In this document: positions 1 through 64,000 of the stretch, piece by piece
Layout: every line of letters starts with the position of its first letter
Position numbering within the stretch: the stretch's first letter is position 1
NCBI GenBank assembly: GCA_965202585.1
Contig: OZ241830.1
Location: 38,874,001 to 38,938,000 of the forward strand
Source: Thalia democratica
Lineage: Eukaryota
Length of the DNA: 64,000 bases
Reading direction: 5' to 3'
Program-made: the position numbers and the translations under genes
Notes under the pieces: model-generated
Seen by the model: only the letters and a program-made list of their open reading frames with translations
Told to the model about the DNA's origin: nothing
The model's database searches: none

Positions 1-1577
1 AAACAAGTGCAGCAAATATGTATGTAATGTCGCAACCTTCTTGACTTGTTTACGGCTGCCGACCATAAAAATCTTTCAATTGTAAATTAAGTATATTTAA
101 ACTTGATAACCTTTTAATTTTTCTAAGCTTAAAACTAGGAAAACTTTTTCTAAAATTATAGTTATAAATGCTTATGGTAGCATAGTATTGTTTAATTTTA
201 CATAAGTTCTCGTAACGTTTTGTTTCAATGAAAGCGCAATTCGTAGCAACTAAAAGTACACATTGTATGGTTGGTACATTTTTAACTTTAAGACACAACC
301 TTATCTATATTACACTGCAAAAAAAATAATGTCGAGATTTTGAAGATTTTGTTGCTTAGTTGCTAAAACACATTGAGTTAAAAAATAGAACAATACTATA
401 CCAAAATAGAATAATAGAACGGCTGCCTTATAACTATCACGTTACAGCGTAAATTCGTTATAGCTCTTTAGTTAGCCCATTTTAATATTGTACTGCATCA
501 TAATTTAGAACTAGCAAAAGTTTAAATGGAGTATATTACAGTGTCAAAAAACACTCCAAACTGATTAGCTTTGTCTTACTAACCTAAACAAAAATTATAA
601 AAATTGTCTACTACAAAAGTGTTTATTTAAATTCTAAGCAGAAATTCAGATGGCTACTGCAGATAACATTTTGCTGTTCCAAAGAAAATAGTTCAAACAA
701 AAAGCAAAAGCTTTCCAGTAAAACGACTGTTCTTATAAGTTCGTGTACGAGATTTAAGATAAGGAAATATTTTTCCAAACATTTATTAGATAATGGCTTG
801 TATTTTCATGTGTAAATTCGGCAATCTTAAAGTTTTGTATGTTTAAAATAATTTTCAGTTTATAACCAGTCTAAAATTTTTATTTTTATGTTCATTTAAA
901 AAAATAAGAAATAAACTTTACAGTAACAGCAACAGTAACTATATACAATAAAATAACTTTTGTTTTTTCTCAAGCAGACTGATTACATTTTAATTAGAAG
1001 TTTGTTAAAGTTTTAGTTCATTTTTAACACTAGTAAAACTATTTTATTTTGTTTATTTTTTTTTCAAATCAAACAACCAAAATCTGTTGTATAAGTTAGT
1101 TTTAGTTGGCTTTTATAATAATATTAGCTCATTGGCTACGCCAATAAAAAGTCATAAATAAAACTTTACTCACGTAATTCAGTCTTTTGTCGAAATACTT
1201 CCGACTTGAAGTGCAGCGATCAAGTTCAATTGCTGCCGATTAACCCAAATCGCTTTGTTTATTTAAGTTACTTTATACATACTGATAAAGAATACTCTTT
1301 CATTAATGCTTAAATTTAAATAACCCGAAACTTAGCTTGCAAAAGTTGGTGAATTTCTTGTACTCCATAGAAAACTTTTAAATTGTTTTGATAAATAAGT
1401 AAACTTAAGAAATTATTTTAAATCATTTAATTAAATTATGAAAAATATATATTTACCGTGTACTGTTAAATGTTTTACAAAAAAAATATTTTATAATTTT
1501 ATTTTATTTTTAATTTAAAGTTTATTTTAGAAAGAGTTAAGGTAAAACTTATAATCTGTTTAACATATATTATCAAG

Positions 1578-1830
1578 AATACACAATTCATTTAATAAAG
1601 TACATTGTCAAAGCTAAATATGAAGCATAGCTTAACTTGCTTAATCCTTACAACCGATAAGAGTACAAAGCACTCATTATCAAAAATTAATGTTAAACAA
1701 AAATTCTCACATTAGTAACCAAAACCCTACATGAAAATTATCTGTAGGATTTAATGTATTTCCGTTGATTGTTATTTTTCCTTTATATATGATACTAAAC
1801 AGCTAGACTTCATTGTTAAGAAAAGTCATT
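1578..1830 (+). repeat. Duplicated block X (also at 52950-53230)
   Basis: TACACAATTCAT, TTGCTTAATCC, ACAAAGC, TCACATTAGTA..AAAACCCTACATGAAA..ATTATCT and TGTATTTCCG occur in the same order and spacing. Confidence 0.85.
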
Positions 1831-3801
1831 TATTTAAAAGTTTTTGTTGAATATTAGTATAATAAGTTAAGCAAAGTTATCTAGACTAATTTAGTTAAAA
1901 ACATGATAAAAACTTATGTAAAAACTTCTTACATCCTACAAAATTCAAGTGTATAAGTGAAATTTTTATTTGTCGAAATAAATAAATAGAATGTAAATTT
2001 AATAAACTACGGTTTGTCATAAAAAGTTCGGCTTAGCGATTTTATTGCTTAAGTTTTTTGAGAAACTAGGTTTGGGAGTAAGTAAGTATTAAACTTTTGA
2101 TTTAAAAGATATTTATAAAATAGGATATATGCGTACACTTCATACTATTTCATAAATCAATCTAAACTTTCTTAACCAAATTTATATTTTTCAATTTTTT
2201 TTATTTAATGCACTAAATGTAAAGGCTTTTAATACATCTTATTAAGCTTGAATCATCATAACTTATGCATTAAGATACTTCTTAAACGTCAGTTTAATTC
2301 TTAACTACTTATCTAAATTTAATTAAAACAGTCATTAAAAAGTTTATGTTTATATCTTATACAATTTACAAAAGTTAAAACGGATGCCATTTATATTAAG
2401 ATTAAGCTTAAAAGTACTGTTTAAACTCAATGAACATTTCTGAATTTTCTATTTTCTATAGTAAAATTTCTTTCAATTAGTTGATACAGGATACAAATTA
2501 ATTCAAAATTACCTTAAATCTTTCCTTCCAGCACAGTATATTTTTCTCTATTGGATTTCTTTTTCTTACTCGTAATTAATTATTTTGGAAGTTATACTTC
2601 TAAAATTGTAAAAGAAATTTTATTCAAATAGAATCTTAATTAATTGATGTGATGTTACCTTCTAACTTGTATAAAACTACTTACAGAAAATATTGTCTTA
2701 GTCTAAAAACGTTCAATGGAATTCTTTTGAGCAATTCAAAGAATTTTTTGTTGTGTTTATAGCCAAACATTAAGTATTAAGCAAACATAGCAATGTAATA
2801 TTCATTTCTTGCAAGCAATATTTTTGAAAGATTTTAAATATTAAACACTTTAAAAACTCAAATTCTGGCATAGCATTAAAAGTTTAATTAGGCTAATTTT
2901 AAACTCATTTGTAAATAAATAATTTTTATTTTAGTTAGTAATAAACTAGAGTTTTAAAGATGTTTATTCCTACTTACATAGAATTTGACAGTTTAAATTG
3001 TTTGCTGTAAAATTAAATTGTTGTTTTAAAATTTTAGAGAGAACTACATTTAAAACTCAATCAAACTGTTAAAAAATATTTACCAGAAATATCAAAAAAA
3101 AATCTAAGGTTTTTCTTAGAGAAGCTATTACGGTGAAAATTTATTTTTAATAAAAGGCTAATACTCAACAAAAACTAGTAAAAACTTCAAAACTTTTCTT
3201 TCGAAAATACAACAGAAGTTAAAAATACTGCTGTCAAAAAGTTAGCTATACTGGTTTTAGGAATTCAATTGAAGGGCAAGTTTTTGAATTTCACAAAACA
3301 TTTACTTTATTAGGGACCAAACGTGCGACCAGCCGCTTTTCTCACCGACTTCAACTTGACAAAATTAATAATGTCTGGAAAATAAAAATATAAAGTTCGC
3401 CGACAGACGTGTTAAGAGAAGCGTACGTGCCAAATAAAGTAGCAACATTTTTTTTTCAAGTTTAAAACAATTATATTGTCCAGTTAAAAGGCTTCATATT
3501 TTTTTTTCGGTAGACATTTTTGGGCAGATTGTTATGAAAAATACTTAAAATTCTAAATGACAATACTTATGATATTGTTATTAAGTTCGTTTGCATTTTT
3601 ATTATCTCATTAGACTTATACAATCAATATACTTTATTTTTACTTTTTGTTGAGAAAATTTAGATATTAGTTTTTAATTTACTTTATTTAATAATGTATA
3701 TGCTACTAATTTTATGTATATTGAGGTGTTATGTTATATGTTTTGTGTTTTCGCAAAAAAAGACTTTAAAAATAATACTTTTATACTTGTATTTATTAAA
3801 G

Positions 3802-3908
3802 CACTGATTGAAGTTAAGAGTATAGACGACAATGGAATTGTCACTTTGAGAGGATTGCACGCCAAACTGTATGTATGTGTTGGAGAAAAAGGAAAAGTTA
3901 AAGCTCAA
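3802..3908 (+). CDS. FGF: FGF paralogue A, exon 2 (107 nt; (x)LIEVKSIDDNGIVTLRGLHAKLYVCVGEKGKVKAQ)
   Basis: Bounded by attaaAG| and |GTgaga. Same length and phase as exon 2 of copy C (42645-42751), with 7 differences of which 6 are synonymous. Contains the FGF core motif LRG..LYxC..xG. Confidence 0.93.
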
Positions 3909-6900
3909 GTGAGAACAAAACTTTTTTTTTACAAACAACTGTTGAAAAGTTTTAAAAATACATAACTCTTTTTTTTTTGTCTTCTGTACTTATTTAAACG
4001 TGTATTACTAATAAGTACGTTTTTGAATATCTGATATTTCATTTAAATATAGGATTATTCTTATTGTTTTAATTTTTTTTTACAATTTTTGTAATTTTAC
4101 TGCTAATCTTAGCCTAATTGTAATTAGAAAAATTTAGTTTAGTAGATAACTCTTCAAAAAGCTCATAGAACCTTAACTATTTATCATAAAAATTAAGTAA
4201 AAAACTATACACTTTCAACTATTTTTAAAAGCTGTACTTGAGTAAGTAAACCTGCCTAAATTTTTTTTTGTGAAAAATTTAAAGTTTGTTTGTATAATAC
4301 TCAAAAAAATACTTTTACCAAGAGTAATTAGCTAATTTTACTGTCAGTTTTGACAAATCACTAAAAAAAAGATTCAGACATCAAAACAACAATTAGACAA
4401 ACAAGCAAACATATACGGCAAGGAACATAGTTATTGTTACGGTGTTTGCCTTTTATCTTTCAGGGACTCTGATTAACGTTTTTACAAAAATGGTGAGCTT
4501 TTTATCGAGGTCAAGCAGAGTTTAATAGACAAAATATTCTTGGCCGCCGCATATTCTCGTTTGCCTATGTCCCTTAATTGGTAATGAGTTACGCTTTTCC
4601 TTTTCGTATCAGAAATATTATCTGTAGCAACCTTAAAAACCATCAAAATGAATATAAAATTTGTTTTGTTTTTATGCGATTTGTTTAAACGACCGTCGGT
4701 AAGCTTTGTTGAGGTTTGATTCTTCAATGGTTCTTGCTGGTTCAAAAATTGAATCAAAACAGATCATAAAACGAGTAACAATTAAAAACATGACGTGTAC
4801 ACCATGCGGCTAGTGTGACGTCACAGACAATGTTTTTGCTTGACTTGCAATTAACTTTTTGGCGACAATTTTTTCACAATCAATCACACCCTTCAATGGA
4901 ATATGACTGCGCACTTATTATTGTTGTTATTACCAAAATATGTAGAAGTATTCGCCTCGCTATTTTCTTCTTTTTTGTTTGTGCTGTTTTGTTGCTTTTT
5001 TGAATGTTCAACCTCGGTGTAAATTTGTGTCATAGCTTTATATCTTGATTGACTTTTTAAGTTCCTTAATACGCTTTATTGATTTTCTATTATAAGCAGT
5101 TAAAAATTCAAGAAAAACAATATATCTATTTTATAAGTATTAAATACTTTTGTACTTTAAAAGCTGAGTGGTAAAAAATATTTACAAAAAAAAATTGATA
5201 AAAATCAAGTTACGGTGATTTTAAATAAAATTTGGCGGAACGTTTTATTTTGTATTAAAAGATAGAACTAGAATCGAGCTCAGTAAAATGAGCATGTTTT
5301 TGACATAGCCCATCGCACTGATATGTTTAGCATAGAAATTTCGTTTGTTAAATGGTTTTGTTTAAGCTTTGCCGGTTAGTTAAAAAAAAATCGGTATGTT
5401 AAATTTTGTTAGTATCGTTTCCATCTATTTTAAGCAGTTTCATTTGAGCTAAACTTTAAGTATTTTAGTGTTTGAAGTTTAGTATGATATATTTTAATAA
5501 TGTGAATTTTACTCTGCTCATTTTATTTGATATCATTTAACTTTAGTTTTTAGCTATCTTTCACCACTAATTTTTATTTGTAGTGATTTGAATATCACTT
5601 TGTGATGTTATAAACAAAACACTTTAAATATACAAGAGATTTATTTATGAAAGTTCACTAGTTTATACATTATATTAAAAAGTTGTTAGGTCTATGAGAA
5701 AAAAAAAAGTTAATCAAAACAAAGGAAAACTTATAACCACAATATCACTCTTTCACATTGCTTTCAACAGGCCTACTAAGAAATCATTTTCTTGGCACAG
5801 ACTTAACGTTGTACAAACTACGTTCAAAAATTCACAGGTGCCCTAATAAATATACGACGACTATATGGCTAAACTAAACTTTGATTTTTTAATATTAACA
5901 CGTGTTTAGTAGCGTTTAGTTGTCAATGCTCTCAAAACAACAGTTGGTGTAAGTATGTCTGTAACCCTGTATAATATTTACCATACTCATAAACTATTAT
6001 AACTTACTTGTTTGTTTGTTTAATTATTGAATCTATAACTTAGATAACTATTAGCGCAAAATAAACTTAGTCTATCAAGCTGTTACTACAAATAAGAACT
6101 TATTTATAATTAAATTAGAATTCCCTACGTCATCTTTAAAAAAAATACTCATTATAAAAACTTACTCTAAAATAAATATTGTAAGCTAATTGGTTTTTAT
6201 TGAACTAAATCAGTTGCTCGATACGATACTCAGTTTGTTTAACTACAAAAAATACTTGTTTAGTTATAAAATGATGTCATTGACAGAAGACGAATGAAGA
6301 TCTTCTTAGAAACAAGTCGGCTTTCCATAAAAGGTGTTTGGTGCGTCACGACACTGGTGTTTCAGATCCTGCTTGAGTAATTAATGACGAATAAACACAA
6401 CGGGTTTATGTAAACCGCTAAAACCATTCATGCAGAACTGAAGTTTCCGACATTGCGAATTAAAATTGCCTCTATTTTTTCGTCAAGCCCGCCAGTTAAT
6501 TGTGTTTAATTCAATTACTAGCAGTTTCTATGGCAATATGCGTTCTTGGGGTTTTTTAATTTTGTGAAAGGTTCTGTTGTTAAGTTGATACTGGTGGTCA
6601 CAAAAATACTTCTATGGTCTTGTTTGTTCTTTAACATCGAAACTTGTGAATAAGTCAGCAGCTTGGCCTGTAACAAGCTGTTACATAAAATTCATGTGTT
6701 GAATTTTAAATCAATTTTACCGCTTAAAATTTAATCTAAAAATTATTGCTAAAAGCTATAGGTCAATACAGACCTCAAAATACCAGTAACGTTGTTTTGA
6801 GTTATCTGAAACTGATATGTTTTACTTCTTACAAACGTTTACCCACAGTTTGTAAACTTAAACTGTTTTTTAAAGAAAACTTGTTTACGCTTTACGTGTT

Positions 6901-7016
6901 TGAACTTGTTTGTTTAAGTTGTAAATGTTCTAAAGAATTTTCAAAACATTAACTCTGTGCAAGACTCATTAAATACCATCAAAGATTTTTTTTTATAAAC
7001 ATAAACATTTTAACAG

Positions 7017-7216
7017 GAGAACTATATCAAGGCAAAGTGCACTTTTCAATCAACAGTGAGAGATAACAAACAAACTACCTACAAAGCACTTGCAAAATGC
7101 GGAAAGCGTAGATGCAGGGGATACTTGAATCTCAACAAACAGGGTCAAGTCAGGAATGTTTCCAAACACAGAAGTTATCTTGATCAACAGACACACTTCC
7201 TTGATAGAATACCGAG
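7017..7216 (+). CDS. FGF: FGF paralogue A, exon 3 (200 nt; ENYIKAKCTFQSTVRDNKQTTYKALAKCGKRRCRGYLNLNKQGQVRNVSKHRSYLDQQTHFLDRIP)
   Basis: Acceptor taacAG| in phase 0 joins exon 2 in frame. C-x-F and T-H-F-L FGF core motifs present. Colinear with 46233-46432 without indels. Similarity to copy C stops just after AG|GTTTGAA. Confidence 0.92.
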
Positions 7217-7398
7217 GTTTGAATTATCTCTGAAACATTATCATTTGTTGTTAAGACATAACCATAAAGTGAACGTTATTAAATTAAAAATCAGCTATTC
7301 GAATGTTTACATTAAAAAAATATAGTTTATCAAAAACTTATACTAAAACTAAAAACATTGCTAGCAGACAATAATTTCTTTAAAATGTTTAACTAAAG

Positions 7399-7540
7399 AA
7401 AACGCAGAAGAAGACGGCGGAGAAAGAGACGACACATTCGCTCGCAAAGGCATAACTTCTCACTGGTTGGAGTCTCAACGCAGGACGTTAAATCTGCAAT
7501 CAGAGAACACAGAGCTCTCCTCTTCTCCCTGCAATCCTGA
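7399..7540 (+). CDS. FGF: FGF paralogue A, inferred terminal exon 4 (RKRRRRRRRKRRHIRSQRHNFSLVGVSTQDVKSAIREHRALLFSLQS*)
   Basis: A phase-2 join from CCGAG|gtttga to actaaAG|A is in frame. The same frame and the same TGA occur in copy C. The length difference from C is 24 nt and the only substitution in the shared part is synonymous. Not in the ORF track. Confidence 0.82.
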
Positions 7541-10500
7541 TATTTTTTATTTTTTTTTTAAACTTTAAGCTGGCTTTAGCTCGACACACATTTTAAGTTC
7601 ACGGTGCAAGAAACAAAGTGGTGACGTAAATAGCTCAGTGAAGTAATTTTCTATAAATTATAAAATTTTAAAGTCTTTTGTTTCAAAATACTTTAAATGT
7701 TTTTTCAATTAATTTTAGAAAGTTTTTCTTATAATTACGATTTATAAAACAATAAATTACAAAATTTAGTTAAGATTGCTTCATTGCAAGTTTTTTCTTG
7801 CTTTTGCTAAAAGATTATAACATTATTTTAAGTACATTTTCGGTGCTGGTCACACCTTGACGTAAAGTAAAATATTTATCTTATTTAATAAATGAACTAG
7901 ATATTTTTCTGCGTTTTTATTATTATTATTTGAAAATTGACATAGAACACAACTTTGTGCTCTTAAATTAATTTAAAGATCTAAATAAATTAAAAAAAGA
8001 TAGTTGATATTTGTAAATTTTTTTAATTTTTTTTATTGCATGTTATTTCTATTTATTTACAATAACTACTTAACATAATTGAAAAAATTCTGTTTGACAT
8101 TTCGTTGTATTTACGAGTTATATTCTTTATTGAGGCAGGTGAATAAAAATAGAGTGAAAAAAAAAAAAATATCATATACTTGTAAATGAAAATTAAAGAT
8201 AGCAATTAAGAGAAAACATTTTAAATTGTTTTTGGAAACTATTTAATTAAAACGATTTTAATTATATAGTTGTGATTAAAACTTAAATTTGTTAAGTATT
8301 GTTTTAAGATTGACAAAACAACTTTTTGAATTTAAAAAAAATATATCACACTGATAAACAACGTTTCGATTCATTTTTGAAAAAGTCAAAAGTTCTTGTG
8401 CTTTTTAATTAATATTTAAAACTATTATTGTATGTTTCCTTAGTGTCAATCATATAAAAAGTATTTAACTCTGATCTAGAATTTTTTTGGTTTTCTCGTA
8501 TTTTATTTCAACTCATTTTTTTGAATAAATGAATTTACAGTAGTTTTTTTTTTATTACATTTTACTTTTTTTTACACCGTATGTTTAAGTTTAAAAAAAA
8601 TTTTTCTTGTATTAAAAAGCTTAAAATTTAAAGAAAAAACATACTTTTGTAGTGTAAAATCATAATAATCATAAAAACTTAACTTAATGCTTTCACATAT
8701 AAAGTTAAAGGTTAATTCAGTACAAAAATGTTAAGTTTTTAAAAACTCAACAAAAGATATACAACTTTAGAACGACATAAAGATTTACAGAATATAACAT
8801 AGTACCTTTATACTAACAAAAACCTATTAACTAAGTGCAGTTTTGTCCAGATACTTAATAGTTTTACGCATTCAGTATCTTTTATAATAAATTGTTAATA
8901 ATAGGTGACTATATATTTATCAATAAAAATTTCTATCTGTAAACATAAATCTAAAATGTTTCAAAGAATTATTTTTTTACTGTTTTTGTTATATTCTATA
9001 TCTTTAATATAAATCAACGCCTTTGAACTATAGCTTAGATTTTAATCATTTATTTAGTCATTTGTATATAACATTATATAAAATATCGTTATAAACTATA
9101 CTTTTGAAATCTTTAATTTAAAAATTAATTTTTGCTAGTTTTCTGATGTTTTACTTATGCTTAATAATTTTTCTATAAACTAATACTTAATGTTTTAAGC
9201 TTTTTTTTTATTATAACAAGTTTTACTTTTATTTTGATATAAAATAATTAAATATTTTTGCTTAATTAAAACTTAGTTTAAGCAGTTTGTTTGCATAAGG
9301 TTTTTAAAATATATGATTTTATAAAAACCAGTTAAATTGTATCAACTCAGTTTTTTATAGGTTTTTTTTTGAATAAAAAAAATACTTCTTATAACCTAAA
9401 AAAAAGTGATTTTAAAACTAGTTTGTAGTATCTTTATCATAAGTTCTAAGTAAACAACTGTAAACACGCAAAAATGTTTATTTTGTGTATTTATGAATAA
9501 ATGTTATAAATAAATGTTTTTAACTTTCTTACTTAAGTATAAACACATAGTTAGACGATTAGTGTTCCAATAAAAAGTCTTACAGTGCTTTTATGATAAG
9601 TTATTTTAGTCTTAAGTTTACATTTCAACTAGAAAATTTTAAGTACTGACTTCAACACATAGCAACTTAAAAATCCCTAAGATAATCCGTTTCTAAGGCG
9701 AAAGTATGATAGATAGAGAGATCTTTGCACAAATCATTTAAAAAGCTAAAAATTTCACTTCTTCACGCCGTGTTGGTTGTGGAAATGGTAATTATGGCAA
9801 CTGCGCAATAAAATCCGACACTTTACTTATCAGGTGACATTTTCAAGATCAAACCAGGGATTACGTTGATGGAGAAGCATCATTTGCATTGACGTTTGTC
9901 AAACGTGTAATTCAGGTAGTAATTCTCAGTAAGTTGCTTGATAAAAGTACAGGCTTAAGTTTTTCAAGCTTCTTTAAGCACAACTTACTTAAAAGCTTAT
10001 ATTTATTAAACCATTTTTATATAGTTCCTAACGGTATTTGTAAAACTTGAATGAGTTTACCAATTTATTTAGTTTTTGATTTTATTTAAGTTTTAAAACT
10101 TTTGAACTTGTTTTTTTTTTTTGCATCTCTTCAAAAATTTATTTAAGTACATTACCTGAAAAACTATTGAATATTTTAAAAAAAGTACTAGTAAAAGTTT
10201 ACTGTTGTTACTATGTTTTAAATCAAATATACATACTTTCCCGGTTAGTATGAAGTCAACGAGTCTCAGTTTACAAATTAACTACTACTTTATATCAAAG
10301 CTAACTTAATAGACACAAAATGATTGAAAATAGACAAAACAGAAGTTCAAAAATTGCATAGTTAAACTGATGAGACATGTGAATTCTAGCTAAAAACATC
10401 ATAGTTTATGCTAAAAAGCAAATTTAATCTCAAGAACTTTTAGTTGTAAATGAAGCATCAAATTTAGCGTCTTTATTCGAAAATTTATTTAATAGAAACT

Positions 10501-13500
10501 AGCTCTACTTGTGAGATAAATCAGCTGTTGACAGGTACAAATAAGTGTATAGAAAAATCATGTGAATTGTGCCACAACAATGAATAGCTGAGGAACGACA
10601 ATTGGTAACTAACTTTGTTTTTACAAATCCTTTTAAGTAAACAGCTGGTGCATCAAAAATAATAACGAGCTAACAATGACTGCTACATATTTAAAATGAG
10701 GTACTTTTTAAACTTACGAAAAAGTTAAATGTTTACACTTTATTCGAACCAACAAATCATGTTTAGTAATATTTTGAATAGCTTGTAGAGTTAAGAGTTA
10801 CAACATTTATTTAACAAGTATTATTGCAATAACATTTCGTATGACTTAATTTTTAATACAAAGAGTTTAAGCATTTTAAATTGAACTTTATACACATATT
10901 GGACCTAAATTAAATAAAAAAACTATATAAGTAATTAGGCATTTAATTTACAACTTGTGTTTAAACAACCAGACATTTTTGTTTTTTGCATTCCTTTTGT
11001 TTAACAGTGTTTTACAATTAAAAAGTTTATAAGTAAGCAAGCATGACTAACTGTGTATGTTGAAAGTGTTTTGCATATGCGAAAAATTAAATAATTGTTT
11101 TGTATTTTACATATTCAAATAAAGATGTTTATGGTTTCGGTGTCAAAAAATTGTGACCTCTTCAAGTTAAATAAAATACTAAACTAAAATATATAAGTAC
11201 TAAATAAAAGTTAAATAAAATGTAAAAATTTCTAAAAATAATAAATTTTACATAAAAATGTGTAAACTTTTTGTGTGATATTAAAATGCATTAACTCAAC
11301 TGTTGTTTAAAAATATATGCACTAAACAAAACAAAAAAAGAAATCAATTTTATATGGAATTTATTTTAATGTCTACTTAACTTGTTGTAAAACCTGGTAT
11401 AAAATAACATTACAGTATGTTAAAAAACCTTATACGTTTTAATTAAACTGCAACCTTTTAAAAATGGTATGACAAGTAAACTAATTAAATAAAATCATAG
11501 TCGTTTGCTGTAAAACCCGCACCCACATTGACAATAAAATTTGCAAATTACCCGGGAAAAGAGCAACCGATCACGTAAATATTAAAGTTGACAAATCCTT
11601 GTTTATTAATACCGCCCAAATTTTCATTTAATTTCCTTGCCATTAACAAATCGTTCGTTCAATACTCGATAAAAGCAAAGAAGCATTTAATTAGACTGTT
11701 GCCATTAATAACATTGACATTTGGTTGCACTAGTTTTCACATGAACATTGCATTTCAAAACTTTATAAAAACTTTAAGTTTAAGTATGTTGCAACACTTT
11801 CGTACTAGCCAAAATTAATATATTCTAAAATTTATTGACCGTACCAATGGTTGGGTTTTACTGTAAATATAAAAATTTTAAAAAGCATATATTATACTTG
11901 CTAGCAAGTAATAGCTAATGACTAAGGTATTAAAAAAAACTTAAAAGTATGAACAAATTTAACTGTGAAAACAGAAAAACTTCTGAATAATTCTTCAATG
12001 ATAAGGTTATTATGTTATAGTTTTTAAATAAATTATAATATATATTACATTTTTTGTATTAATCTTATACCATCTTTAAATAATGAATTGATTTTGATTT
12101 AATTTTTTACCATGGAGCAGGTTTAAAAGTCTTTAATAGTGCTATATTTATTGACAATATATTAATAAATAAAATTGTATTCCGTAAATTGTAAACCGTT
12201 CTAGTTTCCAGAAAATTCATGAATAATACTTTTTACACCAAATAATGTTATTTTTTATTACTAAGCAATATTACACTTTTATACTATATAAGTGTTATAA
12301 TAAAAGAAGTTTAAAGTTTATTTTATATTACTAGTTAAAAATATGTGTGAAAATTTTAATTTAACTTATTTCGTTAATAAAAAATGAAAATTTAAGATAA
12401 AAATTATTATTTTTACTTAAAACAATTATCGTTTTTTTTTTGACAAGATAATAAAGTCTAAGCTAATCTAAAACTTATATTATTTTTATACTAAATAACT
12501 ATCAACTTTTGAAAATAAAAAAATTAAAAATATTTAGCTAATTGTCACAGATAACTTGTTTTTAAATTTGTTGTAACTCTGAGATAAATAACAACAAGTG
12601 ATTTTTTCCATTGTATAATATTAAACTATTTTAAAATATAACATTCGCCACGAAAGTAAGCCTTAAATAGGCGTTTTATGCAAATATCAGACTTGCTTTG
12701 CAGTATGCGTGAGTTTTTGTCAACAAGCTTTCTATAGTTAAAGAGAAATTTATATTAATGCGTAGTAATGGTTTGTACTTTACCATATAAATTAAAATAC
12801 AAAAGTTTAAAAGCCCACTTTTTTAAATACAACCTAGTGAGAAGCGTTATAAAAATAGTTTCATATAATTTTATTTTGAACTTTAATTTTTTTAAGAAAT
12901 ATTTTTATCTTTGCTTGTAATTCCTAAAGGTTTTGCAAAGATTTTATAAGCATTATTTTATTTTTGTTTTAATCCTTAAAATACTTATATTTGTACCTTT
13001 TTATTTCATATAAGTTTACCTAATAAAAAAAGTTCTTTTTTTTTTTATTTTAAATAGGAAGTTTAGTAAAATTGATTTGATTTTTTAACAAAATTTTTAG
13101 CGTTTTATATTAATTTATAAAAATCGAGTACTCCTAAAACTTAAAAATTATTAATTTATTAATCTATATTAAAGTTTATGTTATGTAATTAATTTGCAGA
13201 AAAATTCGTAAACTTATTGTAGAACATAAAAAAATAAAGTTGAAAAATCTTAGATTAAAACCAAAAATTAATTTGTGTTTCAAGAATTTTAAAGCATTTT
13301 TGTTAGAACTTAAAGAATAAAAGCCACACTGAAAAAAAAAATCACGCTTTTCTGTCGCACAAATAAACGTAAACTTGTGCAACAATGGTCAGTTATTTGT
13401 CCAAACAACATTTCGACGCTACTTTGCAAACAGTGCGTCGAATATAAACTGTAAATCTAAAGCCTTGAACTTTTGTTAAATATGGCTCTCTCAATTTTAT

Positions 13501-14842
13501 ATTTAACAACAAACTACAAAGAAACTCACAAAAAAAAAATAGACATTTTGACTGGCTTAAGTTTTTCATTTATCCGACCAAATAAGTTAAACGCTTTTAA
13601 CGCTTTGTCATAAAATTTTTCAAATAACTTTGAAGAAAATTGTCAGCTGACGATTGTTGCTAGGAGACGAACGTGCCTTGTTGCTAGGCAAATACGCACA
13701 AACCAGCAGGGTGTCAATGTCAGGTCAAAACTGACAGATGCGTAGAATTTTCTCACCTATTTTTACACTTCAAAACTGTTGCATTTTTTAATAAGCTGCT
13801 ACATTTTTGTTGGAAGTATTTTGTCTAAGTTTTTGGTTGTTTATAATAAATACATTTTTTTTTAGTAAAATTTTCTTAAAAACTTATAGATTAGGTACAA
13901 CGTAATAGCTTTGTGATACACGTATTTACGTCGTAAAATAAAGAGAAAGTCCTTCAATTAAAATGTTGAAAGTTTAAAAACTGTCATTAAGAAAACAAGA
14001 CTATACTATTGAATTTATGTCACAGCGGTTTAATATAATTTTTTTTCTTTTTAACTTTTACCCAATCAAGTTGAACTTCAATTAATTCATTTGACTTTAA
14101 ATCAATGTTGAATACGAAAAGCAGCCATTGATCTTTCAATTAACAAAATAACTGCTTTCTTCTGAATCGATAAAACTTTTTTTTTATTGTCAAATAAAAC
14201 CATTCATTCAAGTAAACTAAATTCTTTTAGAGTATTTATTTTTCTATGTATATAAAGATAAAAATTTCCTTTAAAAATAAAAAAACTTTGAGCATAGTGC
14301 AATATTTCTTTTTTTTTTCTTGTGGACATGATTAAATATTTCATCGCAATATTAAAATACTTGCAATAACAAATATTATACGTATTTATCAGCTTATAAA
14401 AAACAAAAACTACAAAGAAAAACAGGTTACACCATAATAAACTAATAAGTAGCAAAAACCTGTTTAAACTTCTCAACAAGTTTAGATACAAAACAACAAG
14501 CTCTTAAACTTTTACAAATATCCTCGATTTCGTAAAACTAATATTAGTGAAAGATTTACAACAAAACAGAAAAAAGAGCTTAGATGGTCATTGAGACATT
14601 TTTTTGGTTAATGTAAATAACAATACGACTATAATGGTTGGTACACGACTAAAAGAGAACAAGCAGTTTATTTTCTCTCAAAACCCCATCTAAAAATGTC
14701 GCTTCGTTATCAACTATAAAAGAAACTGATGCACGTCAAGTGCTGATCTGTTACACCGAAATCTATTAGTGCAAAAGTATTTAACAACCTTGCTGGCTCA
14801 AGTGCCATTTTGTTGAGTGAGTTAGCCCCACACGCGTTATGA

Positions 14843-15125
14843 AGTCATAGCACGAAATTGCGTTATCTTAGGAAGGTTGTTTAGCTGCTGTCGAAAACAA
14901 AAGACGAATAAAACCTTTCGGCCTCAATCAAATATTAGACAAACTTAATTGTCTTGATTGAGTGTTAAACTTTTAGATAACGGCTGCTGGCGAGAACCAA
15001 ATTCCCATGCGTGAAATGTTTGCATTTTAAGAAATGGATAAGGATTCTTTTCATTGCAACTCAGACAAAAGACACCTTCACATGAGCGTTTTTCTTTGAT
15101 TGATTGCTGTTATCTCAATTAACAA
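14843..15125 (+). repeat. Duplicated non-coding blocks T+V, copy 1
   Basis: TTTAGATAA..TTCCCATGCG..ATGTTT..TTTGATTGATT..TGTTATCTCAATTA is shared with 22498-22770. Partial matches at 51040-51125 and 35856-35925. Confidence 0.85.
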
Positions 15126-15441
15126 GTGTTAAAGTTTGAACAAGTTACTTTCCGTGGTCTATGATTTATATCATCTATTCGAAAACTTGTAAAATCAGGG
15201 CAAGAGCATAAATGTGTAAATACAAACATTTAAGTTGACCCTTGGTTTTAACTTGTAATTTTCATTATGTCTAGCAGCTGTTACAACTAACATTCTTTGA
15301 AACGTGGAAAGAATTTTCTACTCACTTATTTAGATGTAAGCTGGTGCACGAAAGTTTTAGGTTCGTAACAGCACAAAAATATTAAATACAGTAGCATTTA
15401 AATTTGTAAGATGGGTAATTTAAAACTTTACAGATGCAGTT

Positions 15442-15753
15442 GTCACGTAAATCTAGTTGCCATGGAAATACGTTGTTGCACGCAACCGGTAAATGTCATT
15501 TCTTAGCAACAAGAGTTGCATAATAATCAGAAGGCTTTTGATTTCTGGGCACGGCCCTTGCTCATGTGATTAGCGACAAACTGAATGTCGAACATGTGAA
15601 GGTTTTACAAACCCCTCATTGAAAACTTTTCGGTAAGCACGCGATACGGTTTGAAAAAAAAAAACTGCCATAGAATTTTATCAAAAATAGTATTTTTTTA
15701 TAAGTTAAACTAAACAAAATCCTGCAGTAATTTTCTATTATTTCCTATAAGCT
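15442..15753 (+). repeat. Duplicated non-coding block W2, copy 1
   Basis: About 14 differences over the first ~215 nt versus 51972-52279. More diverged copy at 23699-23900. Confidence 0.95.
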
Positions 15754-15756
15754 TTT

Positions 15757-15810
15757 CATGTGAAGGTTTTGCAAACCCCTCATTAAAAACTTTTTCGTAA
15801 TCACGCAATG
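15757..15810 (+). repeat. Local ~53-bp direct duplication of 15593-15646
   Basis: CATGTGAAGGTTTT.CAAACCCCTCATT.AAAACTTTT.CG.TAA.CACGC.AT appears twice, 164 nt apart. Confidence 0.9.
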
Positions 15811-18396
15811 CATAAAATATGACAACAATGCTGTATAGACTTTTGCAACTAACTACACATTTTTATTGCAGTCCGTCCCTTAGTAATAATTTGTTATTGT
15901 ATTTGTTATTGTTATAACATTGAAATGCTTTTTATCATGACTAAGTTTTTACTGCGAAGATTGTCTTGTTAAACTACAAAACGAAAAGAAAAAGAAAAAG
16001 ACTACAAAATCACTAACAGAAAACTAAAAAGCATCGTTATCGTCGAGCTTACTAAGATTTAAAATTTTTGTAGAGATAACTACTCAAATAAAACATTAAT
16101 TTTGTTATTTAAACATTTTAAGTTGAGCCTAAGCTTTTTAATACAACTACCAATTTTATGAACTTATTTCAAATATTTTATGATGATAGCCTATTGTCGA
16201 AGAAAAAAAAAATTAGCTGCTACTTTTTTTTTGTAAGCTAAATGTTAAAATACTTTAGACCTACTTTTTCTTTAAGTTTTTAACTTCAGTTTGACTTCAT
16301 TTAATTTCTAACTTTAGCATGTAAAAGTATGTAATCTAAGTACTTTAAATCTCATGTAGCTTGCACTTAAAGTTTTGAGGAAAAGAATTTGTCAAAATTG
16401 CTAGTTTTGTAAGCTTTAAGATAAAATTAGCGATAAGAATTGCTATTGAACAAGCAGAAACGAAGTTTAACTTAAACAATCCGGTCTTTTGTTAAAATAA
16501 GAAAAATACTTCCGAATTAAAGTGTTTTTACTAAGTACAACTTTATTTAGTTAACTTTTTCGAGATAGTTTGCTTTCAGTTTTTGTTATACTTTTAACAC
16601 TTTTTATGCTCACAAAAAAAAACCATAATTTTGTAAATTTAACTAAAGTATACCATAACTGGAACAAACTCTCAAATTCTTCTAAAGAACTTTGTGTTTC
16701 TAGTGAGATACTATCAGGGTTTATAGTAAAGTAACATGACTGAAAAATAACTAGTAAATACTTTGATTCTTTTTACAGGTGCCATGTTTAAAGTGAAATA
16801 ACATCTACAGACCATATTTACCAAGTTCAAACTTGGGAAAAAACTTTTTAAAGATTCTTTTTGAAAATTTGATTTTTAAGTCAAAAGAGTCATATTCACT
16901 TCTAATTAATTGTTTACTGAACGAGAAAAATCGCTCAAAGTATTTGGTTCTTGGACCTGGTGCACGAAAAGCCCCTTCGAGTCGCACACCATTTGAATAC
17001 ATTTTAACGCCTTGTCCAGGACAGTCTTAACATAAAACTTAGTTAAAGTTTGCTAGTTCAAATAGCCGATAAAGATGCAAAGAGCTACCATTAAACTACT
17101 GTTGAAAATAAAACTCTCAAATTAATAGCAAAAACATTAATGTAATTATTAAAACCCTTTTTATTTTCATCTAACAGCAAACTTTTATCGTATTAAAAAT
17201 TAAACAATGCAGCCATTACTGAGCTCTTAAAAAAACAACAGAGCCAATTTTTATATCAAGTGAAATTTCCCGCTTTAATTATTTAGTTAATTTCTTTAGA
17301 GTATTTAAAGCTAAAAGGTTTATTGTGTTCATTTAAACAAGTTTCAGATGGTACTAGGATTTATCAAAATGTATATCTTTACGATTAATAGAATTTCTTA
17401 TGATCAAACGCATTATACTTAAAATAAATGAAAAATATCATACTCAAGAGTTTAATTACTGTAATGTTTAAAACTAACTTAATTTGCAAACCTTAGTACA
17501 AAGTAAACTATTTTTCCATAGTTCAAACGTAAAAACTTCGAATTTAACTCTGTGCTATTGTTACACAACAATTCAGAAAATTATACTTTCGATGATCACA
17601 TGTCGTTGAAACCGGCCAAACAAAAAAAAATCGGAAAAATAATTTCACGAAAATATGCTGGAAAAAATGCTGTTTTTTTGGTAAATTTCTCTTTTATTTA
17701 ACTTTATATATACATAAACAATTTTTCAAAAGTAACATGAGAACGTTTATTTTTATGCGTTGAAACAAAAAAGTTTTGAACTTATAACAAAAACTTGTTT
17801 AGATTTTTTCAACAAAGAAACTCTTACCCTGAACAACTTTTTAAAACTTTTGTCAACAAGTTTAGTTAAAATGAAATAAAAAATCAAATTTGTGCTAAAC
17901 AACGGTAAAGACGAAAAATCGAAGTTTTTGTTTAAAGAGTCGGCAAAGGGCTTAAAAGTGTGATGTCACATAATGTTCATGGATACCGTAGGTCAATAAC
18001 TTAAGTGCTACTCCCAGTTACTTTTCTGTAGATAAAAATAAATATAAAGTCTTAAACCGTTTCCATGAAAGCAAAGAGTATTTATTTAAAGTTGTGCAGA
18101 TTTCAATAGTTTAGTTTTTTCTGCTTGTGGTTTTCAAGTATAAATAAAAAATAATTAACTAATGCTCTTTATTTATGATTTTTAAGTTAGCTTTATTTTT
18201 AAAATAAAGAATGTGTTCTATAAATAAAATTCTAGCAAGACGGTTATGGGTTTTATCTCGAAGTTTATTTGATCGGCCGCAAACTTTGTTGTCTTTTGCT
18301 TCTTGTGGGCATAATTTTTTTAATTCGGTTCAACAAAAAAATCACATAAAGACCACTAAAACAATAACAAAAACATCAATCAAGCCAACGTGTTGT

Positions 18397-18612
18397 AAAA
18401 GACAACTTCAATGCTTGATTGCAATAATTTCTGTGACGACAATTTTTCTTAAAGTGTTTGATCACACCCTTCAACAGAGACTTGTTATTGTTATTATTAA
18501 ATCATGCAGAAATATTTAGGACGCTTCTTTTTGTTTGGTAATAGTTTTCAAGTGTTTTGCTTTAAGCTATGGTCACATGCTGCTTCTGATTCGAGTTTAA
18601 AAGTTGTTTCAT
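18397..18612 (+). repeat. Duplicate of FGF intron-2 block Z2 (4824-5040; weak match at 44432-44482)
   Basis: AGACAA..TGCTTGA.TTGCAAT..CGACAATTTTT..ATCACACCCTTCAA..TTATTGTT.TTATTA..TCATAGCTT. Confidence 0.85.
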
Positions 18613-21600
18613 AGCTTGAAGCAGTAGTAAAATTTTCGTTCAAAAACTGCTTTATTTTTAACTTCGAGTCTGTATTTTAGTATGTCTATTCAGTACACAT
18701 AAAAAAAATCAATAAATATTTTCGATAAACATTTAGGAGAAAAAAAAAATTGTATCACTACTTTCAATTTAATTTCGGCGTTTGCTGCAAAAAAAAAGAT
18801 TTACTCAAACGTTTATTACTTTGTTTGCTTTCGATTACAAACTTTAATTTCTGAGTAAAACTGTGCTCACTAAAAGAAAAACACTGTGTGGTTGCAATTA
18901 ATTGTAGCTTATGTGTAACGTCTAGTATGTTGTAGTTTTTATTTGACCCCTTTATAAGTTGAAACTGCACCGCGTATCTGGTTAGTTACATAAGTATCAA
19001 ATTTCTTTTTAACTCATTCGTCACTTATAACAAAACTTATAGTTACTTTATTGTTAAATAAAACTAAACTTGTAATTTGCGAAACTTATAAAGCTATAAA
19101 GATAAGATTTGAGGAATTTTCGTTGGAGCTTTCAAATTAAGCTAATGTAGTCTCAAAATAAAAAAAAAGCTTAACTGGTCAGTTACAATAAATAAACTCC
19201 TTTACATGTTTTAAACTTTCAACAAACAAAAAAGTTTGAAAACTAATTTTTGGCACTTTTATGGCGTTGCGTTATATAAACAACTTATACAGACTCACAC
19301 GTCTTAAATTTGATATACTAGGATTATAAGGACAATAAAAGTTAGTTATTGCTACACAATGTCAATACTTTACTACGTCTACTTAAACAAAATCTAATGC
19401 TTTTAATAATAAAAAAATGTTAAAAAATAAAAAGTTGTAAATTAATTTGTAAACTTTATGAGAATTTAAATTGTTTCAAGTACTTTAGAATAAGGCAATA
19501 AATATAAAACTAGGTTAGACTTTAATTATTCTAAGAAACAATATTCAAAAAAGTCAAATAAAAAAGTAGTTTTTGATAAACACAAGCCACTACTTTTGAT
19601 ACGAAGTAAATTACGTGAAGCCATGTGAAGTACTTTTAAAATTTTCGGAGCTGTTGAAAACTTATCAAAAATTATAAAACTATGTAAAATACAATAAAAA
19701 AAAACAATTTATTTTAAATTTTACAAAAACTTAATGTTTTATAAAATGATCAAATATAAATGATATATTTACAGTTTAGTATTACAGCTAATTTTGTTCT
19801 TTGTTTTGAAAGTAAGTTTTGACAATGAAAATTTTTATGATTACAAACTTTCAAACATTCTATATACTTTGAAACAAATTTACAACCATATTTATAATGT
19901 AGTTTAAACTGATTAAAAATATCAAAAAGATGATAAATATGCATTTTAGCAAATTGAAGTTTTAACGAAATTCTGATTTCATTTTTTATTAACATTATTA
20001 TTAAATTACTTGTTATAAAAAACTTAACTAAAAGTTTAATATTGTTAAACCCTAAGCAAAATCGTTAAGGAATCAAAACAGTTTTCAGCTTTTATAACAT
20101 TCGTTTTGTTATAATGTTGTATTTGAAAAGCGATATAAATAAATACAGCGAAGCATCAGAATACTTTGACTTTTTTTCAAACTAAGTTTAATACTTCAAA
20201 TTGTTGTTTTATTTAAATAATTGTTTTTTTTTAACAACCTAAAAAAAGTTTTACCTTGTTATTATATAAAAGTTGAAAACTTTGATGTTAATACTTTATG
20301 CGTTTTATTCAATTTTATAATTAAACTCTATGGTTGAGCTAGAAATAGTTTTTGTTTTTGGTGTAAAAAACTCATCAAAGTTTCTATATTAATTAATGCA
20401 GTATTTCGATTATATTGAGCTAAGAAAGTTATTTTTCATTCTATTATCTTTATCTTGGAAGTTTAAATTGGAAAAATATGTTACTTGAAATTGCCTAATA
20501 ACCAAACTAGAATAACATAAAGAGATTTAAGCCATTTGTATGACATTAAAAAGCTTAAAGTAATCAGTGTTTATACTAACAGGCGACAGTATCTTTAGAT
20601 AAAGATCTTCGTTTGAAACATCACACAAACTACAAATGTCACCAACTCACGGTTTACTAATAAGAAAAACTAAGAAAGACCAAAACTAATTGAGCGGTTA
20701 TTATGTGACTTTATTCTTTTTTACATGATATTTTATACATCTCATACAACGGATTAAGTTGATTAAGACGTATCACTAGCATAGATCTAGATCAAAAATA
20801 AAATTTCACTGGCACAGTGTAATAATTTCTTATTGACAACAAAATTTTCTCATCAAAACTTGTGTAAAATTTGTAATGATACCTAATACTAAGCTAATCA
20901 TAAATTATTTTGTCCGTAAAAAATGATTTATGTCTATGCTCATTAACTAAATTTTAAAGTCTTTTTCTTTGTAAGAGTTTTTTGTACTAATAGTAGTTTT
21001 GTTTTAATTGTTTTAAATTTACGCTTAATCTATTTTAGTAAGATTTTTGTTTAAAGTATTTGAAAATTTTGTACCTCTTGCCTATCCCAATTTATGATGC
21101 AATGTCGAAAGAATAAAGTGCAAAATTTTTATTTTTTTTTGTTTTCAAACATCAAATAAACAATAACAGTGTTTAAGTTTTGTTAAGGTGAATCTTAAAC
21201 TAATAACACAAACCAGTTAGTTAACAAAACTAAACTTTATTTCTCTGTATACTAAATTTTTAAAACAAGGAAAGAGACAATTAAATTTTACATAAGTAGA
21301 TTAACAAAACTGTTTAAGTTCCAGCGACTCAAAACCATTACAAAATAGCACAAGGAAAATGAATATTATACAAATATATAAACACATATATTTAACATAA
21401 TTAAAACTAGTTTGGGCAAAATTAGATGATCGCTATAAATTAACTCCTTTTTAATTTCAAACTACTTACAGACAAAGAAAAGTTAAAGTACTCAGACTGC
21501 ACACTTTTAAAAGGCTGAACCATGTTATGAAAACAATAATTTTAAGTTTACATCAAAATCTAAAAACTACAAATCCATGTTGACTATTGCACACCCAAAC

Positions 21601-22497
21601 TTAAGTTTTGCCGCCTCAATAATAAGGCCTGTGTGTCAACAAACGTGAAGAAAACTAGTTAAACTCGCTGTCTACTAAAACTACGTGAGAGTAGGATTTT
21701 TGTAAACTTAAACAAACTTCAGTAAAAATAAACATTTTACTAACTAAATTCATCGTAGAATTTTTTTTTTCTTAAGAGAAAAGTTATTTATTGTTATAAA
21801 TATATGTTTTAAAGGTTTTTTTTTTAACTAAGACTTCTTTTCATGTTTAAAAAGTGTAGGTTATAAGAAAAAAAAAATTCTGTAACGCTTTTGCTACAAT
21901 AAGAAAGCTCATAGACTCAAAAAGAAAAACTATTTAGTTAAAATTTTAAACATCAACTTCTATTTCTAGTATAAAATGCAAAGCTTCATCATTGATTTTT
22001 GTTTTTATTTTAATAAATTATTGTTATATTTAATTTTTTAAAGAGTAAAATTATACTGCCACATGGTAGCTTTTGTTTGAAATAAAAACAATAGAAATTT
22101 TGAAAAATATATATAATTTAATTACACTTAAAATTTACAAAAAAAAACAAGACTTTTTATTTATAAAGATGTACTTACAATACGATGCATGTATTTGTAG
22201 CTTTTTTTTTGCCAACTCATTTTACTTGTATTACTTATCGAAACGTTTTTATTATTCAGCAAACTAAACTTAAACTAAAACTTTGTTACTTTTTCTAATG
22301 CAAAGAAGATTTTTTTATGTTATGTAAGACTTTATGTAAGACGTGTTTATTGCAAATTACGATGATTTCTGCTGTTTATTTTTACACTTGTTTTCATTCA
22401 CAGCTTCAACTATGATTTTAAGATAGAACTACTTTTCAAGATCAGAACTTATTTTTAGCATAACTTCACACATCGCCTTCGGAAACAAATATGTTGG

Positions 22498-22770
22498 TTA
22501 CACAAATGCAAATATGCGTTTTCTGGTGGACTTTGTTCAGGTGGGGAAGACGACAAACGAAGGGCAAGTATTTGGACCCAATCAGTTGGTTTTTCAGTGT
22601 CAATTTTTAGATAAAGTAGCTTCTGAAGATGTTTGGATTCCCATGCGGGACATGTTTACACAGGTATGAGTTGGACTCTGCATTAACACATGACAACACA
22701 GACAATAGTGCTCTATTAACTCTCCCATGATTGCACGTGTTTGATTGATTATTGTTATCTCAATTAGCAA
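22498..22770 (+). repeat. Duplicated non-coding blocks T+V, copy 2
   Basis: Colinear match to 14843-15125. Confidence 0.85.
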
Positions 22771-23384
22771 ATACTTTCTAGTGTGTACAGGGTCTGCCGA
22801 TTCAGGGTGGTCGTTGAACTTACACACCAGAACAAAAATTTACTGAAGTGTCAATGCAGCAGAACTGCTGTTCAATTTATTTTTAGATTTTTGTACTTTT
22901 TTTCTGACTGCGTCATGTTATTTTGAGTATATCAAGAGCTTGTTTTTAGTTTAATGAAAAAATGCTATTTTTGCATAACGATAACTAATAAAAGACAGCA
23001 AATAATAATAATTCAGAAAAGGGGTCAAAAGTATATCGGGTTATTTGCATAATTGTATTGTAAATGAAAGGATTTTAAATAACGTACGTTATATATCATG
23101 AAATGTGTTACAAAAACGACAATTAATCATAAAACCGTTTTGTCTATTTTTCCTTTATTTATGTTTTCTTTAGCAGTTATTTTTTATTAAAGCTAACTTA
23201 TTATATTTTTGTAACAGTATCAGTGTTTTTTTTATTTTTAAACCAAATGACATTTTTAAGAAAATACTGCATAATTTATAAAACAGATAAAACTTGCAAG
23301 CATGAAGTAATCCACAGTAGATATGTTATTAAAATTGATCACCTTTTTACAACAAAAATTCAACAAGTTTTATCGCTAAAAACG

Positions 23385-23458
23385 GTTTTATGACGTCACA
23401 CCCAACCTAATGTCATGTTCACCAACCATGAAAAGCACGTGTTCGCGACTAAAATACC
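23385..23458 (+). repeat. Duplicated block W1 (also at 51662-51740)
   Basis: TTTTATGACGT.ACA..C.ACCT...A.CATGAAA.GCAC.TGTTCGCGACT.AAATA occurs at both sites, each about 300 nt before W2. Confidence 0.8.
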
Positions 23459-23698
23459 ATCAATTTTTATGCTTGGGTTTGATTATAGTTTTTGAAACTT
23501 TTCCATAGTCTTATATCTAAAAACTCATTAAGCGATTTAAAATGTTTTAAACACATATGTATATTTATTTTTACCTACTTATCTACTAGTGGTACAGTAA
23601 CGAAGCATTTCAGATTTTAACCATTATCTGAATGCTACTTCCGGTATTCTTTTAGTTGAACAGAATAATAGTTCAAAATCAAATACACAAAATTACCC

Positions 23699-23900
23699 GT
23701 CACGTAAACTTCGTTTCCATAGAAGCTTATCGTTGCATGCAAGGGATGAGTGATTTTTCATAGCAACAAGAATTGCAGTCGGGCTCGCCTTTGATTTCAG
23801 GGCACGGCCTTTCTTACGTGATTAGCGACAATCTAAGTGTCGAACATGTGACGATTTTACAAACCCCTCATTAACGACTTACTCTTAAGCACGCGATGCT
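23699..23900 (+). repeat. Duplicated non-coding block W2, copy 2 (diverged)
   Basis: Shares GTCACGTAAA, TAGCAACAAGA, TTTGATTTC.GGGCACGGCC, GTGATTAGCGACAA, TGTCGAACATGTGA and AAGCACGCGAT in order. Confidence 0.9.
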
Positions 23901-24484
23901 GAAGAGAATATGTATTGAAACTAATGTATACTTTTATGTGTTGGTCTGCTTACTAAGAAATTTCATAAAGTTTGTTTATAATTTTTAAAGCCGGAGTTAG
24001 TTTTGTTAGAAATCAAATTTAGTTTTCCATCATGTGTCATTGTCGTGCTAACTTGAGCAGAAATATTTTTTTATTTAAATGAAATTATTATGCCATTTAA
24101 TGTGACTTATATTAATTAAATAATTTTACTTGATTGACTTTGGATTTTAAAACTTGAAATATTAACCAAAAAGGCAAACACATGGCAAGTTTTATTACAA
24201 TTTTTGATAGTAAATTTAAAAGTATTCTTCAGACATTTATTTTTTTGTATTCAAGTAATCTTCAAAGCACTAAGTAAAAAGCTTTCAAGTAAAATATGTC
24301 TTCGTTCGGGCTTATATTTTCGAAAGTTCAAAATCAAATAATTTCATTCCATTTTAAAGATAGTTTTTTTATGATTTTTTTTTTATAAATGCTGCAGTGT
24401 AAAAGTTCCGTTTTGTTTTTTGTTACCTTTTAGGAATCTCTTATTAGTAAAGTTATTTAAAAGCAATAAAGATATACTATACTG

Positions 24485-27199
24485 CAGGGACGTCGCGTGG
24501 GGTGTTGCACTGCCGCAACTGCACCACCTTGAAATTTTGTAAGAAAAAAAAAGTATCTGTAGCGTTTTCGTTATTTTTTAGAACGAAATCTCTTTAAAAA
24601 CTTCAATTTTGAAAACGACCATTTTGCCCACTTCACTGCCGCAAACTCTTAGCTGACTGCCGCAAATGAACTCAAAAAAAGCAAAATTTCTTCAAGAATT
24701 ACCGCAAAATCAATATCTTGCGGTAAGTAAACTAAATTTAAAATTCCCTAAAACAGGACATGCTTAAGTATCATCTACAAGCTATTGTAAACATAAATTA
24801 AAAACAAAGCTAAGCTACTGCAAAGGATTAAACTTGAGTTTATGTACCCACATGATTTTTTAAATTTAACAGATCACTTCTATTAAAACTGGACAATAAA
24901 AGAACAAAACTTGTCATGAATGAAATATTTAAAGAAAAAAAAGATAAGAACCTTAAATCACTAAAGTCTAAGAAATTCGATTTTTTATTTTAATCTGCAT
25001 ACATAAACTTCAATATAACTGATTATTGTTATCATAAAATTAATAAAATATTTAATTAAATTATTTTTAAATGTAAAATTTAAGTTCTGAAAAAAAAAAT
25101 AAGAAGTTTAATATAAACTTCTAGTTCACTCTTACAAAAAAATAATTTAGATTTATATTAAATGAAAATTAGTATTATTGAAACAGTCACATATTTAAAT
25201 AAAGTAAATAGCCTTAACTTAGAAACTTAGAGTAGTTTAACATTTTAGGAAAATTTAGTCTACTTTATATGACTTTTGGTTTAATTTTTTCATAAACAAA
25301 GCAAAAGTTTTAGATAAAATTATTGAAACATGGTTGCCTTCCCTCATAATCAGGATAACTTAGAAATGTTAAAAACTCAAGATGACCCAAGATAAATTAA
25401 AACAGACCAAATTATTAAAATATTAAGGCTGACTAAAGCAGTTTTAGTTTTTTACTCTGAAAATAACAAGCTTATTTAAAATTAAAAAATAAGTGTTTTA
25501 CCCCTATGGCCACATGAAAACTAACTAACCAATTTTTTACTGCTATAAGGGTTACTTATTTAAAAATTATCTTTAAAATTCTTTAAAAATTCAAAAGCCT
25601 CACCAACTAAACTTTAAAAGTTGAGCTCCTGAGAAAAATACTGTCATCAAAATGAAAAACATATTAAAATTAAATAAAGAAAAGATACCCTTAAAAACTT
25701 TTGAATTTTAAACCTCCAAAAAAAGACATTAAAATTAGAAAAAAAGTTAATAAAAATCTTAATGTTTGTAAAAAAAAAAGTGCAAAATAGTGAGGGGTAA
25801 GGGGGGGGGGGGGGAAGGTTTATAGGCACTTTTTTACATGTTGTTGTTATTTTAACTTTTTCAAAAAGCTAATAGTTACTCTTTAATAAACTTGAAATTT
25901 CCAATTAAAATTTTAGTTACAACCGGTCAAAGCCAGAGAATACAATGATTTATTAAACAAGGAGCAAATCAAAACAGCAAAAGAATACAATTTTACTAAA
26001 AACCTATATTCTCCATCATTCTTAAAGCAATTTTTATCAAACTTTTTCATCCTAAGTTTTATAAAATTTGTTTACTTTTGTTAAAAAGAAATTTAAATTT
26101 TAAAGAATCAATATATATTTTTATATACACAAAAAAAAAACTTTTGTTTTTTTTTTTCTTAGTGTTTCAAATATCTATTTCAGCAATTTGTTTTTTTTAT
26201 AAAAGAAACATCTAAAGATTTTGAGGCCAACTTATAAAAAAAAATATGGTTTTAGTGATTTGATTTATTTGTTGTTTGAGTTTATATTATATTAATAAGG
26301 ATTCTTTTGTACCTCTGACTGTGAGTTACCATATCTCAGAAGTTAATATGATTTTTTTATAATTATAAAAAATGAGTTGTAGTAAAATTAAAACTTTATA
26401 AAATAATTTTTAACAAATAATTCTAAAGTAGATGTTAAGGGCATAAAAGAGGGGGGGGTAAAACATTTTTTTTAAGCGCTGATTTAGTTTGTCCCTCCCA
26501 TAAGGAACCTTTTATTGCCTTTGACTTTGACCAGCTATATCTAAAAAAATATATTGAATCTTTAAAATCTGTAAAAAGCATCTTGTAGCTTTGTAAAAAC
26601 TACATAAAATAAGATCAAATTGTGAAGAAAGTGTTTCTTTTTTTGTAGTGAAGAAATTTTTTTTCGTTGTAGACTTTTTAATTTCCTTGCCAAGTCTGAT
26701 AATAAATTTATTTTTTTGTTAAGTTAAATATTAATGAAATAACCATTCTTAGTATGATGTTTAATCAAATATTTTTTAAATAAAGTTGAGGCAAAATAAA
26801 AAAAACTATTAAAGTTGCTGTATTTTCATTATAATAACAATTTGTTTTGTCTAAATTTTTTCTACTGTTAGTTTTAACTTTAAAGCCTTCTTAAAAATCA
26901 ATACTCATAAGTAAGCTAAAATTTTTTGAGTCTTTTAAATTAATTAATTTTTTTTAATATTCCTATATTTGCTTTAATTTTCAAAGTATTTACTTTTTTT
27001 TTTAAGTTGTTTTCTTAAATAATTTTTTTTTTGAAGAAATAAATGTTTTATTTTTAAACAAAATTTCCTAAGTTACATTAGCAATTTAATGTAATTGTTC
27101 TAGAAAAAAGTCTTTATTTAAGATAAAAAAAGAGTTTTAAAGTTAGGGTTTTTTTTTAAATTCTGCACCACCTAAAAAAAATACCACGCGACGCCACTG
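24485..27199. mobile_element. Non-autonomous hAT-type DNA transposon (2715 bp)
   Basis: TIRs CAGGGACGTCGCGTGG and (reverse complement) CAGTGGCGTCGCGTGG match at 14/16. Perfect 8-bp TSD CTATACTG at 24477-24484 and 27200-27207. Subterminal GCCGCAA repeats; no transposase ORF seen. Confidence 0.93.
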
Positions 27200-28140
27200 C
27201 TATACTGTATCAAATTTAAACTTTTTTGGCATCAAAGCTTTTAGTAATAACTTTTTTTTTAACTTTAATGTCTAGATAAAACTCAGTTTATAATTATAAA
27301 AGACAACAAAGTTCTTTAAAACTTGTAGTTTTAGTTGTTATAACAAAAAATAATCAATAAGACTTTTATTAATTTCAGCAAAAACGCAGTATTAAAAGTT
27401 AACTTAAGCAATCTGATTTTTGGTAGAACTAGTTATGAATTTGAAAGTTTGTTTTATTTTCATTCTTAAACTTACATTTGTAGGAGTTGTTTGCTTAAAT
27501 AGCTTAATATATTAAACACACAGTTTTTCAGAACATTAGTAATATATATTATGCTAAAAATTATTTTAAACAGTAACATAAATAACTGATAGCTAATTCA
27601 ATCCCAAGTCTTTAAGACTTTACTAAACTATCTTTTTTGACAGCTTAAGCTTAGTATAAAATATTTTTAGAGAAAGTAAGAGAAGAATTGTGGTAAAATA
27701 TTTTAATTTCTAAAAAGGTTGTCTTTTAAAACTTAACTTCATTTAAATTAAAAATTAGGTAAAACTTTTGTTCAACTATTGCATACTTAAGCTTAAGAAT
27801 ACACTGACTTTTCTAAAATCTATTGTCATTTACACTCATATAACTATAATTAGAAATTATATTACAAAAACTTACTATTATAAACTACCGTTAAAAATAA
27901 AAATTCAATACAAATAAGTAAAGCATTACGAAAAACCTATTTGGTCTGGCTTATTATATTTCCTTTAAGTAACAAATTTAAATTTTCTAATTTTCAAAGT
28001 GACAACACACATATGTACACTGTATAGTGTACATATACTGCTTATTTTATTTTTAAGTTTTTCTAAAGCTGGCATTTTAACTTAATTAAAGTAATTATGG
28101 CTAATTTGTGTTGAAAATAGTACTCCATAGGTTTAAAAAC

Positions 28141-28330
28141 TCTTTTTTTCCCACAAAAATGCAAATTAAATTAGGCGCATTCTCAAAGCTATTTTTTATA
28201 GCCAAAACAAAAAGCTACAATTCAAATGCAATGTACGTCAGCTAAATTGGTTCATAAAAATGCTAGTTTTAAGCAATCTAATTGCTTGTAAGTTTTGAGA
28301 AATAAACTTTGTGTGTTGTTTATTTGGTTT
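28141..28330 (+). repeat. Duplicate of FGF intron-1 block Y (41690-41875)
   Basis: TTTTCCCACAAAAATGCA..TTAGGCG..CAAATGCAAT.T.CGTCAGCTAAATT.G.TCATAAAA..TTTGAGAA is shared in order. Confidence 0.9.
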
Positions 28331-29539
28331 ACTATTTATAAACAAAAATATTCTTCACCTTTTAAAGCACTAAGTTACTTTATTTAACAACTTTTATGAT
28401 AGCTATTTTTTTCTTTGCTCGATCAACATTTACTTCAACTTTTCCATAAAAAAAGAAATTACTGCACACTAATCTTAAAAATTTAATAGTTAAACACTTT
28501 TATAATATTTTGAAAAATTCAATTATAAAAATTCAATGTAAAACAAACACGAGAAATCGTGTTTAAAAAAACTAAGCTTAGTATTAATTCAAAATATTGA
28601 AAAAAAACATTGGTTTCAAAGAAACTTTTACACGTTATTTTTGTAAGTATCTAAATAAGAAGAGTATAGTTCGTTTACTTTTGTAACTGTTTTCATTTTT
28701 TAATAGTAAACCGTCGTACCATATTTCTCCTAACTTTTTATGATTACCACTTTGAATAACAAATCTAAGAGAACTAGGTTACTTTTAATGCTCGTATGTT
28801 ACAGGTCGCACGTTATGAAGAAAGCTATTTACGAAAACACTTTATTTTTCTACCAGATAACACCAAGTTCTTCAATATTTTACAATTTATTTTGTACATT
28901 TTTTGTAGTATGTTTTTTGTAATAAAAAGAATGAACTTTAATTGCTTTTTTTTGTTATTAAGCAGTTCAAACTGCTGGCACAAACTTAAAACAAAGTTTC
29001 TTTATTCAAAGTTGTTTCATCTTTACGAAACTTTTAGCCACGTTTGTATGTGTTACTTAAAACTTGTGATTGTGTGAGAGCATTTCATTTAATATAAGTT
29101 ATTTTTTAAAGTAATGCAACTAAACTTTTTGGCGCCTTTAGTATTCAGTTTTTAAGTCTGTTCCCATTATATCATTACATGTGTTTGTTTAAATTTCTTT
29201 AGTGAAAATTTCAAACTTTTAAATTAGTAAGTAGCTTAAACGCAATACTTCTTGAATTTTTCTAAAGCAAAGTTGTATAGCAATGATTTTTTTGTTACTT
29301 TTTTCTTAATTGTTCTGATGCACTTTCCCAATAGAATTCACCATATTTTTCATATAGTTGTGAATAAACAACACAGTGAGAAAATTTTGCAACAATCCAT
29401 AGTCAACAACTAATTTGTGCAAATTTCAAAGTAACAATGGACGTAATTAGAAGTAAAAGTCAAGTATAAGTTCAAACAAAAAAGCTTGCTAAATATTCAC
29501 ATATTATCAATAATCACTTTTTACAAAGTCCGTCAAGGC

Positions 29540-29705
29540 TTTATTATGACGTCACCTCATGTACAACCTTGGTTGCTAAAACTGCTGGCACGCTACTTGT
29601 CGGCTACCTTTTAAGCAACTTTGGTGGGCAACCGTTGTTATGAGAACGGCAAACATATTCCCGAGGTCAGGCGCAGTTTAATTGTTTAAACGCGCTTGGC
29701 AGCTA
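29540..29705 (+). repeat. Duplicate of FGF intron-2 block Z (44010-44210; core also at 4505-4548)
   Basis: ATGACGTCAC..GCAAC.GTTG..AT.AGAACGG..CAT.TTC.C.AGGTCA.GCG.AGTTTA..TTAAA.G.G.TTG.CAGC. Confidence 0.85.
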
Positions 29706-30323
29706 ACCGTCATCTGAAACCGAAAAACAGAATGTTAATTTAACAATCACAATCAATCACCCTCACCACTACTGTCACGTTTTGTAGTTGCGAGCATAAT
29801 TGTTTGAAAATGGACTTTTTGGCACGGACCTGGTGTTATACAAACTCGCACATGTGGTCGGTATACGGGGATTATAAGGGCAAACGAAGGTTAGTTGTTA
29901 CTTCAGAATACCGTTGACGGTGTCCGTCAAAACCGCTGCCGATGTTGTTATGTAATACTCGATTTGCCGCCTGCTTTGATAATCCGCAGTAATTTTTGTA
30001 TTTCGTTTAGTAATCAAATTTTAGTGAGGCTATTGAAATTTAAATTTATGTTTTACGTTATACTTTATCTATATATATATATTTTTAACTACAACAGTAA
30101 AAAAGTACTATTCTAATTGTTACCCAAAATGTTTGGATCTTGTATTTAAAAGCTACAGCTGGGTCAAAACCAAAAATCAACATTTTTATATAAATTTAAG
30201 CATTTTTAGGTTTGTAAATAACCAAAAGTTTATAAATTGGTTGTTTAATTTGTTCTTATAATTTGTTTAGACTAAGAAAAGCTGCTCAATAAAAACCTTT
30301 AAATTTTTCAAAAACCTTAATAG

Positions 30324-30462
30324 GAGAATAGGCAAAGTGCACTTTTCAATCAACAGTGAGAGATAACAAACAAACTACCTACAAAGCACTAGCAAAATGT
30401 GGCAAGCGTAGATGCAGGGATATTTAAATCTAAACAGACAAGGTCAAGTAAGGAATGTAACC
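30324..30462 (+). pseudogene. FGF exon-3 pseudo-exon (unit B)
   Basis: Acceptor taatAG|GAGAAT retained. Net 7-nt deletion near the 5' end, a 1-nt deletion in AGGGGATAT, and loss of the 3' third of the exon. No recognisable exon 1, 2 or 4 partner. Confidence 0.92.
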
Positions 30463-32596
30463 ATGTATAGAGTATTTTTAAAGTATATGTTAGTTAAATT
30501 TAGACTGCTTGTAGAAACATAGTTACGAAACTGTATTGTTTTAAATGTTGTTAGAAAAATATTTAGACAACTGTGTTTTTTAAATAGCGAAACTAGTCTG
30601 TTTGATCTTTTTTTTTCAATTTAAGACCTCAAACATTATCAACTTTAAAAATCTAACCATAAAAATCTACAAATTGATGATAAAAAAAAAGCATAATTTT
30701 TTATAGGTTGTGAATATTTAACTTTAGTAATTGATAAATTGTACCAAAATAACTGGTATTTATAAACAGTCTACTTCTAAAACTTAGATTTTTGTAATCC
30801 GTTTTCTCAATGATGTTTTTAAACGATTGACAGTTTAAATATTAGACTGCAATAAATTAAACTGCAATAAAACTTTGTTATAACTACACACAGTTATACT
30901 CATTATTGTAAACCAACTAAAAACAATTATATTTAATATATAAATTTTCATATAATTAATTAAAAAATTAATATTAAAAAAGCTTAAAAAGAACTTGTGA
31001 TTGATAAAGTTTGCATTCCACTTTTCTACTTTTCGATCAAAAAAGGCCTTTCTTAAATTAACTTAGTGTATAAGAAATTAATAAAAATCTACGTGCCAAA
31101 ATTGTTTTTCAATTAAAAATAAATACAGTTTTTTTATAAACAGACGTGAAAATAACAATCGTTGCAAGGCAATAACTTGGACTAATGCCCTTTAGAACTC
31201 CAAGTGTGCTGGCAAAAATGTTTACATGAGGATTACACTTACAAAACTTATTAAAGGTAGTTCAACTTTAGAGTAGATTGCAACACCTATTTATATTCCT
31301 GCAGTAGAAAGTTTATGTTATATACATGCGTGACTCATTTGTTTTTGTAGTTCTTTTTTGCTACATAAAACTTGATAAAAAAAAGGTAATGAAATATTAT
31401 ATGTATAAAAAATTGAGTTTGCCCTTAATATCTTTTCTATCACTACTCTTTATTTTATCATAAACATATTTGTATTGTATGATACACTGGTTTTTAATAA
31501 CTATTAGATTATAGCTATTTAAAAAAATAAGTAAAAGTGTGAACAAAAAACTTTCTTTTAGGTTTCATCACAGTCTCAAAAACATGTTTCATATTAGAAT
31601 TATAGTCTTTTTTATTGCAAATGCATAAAATGAAATTATGTTGATGCTGTATCTATTTAAATTTTAAATAAATTAAAATCAACAGTATTTCAAATAAGTT
31701 TATTTTTATTAAATTTTTGAATTTAGAAAATGTTCCTAAGTACTTCGTTATAATTTTTTTTTTAAACATCAAAAAAGTAACAGTAAAAAAAGTTGTTATT
31801 TAGCTTGAATACAAAAACGTCTTTAGACATATTTTTAATTTTACTTTTTAGTTGTGTTCAATAAGTTCTAAACCAATACAAATTTCAATAAGAATAAAAT
31901 AAATGTAATACGCGTGTTCTTGAAACATTAGTTAATTTTTTTTTTTCATCATACTTTTATAGTGTTTTCTTCAAGCAAATTTTAGAAACAAAAGTTACAA
32001 GACCGCAAAAAAATTGTTTTTTAAATCAGCGAAATTTTATTTCGAGCTTTATTCAAATAATATATTAAAAATGTTTTAACCAACAATTCAAACATATTTT
32101 TCATACTAAATTGTTTTAAAGATTTATTTTGATAAGGGGAGTGTGAAAGTAGTGGAAATCTTCACACGATTACAAAGTCACGTGATGTATTAAATTCAAG
32201 ACTTTTCTCCAACTCATTTGCATATTAAAAAACATAAAAAATCTTCTACATTTTTGTGGTATTTGGTTAATTATTTTATAAAAAAATTAATAGTTTTGTG
32301 AATCATTGAGAGTTTGCTTTAGCATATACACTACAAAAATTGAAAAAAGTAAAAAATTCTTATTCAAAAAAATGCATTTTAAAAATTAAAAAGGTGTAGT
32401 AATATAATCTCTAATAACTTTATAAATTACTTTATTTTACGTAAAACAAAAGTTTTAAAATTTTTCACGATATACAGTAGTTAATTGTTACTCAATTATA
32501 TTTATTATATTTATATATTGTATTACTTAAATTTTTGTATACTTAGTTGTTTAACACTAACTTTAATTATTTTGCACAGTATTTTGTTGATAATGA

Positions 32597-32630
32597 CTGA
32601 TGAAAAGTCGAAACGTCGTCTGCGAATAAA
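32597..32630 (+). other. Hammerhead-ribozyme-like motif followed by AATAAA (resembles a Penelope pLTR end)
   Basis: CTGATGA-aaagtc-GAAAC-GTC-GTC-tgcg-AATAAA. Core boxes are present, but stems I and II do not pair convincingly. Confidence 0.35.
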
Positions 32631-35165
32631 TTTTAAACTTAGAATGTGTTTCTCTTTAAATTAGCATTCAATTGTATTTACCGCTTTTTCAAAATCTTTA
32701 ACTTTATAACTTTACCTATCAACTATACTAGTTCTCGTTTTTTAAGCTAATGTTTTGTAAGTGATAGACTTAAAAAACTTATGAAGAATTTCACAATCTT
32801 AGCAAGTATGTTCCACTTTATTCACTTGGGTCATAAAAGCAAAAAGTTATTAACCTTGTTGCAAAACTAATAAAACTTATTTTTGAAGAACGTGACTCTT
32901 TGACGACTACGCTATACGTTATCGTTACGCAGTTTAAGAGAAAACCGCATGAAGAACATATATATAAATAAGTATATATAACATAACAGTTGTTTCTTTA
33001 TTTTTTGTCATTTAATTTGAATGAAAATTAATTTTCAAAGCAATTATTTTAAATTTAGTCTACTTCAGAGTCATGTAAAAAAATAAAGTATTATAAAAAC
33101 TTTAAAACTGACATCAGTGTTTTCAGTTATTTAGTGTTTGAAATTAAATACAAATTAAATTAATTTTAAATTAATCGACCTGTAAACGTGTGTGTTATAA
33201 TACAAGTTTTATTAAATTCTATGTATTTATTAAGCTTTGTATTTAATATTACTAACACATATTTTATTACGACTTTGGTTTTAATTCAATTTGTAAAACT
33301 TATGACTAAGAAACTTATAGCTGTTTAGTAAAAATAATATGTGTAATCTAAATTATATAACTTATATAACTTTCACCTTAAGAGTTTTACTAGGTTCTTT
33401 GTTACTATAAAATACTTTATAAAAACAAATAAACTAACTTAGTTTAAAGAAAGCATTCATTAAAGACTATAATTGCAAACTTTGTATAGTAAAAATGTTA
33501 TAAAAGATCCGGTTTTGACTTTTTATAATTTACTAAGTTTGATTTTACGTATGTTCATTTAGCTTTCAAAGTTCTTATTGCGTTTAAGTTAACAAATCAC
33601 TTCTACTATTTTTATACTCGAAAATTATTTATTGTGATAGTATTTTAATTAAAAATTTGAGGAAAACGAAGTTTACCAAAACTATGCTCTGTAATGATTG
33701 TTAATAACCTTTCTTGTTACTAAACAAGAAAAAGGTTTAAGTTATATATAAATATATTTTTTTTTTTCTTTATCTAATTATATAAAAACAATAGTTTATA
33801 CAGCTGTTTCATACATGAAATAAAAAATTCATGTACTCCTCAGTAAGCTACAGTTTATTACAATAGTAAACAGAAATTTAGATTTCGAATATTTTTATAA
33901 TAATTGTGACATAGTAAAGATACAGTTTATTGTTCAGTTAGCTGAATTTGAAATATTACACTCTAGTTCTTAATTTATGCATTTTGGAGCGTATTATTTC
34001 AAATTAAGCTAACTGTATATTTTATATGTATGTAATTAAAACTTTTTTATAGTACACTAAACTCATAAAATTTTATAATTTTAATGGTGAAAATTCACAT
34101 TCATTGTCTTTATTATAAAATTTAAGTTTAGTTTTCACTTTGCGAAAATTGTATAACATTTGCTACTAAACGCAGTGGTTTGTATTTAAGAAATCTAATG
34201 ATTTCTGATACATAAACAATAATTAAAACCTTTTTAAAGTCTGTTCTTTGAATTTAAGCTATTAAAATGTTCTATTGTAATAGGACTAATTAATTAATTT
34301 TAGCAAAAAATAGTTATTTAACAATTTTAGTTATGAAAGTATATAACACAAAAATTTCTATCAAATATTTTTTAACATAGACTTTGTTTTAACTTATACA
34401 ATATTTCAACACAAATTATTTACAATAAGATGAATTAAATGTATGAAAATTGTGTTCATATAAAAAGGTAAAAGTCCGAATAACTAAGGTTTTTCTTTAA
34501 GAAACTTAAAATAACGTATTCGATTATTTGAAGTTTGGTCGTTTTTTTTTACTTTGTTTTAAATTTAGATTAATATATGGTAAAGATATGTTTTCAATAA
34601 GTAAATTGCATAAATATTTTGTAGGCGACGCATATATTTAACCTGTTTGAAAGTGGAAAAAGTTTTAAATATTTTTTTTATTTATAGTTACCTTGTAACT
34701 TTTAAGTTTGATAAGAAAACTGTAACGGTTAGAGTTGTATTAGCCAAATTGTTAGTTTACTGCAAACAAATACAAAAACAACGTGACGCAGCAGTGAACG
34801 TCTAGATTGTTCGGCGAAGAAAAATACCAATTGTATACAACACGTTACGTTTCGAACAATAAGTAAAAACGCTAAGACCTTGAACTTTCTATTGTGGCTG
34901 TTTTTAGTAGAAAATTTGTTGAAGTGTTTGCTATGTAAAACCGTTTTTGATCTTTAGAATTTTCTCCTTTATTTGATATGCGGTGAAGTGTTTAAAATCA
35001 AGTAAACTTGCGGAGAATCTGGCAACTTGACAAAAATAAGCACAATACAACTTGATACAAAAAGTATTATAAATAAATGGCAATTACAACATACATATAA
35101 GCAAAATCGTCTATAACAATATGTTATTTAATGCTACATTTTCGCCCGTCATCCTAGCTTTAAAG

Positions 35166-35633
35166 TACGGAAAAACAACGTACGGCCGCAGACTGAATGC
35201 GCCGATTCGGCCCAACGATTTTCAAAAGTTTAAGTTGAATCTGGTCCGCGAGCATGTAGTTTTTGTCCGCTTACCCAGATTGAAAAACTTACACTAGATC
35301 AGGGGTCGACAAATTGGAGGGTAAAAGTGCGGCCCACTAGCTTGGTGTGGGCCATAAAAATTATTACCTGCGGCCCGTGAAAGAAATTTTATGAGACTTA
35401 CCTCAAATATTTAGAGATTAAGAAAAACTTTAAATTAACGTAAATTTTACGGAAAATTTAAAACTCACACTAGGTATTCTGAGGTTTGAAGTGAAGAGCA
35501 AAAAATAGGTTTTTCAAAAAGATTTGGATATCTGAGTAACTCTTGTGCATTAAATGAAGCTTAAATGCTCCCGCCGTCTAAAACTAATTTTTTCCACATC
35601 TAGCCGGCCGACTGAAAACTTGCCCCACCCCTA
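35166..35633. mobile_element. hAT (Charlie-like) MITE or composite of two MITE remnants
   Basis: CTTTAAAG flanks both sides (35158-35165 and 35634-35641). Right end reads TAGGGGTGGGGCAA on the - strand, an internal CAGGGGTCGACAA starts at 35300, and GGCCC/GGCCG subterminal motifs are present. The left terminus is degenerate. Confidence 0.6.
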
Positions 35634-35855
35634 CTTTAAAGACTTACTTTATTACAGATCAAATTATTAGTTAGTTTAATTAACAAGTTAAAGTTATTCT
35701 AAAAATTGCCAGCCTTTAACAAGAAAGTAAATAAAGTAAATTTACAGCAAATTTAGTTTTAAGTTTCGAGCTGTAAAAACCGAAATCAAGTTACGCTTGA
35801 TAAATCTTATTTCAGCAGTTGTGCTTGCAATAACAAAACAGGAGTCTTCAAACCG

Positions 35856-35925
35856 TAGTCATGACAACGAGACAATGCAATGTTGTTATTAACTTGTTGT
35901 CACAGCCGCTGTCGAATGTAAACAT
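35856..35925 (+). repeat. Duplicated block T, diverged copy in unit B
   Basis: AGTCAT..CGA..TGC..GTTGT..AGC.GCTGTCGAA resembles 14843-14900; short match. Confidence 0.5.
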
Positions 35926-38900
35926 CATATTTTATTGGACTAATTTGAACTTCAATCAACTTTTATTTAGTTTTTTATAATATTGAATTGAATTTTGAAG
36001 CATCCTTTTGAAGTCTCAACCGTCAGAAAACAAATGGAAACTATTTTATCATACTAAAAACTAACTGAAATTTTTTTTAGCTGTACTTGGTTTTTTACAA
36101 TTGATTTATTTTAGAATACTTTCAAGTGAATTATTTATATTTGATAAACTTTGTAAATTTCTGTTTTAGACTAGTGATTTAATTTTTTTTAAGCCTTTAC
36201 TAAAATAGATTAATTATTAAGCAAAAAATACTTACTCAATTTAATTTATTTAATCATTTTAAAGCTAACATATGTTTGAGCTAAATAAAAAAATAAATAT
36301 AAACAACTAATATATGCTAAATATATAGTTTGTAGAACTTATATTTAGTTATTCTGTTTCACAAAAATAAAAATTTCATCAAGTTTGTGTTTGAAATGTA
36401 AAAACATAACATTTGCTTACGACCAAAATAAAATAAACTAAACAAAAGTACTGAATCCTTCTTTAGATTATATAGACTTTTCTATTACTAAAATAAAATT
36501 AAAAAAAAAACTTTTAAATGTTTGAGTACAGTTTTTGTTTTTACTTAGGTAAAAAATGTTTTATATATTTCAAAAAAAAAAAAAAATTTCTCAAAAAATT
36601 TAACCTAAACTTAAAAAGAAAAAAATAATAATTACGGTTCAAGTTTTAAAAGAGGCTATTAGAGTAGCTTAAGTATAAATTTTATGGGCAAATATTTTTA
36701 ATAAAACTGTTATAAGACGTTTGTTTAAACATAATTTTTTAATTTTTTAATCACATTAAACATTGGTTTATCATGTTTAAATTCGATAAGTTGATGTCAT
36801 TCGTAGTTATTTTCAGTATAACACAATTATTTTTATTAATATCTTAAAGTATTCTCTTTAGTCAATATGTTTTTTTTTACTTTTTTAAGTTATAAAATAT
36901 GGCGAAGTTTTTATATCAAATATAAAATAAGTTAAGATATTCTTGAAATTAGTGTTATATTGAAATGTATTCTACATCCTTCTAAACTTAATAGTCCGAA
37001 AAACGTGTCATATTTACTAAATTTGTTATTATTTACAAAGTAAATTACTTTGACCTAGTACTATTTTTGTTTTTTGAAAACATATTGATTTGTACTGCTT
37101 TCTTTCCATTACCTTAAGTAGTTTTTAGACAATAATGATTCAAGGTATTTAAATTTTTTGATAGTTTACGCTAGTTAAAAAAAGCAAAAGGTTAAGTCTT
37201 GTTTTCAATAATAAACAAGTTTTTTTTACTACTACTAATTCTTAAAATTTGACTAACCTTTGCAGCATTTACTTGAATGTTTGATGGATAAGTTTAATTA
37301 AAAAGTATAAATTTTCAAAATCATCCAGTGTAAATACTAAAAATAAAAAGTATTCATTACAAACGTAATTATTAAATTTTAAAGCTTTTTCACCCATCAA
37401 GCTTATGAGCTTAATACAAATTTTTTTTTAACTTTAACATACGTATATTACATTTCTGATTAATTGCTATAAATTTCTTTTGTAGTTTTTTTATTGCTTT
37501 AATGGTTTGTATTAGATTACGCTTGTACAATTTAAGTTTGATTTGCAACAATTGCTTAAAGTTTCAACAGTTTTTCGTTTTCAATTATATTTTCAAAATA
37601 TAGACAACAGTATAGTCTACTGAACTATTTATCTAATAAAACGTTTGAAATTAAAACTTTTTAAAACTTTTAAAACGAAAAGCTAAAAAACATAAAACAT
37701 TTTTCAAGATTTTAAACGAGAGAAGTTATATATTGTTTTTTAAGATAATTCAAAGATTTAGTTTTTAGGGGTTTTATATATTCTTAAAAAAATAGATATA
37801 CAGTTTTGTTTATGAGCAAAAACTTTTTTTTACTTAAACTTAAATGTTATAAAACAACATTTTGTATATATATTTTTACGTCATTGTTTTTTGTAGTTTA
37901 CTTTTTTGCATCTTCAATACATAATATTTATTACCGTACAAAAAACAATACAAATTCTAAATAACTTTTAAACTTACTAATAACCTCAAAAAGATTTATT
38001 ATTTTGAAAATATTTTTAATTCTATTCTTCAATCTAATATGAACTATAAAACTAAAAGATCTCAGGTAAAAATAGTAGTTGTAAAAATTGAAAAGTATTG
38101 TTATTTGTGTTGGAAGGTAACACAAGCTTTTACTACTTGTTTTAAAACTATTTTAACTTTTAACACACTTTATTTAAGATAACAACAACAATTACCAAGT
38201 GAAAAGTGTTATTTACATCAAGAACTTTTAAATTTTTCTTTAAATACACGACTACAAAAGGACAAGGCAAACAAAAATATACTTGTCCGATATTTGCTCT
38301 TTGTCGCACGCAATACCTAAATATATACTTCACGCAAAAATATGCCACTAATTCCATTGTCACAAAAGTAAATAAACACGCAAGGTTGCTAAAACACAAC
38401 TGTTATGCCCTCACACTAACCATAGCAATTTCTGTTTGAGCTGTTTTATAACTTCTCGTTAATATGGCCTGACTTTACGTATTTATTAAGTTCGTCGTAA
38501 TAAATGCATTATGTTACATAGTGAGTTCGTTAACCCTGCCTGTCACTGTGTTTGTTTTGTGTGACTTGCTAAAAATACATGCGTTTCGTAGTTATGAATT
38601 TCTTGAATTTTTCGTAACGTTTCAAGTGTTATTTGTTCTATGACAACGCTTTAAATTTCTTTTGAAGTTTTAAAGTAAGTTCAATATCATATTTATTAAA
38701 GAAAAGCTAAACTTAAAATTAATTTAGTTATTATAAAAAAAATTCAAAATGTATTTATTCTTTTTTGTAAAAAACTTAGTAAATCTATGATTGTTAACAA
38801 TAAACATAAAAATTTAACTTTTACCTAAACAAGAGGTTAAATATGCTATGTAGTTAAACAAATAATATATAATTTTCTTGATCCTTCGGGAATTTACTAG

Positions 38901-39419
38901 TAACTACAGTTTTAACTGAAAATTCTGCTTAACCTACAAACTCAAATCGATTTTTACAATATATAGAAAACAGTTTTTTTTTTTACACTAATGATGATTA
39001 AAGCATGTTTGAAACCATAATTATTTTTCATTTTGTAAGCAAGACTTTAGTTTTTAACATTTTAAAATACTTACTTTAACTAATTTAAAATGTAATATTA
39101 ATTAAGTTATTTCAAAAGGCCGTATTTATTTTAGTTTTCTTTTGACTGATGAGTTTATGTTAGCTAACATCAATATTTTTTTGTACTTTGCAAGATTCTA
39201 AACACGTAGAAACATAGTGGATGTAAAAATTTAATCTTTTTAAGTCAAGAATTGAAAAAATTAGTTGATTTATTTTTAATTATACATGTATTGAAAAATT
39301 TATTCCTAAAGTTTTGTTTTAACACAAAAAATTATTTTAAAACTGTTGTTAAAGTCAGTTAGTTACATACGTAAATTACCTACATAGTTTTGTCTTAGAC
39401 TTGTGGCTTGTTTATCTTG

Positions 39420-39748
39420 TGAAAACTTACGCAAAGCGCCGGTGGCAGGTGAAATTTTGAGAGAAGTGAAAAACGCCCGAGGCGAGAGAGCAGGGATGAA
39501 AAAACTGACGGGTGAAATAGGAAGCTACAAATTTGATTAACAGCCAAATATTCGACATTTCCATGTCAAACGCATGTGATGCTGTTGTTTATACAACAGT
39601 TAATTATTTTTTTATTCTTTAATTAGTTATTTGCTTCACGTAGTTTTAATATAAGATTACTTATTTTTTCTGCAGTTTTTGCTTTACACTGTCAAATAAC
39701 TTTACTAGAGACGAAGATTTTTATTTAAAGTTTGAAAAAATAAACACA
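39420..39748 (+). promoter_or_regulatory. Putative proximal promoter/5' UTR of FGF copy C, with a splice acceptor at 39674-39675
   Basis: Locally GC/CpG-richer stretch 39420-39600 and a strong ttttttctgcAG acceptor about 70 nt before the ATG. The TSS cannot be determined. Confidence 0.4.
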
Positions 39749-40436
39749 ATGACATCAGTCCACTCCAAAGCAAGCTGCCTGTCAACAATGGTGCAGCAAC
39801 AAAGTATAAAACTTCTGACGTGTGCCAATCAATGGTGTCAAAAATGTGCCAACAATGTTAAACACTCCTCTAATGACTCCACGAGCAAAAAGTCTCATAA
39901 ACCAGTTCTTCATTCTAAAAGTCACTTTTTTCGACTCGCAGCTTTTTTGCTCTTCCTTTTCATAGCTCTGTTGTGCTGTGCACCGACTGCTAGTGCGAGG
40001 ACTCCCACCGCTCTCCGCTCCCTGGCAACTGCCAACTCTACCGTGGCAACCGATGTTCATCGAAACCGCTCGTTGCCAACTAGAACCAAGTCTGGGTTAC
40101 GAGCTTCGCCGAAGGAGCGACCCCAAAAAATATTAAGAAAAAGGAGAAAGAAAAATTACCCAAGAAAAAATCAAAAAAGTAGGTCAGTAAAACCCAAGAA
40201 GGCCAACAGGACAAAAAAGGGAAGGGGCAGGAAAAGGAAGAAAAACAAGCGCAAGAACCGTAAGAACAGAAAGAAAAGTAATAAAAGCACTCCGAAAGAG
40301 TCATCAGTTTGGGGAGACGCGTATGTGGATACTAAAATCAGCAGAATTTACAGCAGATCGGGAAATTCTTTTCATCTAGCAGTGCTGCAGAACGGAACAG
40401 TAAAAGGGGAAAAGAGTGACGAAAAATCTGATTACA
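39749..40436 (+). CDS. FGF: FGF paralogue C, exon 1 (N-terminal extension, hydrophobic signal-like segment at aa ~60-83, Lys/Arg-rich region, start of FGF core RIYSRSGNSFHLAVLQNGTVKG)
   Basis: ORF 39749-40441. Donor TAC A|GTTAGT in phase 1 joins exon 2 in frame. RIYSRSG..HLAV..NG.V.G matches FGF beta1-beta3. Confidence 0.92.
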
Positions 40437-42644
40437 GTTAGTTGCATGCATATTTAATTATATTGTTTGTGATTATAACGATTTAAAGTATAAGTTAGGC
40501 TTACATAGACTTTTTATACTAAAGAGTATTTAAGAAGCTTAATTTAACATTACACTGCCAATATAATTTTAAATAGTCCACTTGGCTTATATATTACGAC
40601 TTAATCACACTTCATACTGTTACCTTATTAAAGTTTACAAAATTTTAAAGATATAGTATTTAGAATTTGTAATGAAAAACGTTTAATAGTTATAACTACG
40701 CTTATCGTGTTTCATTTAATGAGATGATAAGTTTGTAAAAGCTTTTATTTAATTTTTGAGAAAAAGTAATAGTTGTGTATACTCGTAAAGTGAATATCAT
40801 TGTTATTTTTAAGTAGCATAATAACTAACTTTTTTGAATACATCTGTAACTTGTACATATATGAGACAATATGTATAAAAATATACAAATTATTTATTTT
40901 TTTAATCATATATTAGTCTAAAACTCAGCAAAATTATATACAATAAATATTCTACTGTTTTAAAAAGCGTATAAACAACGTAATACAATTAAAAAAAACC
41001 TTACGTCTAAGAAAGTCTAAACTGTTGTAGTTTATTTTTAGAGTTGTATTTTATTTTGGAAAACAAATATTGACGCAGCAATAAAGAAAGCAAAGCAAGC
41101 TATTTATACACATTATTTTAGGTTAAATCTTAAACAAAGAAAAGGAAACACCGTTTGTATCATTAAGTACACAATCAAAATGAAACTAGCAGTTTACTTT
41201 CTCACCAAACCACACCAAAAAAGTTGCCTTTTTATAAAAATGATACTGAAACCTACACCAGTCTTATCACTAAGCACCGCTATCTATCAAAGCGAAAACG
41301 AATCAAATTGACATGTCGCTTGTGTGCACAAGCGTCACTTTTGTGAACGATTAACCCTCCATCCCCTTACGGAATGACGACACGTTTCGAGTGTAAATTA
41401 TCTGTCTGCGCGTGTGTTATGCTGAAACAATCAACAAACATTCGATATTGACAAAATCTTAATTGTTCAGGTGAACTTTTGACAATATCGCGCAGGAATA
41501 AGTTAGAACAGTGTTACCTTTTTGACCTACCAAAAAAAACTGTATTTTCAAGGATTAATTACACTATCGTACTAAAGGTAAACATACCAACATTTTTCAC
41601 TTAGTTTACTTCGTTTTTCAATGTTTAAAATTTAGTAATTGATAAAGCCTGAGTTGTGAAATGAAACTATTTTTTTCCACTCATCTAATCTATTTTCCCA
41701 CAAAAATGCAGATGTTGTTAGGCGTCGTTTTGAATGTCAATTTTTATAGACAAAACAAATCCAAATGCAATATGCGTCAGCTAAATTAGGTCATAAAATA
41801 TCTAGCGTTTACTATTTGACTGTTTGTAGGCTTTGAGAATTGTGTTTTCTGCGTTGTTATAAACGTATTTTTAAAAACAAAACAAAGCTTTTTTTCATAT
41901 AACCTAAATGAATCAATCTAAATCATACAACAATAGTTGAAACTAACAGCTAATAAAAAGTTTTGTGGTTTTTTTCAAAATAAAAATTAAAGTTTCAAAC
42001 GAATTGATTAAATAAATAAAAAAATACTTTGTTCTGTGAAAGACTACGGAGCGCAATGTGGTAATTTATTAAGTTAGAATGCTATTATCACTAAAATTTA
42101 AAGTAAGTACAAACTTTTGTGCTTGGTTTTGTAAAAAAAAGCGTCTTTGAAACTACTTATAGTACTTTATCACATAAAAGCCTGTCGTTTAACTTTGTGT
42201 CAATCAAGTTTCACAATGTTGCTTAAGCAATAAAATTTATGAAATTCTAAAGATATGAAAGTAAGGTTTTGTGTTTATAGAAAAGCATTAAAAGATTTGT
42301 AAACACAAACGAAATAAAGTTGTCTTGTAGGACATGCAGTTTTACAGAGATTAATAGCTAACAGTTTTTAATTTAAAATAAAGTTTATAGTTTACAAGTG
42401 TATAGCCATTAAAATGAAAAAAAAACTATATAAAAAATTATATTTTAAAGTTTATCAATTCATTATTAGAAGATATTTAAGTTTTAGTTTTAAGTATAAT
42501 CAAAAAATTTTTATGTTTAAAAATGTAATTTTTTAATGCTGCTATCATACCTTTATGAAAATCTATATGTTAAAAAAATTTTGCGACTTCCATTTTTAAG
42601 TTTTTACATTTTTATAGAACTTTAAAAAAAACATACTGTTTTAG

Positions 42645-42751
42645 CACTGATTGAAGTTAAGAGTATAGACGACAATGGAATTGTCACTTTACGAGGATGG
42701 CACGCCAAGTTGTATGTATGTGTGGGAGAAAAAGGAAAAGTTAAAGCTCAG
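42645..42751 (+). CDS. FGF: FGF paralogue C, exon 2 (107 nt; (T)LIEVKSIDDNGIVTLRGWHAKLYVCVGEKGKVKAQ)
   Basis: Bounded by ttttAG| and CAG|GTAAAA. Phase 1/0 is the canonical FGF core intron pattern. The 107-nt length and YxC..CxF cysteines recall the FGF8/17/18 group (from recalled knowledge; needs a phylogeny). Confidence 0.95.
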
Positions 42752-45700
42752 GTAAAAATAAAACATTTTTCTGTCATATTTGAACTAAAAAAAATATATA
42801 TATATAATGTAAAACAAAAATAAAGTTTAAGTATGTTGGGTTTTATCTGTTCTTATATAAATGGTTTTAACTTTAAACGTTAACATAAAAGTGTTTAAAG
42901 TCAACCTTATTTTGTTTAGTATTAGAACAACTACTTACACTTTTTTCTTAAAACTCACAAATTCCAGCAACCACTTACGTCACGTGTAAATTTGATTACG
43001 CGCAACGCACGTATGTCACGTCACAAGGGGCCAAGTTCAAATCTGCTTGATATTTTTCTGTACCTCTCAATGAAATTATTTCTAAAAGTAAACACATTTG
43101 AAACTCTTTAATTAAACACGCTTTTTGATTTATAATATATCACGGCTCCTTTAATATTGTTAAAAAACAACTAATACACAATCAATATACCGTCGCAGCT
43201 TTTTATTGGTAAGAAGTGTTAAAAAACATAGTATATTGTATGTTGTGTGTATAATAAAAAAAACGTTTTACCAGCTATTTGTTTATTCTACAACTTAACT
43301 TCAATAACAATAAGTCTTTACGTTAGTTAGATGAAATCATATTTTGATCTTTTTCGATGCGTTTGGGAGAACAGCTTTTACAAATCATGTAGTTATTTCT
43401 GATTAATCCTTTTGAATAAAATTCGTTTAATATATAGGTAATCTTGTTGTTATACAAATTATTAACTGACTTATCAAATATGATATGTTTAAATGGAAAA
43501 TAAACATTGACTAGGAATTTTTATTCGCTGTTTACCTTATAATCGTCAACAAGAGTTAAGATTTTTTCCAGTTTTTTTTAGAGATTTATATTCTCTATAC
43601 AAATCTGCAATTGCACATAAAACCTATAGAGAAGTTATTAAATAGTATTAAAAATAATTTTATTTAATTTAGCTTGAAGTTCATGTAAGTTACTCTGCTG
43701 GCAAAATTTGCAATCAACTTTAAAAACTTCCTATTACATAATACATATTTTTTTGGCTTTGAAAGTCATATGATGTTTGAAATTTTTAAGTATATTTCAA
43801 AACCTTAACATAAACTTATGTTTGTAGTATACAAAAAAGTAAATTGTTGCCAAAAAAAATTATAAATAAATTAAAATACATTTTTTGTTGTAAAAATAAA
43901 AAGGAATATTTTTTGCTAGTTTTTTTCAAACTCAAGTTATTATAAAAACAGTTTATCCTTATTATTTAAAACAAAAACAATTTTTAAGCACACGAGAAAA
44001 CGTAATAATTTTATTCATGACGTCACGACAGCCTGACAAGTCATTAAACTCGAAAAGTCAACAACTGGCTCAAATTCTTCAAACTGCGTTTTTCCAACTC
44101 CGATGGGCCCTAACAGCGGCCCCTCAGGGAGACTCGCAACTGTTGCCATAAGAACGGGACGCATTTTCTCAAGGTCAAGCGAGTTTAGGAGCTTAAATGT
44201 GTTTGACAGCCCACTTTCTCTTATTCGGTAAATAAACGTCCGTCCCTTGTTAAATTTTTCACTTTCTTTTTGTCGTTGGCTAGAGGGGAAATTATCAAGA
44301 AAATGTTTACTCGTGTTTGTGATGCTCGTTTGTTTACACTTGCAGAAAAAACCATGTGTTTATTTGACAGGCCATCAAAAGATAAAACGAAATTGGGCAG
44401 TATAAAATCGATAATGTTATGGCAAATAACAACATGCGGTCACTATTTTTTCTTTCACTTGCATTTAACTTTCTACCAATTGTTAGATTATGTCTTTTAT
44501 CTTATACTTCTAAAGCTGTTTTTGAATAACTTTTTACAATTTTTTTCTAATCCTTATTCGGCTTAACTGATTTTAATTTTCTGAGTTAAATAACATCCGT
44601 CACTGTTGTGGCAACTTCTGTTGTTTTGTTGTTTGTATACGACAAAAAGCAGACAAAACGTCATCATATTCTGCTTAAAAAATAAACAAAGGTCAGAATA
44701 GTGAAAAGCTTATATCGACAAACCGCAATAAATTTACCTCTGTCAAACTTTTAATTCACAAAAACAGAAATTAAAAAAAACTTTTTAGCACTGAAAAAAT
44801 GTCATTAAGCTGAAGTGTGTTTATTTTAATCGTGTTAGCACAAAACAAGGTCAAGAGTGTTTTGATTAAATTTATAAAGGTTTTTACATTTGGGCACCTA
44901 TCAATTAAGTTTTAATATAAAAATAAAGAAAAAATAGGAATTTGACACAGCAAAAAAATATTTTTAAAGTATTTAATCAAAGTGTTACTAAACTATAAAA
45001 AAAAGTAAAGCTGTTTTTTTAAGTTCTAAGAACAAAAACTAACTCGAATAATAAAGTTGTTCAGAAATATTTATTTTTGAGTTAACCTTTGAATTGTAAA
45101 AAGAATCATTAAATAAATTATTTAAAAAGTAAAATAAAAACCAAATACAAAACAAAAACTGTTGTGGAAATTTTATAAACTGATACAAAACTTTTTACTA
45201 CAGCCAAATTAAGCACATATTAATTTTATGAGCTGTTTTAAAGCGCCTTTTGGGAAAATATACCGTGTGAATATAGCTATAAAGAGAAGCCAAATTACAT
45301 TAGTACGTTTTACTTTTATTTACAGGCAATCCATAAGCTGAAGTAAAGTTCACATAATTTGTATTTGAAATAACTAACTGTCTATAAAAATTAAAACGTT
45401 AAGACAAAGGATTTTAAATGATAAACTAGTCTTTAAGTTTGTACTAAAACTTTTAAATTTAGCTGTCTAGTTAAAAGAACTTGCAATTCATAACTAGTTA
45501 CATACCTAACATAGATAATAGTCATTACATTTAAATATCGAAAGATACTTTTAATTAAGAGCTACCAGTGTAATAGAAAAATAAATAAATATAATTTAAC
45601 TTTTATACTTATATACTGTACTTTATAATTTTATTTCTATTTTAGAAATAGCCTTTTAAGAACATAATTTTTGCTTAAAATATAACTAATTTTGGTACAA

Positions 45701-46232
45701 TAACGAAATTAAAGTTGTGAAAACAAATGGTTATTCACAGTACTACATATTTTTTTAATGCTTAAATCTGTTTATCCTGCTTTAATTATCAGTAATTACA
45801 GAGGTAAATATGCTTTTTAAAATACTCGTAACTATTTAGTTTTTTAATGTACTTTTAGTTTTATTTGTAGTTTGCTTATGATACTAAAGTTCTACATTGA
45901 AGAACACCTTTCTTCATCCAAAAATTTTTAGTTCTTTTTTATGTTACTTATTTAGTTATAGCAATAAGCTAAGTTTTATATTTGAAAATAAAAACCTATA
46001 AATATAATAAATTTATCTTTTTTTACTACATTATAACAGTTGGATAGTTTTGTAATAACTTGATAATTATTTTAAAATACTTAACAAAATAGTCTCGGTA
46101 AAAGCAAAAACGCTTTAAGCTGCACTTCAAAGAGCGCGGTTTTCTTTTAAAAGTTAACAAATATATTTATTTAAACTTGTCTTTGAATATGAACAATATT
46201 TTGTTTTTAAACTTATATTTAAACGTGTACAG

Positions 46233-46432
46233 GAGAAATATATCAAGGCAAAGTGCACTTTTCAATCAACAGTAAGAGAAAATTCACAAACTACCTACAA
46301 AGCACTAGCAAAATGCGGTAAGCGAAGATGCAGGGGATATTTAAACCTGAACAGACAGGGTCAAGTCAGGAATGTGACGAGGCACAGAAGTTATCTCGAC
46401 CATTTGACTCATTTTCTCGATAGAACACCCAG
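46233..46432 (+). CDS. FGF: FGF paralogue C, exon 3 (EKYIKAKCTFQSTVRENSQTTYKALAKCGKRRCRGYLNLNRQGQVRNVTRHRSYLDHLTHFLDRTP); reads on to TAA at 46448 if intron 3 is not spliced
   Basis: Acceptor gtacAG| in frame with exon 2. FGF core C-terminal motifs present. Donor CCCAG|GTTTGA is at the same position as in copy A. Confidence 0.94.
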
Positions 46433-46602
46433 GTTTGAACTGTTCTAACACTCTTTCATTGTGATATAATATTTTTTTTAATTTTTCTGTTAACTGTTTT
46501 TTTCATGATTATAATAAGTTAGCTATCAATTTAATCCTAAATTAAAAATATTAAGGGTTAAACTTTAGTAACAAATATATCTAACTTAAACAAACTAAAA
46601 AG

Positions 46603-46720
46603 GATACGAAAGAGACGACACACGCAAAGGCATAACTTCTCACTGGTTGGAGTCTCAACGCAGGACGTCAAATCTGCAATCAGAGAACACAGAGCTCTCC
46701 TCTTCTCCCTGCAATCCTGA
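46603..46720 (+). CDS. FGF: FGF paralogue C, inferred terminal exon 4 (RIRKRRHTQRHNFSLVGVSTQDVKSAIREHRALLFSLQS*)
   Basis: The phase-2 join CCCAG|...actaaaaAG|G is in frame, with a ctaac branch-point-like motif upstream. Total CDS is 688+107+200+118 = 1113 nt = 370 aa plus stop. Matches 7399-7540. Confidence 0.82.
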
Positions 46721-48854
46721 TATTTCTCAACATAATTTATACTTTCTTTTAGTTCAAGCTGGCTTTAACTTATTACTAGCTTAAAGTTCGTGCTAACAAG
46801 TTCTCAGGAAAAAAAAAAACTAGATGTAAACTTTGTTTAATAGAAATTAGAACATCCTAAAATTCTTCAAAATGGGTTTTACTGATTTTCAACTTTGGGT
46901 ATAAAATCTAATTTAAATTTTACTTTTTTTCAAAGTGTTACTGAAAACAGAAAACAAATCTTTTTAATTTAAAATTAATTTTTGCTTAGACTTATTTAAA
47001 AATGTAATAAAATATCATCAGTAAACACAATTTTTCATTTTTAACTTTATTTTCTAGTTTAAGGGTGCTGGGTTCACCATTTATTTGATAGTATTTATAG
47101 TTTTTACATTTCTTATAAAAATCAGATGTTGCTTTTCTTTAACTTTAAATTTTTACGACGATTGTGAAGCATTTTTAGCTTTTACATACAAGATTATGAA
47201 TAACTACTTTTTCTGTTGTTTAAAATCTTTTAAAAATGGAAATGAAAACACTTTGGTTTGTTAGGTCAAAATCTATTTTAGTTTTTAATTAGTGGTAGAC
47301 TTTTTTATCATCATATGCTTACTAACATATATATAAATAACCGTTTTTGACACTGCAGTGAAATATCAACTTAAAAGTTGTGTTTTTGGCACAAAAATAC
47401 AAATTTATTTCATTTTTTCTATTTTTATTTATGTGAAATAGGTACAACATATTAGCTAATTTTAAAACTGTTCATACCTTATGGATTTCTATATTTAATT
47501 TGCCAAGTTATATATTCATTTTGGTTTTTAATCATCGTGCTATAAAATACTAATTAAAAGTGTTTTAATATTTGAAGCTTGTTTGAAAACTTATTGAAAA
47601 TATTTCATCATCGTTTTAGTGGTCAATCATAAGAACACAATATTTATCTTAATAAACGTTTTTCACACATTTGCTTACTACCATAAAAATTAACACTTTT
47701 TGTATCATAAAAATGAAGTTTCGAAGTTATAATAAGAAATATAGAGTTTAGAAATGAGATTTGTATCAAGATAATAACTTGACTTATAATTTGTTTTTGT
47801 AAAACATTTTTTATTCACAAACAAATGAAGAACTATAGTTAAGCGAAGATCCTAGATGTTTTATAATCGACTATAATTATTTATTTATTTAAGCATGTAG
47901 GTTATGAAGTAAACTATTATATCACTTAATATTTATTTTAAAGTTGTTACATAGCTTCAGTATTTTATTATTTATAAGTATACTCTATAATAGTTATATC
48001 CTATTCAAAGTAAAACTATATATATATATATATATCTAACAAATCATTTATTGTTGCATTTATTTTAAGAAAAGTTTTTACAAATATATTTTTTTAGTTA
48101 TAACTTATGAATAATGTGTAAAACTATATTCTGTTTATAATCTATATTTATTAGTTTAAAATAAAAAGATAAAACTTGAAATCTACATGGCGAGACAGTT
48201 TAAAGATTCATTAAAATACTTACTAAACTACTTATCGACTATTTCTAAAGAATGTACTAAGTGACTAGTTCCAAAAGAAAACTTTTTTTTTTAATATTTA
48301 TGAAATGGATATTGAGTATAAATTCATAATAACTTACAAAATGTTAATTTACCTAAGATAACAGTAGCATATCTCAGTATAAAATGAATAAACAAAAGAT
48401 AAATATACCGACTAGTATTGTTGAAAACTAAATGAATAACACCAAGGTGTGTGTATCGTGACGTTTGAACAAAAACTTAAAATTGTATTTACAATTACAA
48501 CTTTTTTAAGATATATAACAAAATACATTTCATTTTCTTTAAATTTATTTTAGAACTTTCGTAGTAAGGCTCAAAAGAAATAGTTTCTTACTGAATCGGA
48601 ATGAATACAAATTGAAATAAAATCATACTGAAGTTTAATGTTTTAAAATATAAAATGACGTAACAATCAAATGTTAAAAATTAAATAAGTGTTTATGCTA
48701 AATAAATTTAGTAAACTAATAAAACTCGTTAGAATTAAAAACAATCTAAATAAACAAGCGATAAAAATTAAAATTATACTTCAAATAAAATTTAAAATTT
48801 AACAAGAAACTAATTACTTTAAAACTACTAATATAACGATTTAAAAAGTCTGGT

Positions 48855-49457
48855 TTAGTAAACGAACTTTTTCTGCTTGCATATACTGGGCCTTAAAGAT
48901 TGAATACATAAGGCTTCCAGAATATGCAGTTGAAAAGAGTTCTCCGCTCTCACTAAGACTGAAAAACTGTCCTTTTTATAATTTTTAACACACTCAGGAT
49001 TGTCCAACAAATGTTGCCCAATCGCCGAGAAGTATTTTTTCGTTGGTTTCTCAGAACGGCAATCAAACCACTTTTTCAAGACTTTCGGAACATGTTGATC
49101 GATTCTTACATGATACCTTTGAGATGCTTTTCCCACGTAGTCACTACCACAGTGACAACTAAATTTATAGATGATGTTACTTTTTTCATGGGTTGGAGAA
49201 ACATCTTTGTAAATTCCACTTAGAGGACGATCAGTATACAATACTGTTCTTAAACGAACAGAGCTTAAAACTTGGTTTATTTCATCTGAAATTTTCTTTG
49301 AAAACCTCTCAGAAATAATTCCAAGGTAAGGAAGTTTTAAGTATACTGAACACTTCTGAGGGCCAATCATTTTTAAAGCTGTTGAACTTCTAGCTCTTGT
49401 TATAACTTTCGAAACTAAGTTACCTGGATAACCAAGGGAAAGGAAAGTAAACCTTAA
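48855..49457 (-). mobile_element. 5'-truncated Penelope-like retroelement: post-RT linker plus GIY-YIG endonuclease
   Basis: The frame extends upstream of the listed ORF as LRFTFLSLGYPGNLVSKVI (GYP motif). It continues with YLKLPYLG, NIIYKFSCHCGSDYVG (GIY-YIG with CxC), RIDQH, SAIGQHL and LEALCI...P.ICKQ, all typical of PLE endonuclease domains. No RT core remains. Confidence 0.92.
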
Positions 49458-51039
49458 TCAAAGTTTAAAGGTATTTTAGTTTTTTACTTGTAGAAATACT
49501 GAAAAAGTGTAACAAACATAAGAACAAATACCTGTCTTCAGTATATAATTTGTGCTATCGAAAAGTAACAAAAAGTATTAATTAAATAAAATGATTACTA
49601 TTTATACAAACAAAATAAGCTGATTAATTTATACAATAGTTTAAAAAAGAACTTTAGAAAAAAGTAGGAGATTAAAACTAATCAAAATACTAAAACAAAA
49701 GTTTTGAGATTATAACACTAAGTTATATTACTAATAAACAAGTACATTATACACAATGTTTTCGCTATATTTTATTTATATTTCTATTTAACTAATGATA
49801 CTTATAAAATTCAAATAAATTTATAACAAATTCTAACGAGCTGAATCATAATATTGTTTTCTCTGTATAGTATTTAAGTAACTTCTAATTTTTTGATTAA
49901 CACTAACTTTAAATAAGTTGGCTTATAAGATACTTTAAATAAGTAAAAACATCATTAAAGTAATGTCTAAGAAACTATTTTTGTGTATTTGTACCTAAAG
50001 TATTTTTCTCTTTCGGTTTACTTCAAAACAATGATTGATTTTAAATTTAAAAAAAAATATTTTAGTTTAAATCCTAACTTTATTATGATTACCAAAGTTC
50101 TAAAACGCTACATTCACTTTACCAGACAATTACGCGAATTTAAACCACACAACTTTCTTTATTTCTTCTTACTCGCACATTTTAAATCCGTTGATTAAAT
50201 TTAGGTCAATTTTTGTCATCTATCTTTTGTATATCTATTCAAAAAAATATAATTTTTTTAAAGTTGAACATCTCGAATTAGTTTGTTTTGTTGTTGGATA
50301 TTAGTTAGCATAAAACAAAAAAGATTAAGAGATTCATTAAAACTTAATTTAAGTACTAATGTGACCTTTTTTTTTTTTTGATTGATATACATTTTTTTTA
50401 TGATTAAACATTTTTTAAGTAAGTAAATGTACCACAAAAAAGGTTGTTCTAATTAATATTTACAAACAAACGGTTGATGAATAGGTGAGTTAACAATCGC
50501 TCATTTAAAAGTTATATATATTTTAGTTATATTTTAGACGTACATTTTATTTTTACTTAACGTTTACACAAACCAAACACTTTGTATAAAACTCACTTCT
50601 TATAAAAAGGTTCTTTTTCCGACCCCAGCATTACGCCAAAAAGTTTTTTGAGTTTTTTAAACTGCTGTTTAGTTTGTTTTGTTACATCAAAAATGATGGC
50701 AACATTTTAAAATAAAAAGAACTCAAAAGGTTCGTTGAAACTTATTTCTACTTGTAATTTTTGTAACAAAATATGATTAAAATGGCTTTAACCTTAGGAA
50801 ACATATAAGTCATTTAACAGTTTATTTTCTCACTTAATCACATCAAAATATCGTTTTTTCACCAACTGAACAGATATTGACACTCTTTATCAGTAAGCTC
50901 CTCCAACCAAAATAATATTTTAGTGTAAATTGCTTTTTTTAGTTTTTCAAACACGAGCCTGTTATGTAACAGTTCAAAAGTAAACCGTACCTTGGGTAAC
51001 AAAAGAAGCGCAAACTTTTTTCAAATAATCAATTAATGG

Positions 51040-51125
51040 ACCTGTTTAGTTTACTTAAGTGTCAGTTTTTTGATAAGAGAAAACAGACCGAGATTCTGGT
51101 TCTCATGCGAAGAGTGTTTGAAGAG
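51040..51125 (+). repeat. Duplicated non-coding block V, copy 3 (partial)
   Basis: GGACC..AGTGTCA.TTTTT.GATAA..TTCTCATGCG..GTGTTTG aligns with 22574-22660. Confidence 0.7.
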
Positions 51126-51971
51126 AAATAAGTCGAAGTTTGTTTAATTAGCTCGATGGCATCCCTGAACAAAAGCTTCCTATCAATTGCCATTTTTAAA
51201 TATTTTCCATAAGTTTTGTTTTCCATAAGTTTTCATCTTTAGTTGGTTGTTTTATTTTAACTTTGCAAACCTGTCAAACTTTAAAAAAAAAAATTTAAAT
51301 CAGCGTTTACAACTTCTTACAACTACTATATATACAGAAACGAAAATAATTAATTGAAAATTTATAAACTTTTTTAGATCTAGGTTTAACCAATATCAAT
51401 TTTTTAAAGCAATTGGCAGTAAAAAAGGGTCAAAAATAATCTCAACTTTTGCCTGCTTAAATTAGTTAACAAACACAATTCGTATACAACTACAGCTCAA
51501 CCTAAATGATAAAAACTTCTAGTACTAACTATTGGTTAAATATATTCCTGCTAAGTTAAGAAAATATATTTTTTTGGAAAAATATAGTAATTGAATTTCA
51601 TTAACTTGTTCAAATTGTGCAACAACGTTAAAAATTACAACCTATAACCTCGATAAACACAGTTTTATGACGTAACAATCGACCTGCTGCGTTTATCGGC
51701 TGCTGACTATGAAAGGCACCTGTTCGCGACTTAAAATATTTTCATCATTCGATCATCAGTTTAATTATAATTTTATAGGAGCGCCGCTTTTCCCAGATTT
51801 TCGGCTATGATCGTAACAAAGTTTTTTTACAAGTTTTGCATGCAAAAGTGTGTATTTAGCCAGCTATTTAGTAGTAATCCAGCGCAGATTTTCGTAAAAT
51901 CTCAAGGCTAAATACAGAAGCACTTGAACTTAAGGAAAGGGCGTTTTTAAACTCAACGCACAGAAATAGCC

Positions 51972-52279
51972 GTCACGTAAATCAAGTTGCCATGGAAATA
52001 CGTTGTTGCACGCAACCGATAAATGTCATTTCTTAGCAACAAGAGTTGCATAATAATCAGAAAGCTTTTGATTTCTGGGCACGGCCCTGCTCACGTGATT
52101 AGCAACAAACTGAGTGTCGAACATGTGAAGATTTTACAAACCCTTTATTAAAAACTTTTCGGTAAACACGCGATAAGATTTGAAAAAAAAACTGCTGTAG
52201 AGTTTTATCAAAAATAGTACTTTTTAATCAGTTAAACTAAAAAAATCCTGCAGTAGTTTTGTATTAATTCTTATAAGCT
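51972..52279 (+). repeat. Duplicated non-coding block W2, copy 3
   Basis: Near-identical to 15442-15753. Confidence 0.95.
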
Positions 52280-55200
52280 ATATACAATTGGTCACTGCAA
52301 AAGAACGCTTAACAGAGTTAATCTCTACGCGAGTTTTTTAAGTTTAATACAATGTAAAAGTTGCTTTATTCGTTTATAACATAGCTGTAAAAGTTTTCCT
52401 TCAAAAGTTTTTACTTCATTTTTGTTAGAAAATTATTTTGAATTTAAATCGTGTAGGCTATAAACAAAAGTACTACAAAAGTAGTAATAACTTTTTGATT
52501 AAACTATATTTAAGTGTTAGGTTTATAGAAATTAGATATCTTAAGGCTGTTTTTAAAACTTTAAAATATAAAATACTTAATATAATAAAAAATCGACTTC
52601 ATGTTTTGAAATATGTAAAGCATTCTGCTTTAAAATGAGATTTATAGATAAATCTTAATTTGTAAATTATTGAATCAAAAAAGGTAGAAACAAACATTTT
52701 TAGTGATATTACAAAACTGATTTTTATCTTTAAACTGTTTATTTAATTATTAGTTTTTTAGTTTTTTTTTACTTAAAATTGTGAAAACTAAAAAATCTAT
52801 TACAAACTTACAAGTTCTACCAGACCTTATTGTTTAAAAACATTTCTACATGTAAGTAAGCATTAACATTCTACTTATATACCCAGATTGTCTTTAAGTT
52901 AGTTCAACGAAGATAAAGTAACAACAGTTAAAAATTTAGATAGTAACAATTACACAATTCATAGTGGGTTGCGTATCAATTAATTTTTAAACTTATCTTT
53001 TGATTTACAGTTAGTTTTGCTTAATCCAAAATTATATTTGAACTGATATAAGAACAAAGCTTTCACTGTCATAAAGCCATTCATAAACAGAAAAGTTTCA
53101 CATTAGTATAAAAACCCTACATGAAATAATTATCTAGGTGGGCTTATTGTATTTCCGCTCGATAACAATCACACTGTTCATTTGCTAAATTAAAACACAC
53201 CACTTGACTTTTAAGTTAGAAAATAAGTTTTTCTCAATTTTTACCGAAATAACACCATAATACTGTTTAAAGTTAAAATATAGTAATCGTAGTAGAAATT
53301 GTTGATCATAGAACTTGATAGTAAAAAATTTCGTTTTCCACAATTATGTATTAAATTGCGGTATTTGAATGTAAGTTTTATAGAAACAAAACAATATGCA
53401 AATATTCAATACGATTTACGTAAGTAAGTTAAATAAAATTTTGCTTTGAGCTTTATCTCTCTAAAAATGTTTTTAAAATTCATTTTTGTACTTTGTGTAG
53501 CTGGAACGTATACAAAATTGATCAAAAATTGCTCTATGACTTATTTAAAAAATTATCTAATGTTTTTAATTTACAAAATGTGTAGTAGCATTGATTATAA
53601 ATGGTCATTTTACTGCATTGTACATACCGAAAAAAAAAATTCGTTTTGCTCTGAGCAACTAAATTCTGTTAAAGTTTTTACAAACCAGAAAGATGAATTA
53701 CTTGCAGTTAAACCGATATTATGTTCGAGAGTTTTAACAAGTATAGTTACTTATTTTTTAAGATTTTAGTTTTAGATTTAATATGACTAAACAAAGTGGA
53801 CAGTAGTTTTATACTTGAATAACTGGCTCGCAGGCCTTAGTTTGCTGACACTTTGATTAACGAGTATGAGCTTATTTAGTTGCTTCTAAGAATTTAATTT
53901 CTTCAAAAAATCAAATCTACGTTTGCTAAATAAAATATCATCAAGACATATATACCTTCTGTTTTACATAAAACTATTAAAAACTCGAAATTAAGCACAA
54001 TATTGTTCTTAAGCATTTCATAAGTAAATTAGATGTCGCGGATAGCATCTACTACAGTGTGCAGTGTAGTTTTCAAGTTAACTATCGCTGTTTAAACTTT
54101 ATTTAAACCTAATCTAAGATTAAGGCAACTTAATACGATATTTATTTCCTAAAAAATTGTTTTAAATTTAGGTACGCACAGACAAGTTTAAAAAAATTAC
54201 CTTTGGAATTTCAACATTCATAAGAATTTTTTACTCGTGCTTATAGCCAATCATCAAGCGTAAAAGACAACACAATAGTTTGTTTGATTTATACACCATA
54301 ACTTTCTAGAAAGGTGTTATACAGTAAATATTTTTGAAGTTTAGGTTTAAATTCAGTCTCGATGTGTTGTATTTAATTTGAAATTATTGTTAGTAAATTT
54401 AATAAAGTTAAATACCTAAGTTTATATAAAGGCTTTTCATATTAGCTTGGGTTAAGGTTGATACTTAAAAGGAGTTATGTTTAAATAAAATTTGGTACTT
54501 CCTAAAAAGGTTTCCAAATTGTGTTTAAAGGTCACAAAAAAGTTTTGATTGAGTAATTTATTTTTAATACTTGACGCCCGGACCCTTTGGAAAAAATGCT
54601 CAATATCTCTCAAAACTTATGTGAGATAAAAACTTCAACCTCTGAGTTTTTAGATTAAAACTGTTTTACATGTAGTAATTATCGCTCAAACACTCTGTGT
54701 AAAGTTTAAGACGGCCTGGAAAACGTTCTATGAAGTATTTTTTAGATTTTCTGTCATTTTTTATCGATTTTTGTAAATTACAGTAATTTTTTTAAACATC
54801 AAGAAAATTTTTAATAAGAGATATTCGTTTATCAAAGCTTCTCAGACATTTTTATACTCGTACCAACAAACAGTTATCAACTAATTTCGCCGTCACATTT
54901 GACAAATTACAAAGCAACATTCAAAATAGCAATTATGTCAATTAGCAAACAAGTATCACCACTAAGTTTTGCCAGCTAATACATCAAACTTAGTTATTAT
55001 GTAAGAACATACAGCCAGCCAGGTATTTGGATAAGCCAATTACTGGCACGTTGCTCGTAGTATACCTCATTTTGAAAGTTTCAGTTTCCATATTTGGGTG
55101 ATTAATTATTAGCTTAATTCTTACTATCTTTTTGAAGTTATAATTTGAAACAGCCCTTATATGGTGAAATAATTAAATTGCTAATACTAGTTCAATAAAA

Positions 55201-57425
55201 AATTTAAGAATAAAACATTTACCGACTGTGCACTATCTTATGAGGTGAATAAAGTTGTAATGGTTTTGATGTAGGAGTGTAAAAGAAGTGATTAACTTAT
55301 GACCTGAAATGTTTCAAGTTCAGACGAATATAATAAACGGCCACGCAATATGTTAAGTGAGAAGCTGGTTGCTTGCTCATTTGCATAAACAGATTCAAAA
55401 ATATTTGCACTTTTTATGTATCTTAGTGGAATAAAAATAATTTTAATAATAACTTTTTTTTTTTAATTGTTAAGCCGTAAAAAGTATTCATAATATGAAT
55501 TAACTGTTACTCAATAACAATAATAGCTACATCTTAAACTAAAGTCGTATTTTTTTTTCTAATTAGGTTTTTTTTTTCAATTCCGCCATATTGTAAAAAC
55601 TGCCAGTACTCAAAAGATATTTGTTTCCAATATTGCTTAAAAAGAGAAACTAAGTACTGTAGTCGATTAAAGTCTATATTGTTTCCTCCGACCATAGTCT
55701 GTTTACTTACCAACTAAACTCTGATCTTACTGGCAAACATTATAAGTCTTTAAGTCTTGCCTAAAACTAAGTGTTTAATTATCTTTCAACTTTTTAGCCA
55801 TTTTACTTTGCGTTAAGTTTAATAAAAAAGTTAGCAACTACTATTGAGCTTCGTTAAAAGACATTAAATAAATTAATTATTTTAGATGACAGCATTTAAA
55901 CTAAAAAAAAACTGAACTTTTTTAACTTTGAATCTCATTTAAATAAAATTTCTTTAGACTAGTTTAAACTAATTTCACTGCCAATTAAAAGTTAATATAA
56001 GAAGTGCTAGTAACTTATTCTTGTATGACAGAGCAAAGTACCACAGAGGTAACAAAGGAATAATCTATGTAGATAATAAGTTGATAAGTTCTTAAAAAAC
56101 ATTTCTTCAATTAAATAAGCAAAATAATCAATTAAAAAATTTAAATTTAAATTATCACAAAAATATACCTAAACATTTTGTTTTTTATTTCTTTTCAATC
56201 GATACCCAGTCAGAGATGCCATAATTTAAGTACTATGAGCTCGTCATGCTCGAAGAAACCGGTAACTAGAGTATAATGAGTTATGAGAAAGTAGTTACAT
56301 AAAGCTTCAAAAAAACTTGATACAATAGAAGTTTTCGCTACTTGTAAACTGCAAGTTATGGAATACAAAAAAGTTTATAAACAAATACTGACTTGTTAAG
56401 CAGAGGTCTACTAACTTATTTATTTAGATTTATTTTACAAATATAACTTTTAAATAAACTAAAATATATAAATTTCATTGTATGTTTACTTTTTTAAACT
56501 TAATTAAATGATTTGTGAGCATGAATGCAAACTGTTTTTTAACTACGCTATTTTTTAATAAATTTTATGGACCACAACACAAATTGACATGTAGAAATTT
56601 CTATTTAAAGCAAACAGTTTTATTGTATAACTTCAATCAAAAATTTAAATTTATTTAGCAGTCTAAATAAATTAATTTAAACCAGTTGGTAAGCTTAGTT
56701 AAAAAGTATAAATTTAAAATACATACAATAAAATACAATTTAAACTTTTATTTTAAACTGCAAGATATTTTTAAAAAGTAAAATTACGTTCAATAGTTTA
56801 ATAAACTATACTTTAAAAATAATAAAGCTTTAGGACAAGGAAATAAAAAAAAAAAGTTTGTATCAACTGCAAAATTTATAAACGTTTCAACTTTTAGAAA
56901 CTTAAGTATTTAAAATAACTAACAAAGACTATTATTATTATAATAGATTACATTATTATAAATTAATAATTATTATAAATTACTTAATAAAAGCATTTTT
57001 TTAATTTTTTTGATAACTTTTGTAATGTGTTTTTGTTTATCATATAAATGAAAAACATGTACATTACAGCTTTTAAAATTTCGTGCTTTTAATCATACTT
57101 ATAAATAAAAATCAATCTATAAAACTATTTTTCAAGGTAATATTTAAAATTAATTAATTAATTTAAAAGGTTTCATAAAACAAATTAGTTAAAAAAATCA
57201 AAAACTAATAAGCTGTAATTTTATTATTAAACTTAATCGAAGTAAGAAAAAAATTGTAATTGTTGAAAAAATTTGTTGTGTTTATACCATTCAAGAGCAA
57301 AATTAAAATATAGCTTCATTCTGAAACGGAAAAAAAATTTAATACAAAACTGGATAGTTATGTAAAAAATAAACTGTTTATTCCTATTTCTCCTAGTTTA
57401 AAACAGTTGTTTGTTCTGTTAAAAA

Positions 57426-57440
57426 CAGTGGCGACTCGTG
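57426..57440. mobile_element. Probable hAT terminal inverted repeat (CAGTGGCGACTCGTG); partner probably beyond the window
   Basis: Resembles the CAGTGGCGTCGCGTG end of the 24485-27199 element. It precedes the AT-rich stretch containing transposase exons. No partner was found inside the window. Confidence 0.45.
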
Positions 57441-60010
57441 TCTTTTTGTTAGGAATTAGCATGGTCAAGTCAAAAATATCCTACTTTAATACATTAAGAT
57501 GAAACTCATAATGGTTTTATAAAGAAAAAGAAAATTAAGAAATAAACAATTTTTAGCTTTTAAGCATAACTTTCTTGAACATACTAAATTGAATACATCT
57601 TAATTAAAACATAAACAAATAAAAACATTAAAAAATATTTTTCATGACTTTATATATGAATTTTTAATTATAGGCTAAATTTATTTATAAGTATTTTAAT
57701 ACGCGTAAGAATGAAAAATAAATTCAAATGAAGCAAATAAATTATCAGGCTACTAAACGTTGTTATAATCATACAGCTTATAAAATAAAAACATATCATA
57801 GATTGAGAAAACAATCTTAGGAATAGATATAACTTAAATTCAAGAACAAAATAAGTATGATTAACAAAGTTAACACTAAAATACTTTTTACAAACAAGTT
57901 GAAACAAATATATGTTTCTAAAACCTATACATCTTTAATTTAGTACACAACATTTTTGTTCATATAGTATGTATAAACTCTTTTTTGTTAATTTTTTTTT
58001 TTCGGAGATAAAAAATCAAATTACAAGTTATAAATAGTTTACTATCATCCAGTTCCAAAATAAATTAAAAAACCAAGCTTTTAAAAGCATTTTATTAACT
58101 ATAAGCTTATTAGAAATTGGTTTATTTTACTTAATTATGAAAATCAATCAAAGTTGAACATTTAAAAATCAATGAATATTTAAAAAAACAAAATTTAAGT
58201 AGCTATAGTTTGGTAAAAATAAGGAGAAAATAAACATCAGTAATAATTTTTTGTAGATATAAAGTTGACTTAAAATGTAAAGAAACTTTTAAAGCAGTTA
58301 AAAAAAAACTGCTTTAAACAGTAACTTTTATTTTAAGACACTTAATTTATTTTAAGAAGTTAAAAGTAGCATTCAAAATTGAAAAATAACACAAGAAGGA
58401 ATTTTTGATTGAGACTTTCACCCCTTCAACATAAAACTTTTTTAAAGTTAACTACTACAGAAGAATTTTTTTATATGTTTGATCTTTTTATAAACATGAC
58501 CATAAAAGAAAAAACACCAAAAACCTACTTCTTTGTTAAAATTAAAATAAATTTAAACGATCTAATAAAACAAAAAATAAAGTTCTTCTTAATACATTTA
58601 AACTTAAATAGCTTTTATATTTAGAAAGTTTTTAATGAAACTATAACTCTTAAAACCAGATAAAAAAGAACAACATTTTCTTAACGGTTTAAACACAACA
58701 ATTTATCTTTAAAAATTATTTTATTTAAATGACAAAGTTGTTACAAAAACAATTATTAAAAATATAAATGTTTACTAAACTATGTTAGTATAAAAAAGAT
58801 TTTATTAAGTTATATTTTCGAAAACTCATCTCAAAAAATATTAAGAAAAACTTATTATAGTACTTCAAATATACTCTGGCTTTGAAGAATGTTATTTTAC
58901 AATTAACAATATTAATAAAATTGCATTGACTTTAGAATATATAATAGCTTGGATGCAGCAACTATTTTTATTAAGCAACAAGACATGTATAAAACCATGA
59001 CATTTTTCGTCTAAATCTTAAGCATTTAAAATATTTTTTCAATTAAGAAACTGCAAACCTCTTGCTTTACACCTTTGTGTAATGGTAAAATCTAGTGTGA
59101 TTAAACTGTTTTTAACTTGAACTTTTCAACAGTTGTAAAAGTAAGTTTCTCAGAAAACTTGATTGTGTTTGCTTGAAAAATGAAGATGGTGAGTTTCTTT
59201 TAGTCGGTCATTTATATTTTCTTTCCCATAAGAATATTATTGTGTTCTCCAACTTTAACCATCTATTTGTCAAAATTTAGTTATAGAACAGTTAAAAAAA
59301 AATTTGTAGTTCATTTAAAAGTCGACAAAAAAAGTTAATCTTTAAAAGTTTACTTTATTAATTTCTTAATATCAATTCATTCTTCAATTAACCCATCCAG
59401 TATTCATGGAGTAGTACAAAAGTTCTTAAAAAATAAAAACATAGTTTTATTGATTAGAAAACTATATTAAGTAACAAAAAACTAGAGCTAATTAAAAAAA
59501 AATTACATTACTATCAATCTATACTGTTTTAAGTAGTTTTTTTAAGTAATCATATTGAAATAAAAATTTATATGTAAAACCTTAAAAATTTATGATGAAA
59601 ATTGATTTATAAAAACAAATTATACAGTAATTTTCCTTTATTGTACCAACATATGTTTCTGTTGTTAACGAATCAACACACTTCAACTGGTTTTTTAATG
59701 GAAAGAATGGTTACCTAACTTTGAAAAAATGTATAGTACAGTAAAAGTTATGCAAAATCTTTAAAATTTTATCAATTTTGTTAGTAAATACCAAATTTTA
59801 TTATGACAAATAAATATTATGACAAATAAACTGAACTAAAATAATTTCAAAAAGTTATAAATTTAATATTTTTCTTACTTAAATAACTACTACTTCATTT
59901 CCATTTTTTTAAATAGGAAATATAAAATAAATTGTTTATAAATAATTTGACTTGAAAAACTTTAGTTAAAAAACATTTAACTACAAAAGAAGTATGTTAC
60001 AAAAACTTAC

Positions 60011-60169
60011 AAATCGCAACTACATTTTGCATTTTAATGTTGTAAATTTTAAAAACGTTTTTAAAACCTTGAGCTATTGCAGCACCGGTTTTGTTTTCAA
60101 ACTTTTCTAAATGTAGAAAAGTTGAATTAGCTTTTTGGGTAGTGTTGCTTATGTAGCAAATACTAACAC
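60011..60169 (-). pseudogene. hAT transposase, third exon (GVSICYISNTTQKANSTFLHLEKFENKTGAAIAQGFKNVFKIYNIKMQNVVAI)
   Basis: Bounded by taacAG| and |GTAAGT. The phase-1 join restores FLG-VSICY...STFL, the segment that follows DESTD in this transposase family. Confidence 0.8.
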
Positions 60170-60846
60170 CTGTTATCAATCAACAGTGTAAAACTTAAAA
60201 CATAAAACATTTAATTTTTTTTTATCTCACTAAAAAAAGCAGAATTTTTAAAATAATTAAATTAGTTTAGTAAAATTTATATTTTGCACTGAAAAAAAAT
60301 TGCTGAAACTGTTTTATTTTTGACATTCAAAACTTTAATAACTACTGAGACTGATACTTTGCTAAGAAACTCAGCTTAAATAACAAAAATACTAATTCTA
60401 ATAAACAAAGTAATGTTAAACTAGAGACTTTTTAAGTTTATCAAAGAAATTTTGATACATAAAAAACTTTTTTTTATTTGTGAAACATACAAATAAAATG
60501 ATTTAACAATACTCTAGGTAAACTTTGACAAAAAACAGTTTGTCTATATTTTCAAATTCATTTTGAATTCTAATTTCATTGCAGTACAAATTGGTAAATC
60601 ATTGTGATTAAAAATGTAATTGGAGTAAAATTAGCATAAGTTAATAGTAAACAAATTTGCAAATACTTAAAAACAATACTTGATAAGTGTGTACATTTAA
60701 AAAATCAAAATAACTTAACATATGATAAAACATATACAAAAAAATCTAAATTTTAATTATGATTATAATTATGATAGTATAGAAATACTTAGGCATTTTA
60801 TACACATTAAATATTAGACAATTTATATTTATAATTTTTTATTCAC

Positions 60847-61279
60847 CCAAAAAACTACTTCCTAAAATATCAGTGCTTTTGTCTAAGTAGAAAGAGCACT
60901 GCTGTAAAATCATGTCACTTATAATAAACTTTCTAAATATAGGAGCAAGTACATTGACTGTCATAGAGGTACATTTTGTACTTCGAAGTGTACAACTGTT
61001 TGAAGTATTACCAGTTGCTTTAAAAACATCAAGTAAGTGGATAGAAGCATTCATTTTATTGTGCAATGCTTGGTACAAGGCAAGTCTTACTTCTATTTTG
61101 TGTTTCTGTATTTTTTCATCTGAAATCGTCATCTTTTTCAAAAGATTGTGGTAATAATTGACGCAACAGGTGCTTATTGGTTTTTGCGTGCATTTTTAGT
61201 GTATATTTCTTAGGGAGTAACAGAATTTTACACTTTTTACAGTGAATCATATTCCCACCATGCCATGGCTGAATCCAGT
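60847..61279 (-). pseudogene. hAT transposase, middle exon: zinc finger (WIQPWHGGNMIHCKKC...HAKTNKH) then DUF4371-like region to SFYLDKSTD; frameshift near 61141
   Basis: C-x2-C...H-x5-H finger, STKCT..NVLAP and DKSTD (DESTD-like). The acceptor reads ttttAT instead of AG. The donor TTG G|GTGAAT is in phase with the next exon. Confidence 0.82.
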
Positions 61280-61973
61280 ATAAAAGATGCCATGTTTATA
61301 TGTTAAAACACAAAATTAAGAATGTTTTTAAACAGTTTTTGTTTATTACCTTCACAAAAATAGACCTTGCAACTGATTATTAAGGAAATAAGGGGTCCAT
61401 TTTCATTTTTAAGCAATCTTCTTCAAATTTTCACAAAAAGTCAATTATTAAATTCTAAAAAGATTGAATGCAGGAGTATTTTAATTTTGAAAAAAAAAAA
61501 TCTTTTACTTGAATTTAAATCACCAGTTTTTTTTTATTTACTAAAAACATGTATGATAGTTTTTTGTAAAATTAATTAATTTAGAAAAAAATTTCTAGAA
61601 AATTTGATGTAAATTACTTAAAATATTCTTAAGAGAAGAAGAAAAAGATTGATCAAACTTTTGAGAAAGTTGGTTGTAAATAAGTTTTTACTTGAAATTA
61701 GTAACAAAACTGTTTATATTTCATTAACTAGTTGAAATTTTTAGTTCATGAAGTTTTTCTTTTAGGATATATTTCAAGCTTAACAATATGGGCCTGAGTT
61801 AATTGATAAAACAGTACTATATTATTGAATTAATAAATTTTTGACCAACTAAGTCTAAACATTTAGTGGTTATTGGCCAGGCAAATCAGCTTTTTACAAT
61901 ATTTAACTTTAAAGAACCAATAAACATGTATGAACAACATTACAATTTAGAAAATAGTTGTGTCATAAATTAC

Positions 61974-62095
61974 TTTTAAGTTGTGGATCTGTTTCCCATT
62001 CTTTACGATATTTCCTCTTGTATTTCTTTTGAAGCTCAGTTTTCTGCATCTTCTTCTACAAAATCTTCTTTAACAAAAATTTCTACAGTTAACGG
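61974..62095 (-). pseudogene. hAT transposase, 5' exon (MQKTELQKKYKRKYRKEWETDPQLK; ATG at 62049)
   Basis: Bounded by ttttcAG| and |GTAATT. The KY..KYR.EW..DP.LK motif typically precedes the zinc finger of ZNF862/DUF4371-type hAT transposases. Confidence 0.7.
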
Positions 62096-64000
62096 CTGAA
62101 AAAGAAATATATCAAAATTAAAAATTATACGTTTTATTACTGGTATACTTGGTTTTCAAAGAATGTTTTATAAGACTTATTTAAAACTACAAGACCGTAA
62201 CTAAAATTAATTATATCTATAAAACACTCTTGTCAAACCTAAAAAAACACTTATCTTTTACCAATTTTAAGTTTTTACTTATTCTAAACTTAACTGAATA
62301 GTCTTAATTTTAAACTAGTTAGCTTAAAAAAGTAGTATTCTTCAGAGTTTTGGAGCCTGTTTAAATGTATTACACTATTTTTTTTATCTAACCATCTAAC
62401 TTTTTTTTTATTTAAGCTAAAATAAAAAAGAAAACAAAGTCAGATTTACTAAAAAAAAGATATGTAGGAAACTTTTTGTCATATTAAATAATACTATTTC
62501 ATTAATAGTATTGAAACCTTTGTAGAAAAGTAAAAAGAAAAGTAATATTGATCTTTTCTAATTATCAGTTTTTTTTTTACCTTAATGTCTTTTTTTAGTA
62601 TTTTTAGAATTCTAGTTTCAAGAAAATGTTAAACTTTATAAGTAAAGTTTTTTAAAACTTGAGGTAGATAATTTTAAGAAAACATTTAAATATTATAATC
62701 TGTAAAGAAATAAAAGTTTGTTTCATGTACTTGTATATGCTCTTATATTATATCAACAGTTAATTAAATATTTGTTGGTTTATAAAAACTTTCTTACCAT
62801 TTTTTCTCTAGCTTTTATATAAGATCTTATGTTAAGGTTAAGGTGACAAGAAAAGGAGTTCAATACTCTTTTAAAACAAAAGTTAACATAAGCTTTTGAA
62901 TGAAGACTCAAATTAAACAATATAAAATGTTTTTCATTGAATACTTGAATTGTAATTAAGTATAACTTTAAGGTTTAGTTTAGTAAAAAGTTTCTGGTAC
63001 AAACTCATTATGAAGAAGTTTTTTATTTCCAATTTTCAAGTATTTCAATCAAATTTAATTAAGATCAAACAAATGTAAAAAAAAAATATTTCTCTACTTA
63101 CTTTTCAAGAAAATAAATTCAAACTTTTAGGAAAAGTTTCTTCCATTACATAAAAAAATAAATAGTAAAAATTACAAAACATTAAAAAAGTAAATACTTT
63201 ATTACCAACAAGTAAAAAACAGTTATATGGTTTTTTTGTAAGTAAATTTACTCAATTTTTTTAAGCCTAGAACAGGGCTGTTTATTGATAAGTCAATGTT
63301 AGACTGAGAATGTTTAAGAATGATTGCTTATAAACATTGTGAGGATTAATGATTTTAATGAAATAGTCTACTTTATTTTTTTTTAATTTGTGCCACTGGT
63401 TTTAATAAGAACTGAATAAACTCTCTGACTTTGTTTCCTTAAATGTTAAAAACTAGTTTAAGCACAAGTAAATGTAAAAACTAACTTCTAGCCAAACTGA
63501 AAACTTAAAATTCAAACTATTTTTTTAAAAACTATCTAAATCTTACCCCTTTAGGGCCTTAACTATTGTGAAAAATAGGTTCTTATCACCTTAATAAATT
63601 ATTTTTTATGAAACTTGCTAAAAATTTAACTATTTCTTTGTAAAATTTAATTTGCTTTATAGTTATGATTACTTGTCTCAAATATAAAATGTAAGTTAAG
63701 TTTAAAATGCCTAAACTTAAATCATAATTTTAGTAAAGGTATTTATTTAGAACAATGTTTTTTAAATTATTATAAACTTTAGGCAACATAACTACTAACA
63801 TTTTAATAAAAAGCTGTTTTATTTGATTATAAGTTGTTTATTAAATAAATTGTTTTATACAAGTTTATTGAAATTTGTAATGTTTCTAATAATTAAGCAG
63901 TTATATTTATTAAAACGAGATTTTGTTATTTAAACAATATAAATTATATAAAAAGCTCTTACACACAACTTTAGTCAGATGAAATCAAATTTAAAGTAAC

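What the first reader, a model, noticed from the sequence alone, without database searches (positions are those of the whole stretch)
1578..53230. Four-unit tandem FGF array in which regulatory-looking blocks outlived the exons
Seen, in order: X, ex2, Z, Z2, ex3, ex4, T, V, W2 | Z2, T, V, W1, W2 | Y, Z, pseudo-ex3, T | ex1, Y, ex2, Z, Z2, ex3, ex4, V, W1, W2, X. The 16-24 kb unit has no recognisable exon and the 28-36 kb unit has only a broken exon 3, yet both keep alignable 70-300 nt non-coding islands amid unalignable DNA. Inference: these are cis-regulatory modules kept under selection after coding loss, forming an array of duplicated (shadow-like) enhancers between two live FGF cassettes.
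Basis: partly seen in the sequence, partly recalled or inferred. Interest (0 to 1): 0.8.

Follow-up and report, generated by a model that had tools for sequence, protein, structure and literature searches.

The report
Decaying tandem FGF array with conserved islands
A marine animal's genome carries a row of duplicated growth-factor (FGF) gene copies, two intact and the rest reduced to fragments that still share a few short low-copy non-coding islands; these are plausible gene switches, but whether they still work after their gene died is not shown.

Summary
The observation largely holds. The window (25% GC, marine planktonic animal) has two intact FGF cassettes: A (exons 2-4, 3.8-7.5 kb) and D (exons 1-4, 39.7-46.7 kb). 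It also has one frameshifted exon-3 relic (30.3 kb) and same-strand, colinear non-coding blocks.

Corrections:
- X and Y are one block lying upstream of exon 2.
- V-V'-W at 22.5-24 kb joins X/Y at 27.7 kb once a polymorphic 2.7-kb transposon is removed.
- X/Y after D's W starts a fifth unit.
- T in units B and C was not found.

The blocks are not dispersed repeats. Read depth is 1-5x single copy, against 1,000-10,000x for the neighbouring transposon. W is non-coding, has no RNA-family or fold signal, is 40-43% GC, and is conserved in motif-sized runs. A relative's contigs differ from the orphan blocks half as often as from the spacers (p=0.004).

However, the relic exon's own changes are all at third codon positions, so that unit died recently. 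Exon 4 is near-identical between A and D, which points to gene conversion. Most blocks (58-67% identity) sit near the neutral level.

Selection after coding loss is therefore possible but unproven. This scan noted the same pattern at other loci of this genome (s1-287081, s1-311158).

The parts
1483..2079 (+). X/Y block upstream of cassette A exon 2 (in intron 1 or the 5' region). No exon 1 lies in window positions 1-3800.
   Evidence: matches 27695-28316 and 52915-53454 above the null; no exon 1 found.
3802..3908 (+). FGF cassette A, exon 2 (107 nt, AG acceptor, GT donor)
   Evidence: Pfam FGF profile 33-71; 93% identical to the D copy; dN 0.012, dS 0.32.
4441..4973 (+). Z (4441-4579) and Z2 (4683-4973), intron-2 blocks of A. 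Z carries GAGGTCA and Z2 carries a perfect CRE, TGACGTCA, at 4816.
7017..7216 (+). FGF cassette A, exon 3
   Evidence: Pfam FGF profile 70-124; dN 0.07, dS 0.75 against D.
7398..7540 (+). FGF cassette A, exon 4: basic run followed by a conserved C-terminal tail and the stop codon
   Evidence: in frame with exon 3; differences from L001 are mostly synonymous; 1 difference in 98 nt against D.
14550..15142 (+). T (14550-14854) and V (14929-15142), weakly conserved blocks
   Evidence: T core AGCAGTTTAYTTTCTC is shared with 41065-41384 and 50714-50904; V matches 22565-22789 and 51033-51186.
15362..15872 (+). W block, copy 1 (core 15442-15650), plus a partial local duplicate at 15757-15872
   Evidence: 85-92% identical to 51891-52279; no codon periodicity.
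18263..18536 (+). Orphan Z2 copy in the exon-less unit B. The CRE palindrome has decayed here.
22565..23937 (+). Orphan V (22565-22789), V' (23255-23690) and W (23682-23937)
   Evidence: W is 75% identical to the other two copies, with clustered invariant runs; low copy in read data.
24477..27199 (.). High-copy hAT-like non-autonomous transposon insertion. It has an 8-bp target duplication (CTATACTG) and CAGGG.../CAGTGG... terminal inverted repeats. It is not part of the array, and the empty site is present in contigs of all three DNA runs.
27695..28460 (+). Orphan X/Y block of unit C
29547..29740 (+). Orphan Z block of unit C. It keeps the CRE TGACGTCA (29547) and GAGGTCA (29663).
30332..30471 (+). 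Pseudo-exon 3 of unit C. It has 7-nt and 1-nt deletions, and its 3' third and exon 4 are missing.
   Evidence: 92% identical to A; differences by codon position are 2/2/11.
39650..40425 (+). FGF cassette D, exon 1 (start of the open frame to the GTTAGT donor): signal-peptide-like segment, K/R-rich linker and the first FGF strands. This is the only exon 1 in the window.
   Evidence: marine metatranscriptome runs hold 0.24 and 0.11 of its sampled words.
41065..41882 (+). T-like block (41065-41384) and Y (41624-41882) inside intron 1 of D
42645..42751 (+). FGF cassette D, exon 2
44018..44244 (+). Z block of D, with the CRE (44018) and TCAAGGTCA (44169)
46233..46720 (+). FGF cassette D, exon 3 (46233-46432) and exon 4 (about 46598-46720)
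50714..52279 (+). T (50714-50904), V (51033-51186), V' (51536-51960) and W (51891-52279) downstream of D
52865..53641 (+). X/Y block after D's W: the head of a fifth unit. Weak colinear matches follow at 54185-54334 and 54866-54953. No exon 2 follows.

Best explanation
This is a tandem FGF gene array evolving by birth and death.

Shown:
- Unequal crossing-over-type duplications produced at least five same-strand unit starts. The cyclic order is X/Y, exon 2, Z, Z2, exon 3, exon 4, T, V, V', W.
- Two copies (A and D) are kept under purifying selection.
- The other units were broken by frameshifts and deletions and swollen by transposon insertions.
- The shared non-coding islands are ancestral, low-copy pieces of the duplicated unit.
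- One dead unit (C) was still evolving as a coding gene until recently.

Inferred:
- W is most likely a cis-regulatory element of the FGF unit that predates the duplications. The CRE/AGGTCA-bearing core of Z and the core of Y may be too.
- The presence of these blocks in dead units is explained mainly by recent gene death and patchy loss of DNA, with some help from short-tract gene conversion.
- Continued use of the orphan copies by the surviving genes is possible, and only weakly indicated.
For: Gene copies:
- FGF exons and gene models.
- A against D: dN/dS about 0.04-0.09 with dS 0.32-0.75. Introns and flanks are only 54-56% identical, which is saturated.
- Colinear + strand matches exceed the reversed-sequence null.
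- Pseudo-exon 3: differences from A fall 2/2/11 by codon position, and all C-specific changes are at third positions.

W block:
- No codon periodicity, no Rfam or tRNA hit, fold z-scores from -1.4 to +0.3.
- A-D core identity 92-93%, against 54-56% in introns.
- Eight invariant runs of 8-14 nt in all three copies. Runs of 9 nt or more number 7-8, more than in shuffles (p 0.0002-0.004).

Copy number:
- Summed word depth is 77-490 over the orphan blocks and their non-transposon spacers, against 54-99 for a single contig and 1e5-9e5 over the adjacent transposon.
- Removing the polymorphic insertion at 24477-27199 leaves W and X about 1 kb apart, comparable to 0.6 kb in the D-tail copy.

Related organism:
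- Divergence is lower in the blocks than in the spacers.
Against: - There are no chromatin, reporter or transcript data for any block.
- Similarity between the W copies could come from gene conversion rather than constraint. The exon 4 core differs at 1 of 98 nt where exon 3 differs at 30 of 199.
- X, V, V' and T (58-65% identity) are barely above what neutral DNA of this age would show.
- Cassette A's exon 1 is not in the window, so A's status as a complete gene is inferred, and so is the assignment of T-V-W to the 3' side of one unit rather than the 5' side or intron 1 of the next.
- The lower divergence of the blocks from organism B could reflect composition. The spacers are AT-rich, indel-prone and harder to align.
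Confidence: 0.55

Rival explanations
1. The orphan blocks in the dead units are kept by ongoing purifying selection, because they act as redundant (shadow-like) enhancers on the promoters of the surviving FGF genes A and/or D.
For: - The orphan blocks are low copy.
- Organism B contigs differ at 1.6% in the orphan blocks against 3.3% in the spacers, p=0.004.
- Orphan W keeps eight invariant motif-sized runs.
- Unit C keeps a perfect CRE and an AGGTCA site in Z.
- The dead units lie 10-25 kb from D's exon 1.
Against: - Unit C's coding loss is recent, so retention needs no selection.
- Orphan Z2 lost its CRE.
- Half of orphan W is only 63.5% identical to the A-tail copy at 15.4 kb (68% to the D-tail copy at 52 kb), although that half is 93% identical between those two copies.
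- The divergence contrast is confounded by composition, and it spans only about 1-3% divergence.
- There is no functional evidence.
Confidence: 0.22
2. Conversion islands. The islands are neutral DNA kept similar by repeated short-tract ectopic gene conversion between units. It is seeded where identity is still high enough, and selection on the non-coding blocks plays no part.
For: - The exon 4 core differs at 1 of 98 nt between A and D, including synonymous sites, while exon 3 has dS 0.75.
- In pseudo-exon 3, the first 61 nt of the 134-nt region compared with A and D carry 5 of 5 informative sites shared with A; the rest is mixed.
- The islands are 70-400 nt long, the size of conversion tracts, and richer in GC than their surroundings.
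- A follow-up elsewhere in this genome reached this reading for another array (s1-287081; a lead only).
Against: - Conversion does not lower divergence between orthologous copies in a relative, yet that divergence is lower in the blocks.
- Conservation in W is clustered at a 9-14 nt scale, finer than conversion tracts.
- W identity falls off gradually rather than at a sharp edge.
- The mosaic in pseudo-exon 3 is not significant (5:0 against 3:5; Fisher test, not run with the tools, about 0.08).
- Most blocks are only 58-67% identical, too low to seed conversion.
Confidence: 0.15
3. W is not an enhancer. It is a transcribed element: an alternative promoter or first exon for cassettes that lack exon 1, or an exon of an unannotated non-coding RNA.
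For: - W lies 0.6-1 kb upstream of X/Y and exon 2 in two units, and no exon 1 lies between them.
- A TATAAG motif is conserved about 100 nt downstream of the core in the A-tail and D-tail copies.
- Cassette A has no exon 1 within the 3.8 kb upstream of exon 2.
Against: - There is no conserved ORF, and no donor site shared by all three copies.
- There is no Rfam hit or fold signal.
- The metatranscriptome contigs did not cover orphan W. This is weak evidence, from one environmental run.
- The first strands of the FGF fold are encoded only by D's exon 1.
Confidence: 0.06
4. The blocks are fragments of a dispersed repeat or transposon family.
For: The window does contain high-copy elements (24477-27199; a Penelope-like GIY-YIG ORF at 48858-49457).
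Against: - Depth over the blocks is 1-5x single copy, against 1e3-1e4x for the transposon.
- All copies are on one strand and in the same order.
- Each invariant W motif occurs only in the three W copies within the 64 kb.
Confidence: 0.02

Closest known systems
Birth-and-death evolution of tandem gene arrays (established model for globin, olfactory-receptor and MHC clusters)
   Same: Same-strand tandem copies of different ages, with intact genes interspersed with pseudogenes and fragments. Independent transposon insertions and traces of gene conversion are present.
   Different: Here the fragments that remain recognisable are mostly non-coding blocks rather than exons. The family is a developmental signalling ligand (FGF).
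Shadow or redundant enhancers, and duplicated enhancers after tandem gene duplication (for example the Drosophila FGF pair pyramus/thisbe; the duplication-degeneration-complementation model)
   Same: Several related non-coding modules lie within about 50 kb around paralogous FGF genes, and the copies could in principle drive overlapping expression.
   Different: No activity, chromatin or expression data exist here. Redundancy is inferred only from sequence similarity, and several copies sit in dead units.
Conserved non-coding elements retained after loss of the neighbouring paralogue (genomic regulatory blocks and bystander genes, described in vertebrates after whole-genome duplication)
   Same: Non-coding islands outlast the coding sequence they were duplicated with.
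   Different: In the known cases, retention is shown by deep cross-species conservation. Here only a relative 1-3% diverged was available, and the gene death looks recent.
Canonical three-exon FGF genes (Pfam PF00167)
   Same: The beta-trefoil domain is split at the usual positions. Exon 2 is 107 nt (104 nt in vertebrates, from memory), entered in phase 1 and left in phase 0. Exon 1 carries a signal-peptide-like segment.
   Different: There is an extra fourth coding exon that adds a basic run and a conserved 28-residue tail. Exon 1 has a long K/R-rich linker.

Membership tests
FGF family (PF00167) | Sequence match to the FGF beta-trefoil domain across its whole length | tested here: met
   Each exon was scanned separately. 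In D, exon 1 matches profile 2-30 (18.8 bits), exon 2 matches 29-76 (23.5 bits) and exon 3 matches 67-124 (22.6 bits). Each piece is below the 24-bit cut-off, but together they cover the profile and sum to about 65 bits. FGF is the best-scoring family for every piece. The spliced protein was not scanned as one sequence.
FGF family (PF00167) | Complete gene with exon 1 (applies to cassette A) | tested here: inconclusive
   No exon 1 lies in window positions 1-3800. It may lie upstream of the window.
Cis-regulatory module (enhancer) | Non-coding, and not a known or structured RNA | tested here: met
   W has no codon periodicity, no Rfam or tRNA hit and fold z-scores from -1.4 to +0.3.
Cis-regulatory module (enhancer) | Conserved above the local neutral level, in motif-sized patches | tested here: met
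   This holds for W. The A-D core is 92-93% identical against 54-56% in introns, and invariant runs are clustered. For X, V, V' and T (58-65%) the result is inconclusive.
Cis-regulatory module (enhancer) | Open chromatin, enhancer marks or reporter activity | not testable with these tools
   No chromatin or reporter data are available, and no RNA run of this animal was listed.
Shadow-enhancer array kept by selection after gene loss | Orphan copies evolve more slowly than neutral DNA after the coding loss | tested here: inconclusive
   Organism B contigs differ at 29/1815 in the blocks against 32/963 in the spacers, p=0.004. This is confounded by composition. Unit C's death is recent and orphan Z2 lost its CRE.
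Dispersed repeat / transposable element | Many copies in unrelated genomic contexts | tested here: not met
   Summed word depth over the blocks is 1-5x single copy, against 1e3-1e4x for the adjacent hAT-like element. The W motifs occur only in the W copies within the window.
Gene-conversion islands | Paralogue identity above the synonymous-site level, with a mosaic of relationships along the sequence | tested here: inconclusive
   Met for the exon 4 core (1 of 98 nt). Suggestive but not significant for pseudo-exon 3. For W it cannot be separated from selection within one genome.

The most novel reading that the evidence does not exclude
The dead FGF units between cassettes A and D survive as a scaffold of working duplicated enhancers. 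W, the CRE/AGGTCA-bearing Z and Y would be kept by selection because they add to or buffer the expression of the two surviving FGF genes. Together with similar loci noted elsewhere in this genome, that would make 'pseudogene arrays turned into enhancer arrays' a recurrent way of building regulatory landscapes in this lineage.
Probability: 0.2. Interest if true: 0.6.

Novelty: new member of a known kind. Interest (0 to 1): 0.35.

Why it matters
If the orphan blocks are active, this locus would be a compact natural example of enhancers outliving the genes they were duplicated with and being taken over by neighbouring paralogues. It has about 50 kb, three W copies and two live genes, so it could be tested copy by copy. 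If they are not active, the locus still has a use. It shows how recent gene death, transposon insertion and short-tract conversion can produce an 'islands amid unalignable DNA' pattern that looks regulatory. This pattern recurs in this genome and should not be read as selection without data from other species.

Tried and rejected
- Rfam at gathering thresholds and ARAGORN on the whole window found nothing.
- A consensus fold of the three W copies and single folds on both strands showed no covariation or stability signal.
- Two JGI metagenome scans, one with a W core pattern and one with an exon 4 pattern, gave 0 hits.
- A word-index protein search with a W ORF found no candidates. An exhaustive HMMER search with another W ORF gave one weak hit in an unrelated 1224-aa protein, E 1.6e-5, treated as chance. 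So W could not be followed into other assemblies.
- A protein-atlas search with exon 3 gave only chance-level neighbours.
- A global MAFFT alignment of unit A against unit D recovered only the exons, because spacing differs between the units.
- Looking in the window for other copies of the 2.7-kb transposon gave only AT-rich matches at noise level.
- A weak resemblance of Z to the exon 1 peptide (E=4.3) was judged to be chance.
- The organism could not be named. The runs are coded, and the closest proteins come from unnamed ENA marine contigs. Another agent's 'pelagic tunicate' note was not tested.


Full report
**Window and organism**

The window is 64 kb with 25% GC and no gaps. Its sequence is held by two coded runs of one organism, by a run of a second, closely related organism, and in part by marine metagenomes and metatranscriptomes. 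The only protein-database hit to exon 3 is an ORF on a Tara Oceans contig. It is therefore a marine planktonic animal. Another agent's note calls it 'probably a pelagic tunicate'; I did not test that.

**Gene content**

Pfam finds FGF (PF00167) in four ORF pieces:
- exon 2 at 3802-3908 (A) and 42645-42751 (D);
- exon 3 at 7017-7216 (A) and 46233-46432 (D).

A motif search found a single exon 1, in the open frame 39650-40438. It has a signal-peptide-like segment, a K/R-rich linker and the sequence RIYSRSGNSFHLAVLQNGTVKG. Its tail matches FGF profile positions 2-30. tblastn finds no second exon 1 anywhere in the window.

A fourth exon is real coding sequence. It lies at about 7398-7540 in A and 46598-46720 in D, continues the exon 3 frame, and encodes a basic run plus the tail NFSLVGVSxQDVKSAIRExRALLFSLQS. 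Its differences from the related copy on contig L001 are mostly synonymous.

Between A and D, dN is 0.012 and dS 0.32 in exon 2, and dN is 0.07 and dS 0.75 in exon 3. Introns and flanks are only 54-56% identical even when forced into alignment, which means they are saturated. The coding sequence of both cassettes has therefore been under purifying selection. Cassette A has no exon 1 within the 3.8 kb upstream that the window holds.

**The repeat structure**

I used the reversed sequence as a null; its best hit scores 66.8 bits. The following self-matches exceed it, all on the + strand and colinear:
- X: 1483-2079 / 27695-28460 / 52865-53641;
- Y: 28075-28347 / 41624-41882;
- exon 2 with its flank;
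- exons 3-4 with their flanks;
- pseudo-exon 3: 30310-30471;

V and Z2 score exactly at the null maximum. Z and T score below it. All four are colinear and contain identical runs of about 9-16 nt. T in units B and C was not found.

- **X and Y are one block.** They overlap in unit C, and the block lies upstream of exon 2.
- **The tail of B and the head of C form one segment.** Contigs of all three DNA runs join 24476 to 27200 with 8 shared letters. The intervening 2.7 kb has summed read depth of 1e5-9e5, an 8-bp target duplication (CTATACTG) and CAGGG... terminal inverted repeats. It is a polymorphic hAT-like insertion. Without it, W at 23.9 kb lies about 1 kb from X at 27.7 kb, comparable to the 0.6 kb in the D-tail copy. 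So 'tail of B' plus 'head of C' form one continuous segment: V-V'-W-X/Y-Z-pseudo-exon 3.
- **There are at least five unit starts.** The X/Y copy after D's W is the head of a fifth unit.

A T-like block also lies inside D's intron 1 (41065-41384). T-V-W may therefore be 5' or intron-1 elements of the following unit rather than 3' elements of the preceding one. The window cannot decide this, because A's exon 1 is missing from it.

**Are the blocks dispersed repeats?**

No. I laid contigs of organism A (two runs), organism B and a metatranscriptome on 22500-28499 at 80% likeness or more. Summed depth over the orphan V/V'/W and X/Y blocks and their non-transposon spacers was 77-490, against 54-99 for a single contig. 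That is 1-5x single copy. The W core is at about 2.5x, as expected if the two other W copies are partly laid on it. The transposon next door reaches 1e5-9e5. Within the window, each invariant W motif occurs only in the three W copies.

**What is W?**

- It is non-coding. Substitutions fall 16/16/13 (A-D) and 19/15/19 (A-B) across the three frame positions.
- It has no Rfam or tRNA match.
- It shows no convincing covariation and no fold stability, with z-scores from -1.4 to +0.3.
- It is 40-43% GC in a 25% GC setting.
- The A-tail and D-tail copies are 92-93% identical in the core. That is as conserved as exon 2 and far above the introns.
- The orphan copy at 23.7 kb is 75% identical to both. 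It keeps eight invariant runs of 8-14 nt: GTCACGTAAA, TAGCAACAAGA, TTTGATTTC, GGGCACGGCC, GTGATTAGC, TGTCGAACATGTGA, TTTTACAAACCC and CACGCGAT. Runs of 9 nt or more number 7-8, more than shuffling the mismatches gives (p 0.0002-0.004).

Z likewise carries an AGGTCA half-site in all three copies. A perfect CRE palindrome, TGACGTCA, lies just upstream of Z in C and D and within Z2 in A. The window has four such palindromes where, by my own estimate from base composition, about 0.3 would be expected. These features fit transcription-factor binding modules. That reading is an inference and not a demonstration.

**Are the orphan copies under selection after coding loss?**

Evidence for:
- Organism B's contigs differ from the window at 11/949 positions over V'/W, against 35/1189 in the neighbouring spacers (p=0.004).
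- Over all orphan blocks the figures are 29/1815 against 32/963 (p=0.004).

Caveats on that evidence: the spacers are AT-rich and indel-prone, the total divergence is only 1-3%, organisms A and B share variants, and I could not see where within the V'/W contig the 11 differences fall.

Evidence against or neutral:
- Pseudo-exon 3 differs from A at 2/2/11 sites by codon position.
- All of C's private changes are at third positions. Unit C therefore evolved as a live gene for most of its history and died recently, through frameshifts and deletions of exon 2, the end of exon 3 and exon 4. Its X/Y and Z blocks need no selection to still be recognisable.
- In orphan W, one half is 63.5% identical to the A-tail copy and 68% to the D-tail copy, although that half is 93% identical between those two copies.
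- The orphan Z2 copy has lost the CRE.
- X, V, V' and T are 58-65% identical. That is close to what neutral DNA at dS 0.3-0.75 would retain wherever indels have spared it.

**Gene conversion as a rival**

- The exon 4 core differs at 1 of 98 nt between A and D, synonymous sites included, next to an exon 3 that differs at 30 of 199 nt. Against L001 the same exon shows ordinary synonymous divergence. This is best read as a recent conversion tract.
- In the 134-nt pseudo-exon 3 region compared with A and D, the first 61 nt carry 5 of 5 informative sites shared with A, and the rest is mixed. This is suggestive but not significant.
- Conversion therefore operates in this array and may have raised the W(A)-W(D) identity.
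- Conversion does not explain the lower divergence of the blocks from organism B, nor the 9-14-nt grain of conservation in W.
- A follow-up on another array of this genome (s1-287081) concluded 'conversion islands'. I treated that as a lead. Here the evidence is mixed.

**Verdict**

The blocks are low-copy ancestral parts of a tandem FGF unit, and W is a good candidate for a cis-regulatory module. The claim that the orphan copies are maintained by selection as a shadow-enhancer array is neither refuted nor shown. Recent gene death together with patchy decay and conversion explains most of the pattern.

I rate this as a new member of a known kind (birth-and-death tandem array with duplicated conserved non-coding elements), of moderate interest.

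Noticed in passing
window 24477-27199: A 2.7-kb hAT-like non-autonomous transposon with an 8-bp target duplication (CTATACTG) and CAGGGACGTCGCGTGG / CAGTGGCGTCGCGTGG termini. The family is very high copy (summed depth 1e5-9e5). Contigs of both organism A runs and of organism B also carry the empty site, so the insertion is polymorphic or haplotype-specific.
   Followed up: partly
window 7443-7540 and 46623-46720: The exon 4 core is nearly frozen between paralogues: 1 difference in 98 nt, synonymous sites included, while the neighbouring exon 3 has dS 0.75. The same exon diverges normally against contig L001.
   Followed up: partly
window 48858-49457 (- strand): A 200-aa open frame with a GIY-YIG-type motif. 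It has dozens of relatives (up to 91% identity) on unnamed ENA marine contigs, some carrying PF01541 or PF26215. It is probably a Penelope-like retroelement fragment between D's exon 4 and T.
   Followed up: partly
L001 (Tara Oceans contig, 1696 nt), 303-526 and 740-868: A third FGF copy, either a paralogue or an ortholog in a relative. Its exon 3 is 74-76% and its exon 4 77-80% identical to A and D at DNA level (88% protein identity to A in exon 3). Its intron and flanks do not align with either. It confirms the four-exon gene model.
   Followed up: partly
window 4816, 23391, 29547, 44018: Four perfect CRE palindromes (TGACGTCA), where about 0.3 would be expected from base composition (my own estimate). 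Three sit in or next to the intron-2 blocks Z/Z2 of units A, C and D, and one sits in orphan V'. The orphan Z2 copy at 18.3 kb has lost its CRE.
   Followed up: partly
window 15593-15645 and 15757-15872: The 3' part of W is locally duplicated in the copy at 15.4 kb. The first 53 nt of the duplicate are 89% identical to the original.
   Followed up: no
window 39740-40430: Two marine metatranscriptome runs hold 24% and 11% of the sampled words of D's exon 1. This hints that the gene is expressed in the sea, though DNA carry-over in those libraries is not excluded.
   Followed up: no
window 54185-54334 and 54866-54953: Weak colinear matches to A's intron 1 (2700-2851) and intron 2 (4317-4405). 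They suggest that the fifth unit continues with exon 2 deleted, but both score at noise level.
   Followed up: no

Follow-up and report, generated by a model that had tools for sequence, protein, structure and literature searches.

A very probable fourth, terminal coding exon encodes a conserved basic tail in FGF genes of the pelagic tunicate Thalia democratica

In the FGF genes of Thalia democratica, the reading frame that carries the end of the FGF core can be followed past the last core strand into an apparent stop codon, raising the question of whether the protein ends there or whether splicing carries it on into a block of sequence further downstream. We addressed this question in a window of 64,000 nucleotides (C6:38874001–38938000 of an 802-Mb assembly; 25% GC). 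The original prediction for this stretch had proposed that a hidden fourth exon encodes a basic tail in two paralogues, here called copies A and C. We consider it highly probable that positions 46603–46720 and 7399–7540 are a genuine fourth, terminal coding exon, spliced as proposed, since splice sites, frame and stop are conserved, substitutions are patterned as in coding sequence, insertions and deletions are distributed differently in exon and intron between orthologues, and contigs of a relative are already spliced at this joint.

For copy C, the gene model comprises the following features, in window coordinates.

39749–40436, plus strand: exon 1, ending in phase 1 at the donor gttagt; the cDNA boundary 715/716 falls at 40436.
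42645–42751, plus strand: exon 2, 107 nt of FGF core, with acceptor ttttag and donor gtaaaa, ending in phase 0.
46233–46432, plus strand: exon 3, 200 nt, completing the FGF core as far as THFLDRTP and a further 2 nt, ending AG/GT in phase 2.
46433–46602, plus strand: intron 3, 170 nt, GTTTGA...AAAAAG, including the apparent stop after RFELF.
46603–46720, plus strand: exon 4, 118 nt, with the junction Arg, IRKRRHTQRH, the conserved NFSLVGVSTQDVKSAIREHRALLFSLQS and TGA.
46721–47011, plus strand: probable 3′ UTR, its extent inferred, with the block AAGCTGGCTTTAAC... and AATAAA at 47006.

Exon 1 begins with the ATG, encodes a hydrophobic segment (residues 60–78, then TASA/R) and a long Lys/Arg-rich stretch, and reaches into the FGF core, of which it holds the first strands. 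The 3′ end of exon 3 reads CCCAG/GTTTGA, and reading through the donor yields RFELF followed by TAA at 46446–46448. The acceptor of intron 3 is caaactaaaaag followed by G (AAAAAG/G, 46602/46603), and in copies A and C alike the phase-2 junction of exons 3 and 4 creates an Arg codon. Joined in this way, the four exons amount to 1113 nt and 370 residues with no internal stop (length and stops checked by script), in agreement with the protein of about 370 residues that had been predicted. Database searches used the exons one by one. The exon 4 acceptors lack a pyrimidine tract, as do the other acceptors of these FGF genes, and a search of the genome with intron 3 of copy C as a possible repeat or introner returned only the intron itself. 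Past the stop, the first 70 nt of the 3′ UTR are 85% identical between copy C and its orthologue. Within this region, a block (AAGCTGGCTTTAAC...TTAAAGTTCG; window 46745–46790 and 7566–7581, and L020, the contig of the orthologue, ~7880–7925) is near-invariant between copy C and its orthologue and partially present in copy A; a separate conserved UTR block, TTCAGGGTATTTCCCTGT, is found in the E-type genes described below.

Copy A shares this layout, and a relic of a further copy lies between the two.

C6:38871707–38872372 (locus L028), plus strand: copy A exon 1, ~1.6–2.3 kb left of the window start.
3802–3908, plus strand: copy A exon 2, 107 nt.
7017–7216, plus strand: copy A exon 3, 200 nt, ending CCGAG/GTTTGA in phase 2.
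7217–7398, plus strand: copy A intron 3, 182 nt, whose read-through would be an unrelated 37-residue extension.
7399–7540, plus strand: copy A exon 4, 142 nt, with the junction Arg, KRRRRRRRKRRHIRSQRH, a 28-residue core identical to that of copy C, and TGA.
30330–30461, plus strand: copy B, a frameshifted exon 3 relic with no tail block downstream.

Contrary to an earlier claim that no exon 1 lies near copy A, the gene is complete: its exon 1, left of the window, is a 226-residue open frame with 50% identity to exon 1 of copy C. The acceptor of its intron 3 is gtttaactaaag followed by A (7398/7399). What the prediction had said of the two genes can be read directly in the sequence: a phase-2 intron, 170 nt long in C and 182 nt in A, leads from AG/GTTTGA to an AG acceptor in frame, both tails end at the same TGA, and the length difference (142 versus 118 nt) is a multiple of three, its 24 nt being in-frame indels. 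The gapless shared part of exon 4 differs only at T7489/C46669 (GTT/GTC, both Val), the single synonymous substitution that had been reported. A genome search located the tail block at four sites, in every case 3′ of an exon 3: in copies A and C, in copy D, on the minus strand of the same chromosome (C6) ~34 kb left of the window, and in copy E, on a different chromosome (C7). In total, the genome holds four intact copies and one relic.

The surroundings of these genes contain other sequences of some interest. A non-coding module of ~370 nt lies downstream of both copies A and C (15383–15753 and 51909–52279, 86% identical), with a third copy at 23699–23897 (~75% identical); its conservation exceeds that of most intergenic sequence nearby. 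On the minus strand, 48858–49457 holds a 200-residue open frame that by eye resembles a GIY-YIG endonuclease module of the type found in Penelope-like retroelements.

We compared exon 4 and its flanks in six genomic copies, namely A, C, D and E together with an orthologue of copy C (contig L020) and an orthologue of copy E (contig L012, E-type), both on genomic contigs out of ocean metagenomes; L020 is collinear with window positions 38938–46889 at 76% identity. All six have their GT donor at one shared codon, followed by an AG acceptor and an open frame, with the stop position kept as well. The donor lies in phase 2, four codons plus 2 nt past the HFL motif of the final β-strand, and is followed by an intron of 182 nt in A, 170 nt in C, 357 nt in D, 167 nt in E, 231 nt in L020 and 218 nt in L012. 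In the frame set by the splice, every copy remains open for 38–48 codons up to a TGA or TAG, copy D having its TGA one codon later, and all indels among the six exons are multiples of three. With ~9% of random codons being stops at 25% GC, open frames of this kind in six copies are well beyond chance. The read-through peptides have only their first residues in common; they range from 5 to more than 30 residues, their stops are not kept, and the TAA that ends RFELF in copy C is lost in L020.

The encoded tails are 38–47 residues long. Each starts with an R-x-K/R-R motif, copy D included (RTKR, its poly-Arg run lost), and contains a 28-residue core with the consensus NFSLVGVSxQDVKSAIRExRALLFxLQS, in which the NFS sequon is invariant. 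In the E-type genes, the exon 4 acceptor is a tandem CAG/AAG/AAG (L007, the copy E locus, 1862–1873; L012 722–733), alternative use of which could add or remove one Arg codon.

Between copy C and its orthologue, exon 3 (89.5% identity) and exon 4 (88.7% identity) align without a single gap column, whereas the alignment of intron 3 has 63 gap columns and an identity of 72%. The ratio omega (Nei-Gojobori) of the 28-codon tail core is 0.04–0.17, with exon 3 in the same range, and three independent pairs together show 20 synonymous versus 8 non-synonymous changes in the tail core, distributed 7/0/21 over the three codon positions (P = 4e-7 under neutrality). The tail is under purifying selection as a protein. 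Searches of the tail against Pfam gave only sub-threshold noise, and its scores of 0.77–0.79 in the ESM Atlas are uninformative.

These data also bear on the possibility that conservation of the block is that of a 3′ UTR or another non-coding regulatory element, with the protein ending after RFELF and the open frame coincidental. Such an element would be in line with the 99% nucleotide identity of A and C across the block, against 85% across exon 3, and with conservation that runs ~50–70 nt beyond the TGA. Yet the pairs unaffected by conversion (see below) change chiefly at third codon positions with omega of at most 0.17, frame and stop position are intact in six copies with indels only in multiples of three, and it is the RFELF stop and the read-through peptide that are unconserved. 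Spliced contigs of a relative, moreover, translate through the junction. We therefore regard a non-coding element as extremely improbable, and a coding exon as the reading to be preferred.

A separate matter is why the tails of A and C are nearly identical. Between these two copies, dS is 0.81 in exon 3 versus 0.05 in the tail, while each of the two tails is 8–9 changes, mostly synonymous, away from the orthologue of copy C. In the comparisons of A with D and of C with D, tail dS is 0.59, equal to or above that of exon 3 (0.41–0.62). The simplest reading is that gene conversion homogenised the 3′ ends of A and C after the species split. Alternatively, the coding sequence might be under extra constraint at the nucleotide level, through an overlapping RNA structure or target site, as could be suggested by tail dS falling below exon 3 dS within the orthologue pairs (0.35 versus 0.64 for C, 0.28 versus 0.51 for E) and by the conserved 3′ UTR block that adjoins the tail. 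A sequence frozen in this way should, however, be frozen across orthologues too, where the A and C tails have instead accumulated their mostly synonymous substitutions, and the comparisons with copy D show no lowering of tail dS relative to exon 3; we find such a constraint very unlikely as the cause.

The A and C tails are therefore not independent witnesses to the exon, and the independent support comes from copies D and E and the orthologues. The original description of the exon as confirmed by two paralogues was thus weaker than it seemed, the two tails being homogenised. Along the genes, copies A and C are 91% identical in exon 2 (3800–3927 versus 42643–42770), 85% in exon 3 and 99% in the core of the tail, so that the tandem copies may have undergone conversion in patches. 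More generally, tandem paralogues made near-identical by gene conversion are poor independent witnesses.

Protein searches provided a view of the spliced product in a relative, in a cluster of three sequences (P0011, P0013 and P0014) that read ...THFLDRIPR-RRRRRRKRRRRHINIQRQNFSLIGVSAQDVKSAIREERALLFALQS and then stop. P0013 is encoded on contig L014 and P0014 on contig L013, both ending ...RALLFALQS before the stop; P0011 is from a separate assembly. Both contigs run from the 5′ UTR through exons 1–4 into the 3′ UTR with zero introns, exon 3 being directly joined to the tail. L013 820–1022 corresponds to exon 3 of copy E (L007 1498–1700) and 1021–1330 to L007 1866–2176, skipping exactly the predicted intron in L007 coordinates, while the remaining exon boundaries of L013 map to window positions 40436, 42645 and 46230–46432. 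The contigs derive from two sources (JGI and MERC) that we take to be Tara Oceans metatranscriptomes; should they be DNA instead, these contigs would represent processed retrocopies, still derived from spliced mRNA.

Use of the splice between exons 3 and 4 is thus shown in a transcript of the relative. Since L013 and L014 are E-type, with only 75–83% identity in exon 3, we infer its use in copies A and C from conservation. Two word searches for A- or C-type transcripts returned only exon 1 open frames on genomic contigs and the E-type cluster, and among the contigs of the three runs listed for a 7.1-kb query, all of unrecorded type, no GT-AG joint was found at the exon boundaries, the introns being covered as in DNA. 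A search for further relatives in a metagenome collection with P0013 as query gave no match, and the five matches of a degenerate DNA pattern encoding QDVKSAIRE were taken as chance, judging by the contig names.

Two further observations concern these contigs. L013 (~531–533) and L014 (506–608) differ by ~100 nt in the part of exon 1 that encodes the polybasic stretch, with a frame change in both, reflecting either a low-complexity repeat collapsed in assembly or true length variation. A contig of an organism designated B, covering 46289–46672, has six listed differing positions plus two indels in intron 3, and none listed in exon 4.

A rival reading is that exon 4 is an alternative terminal exon, such that a regulated short form, ending after RFELF through retention of intron 3 or polyadenylation within it, coexists with a long, tailed form. 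Intron 3 does contain ATTAAA hexamers (46541 in copy C; 7278 and 7311 in copy A), and FGF genes elsewhere vary at their 3′ ends, as in canary FGF13, where one isoform departs right after HFLPKPLK. ATTAAA is nevertheless common by chance at 25% GC, a short form would end differently in each copy, given read-through peptides of 5 to more than 30 residues with variable sequence and unconserved stops, and all three transcript-derived sequences represent the spliced form. We rate a regulated short form as quite unlikely. Together with the four further genomic copies and the coding substitution pattern, the spliced contigs of the relative bear out the original proposal of a real fourth exon encoding a basic tail.

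Pfam and structural comparisons place the tail outside the FGF fold. Exons 1, 2 and 3 of copy C cover positions 2–30, 34–66 and 69–124 of the 124 positions of the FGF profile PF00167; with the domain divided among them, each scores just below the gathering cut-off on its own, and the spliced P0011, P0013 and P0014 all carry the domain. Among PDB chains, 37 FGFs matched at E <= 1e-3, in alignments that end at THFL(D/P)R. Profile and alignments both end at exon 3, and the β-trefoil is therefore complete there, the tail being extra to it. P0014 was modelled with AlphaFold 2 at a pLDDT of 94–98 in the core, and Foldseek matched the model to FGF9, FGF4, FGF8, FGF2 and FGF13 with TM-scores of 0.8–0.9, normalised to target length.

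An exhaustive HMMER search returned 99 hits, the best full-length ones (86–106 bits) being FGF-NA1 of Phallusia, FGF-NA1 of Ciona, a protein of Clavelina and a marine sequence; non-tunicate FGFs reached at most 66 bits. In a quick maximum-likelihood tree of 36 rows, in which P0014 stands in for the window genes, these four form a clade with P0014 (SH-aLRT 100) apart from FGF13, FGF9/20 and FGF4/5/6; the top hits entered included no member of FGF19/21/23. The window genes belong to the tunicate FGF-NA1 group, which, like the open-ocean origin of the related contigs, fits a pelagic tunicate. FGF-NA1 is the seventh Ciona FGF and has been tentatively linked to FGF19/21/23 (PMC3420111, PMC11733497), the label 'Fgf-NA1-19/21/23' having been used with low support noted (PMC11733497). 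FGF19/21/23 genes are recognised by orthology, through phylogeny or synteny, and by a Klotho-binding tail. In our searches, FGF23 and FGF19 chains scored 28–35 bits and FGF9, FGF20 and FGF13 chains 46–48 bits, so that these scores show no special affinity to FGF19/21/23.

We used Ciona intestinalis NP_001106724 and XP_078481615, Phallusia mammillata CAB3245899 and Clavelina lepadiformis XP_076806920 as ascidian comparators. Like these, the window genes encode a long N-terminus, which includes a hydrophobic segment and, directly before the β-trefoil, a polybasic block: in copy C, the Kyte-Doolittle maximum lies at residues 60–78, and residues 101–195 are 42% Lys/Arg. A layout like this N-terminus is also visible in P0017, P0018, P0019 and P0029. 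Two introns within the core, the ancestral Fgf arrangement (PMC11733497), and a basic tail after HFLP are shared as well.

The difference lies behind the core. FGF-NA1 of Ciona and Clavelina has three coding exons, with a tail of 75–100 residues within exon 3 (three tblastn blocks, the last reaching the C-terminus), whereas the window genes have a phase-2 intron after the core and a tail of 38–47 codons as a separate exon; the motif NFSLVGVSxQDVKSAIRE is not recognisable in the ascidian tails. This is a difference of gene structure only and gives no ground for excluding the window genes from the FGF-NA1 clade. With the tails of the ascidian orthologues inside exon 3, the extra intron and exon are specific to the clade of A, C, D and E, and the pelagic lineage gained the intron, or else the whole terminal exon, before the duplication of the four paralogues. 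The sister marine sequence P0018 adds no date for the intron, as its genomic contig reaches exons 1 and 2 only, and no closer orthologue of P0018 was found in this genome. A distant FGF gene of the same genome (C1:15679956–15685891; L011, L031), markedly GC-richer than its surroundings, has an exon 3 in which the core is followed, with no intron between, by the Lys/Arg/Glu-rich tail THFLILKDTQKEKKEKKKRRRKKNKEAKN and a stop.

A C-terminal tail on a separate exon is also known from the FHF genes (Fgf11/12/13/14), where the core-flanking intron cfi2 comes right after the last core strand (PMC11733497); the canary FGF13 isoform mentioned above diverges about one codon from the intron position of the window genes. 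FHF genes are recognised by the lack of a signal peptide and by both core-flanking introns, cfi1 and cfi2 (PMC11733497). We rejected FHF membership for the window genes: the tree separates them from FGF13, a hydrophobic segment and AxA are present, and cfi1 is absent, exon 1 being uninterrupted from the ATG into the core, which leaves a cfi2-like intron alone. By our reckoning, cfi2 of human FGF13 lies ~2 nt from the position of intron 3 here and differs in phase. An independent origin of intron 3 and cfi2 is more likely.

In the order of its parts, the tail region resembles FGF19/21/23, above all FGF23, with a core, an R-x-K/R-R motif and a conserved tail; FGF23 itself consists of a core, an R-x-x-R cleavage site and a functional C-terminal tail. 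The FGF19/21/23 tails, in contrast, lie within the last canonical exon, while that of the window genes is an exon of its own. In the AlphaFold 2 model of P0014, the tail contains two helices (residues 186–209 and 214–232) with a pLDDT of 66–88, a moderate confidence obtained from a shallow alignment.

Put together, these features suggest the following course of expression. The pre-mRNA is very probably spliced from the phase-2 GT donor to an AG acceptor 167–357 nt downstream, replacing a short, unconserved read-through (RFELF and stop in copy C) with a tail of 38–47 residues. This tail consists of a basic stretch with R-x-K/R-R and a conserved 28-residue C-terminal peptide bearing the N-F-S sequon and the two predicted helices. 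The protein would then enter the secretory pathway; it is probably secreted, judging by the hydrophobic segment of exon 1 (residues 60–78) and the AxA that follows. The basic flank could bind heparan sulfate, or form a proprotein-convertase site that separates core from tail in the manner of FGF23, or both. The motifs thus hint, if weakly, at a linker that is convertase-cleavable and/or binds heparan sulfate, followed by a functional C-terminal peptide. A bolder version, which we regard as unlikely, would make the tail a regulatory module of pelagic tunicates, in which a convertase site splits the FGF core from a glycosylated, helical peptide of ~30 residues that binds a co-receptor, is auto-inhibitory or is released. 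If true, this would be a functional parallel to FGF23 in a tunicate FGF that has been tentatively tied to FGF19/21/23.

For annotation, the consequence is direct: models based on open reading frames or on three-exon homology would lose a selectively maintained tail of 38–47 residues, the correct product being a protein of ~370 residues from four exons. The fourth exon is a lineage-specific modification within an FGF family already known from tunicates, and not a new kind of system. In evolutionary terms, a terminal coding exon and its intron have been gained in an otherwise very conservative FGF gene structure, a gain that is dated before the four-fold duplication in the pelagic tunicate lineage since the ascidian orthologues retain the three-exon form. 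The conserved tail and the convertase-like site beside the core offer a handle on the processing of the little-studied FGF-NA1 group.
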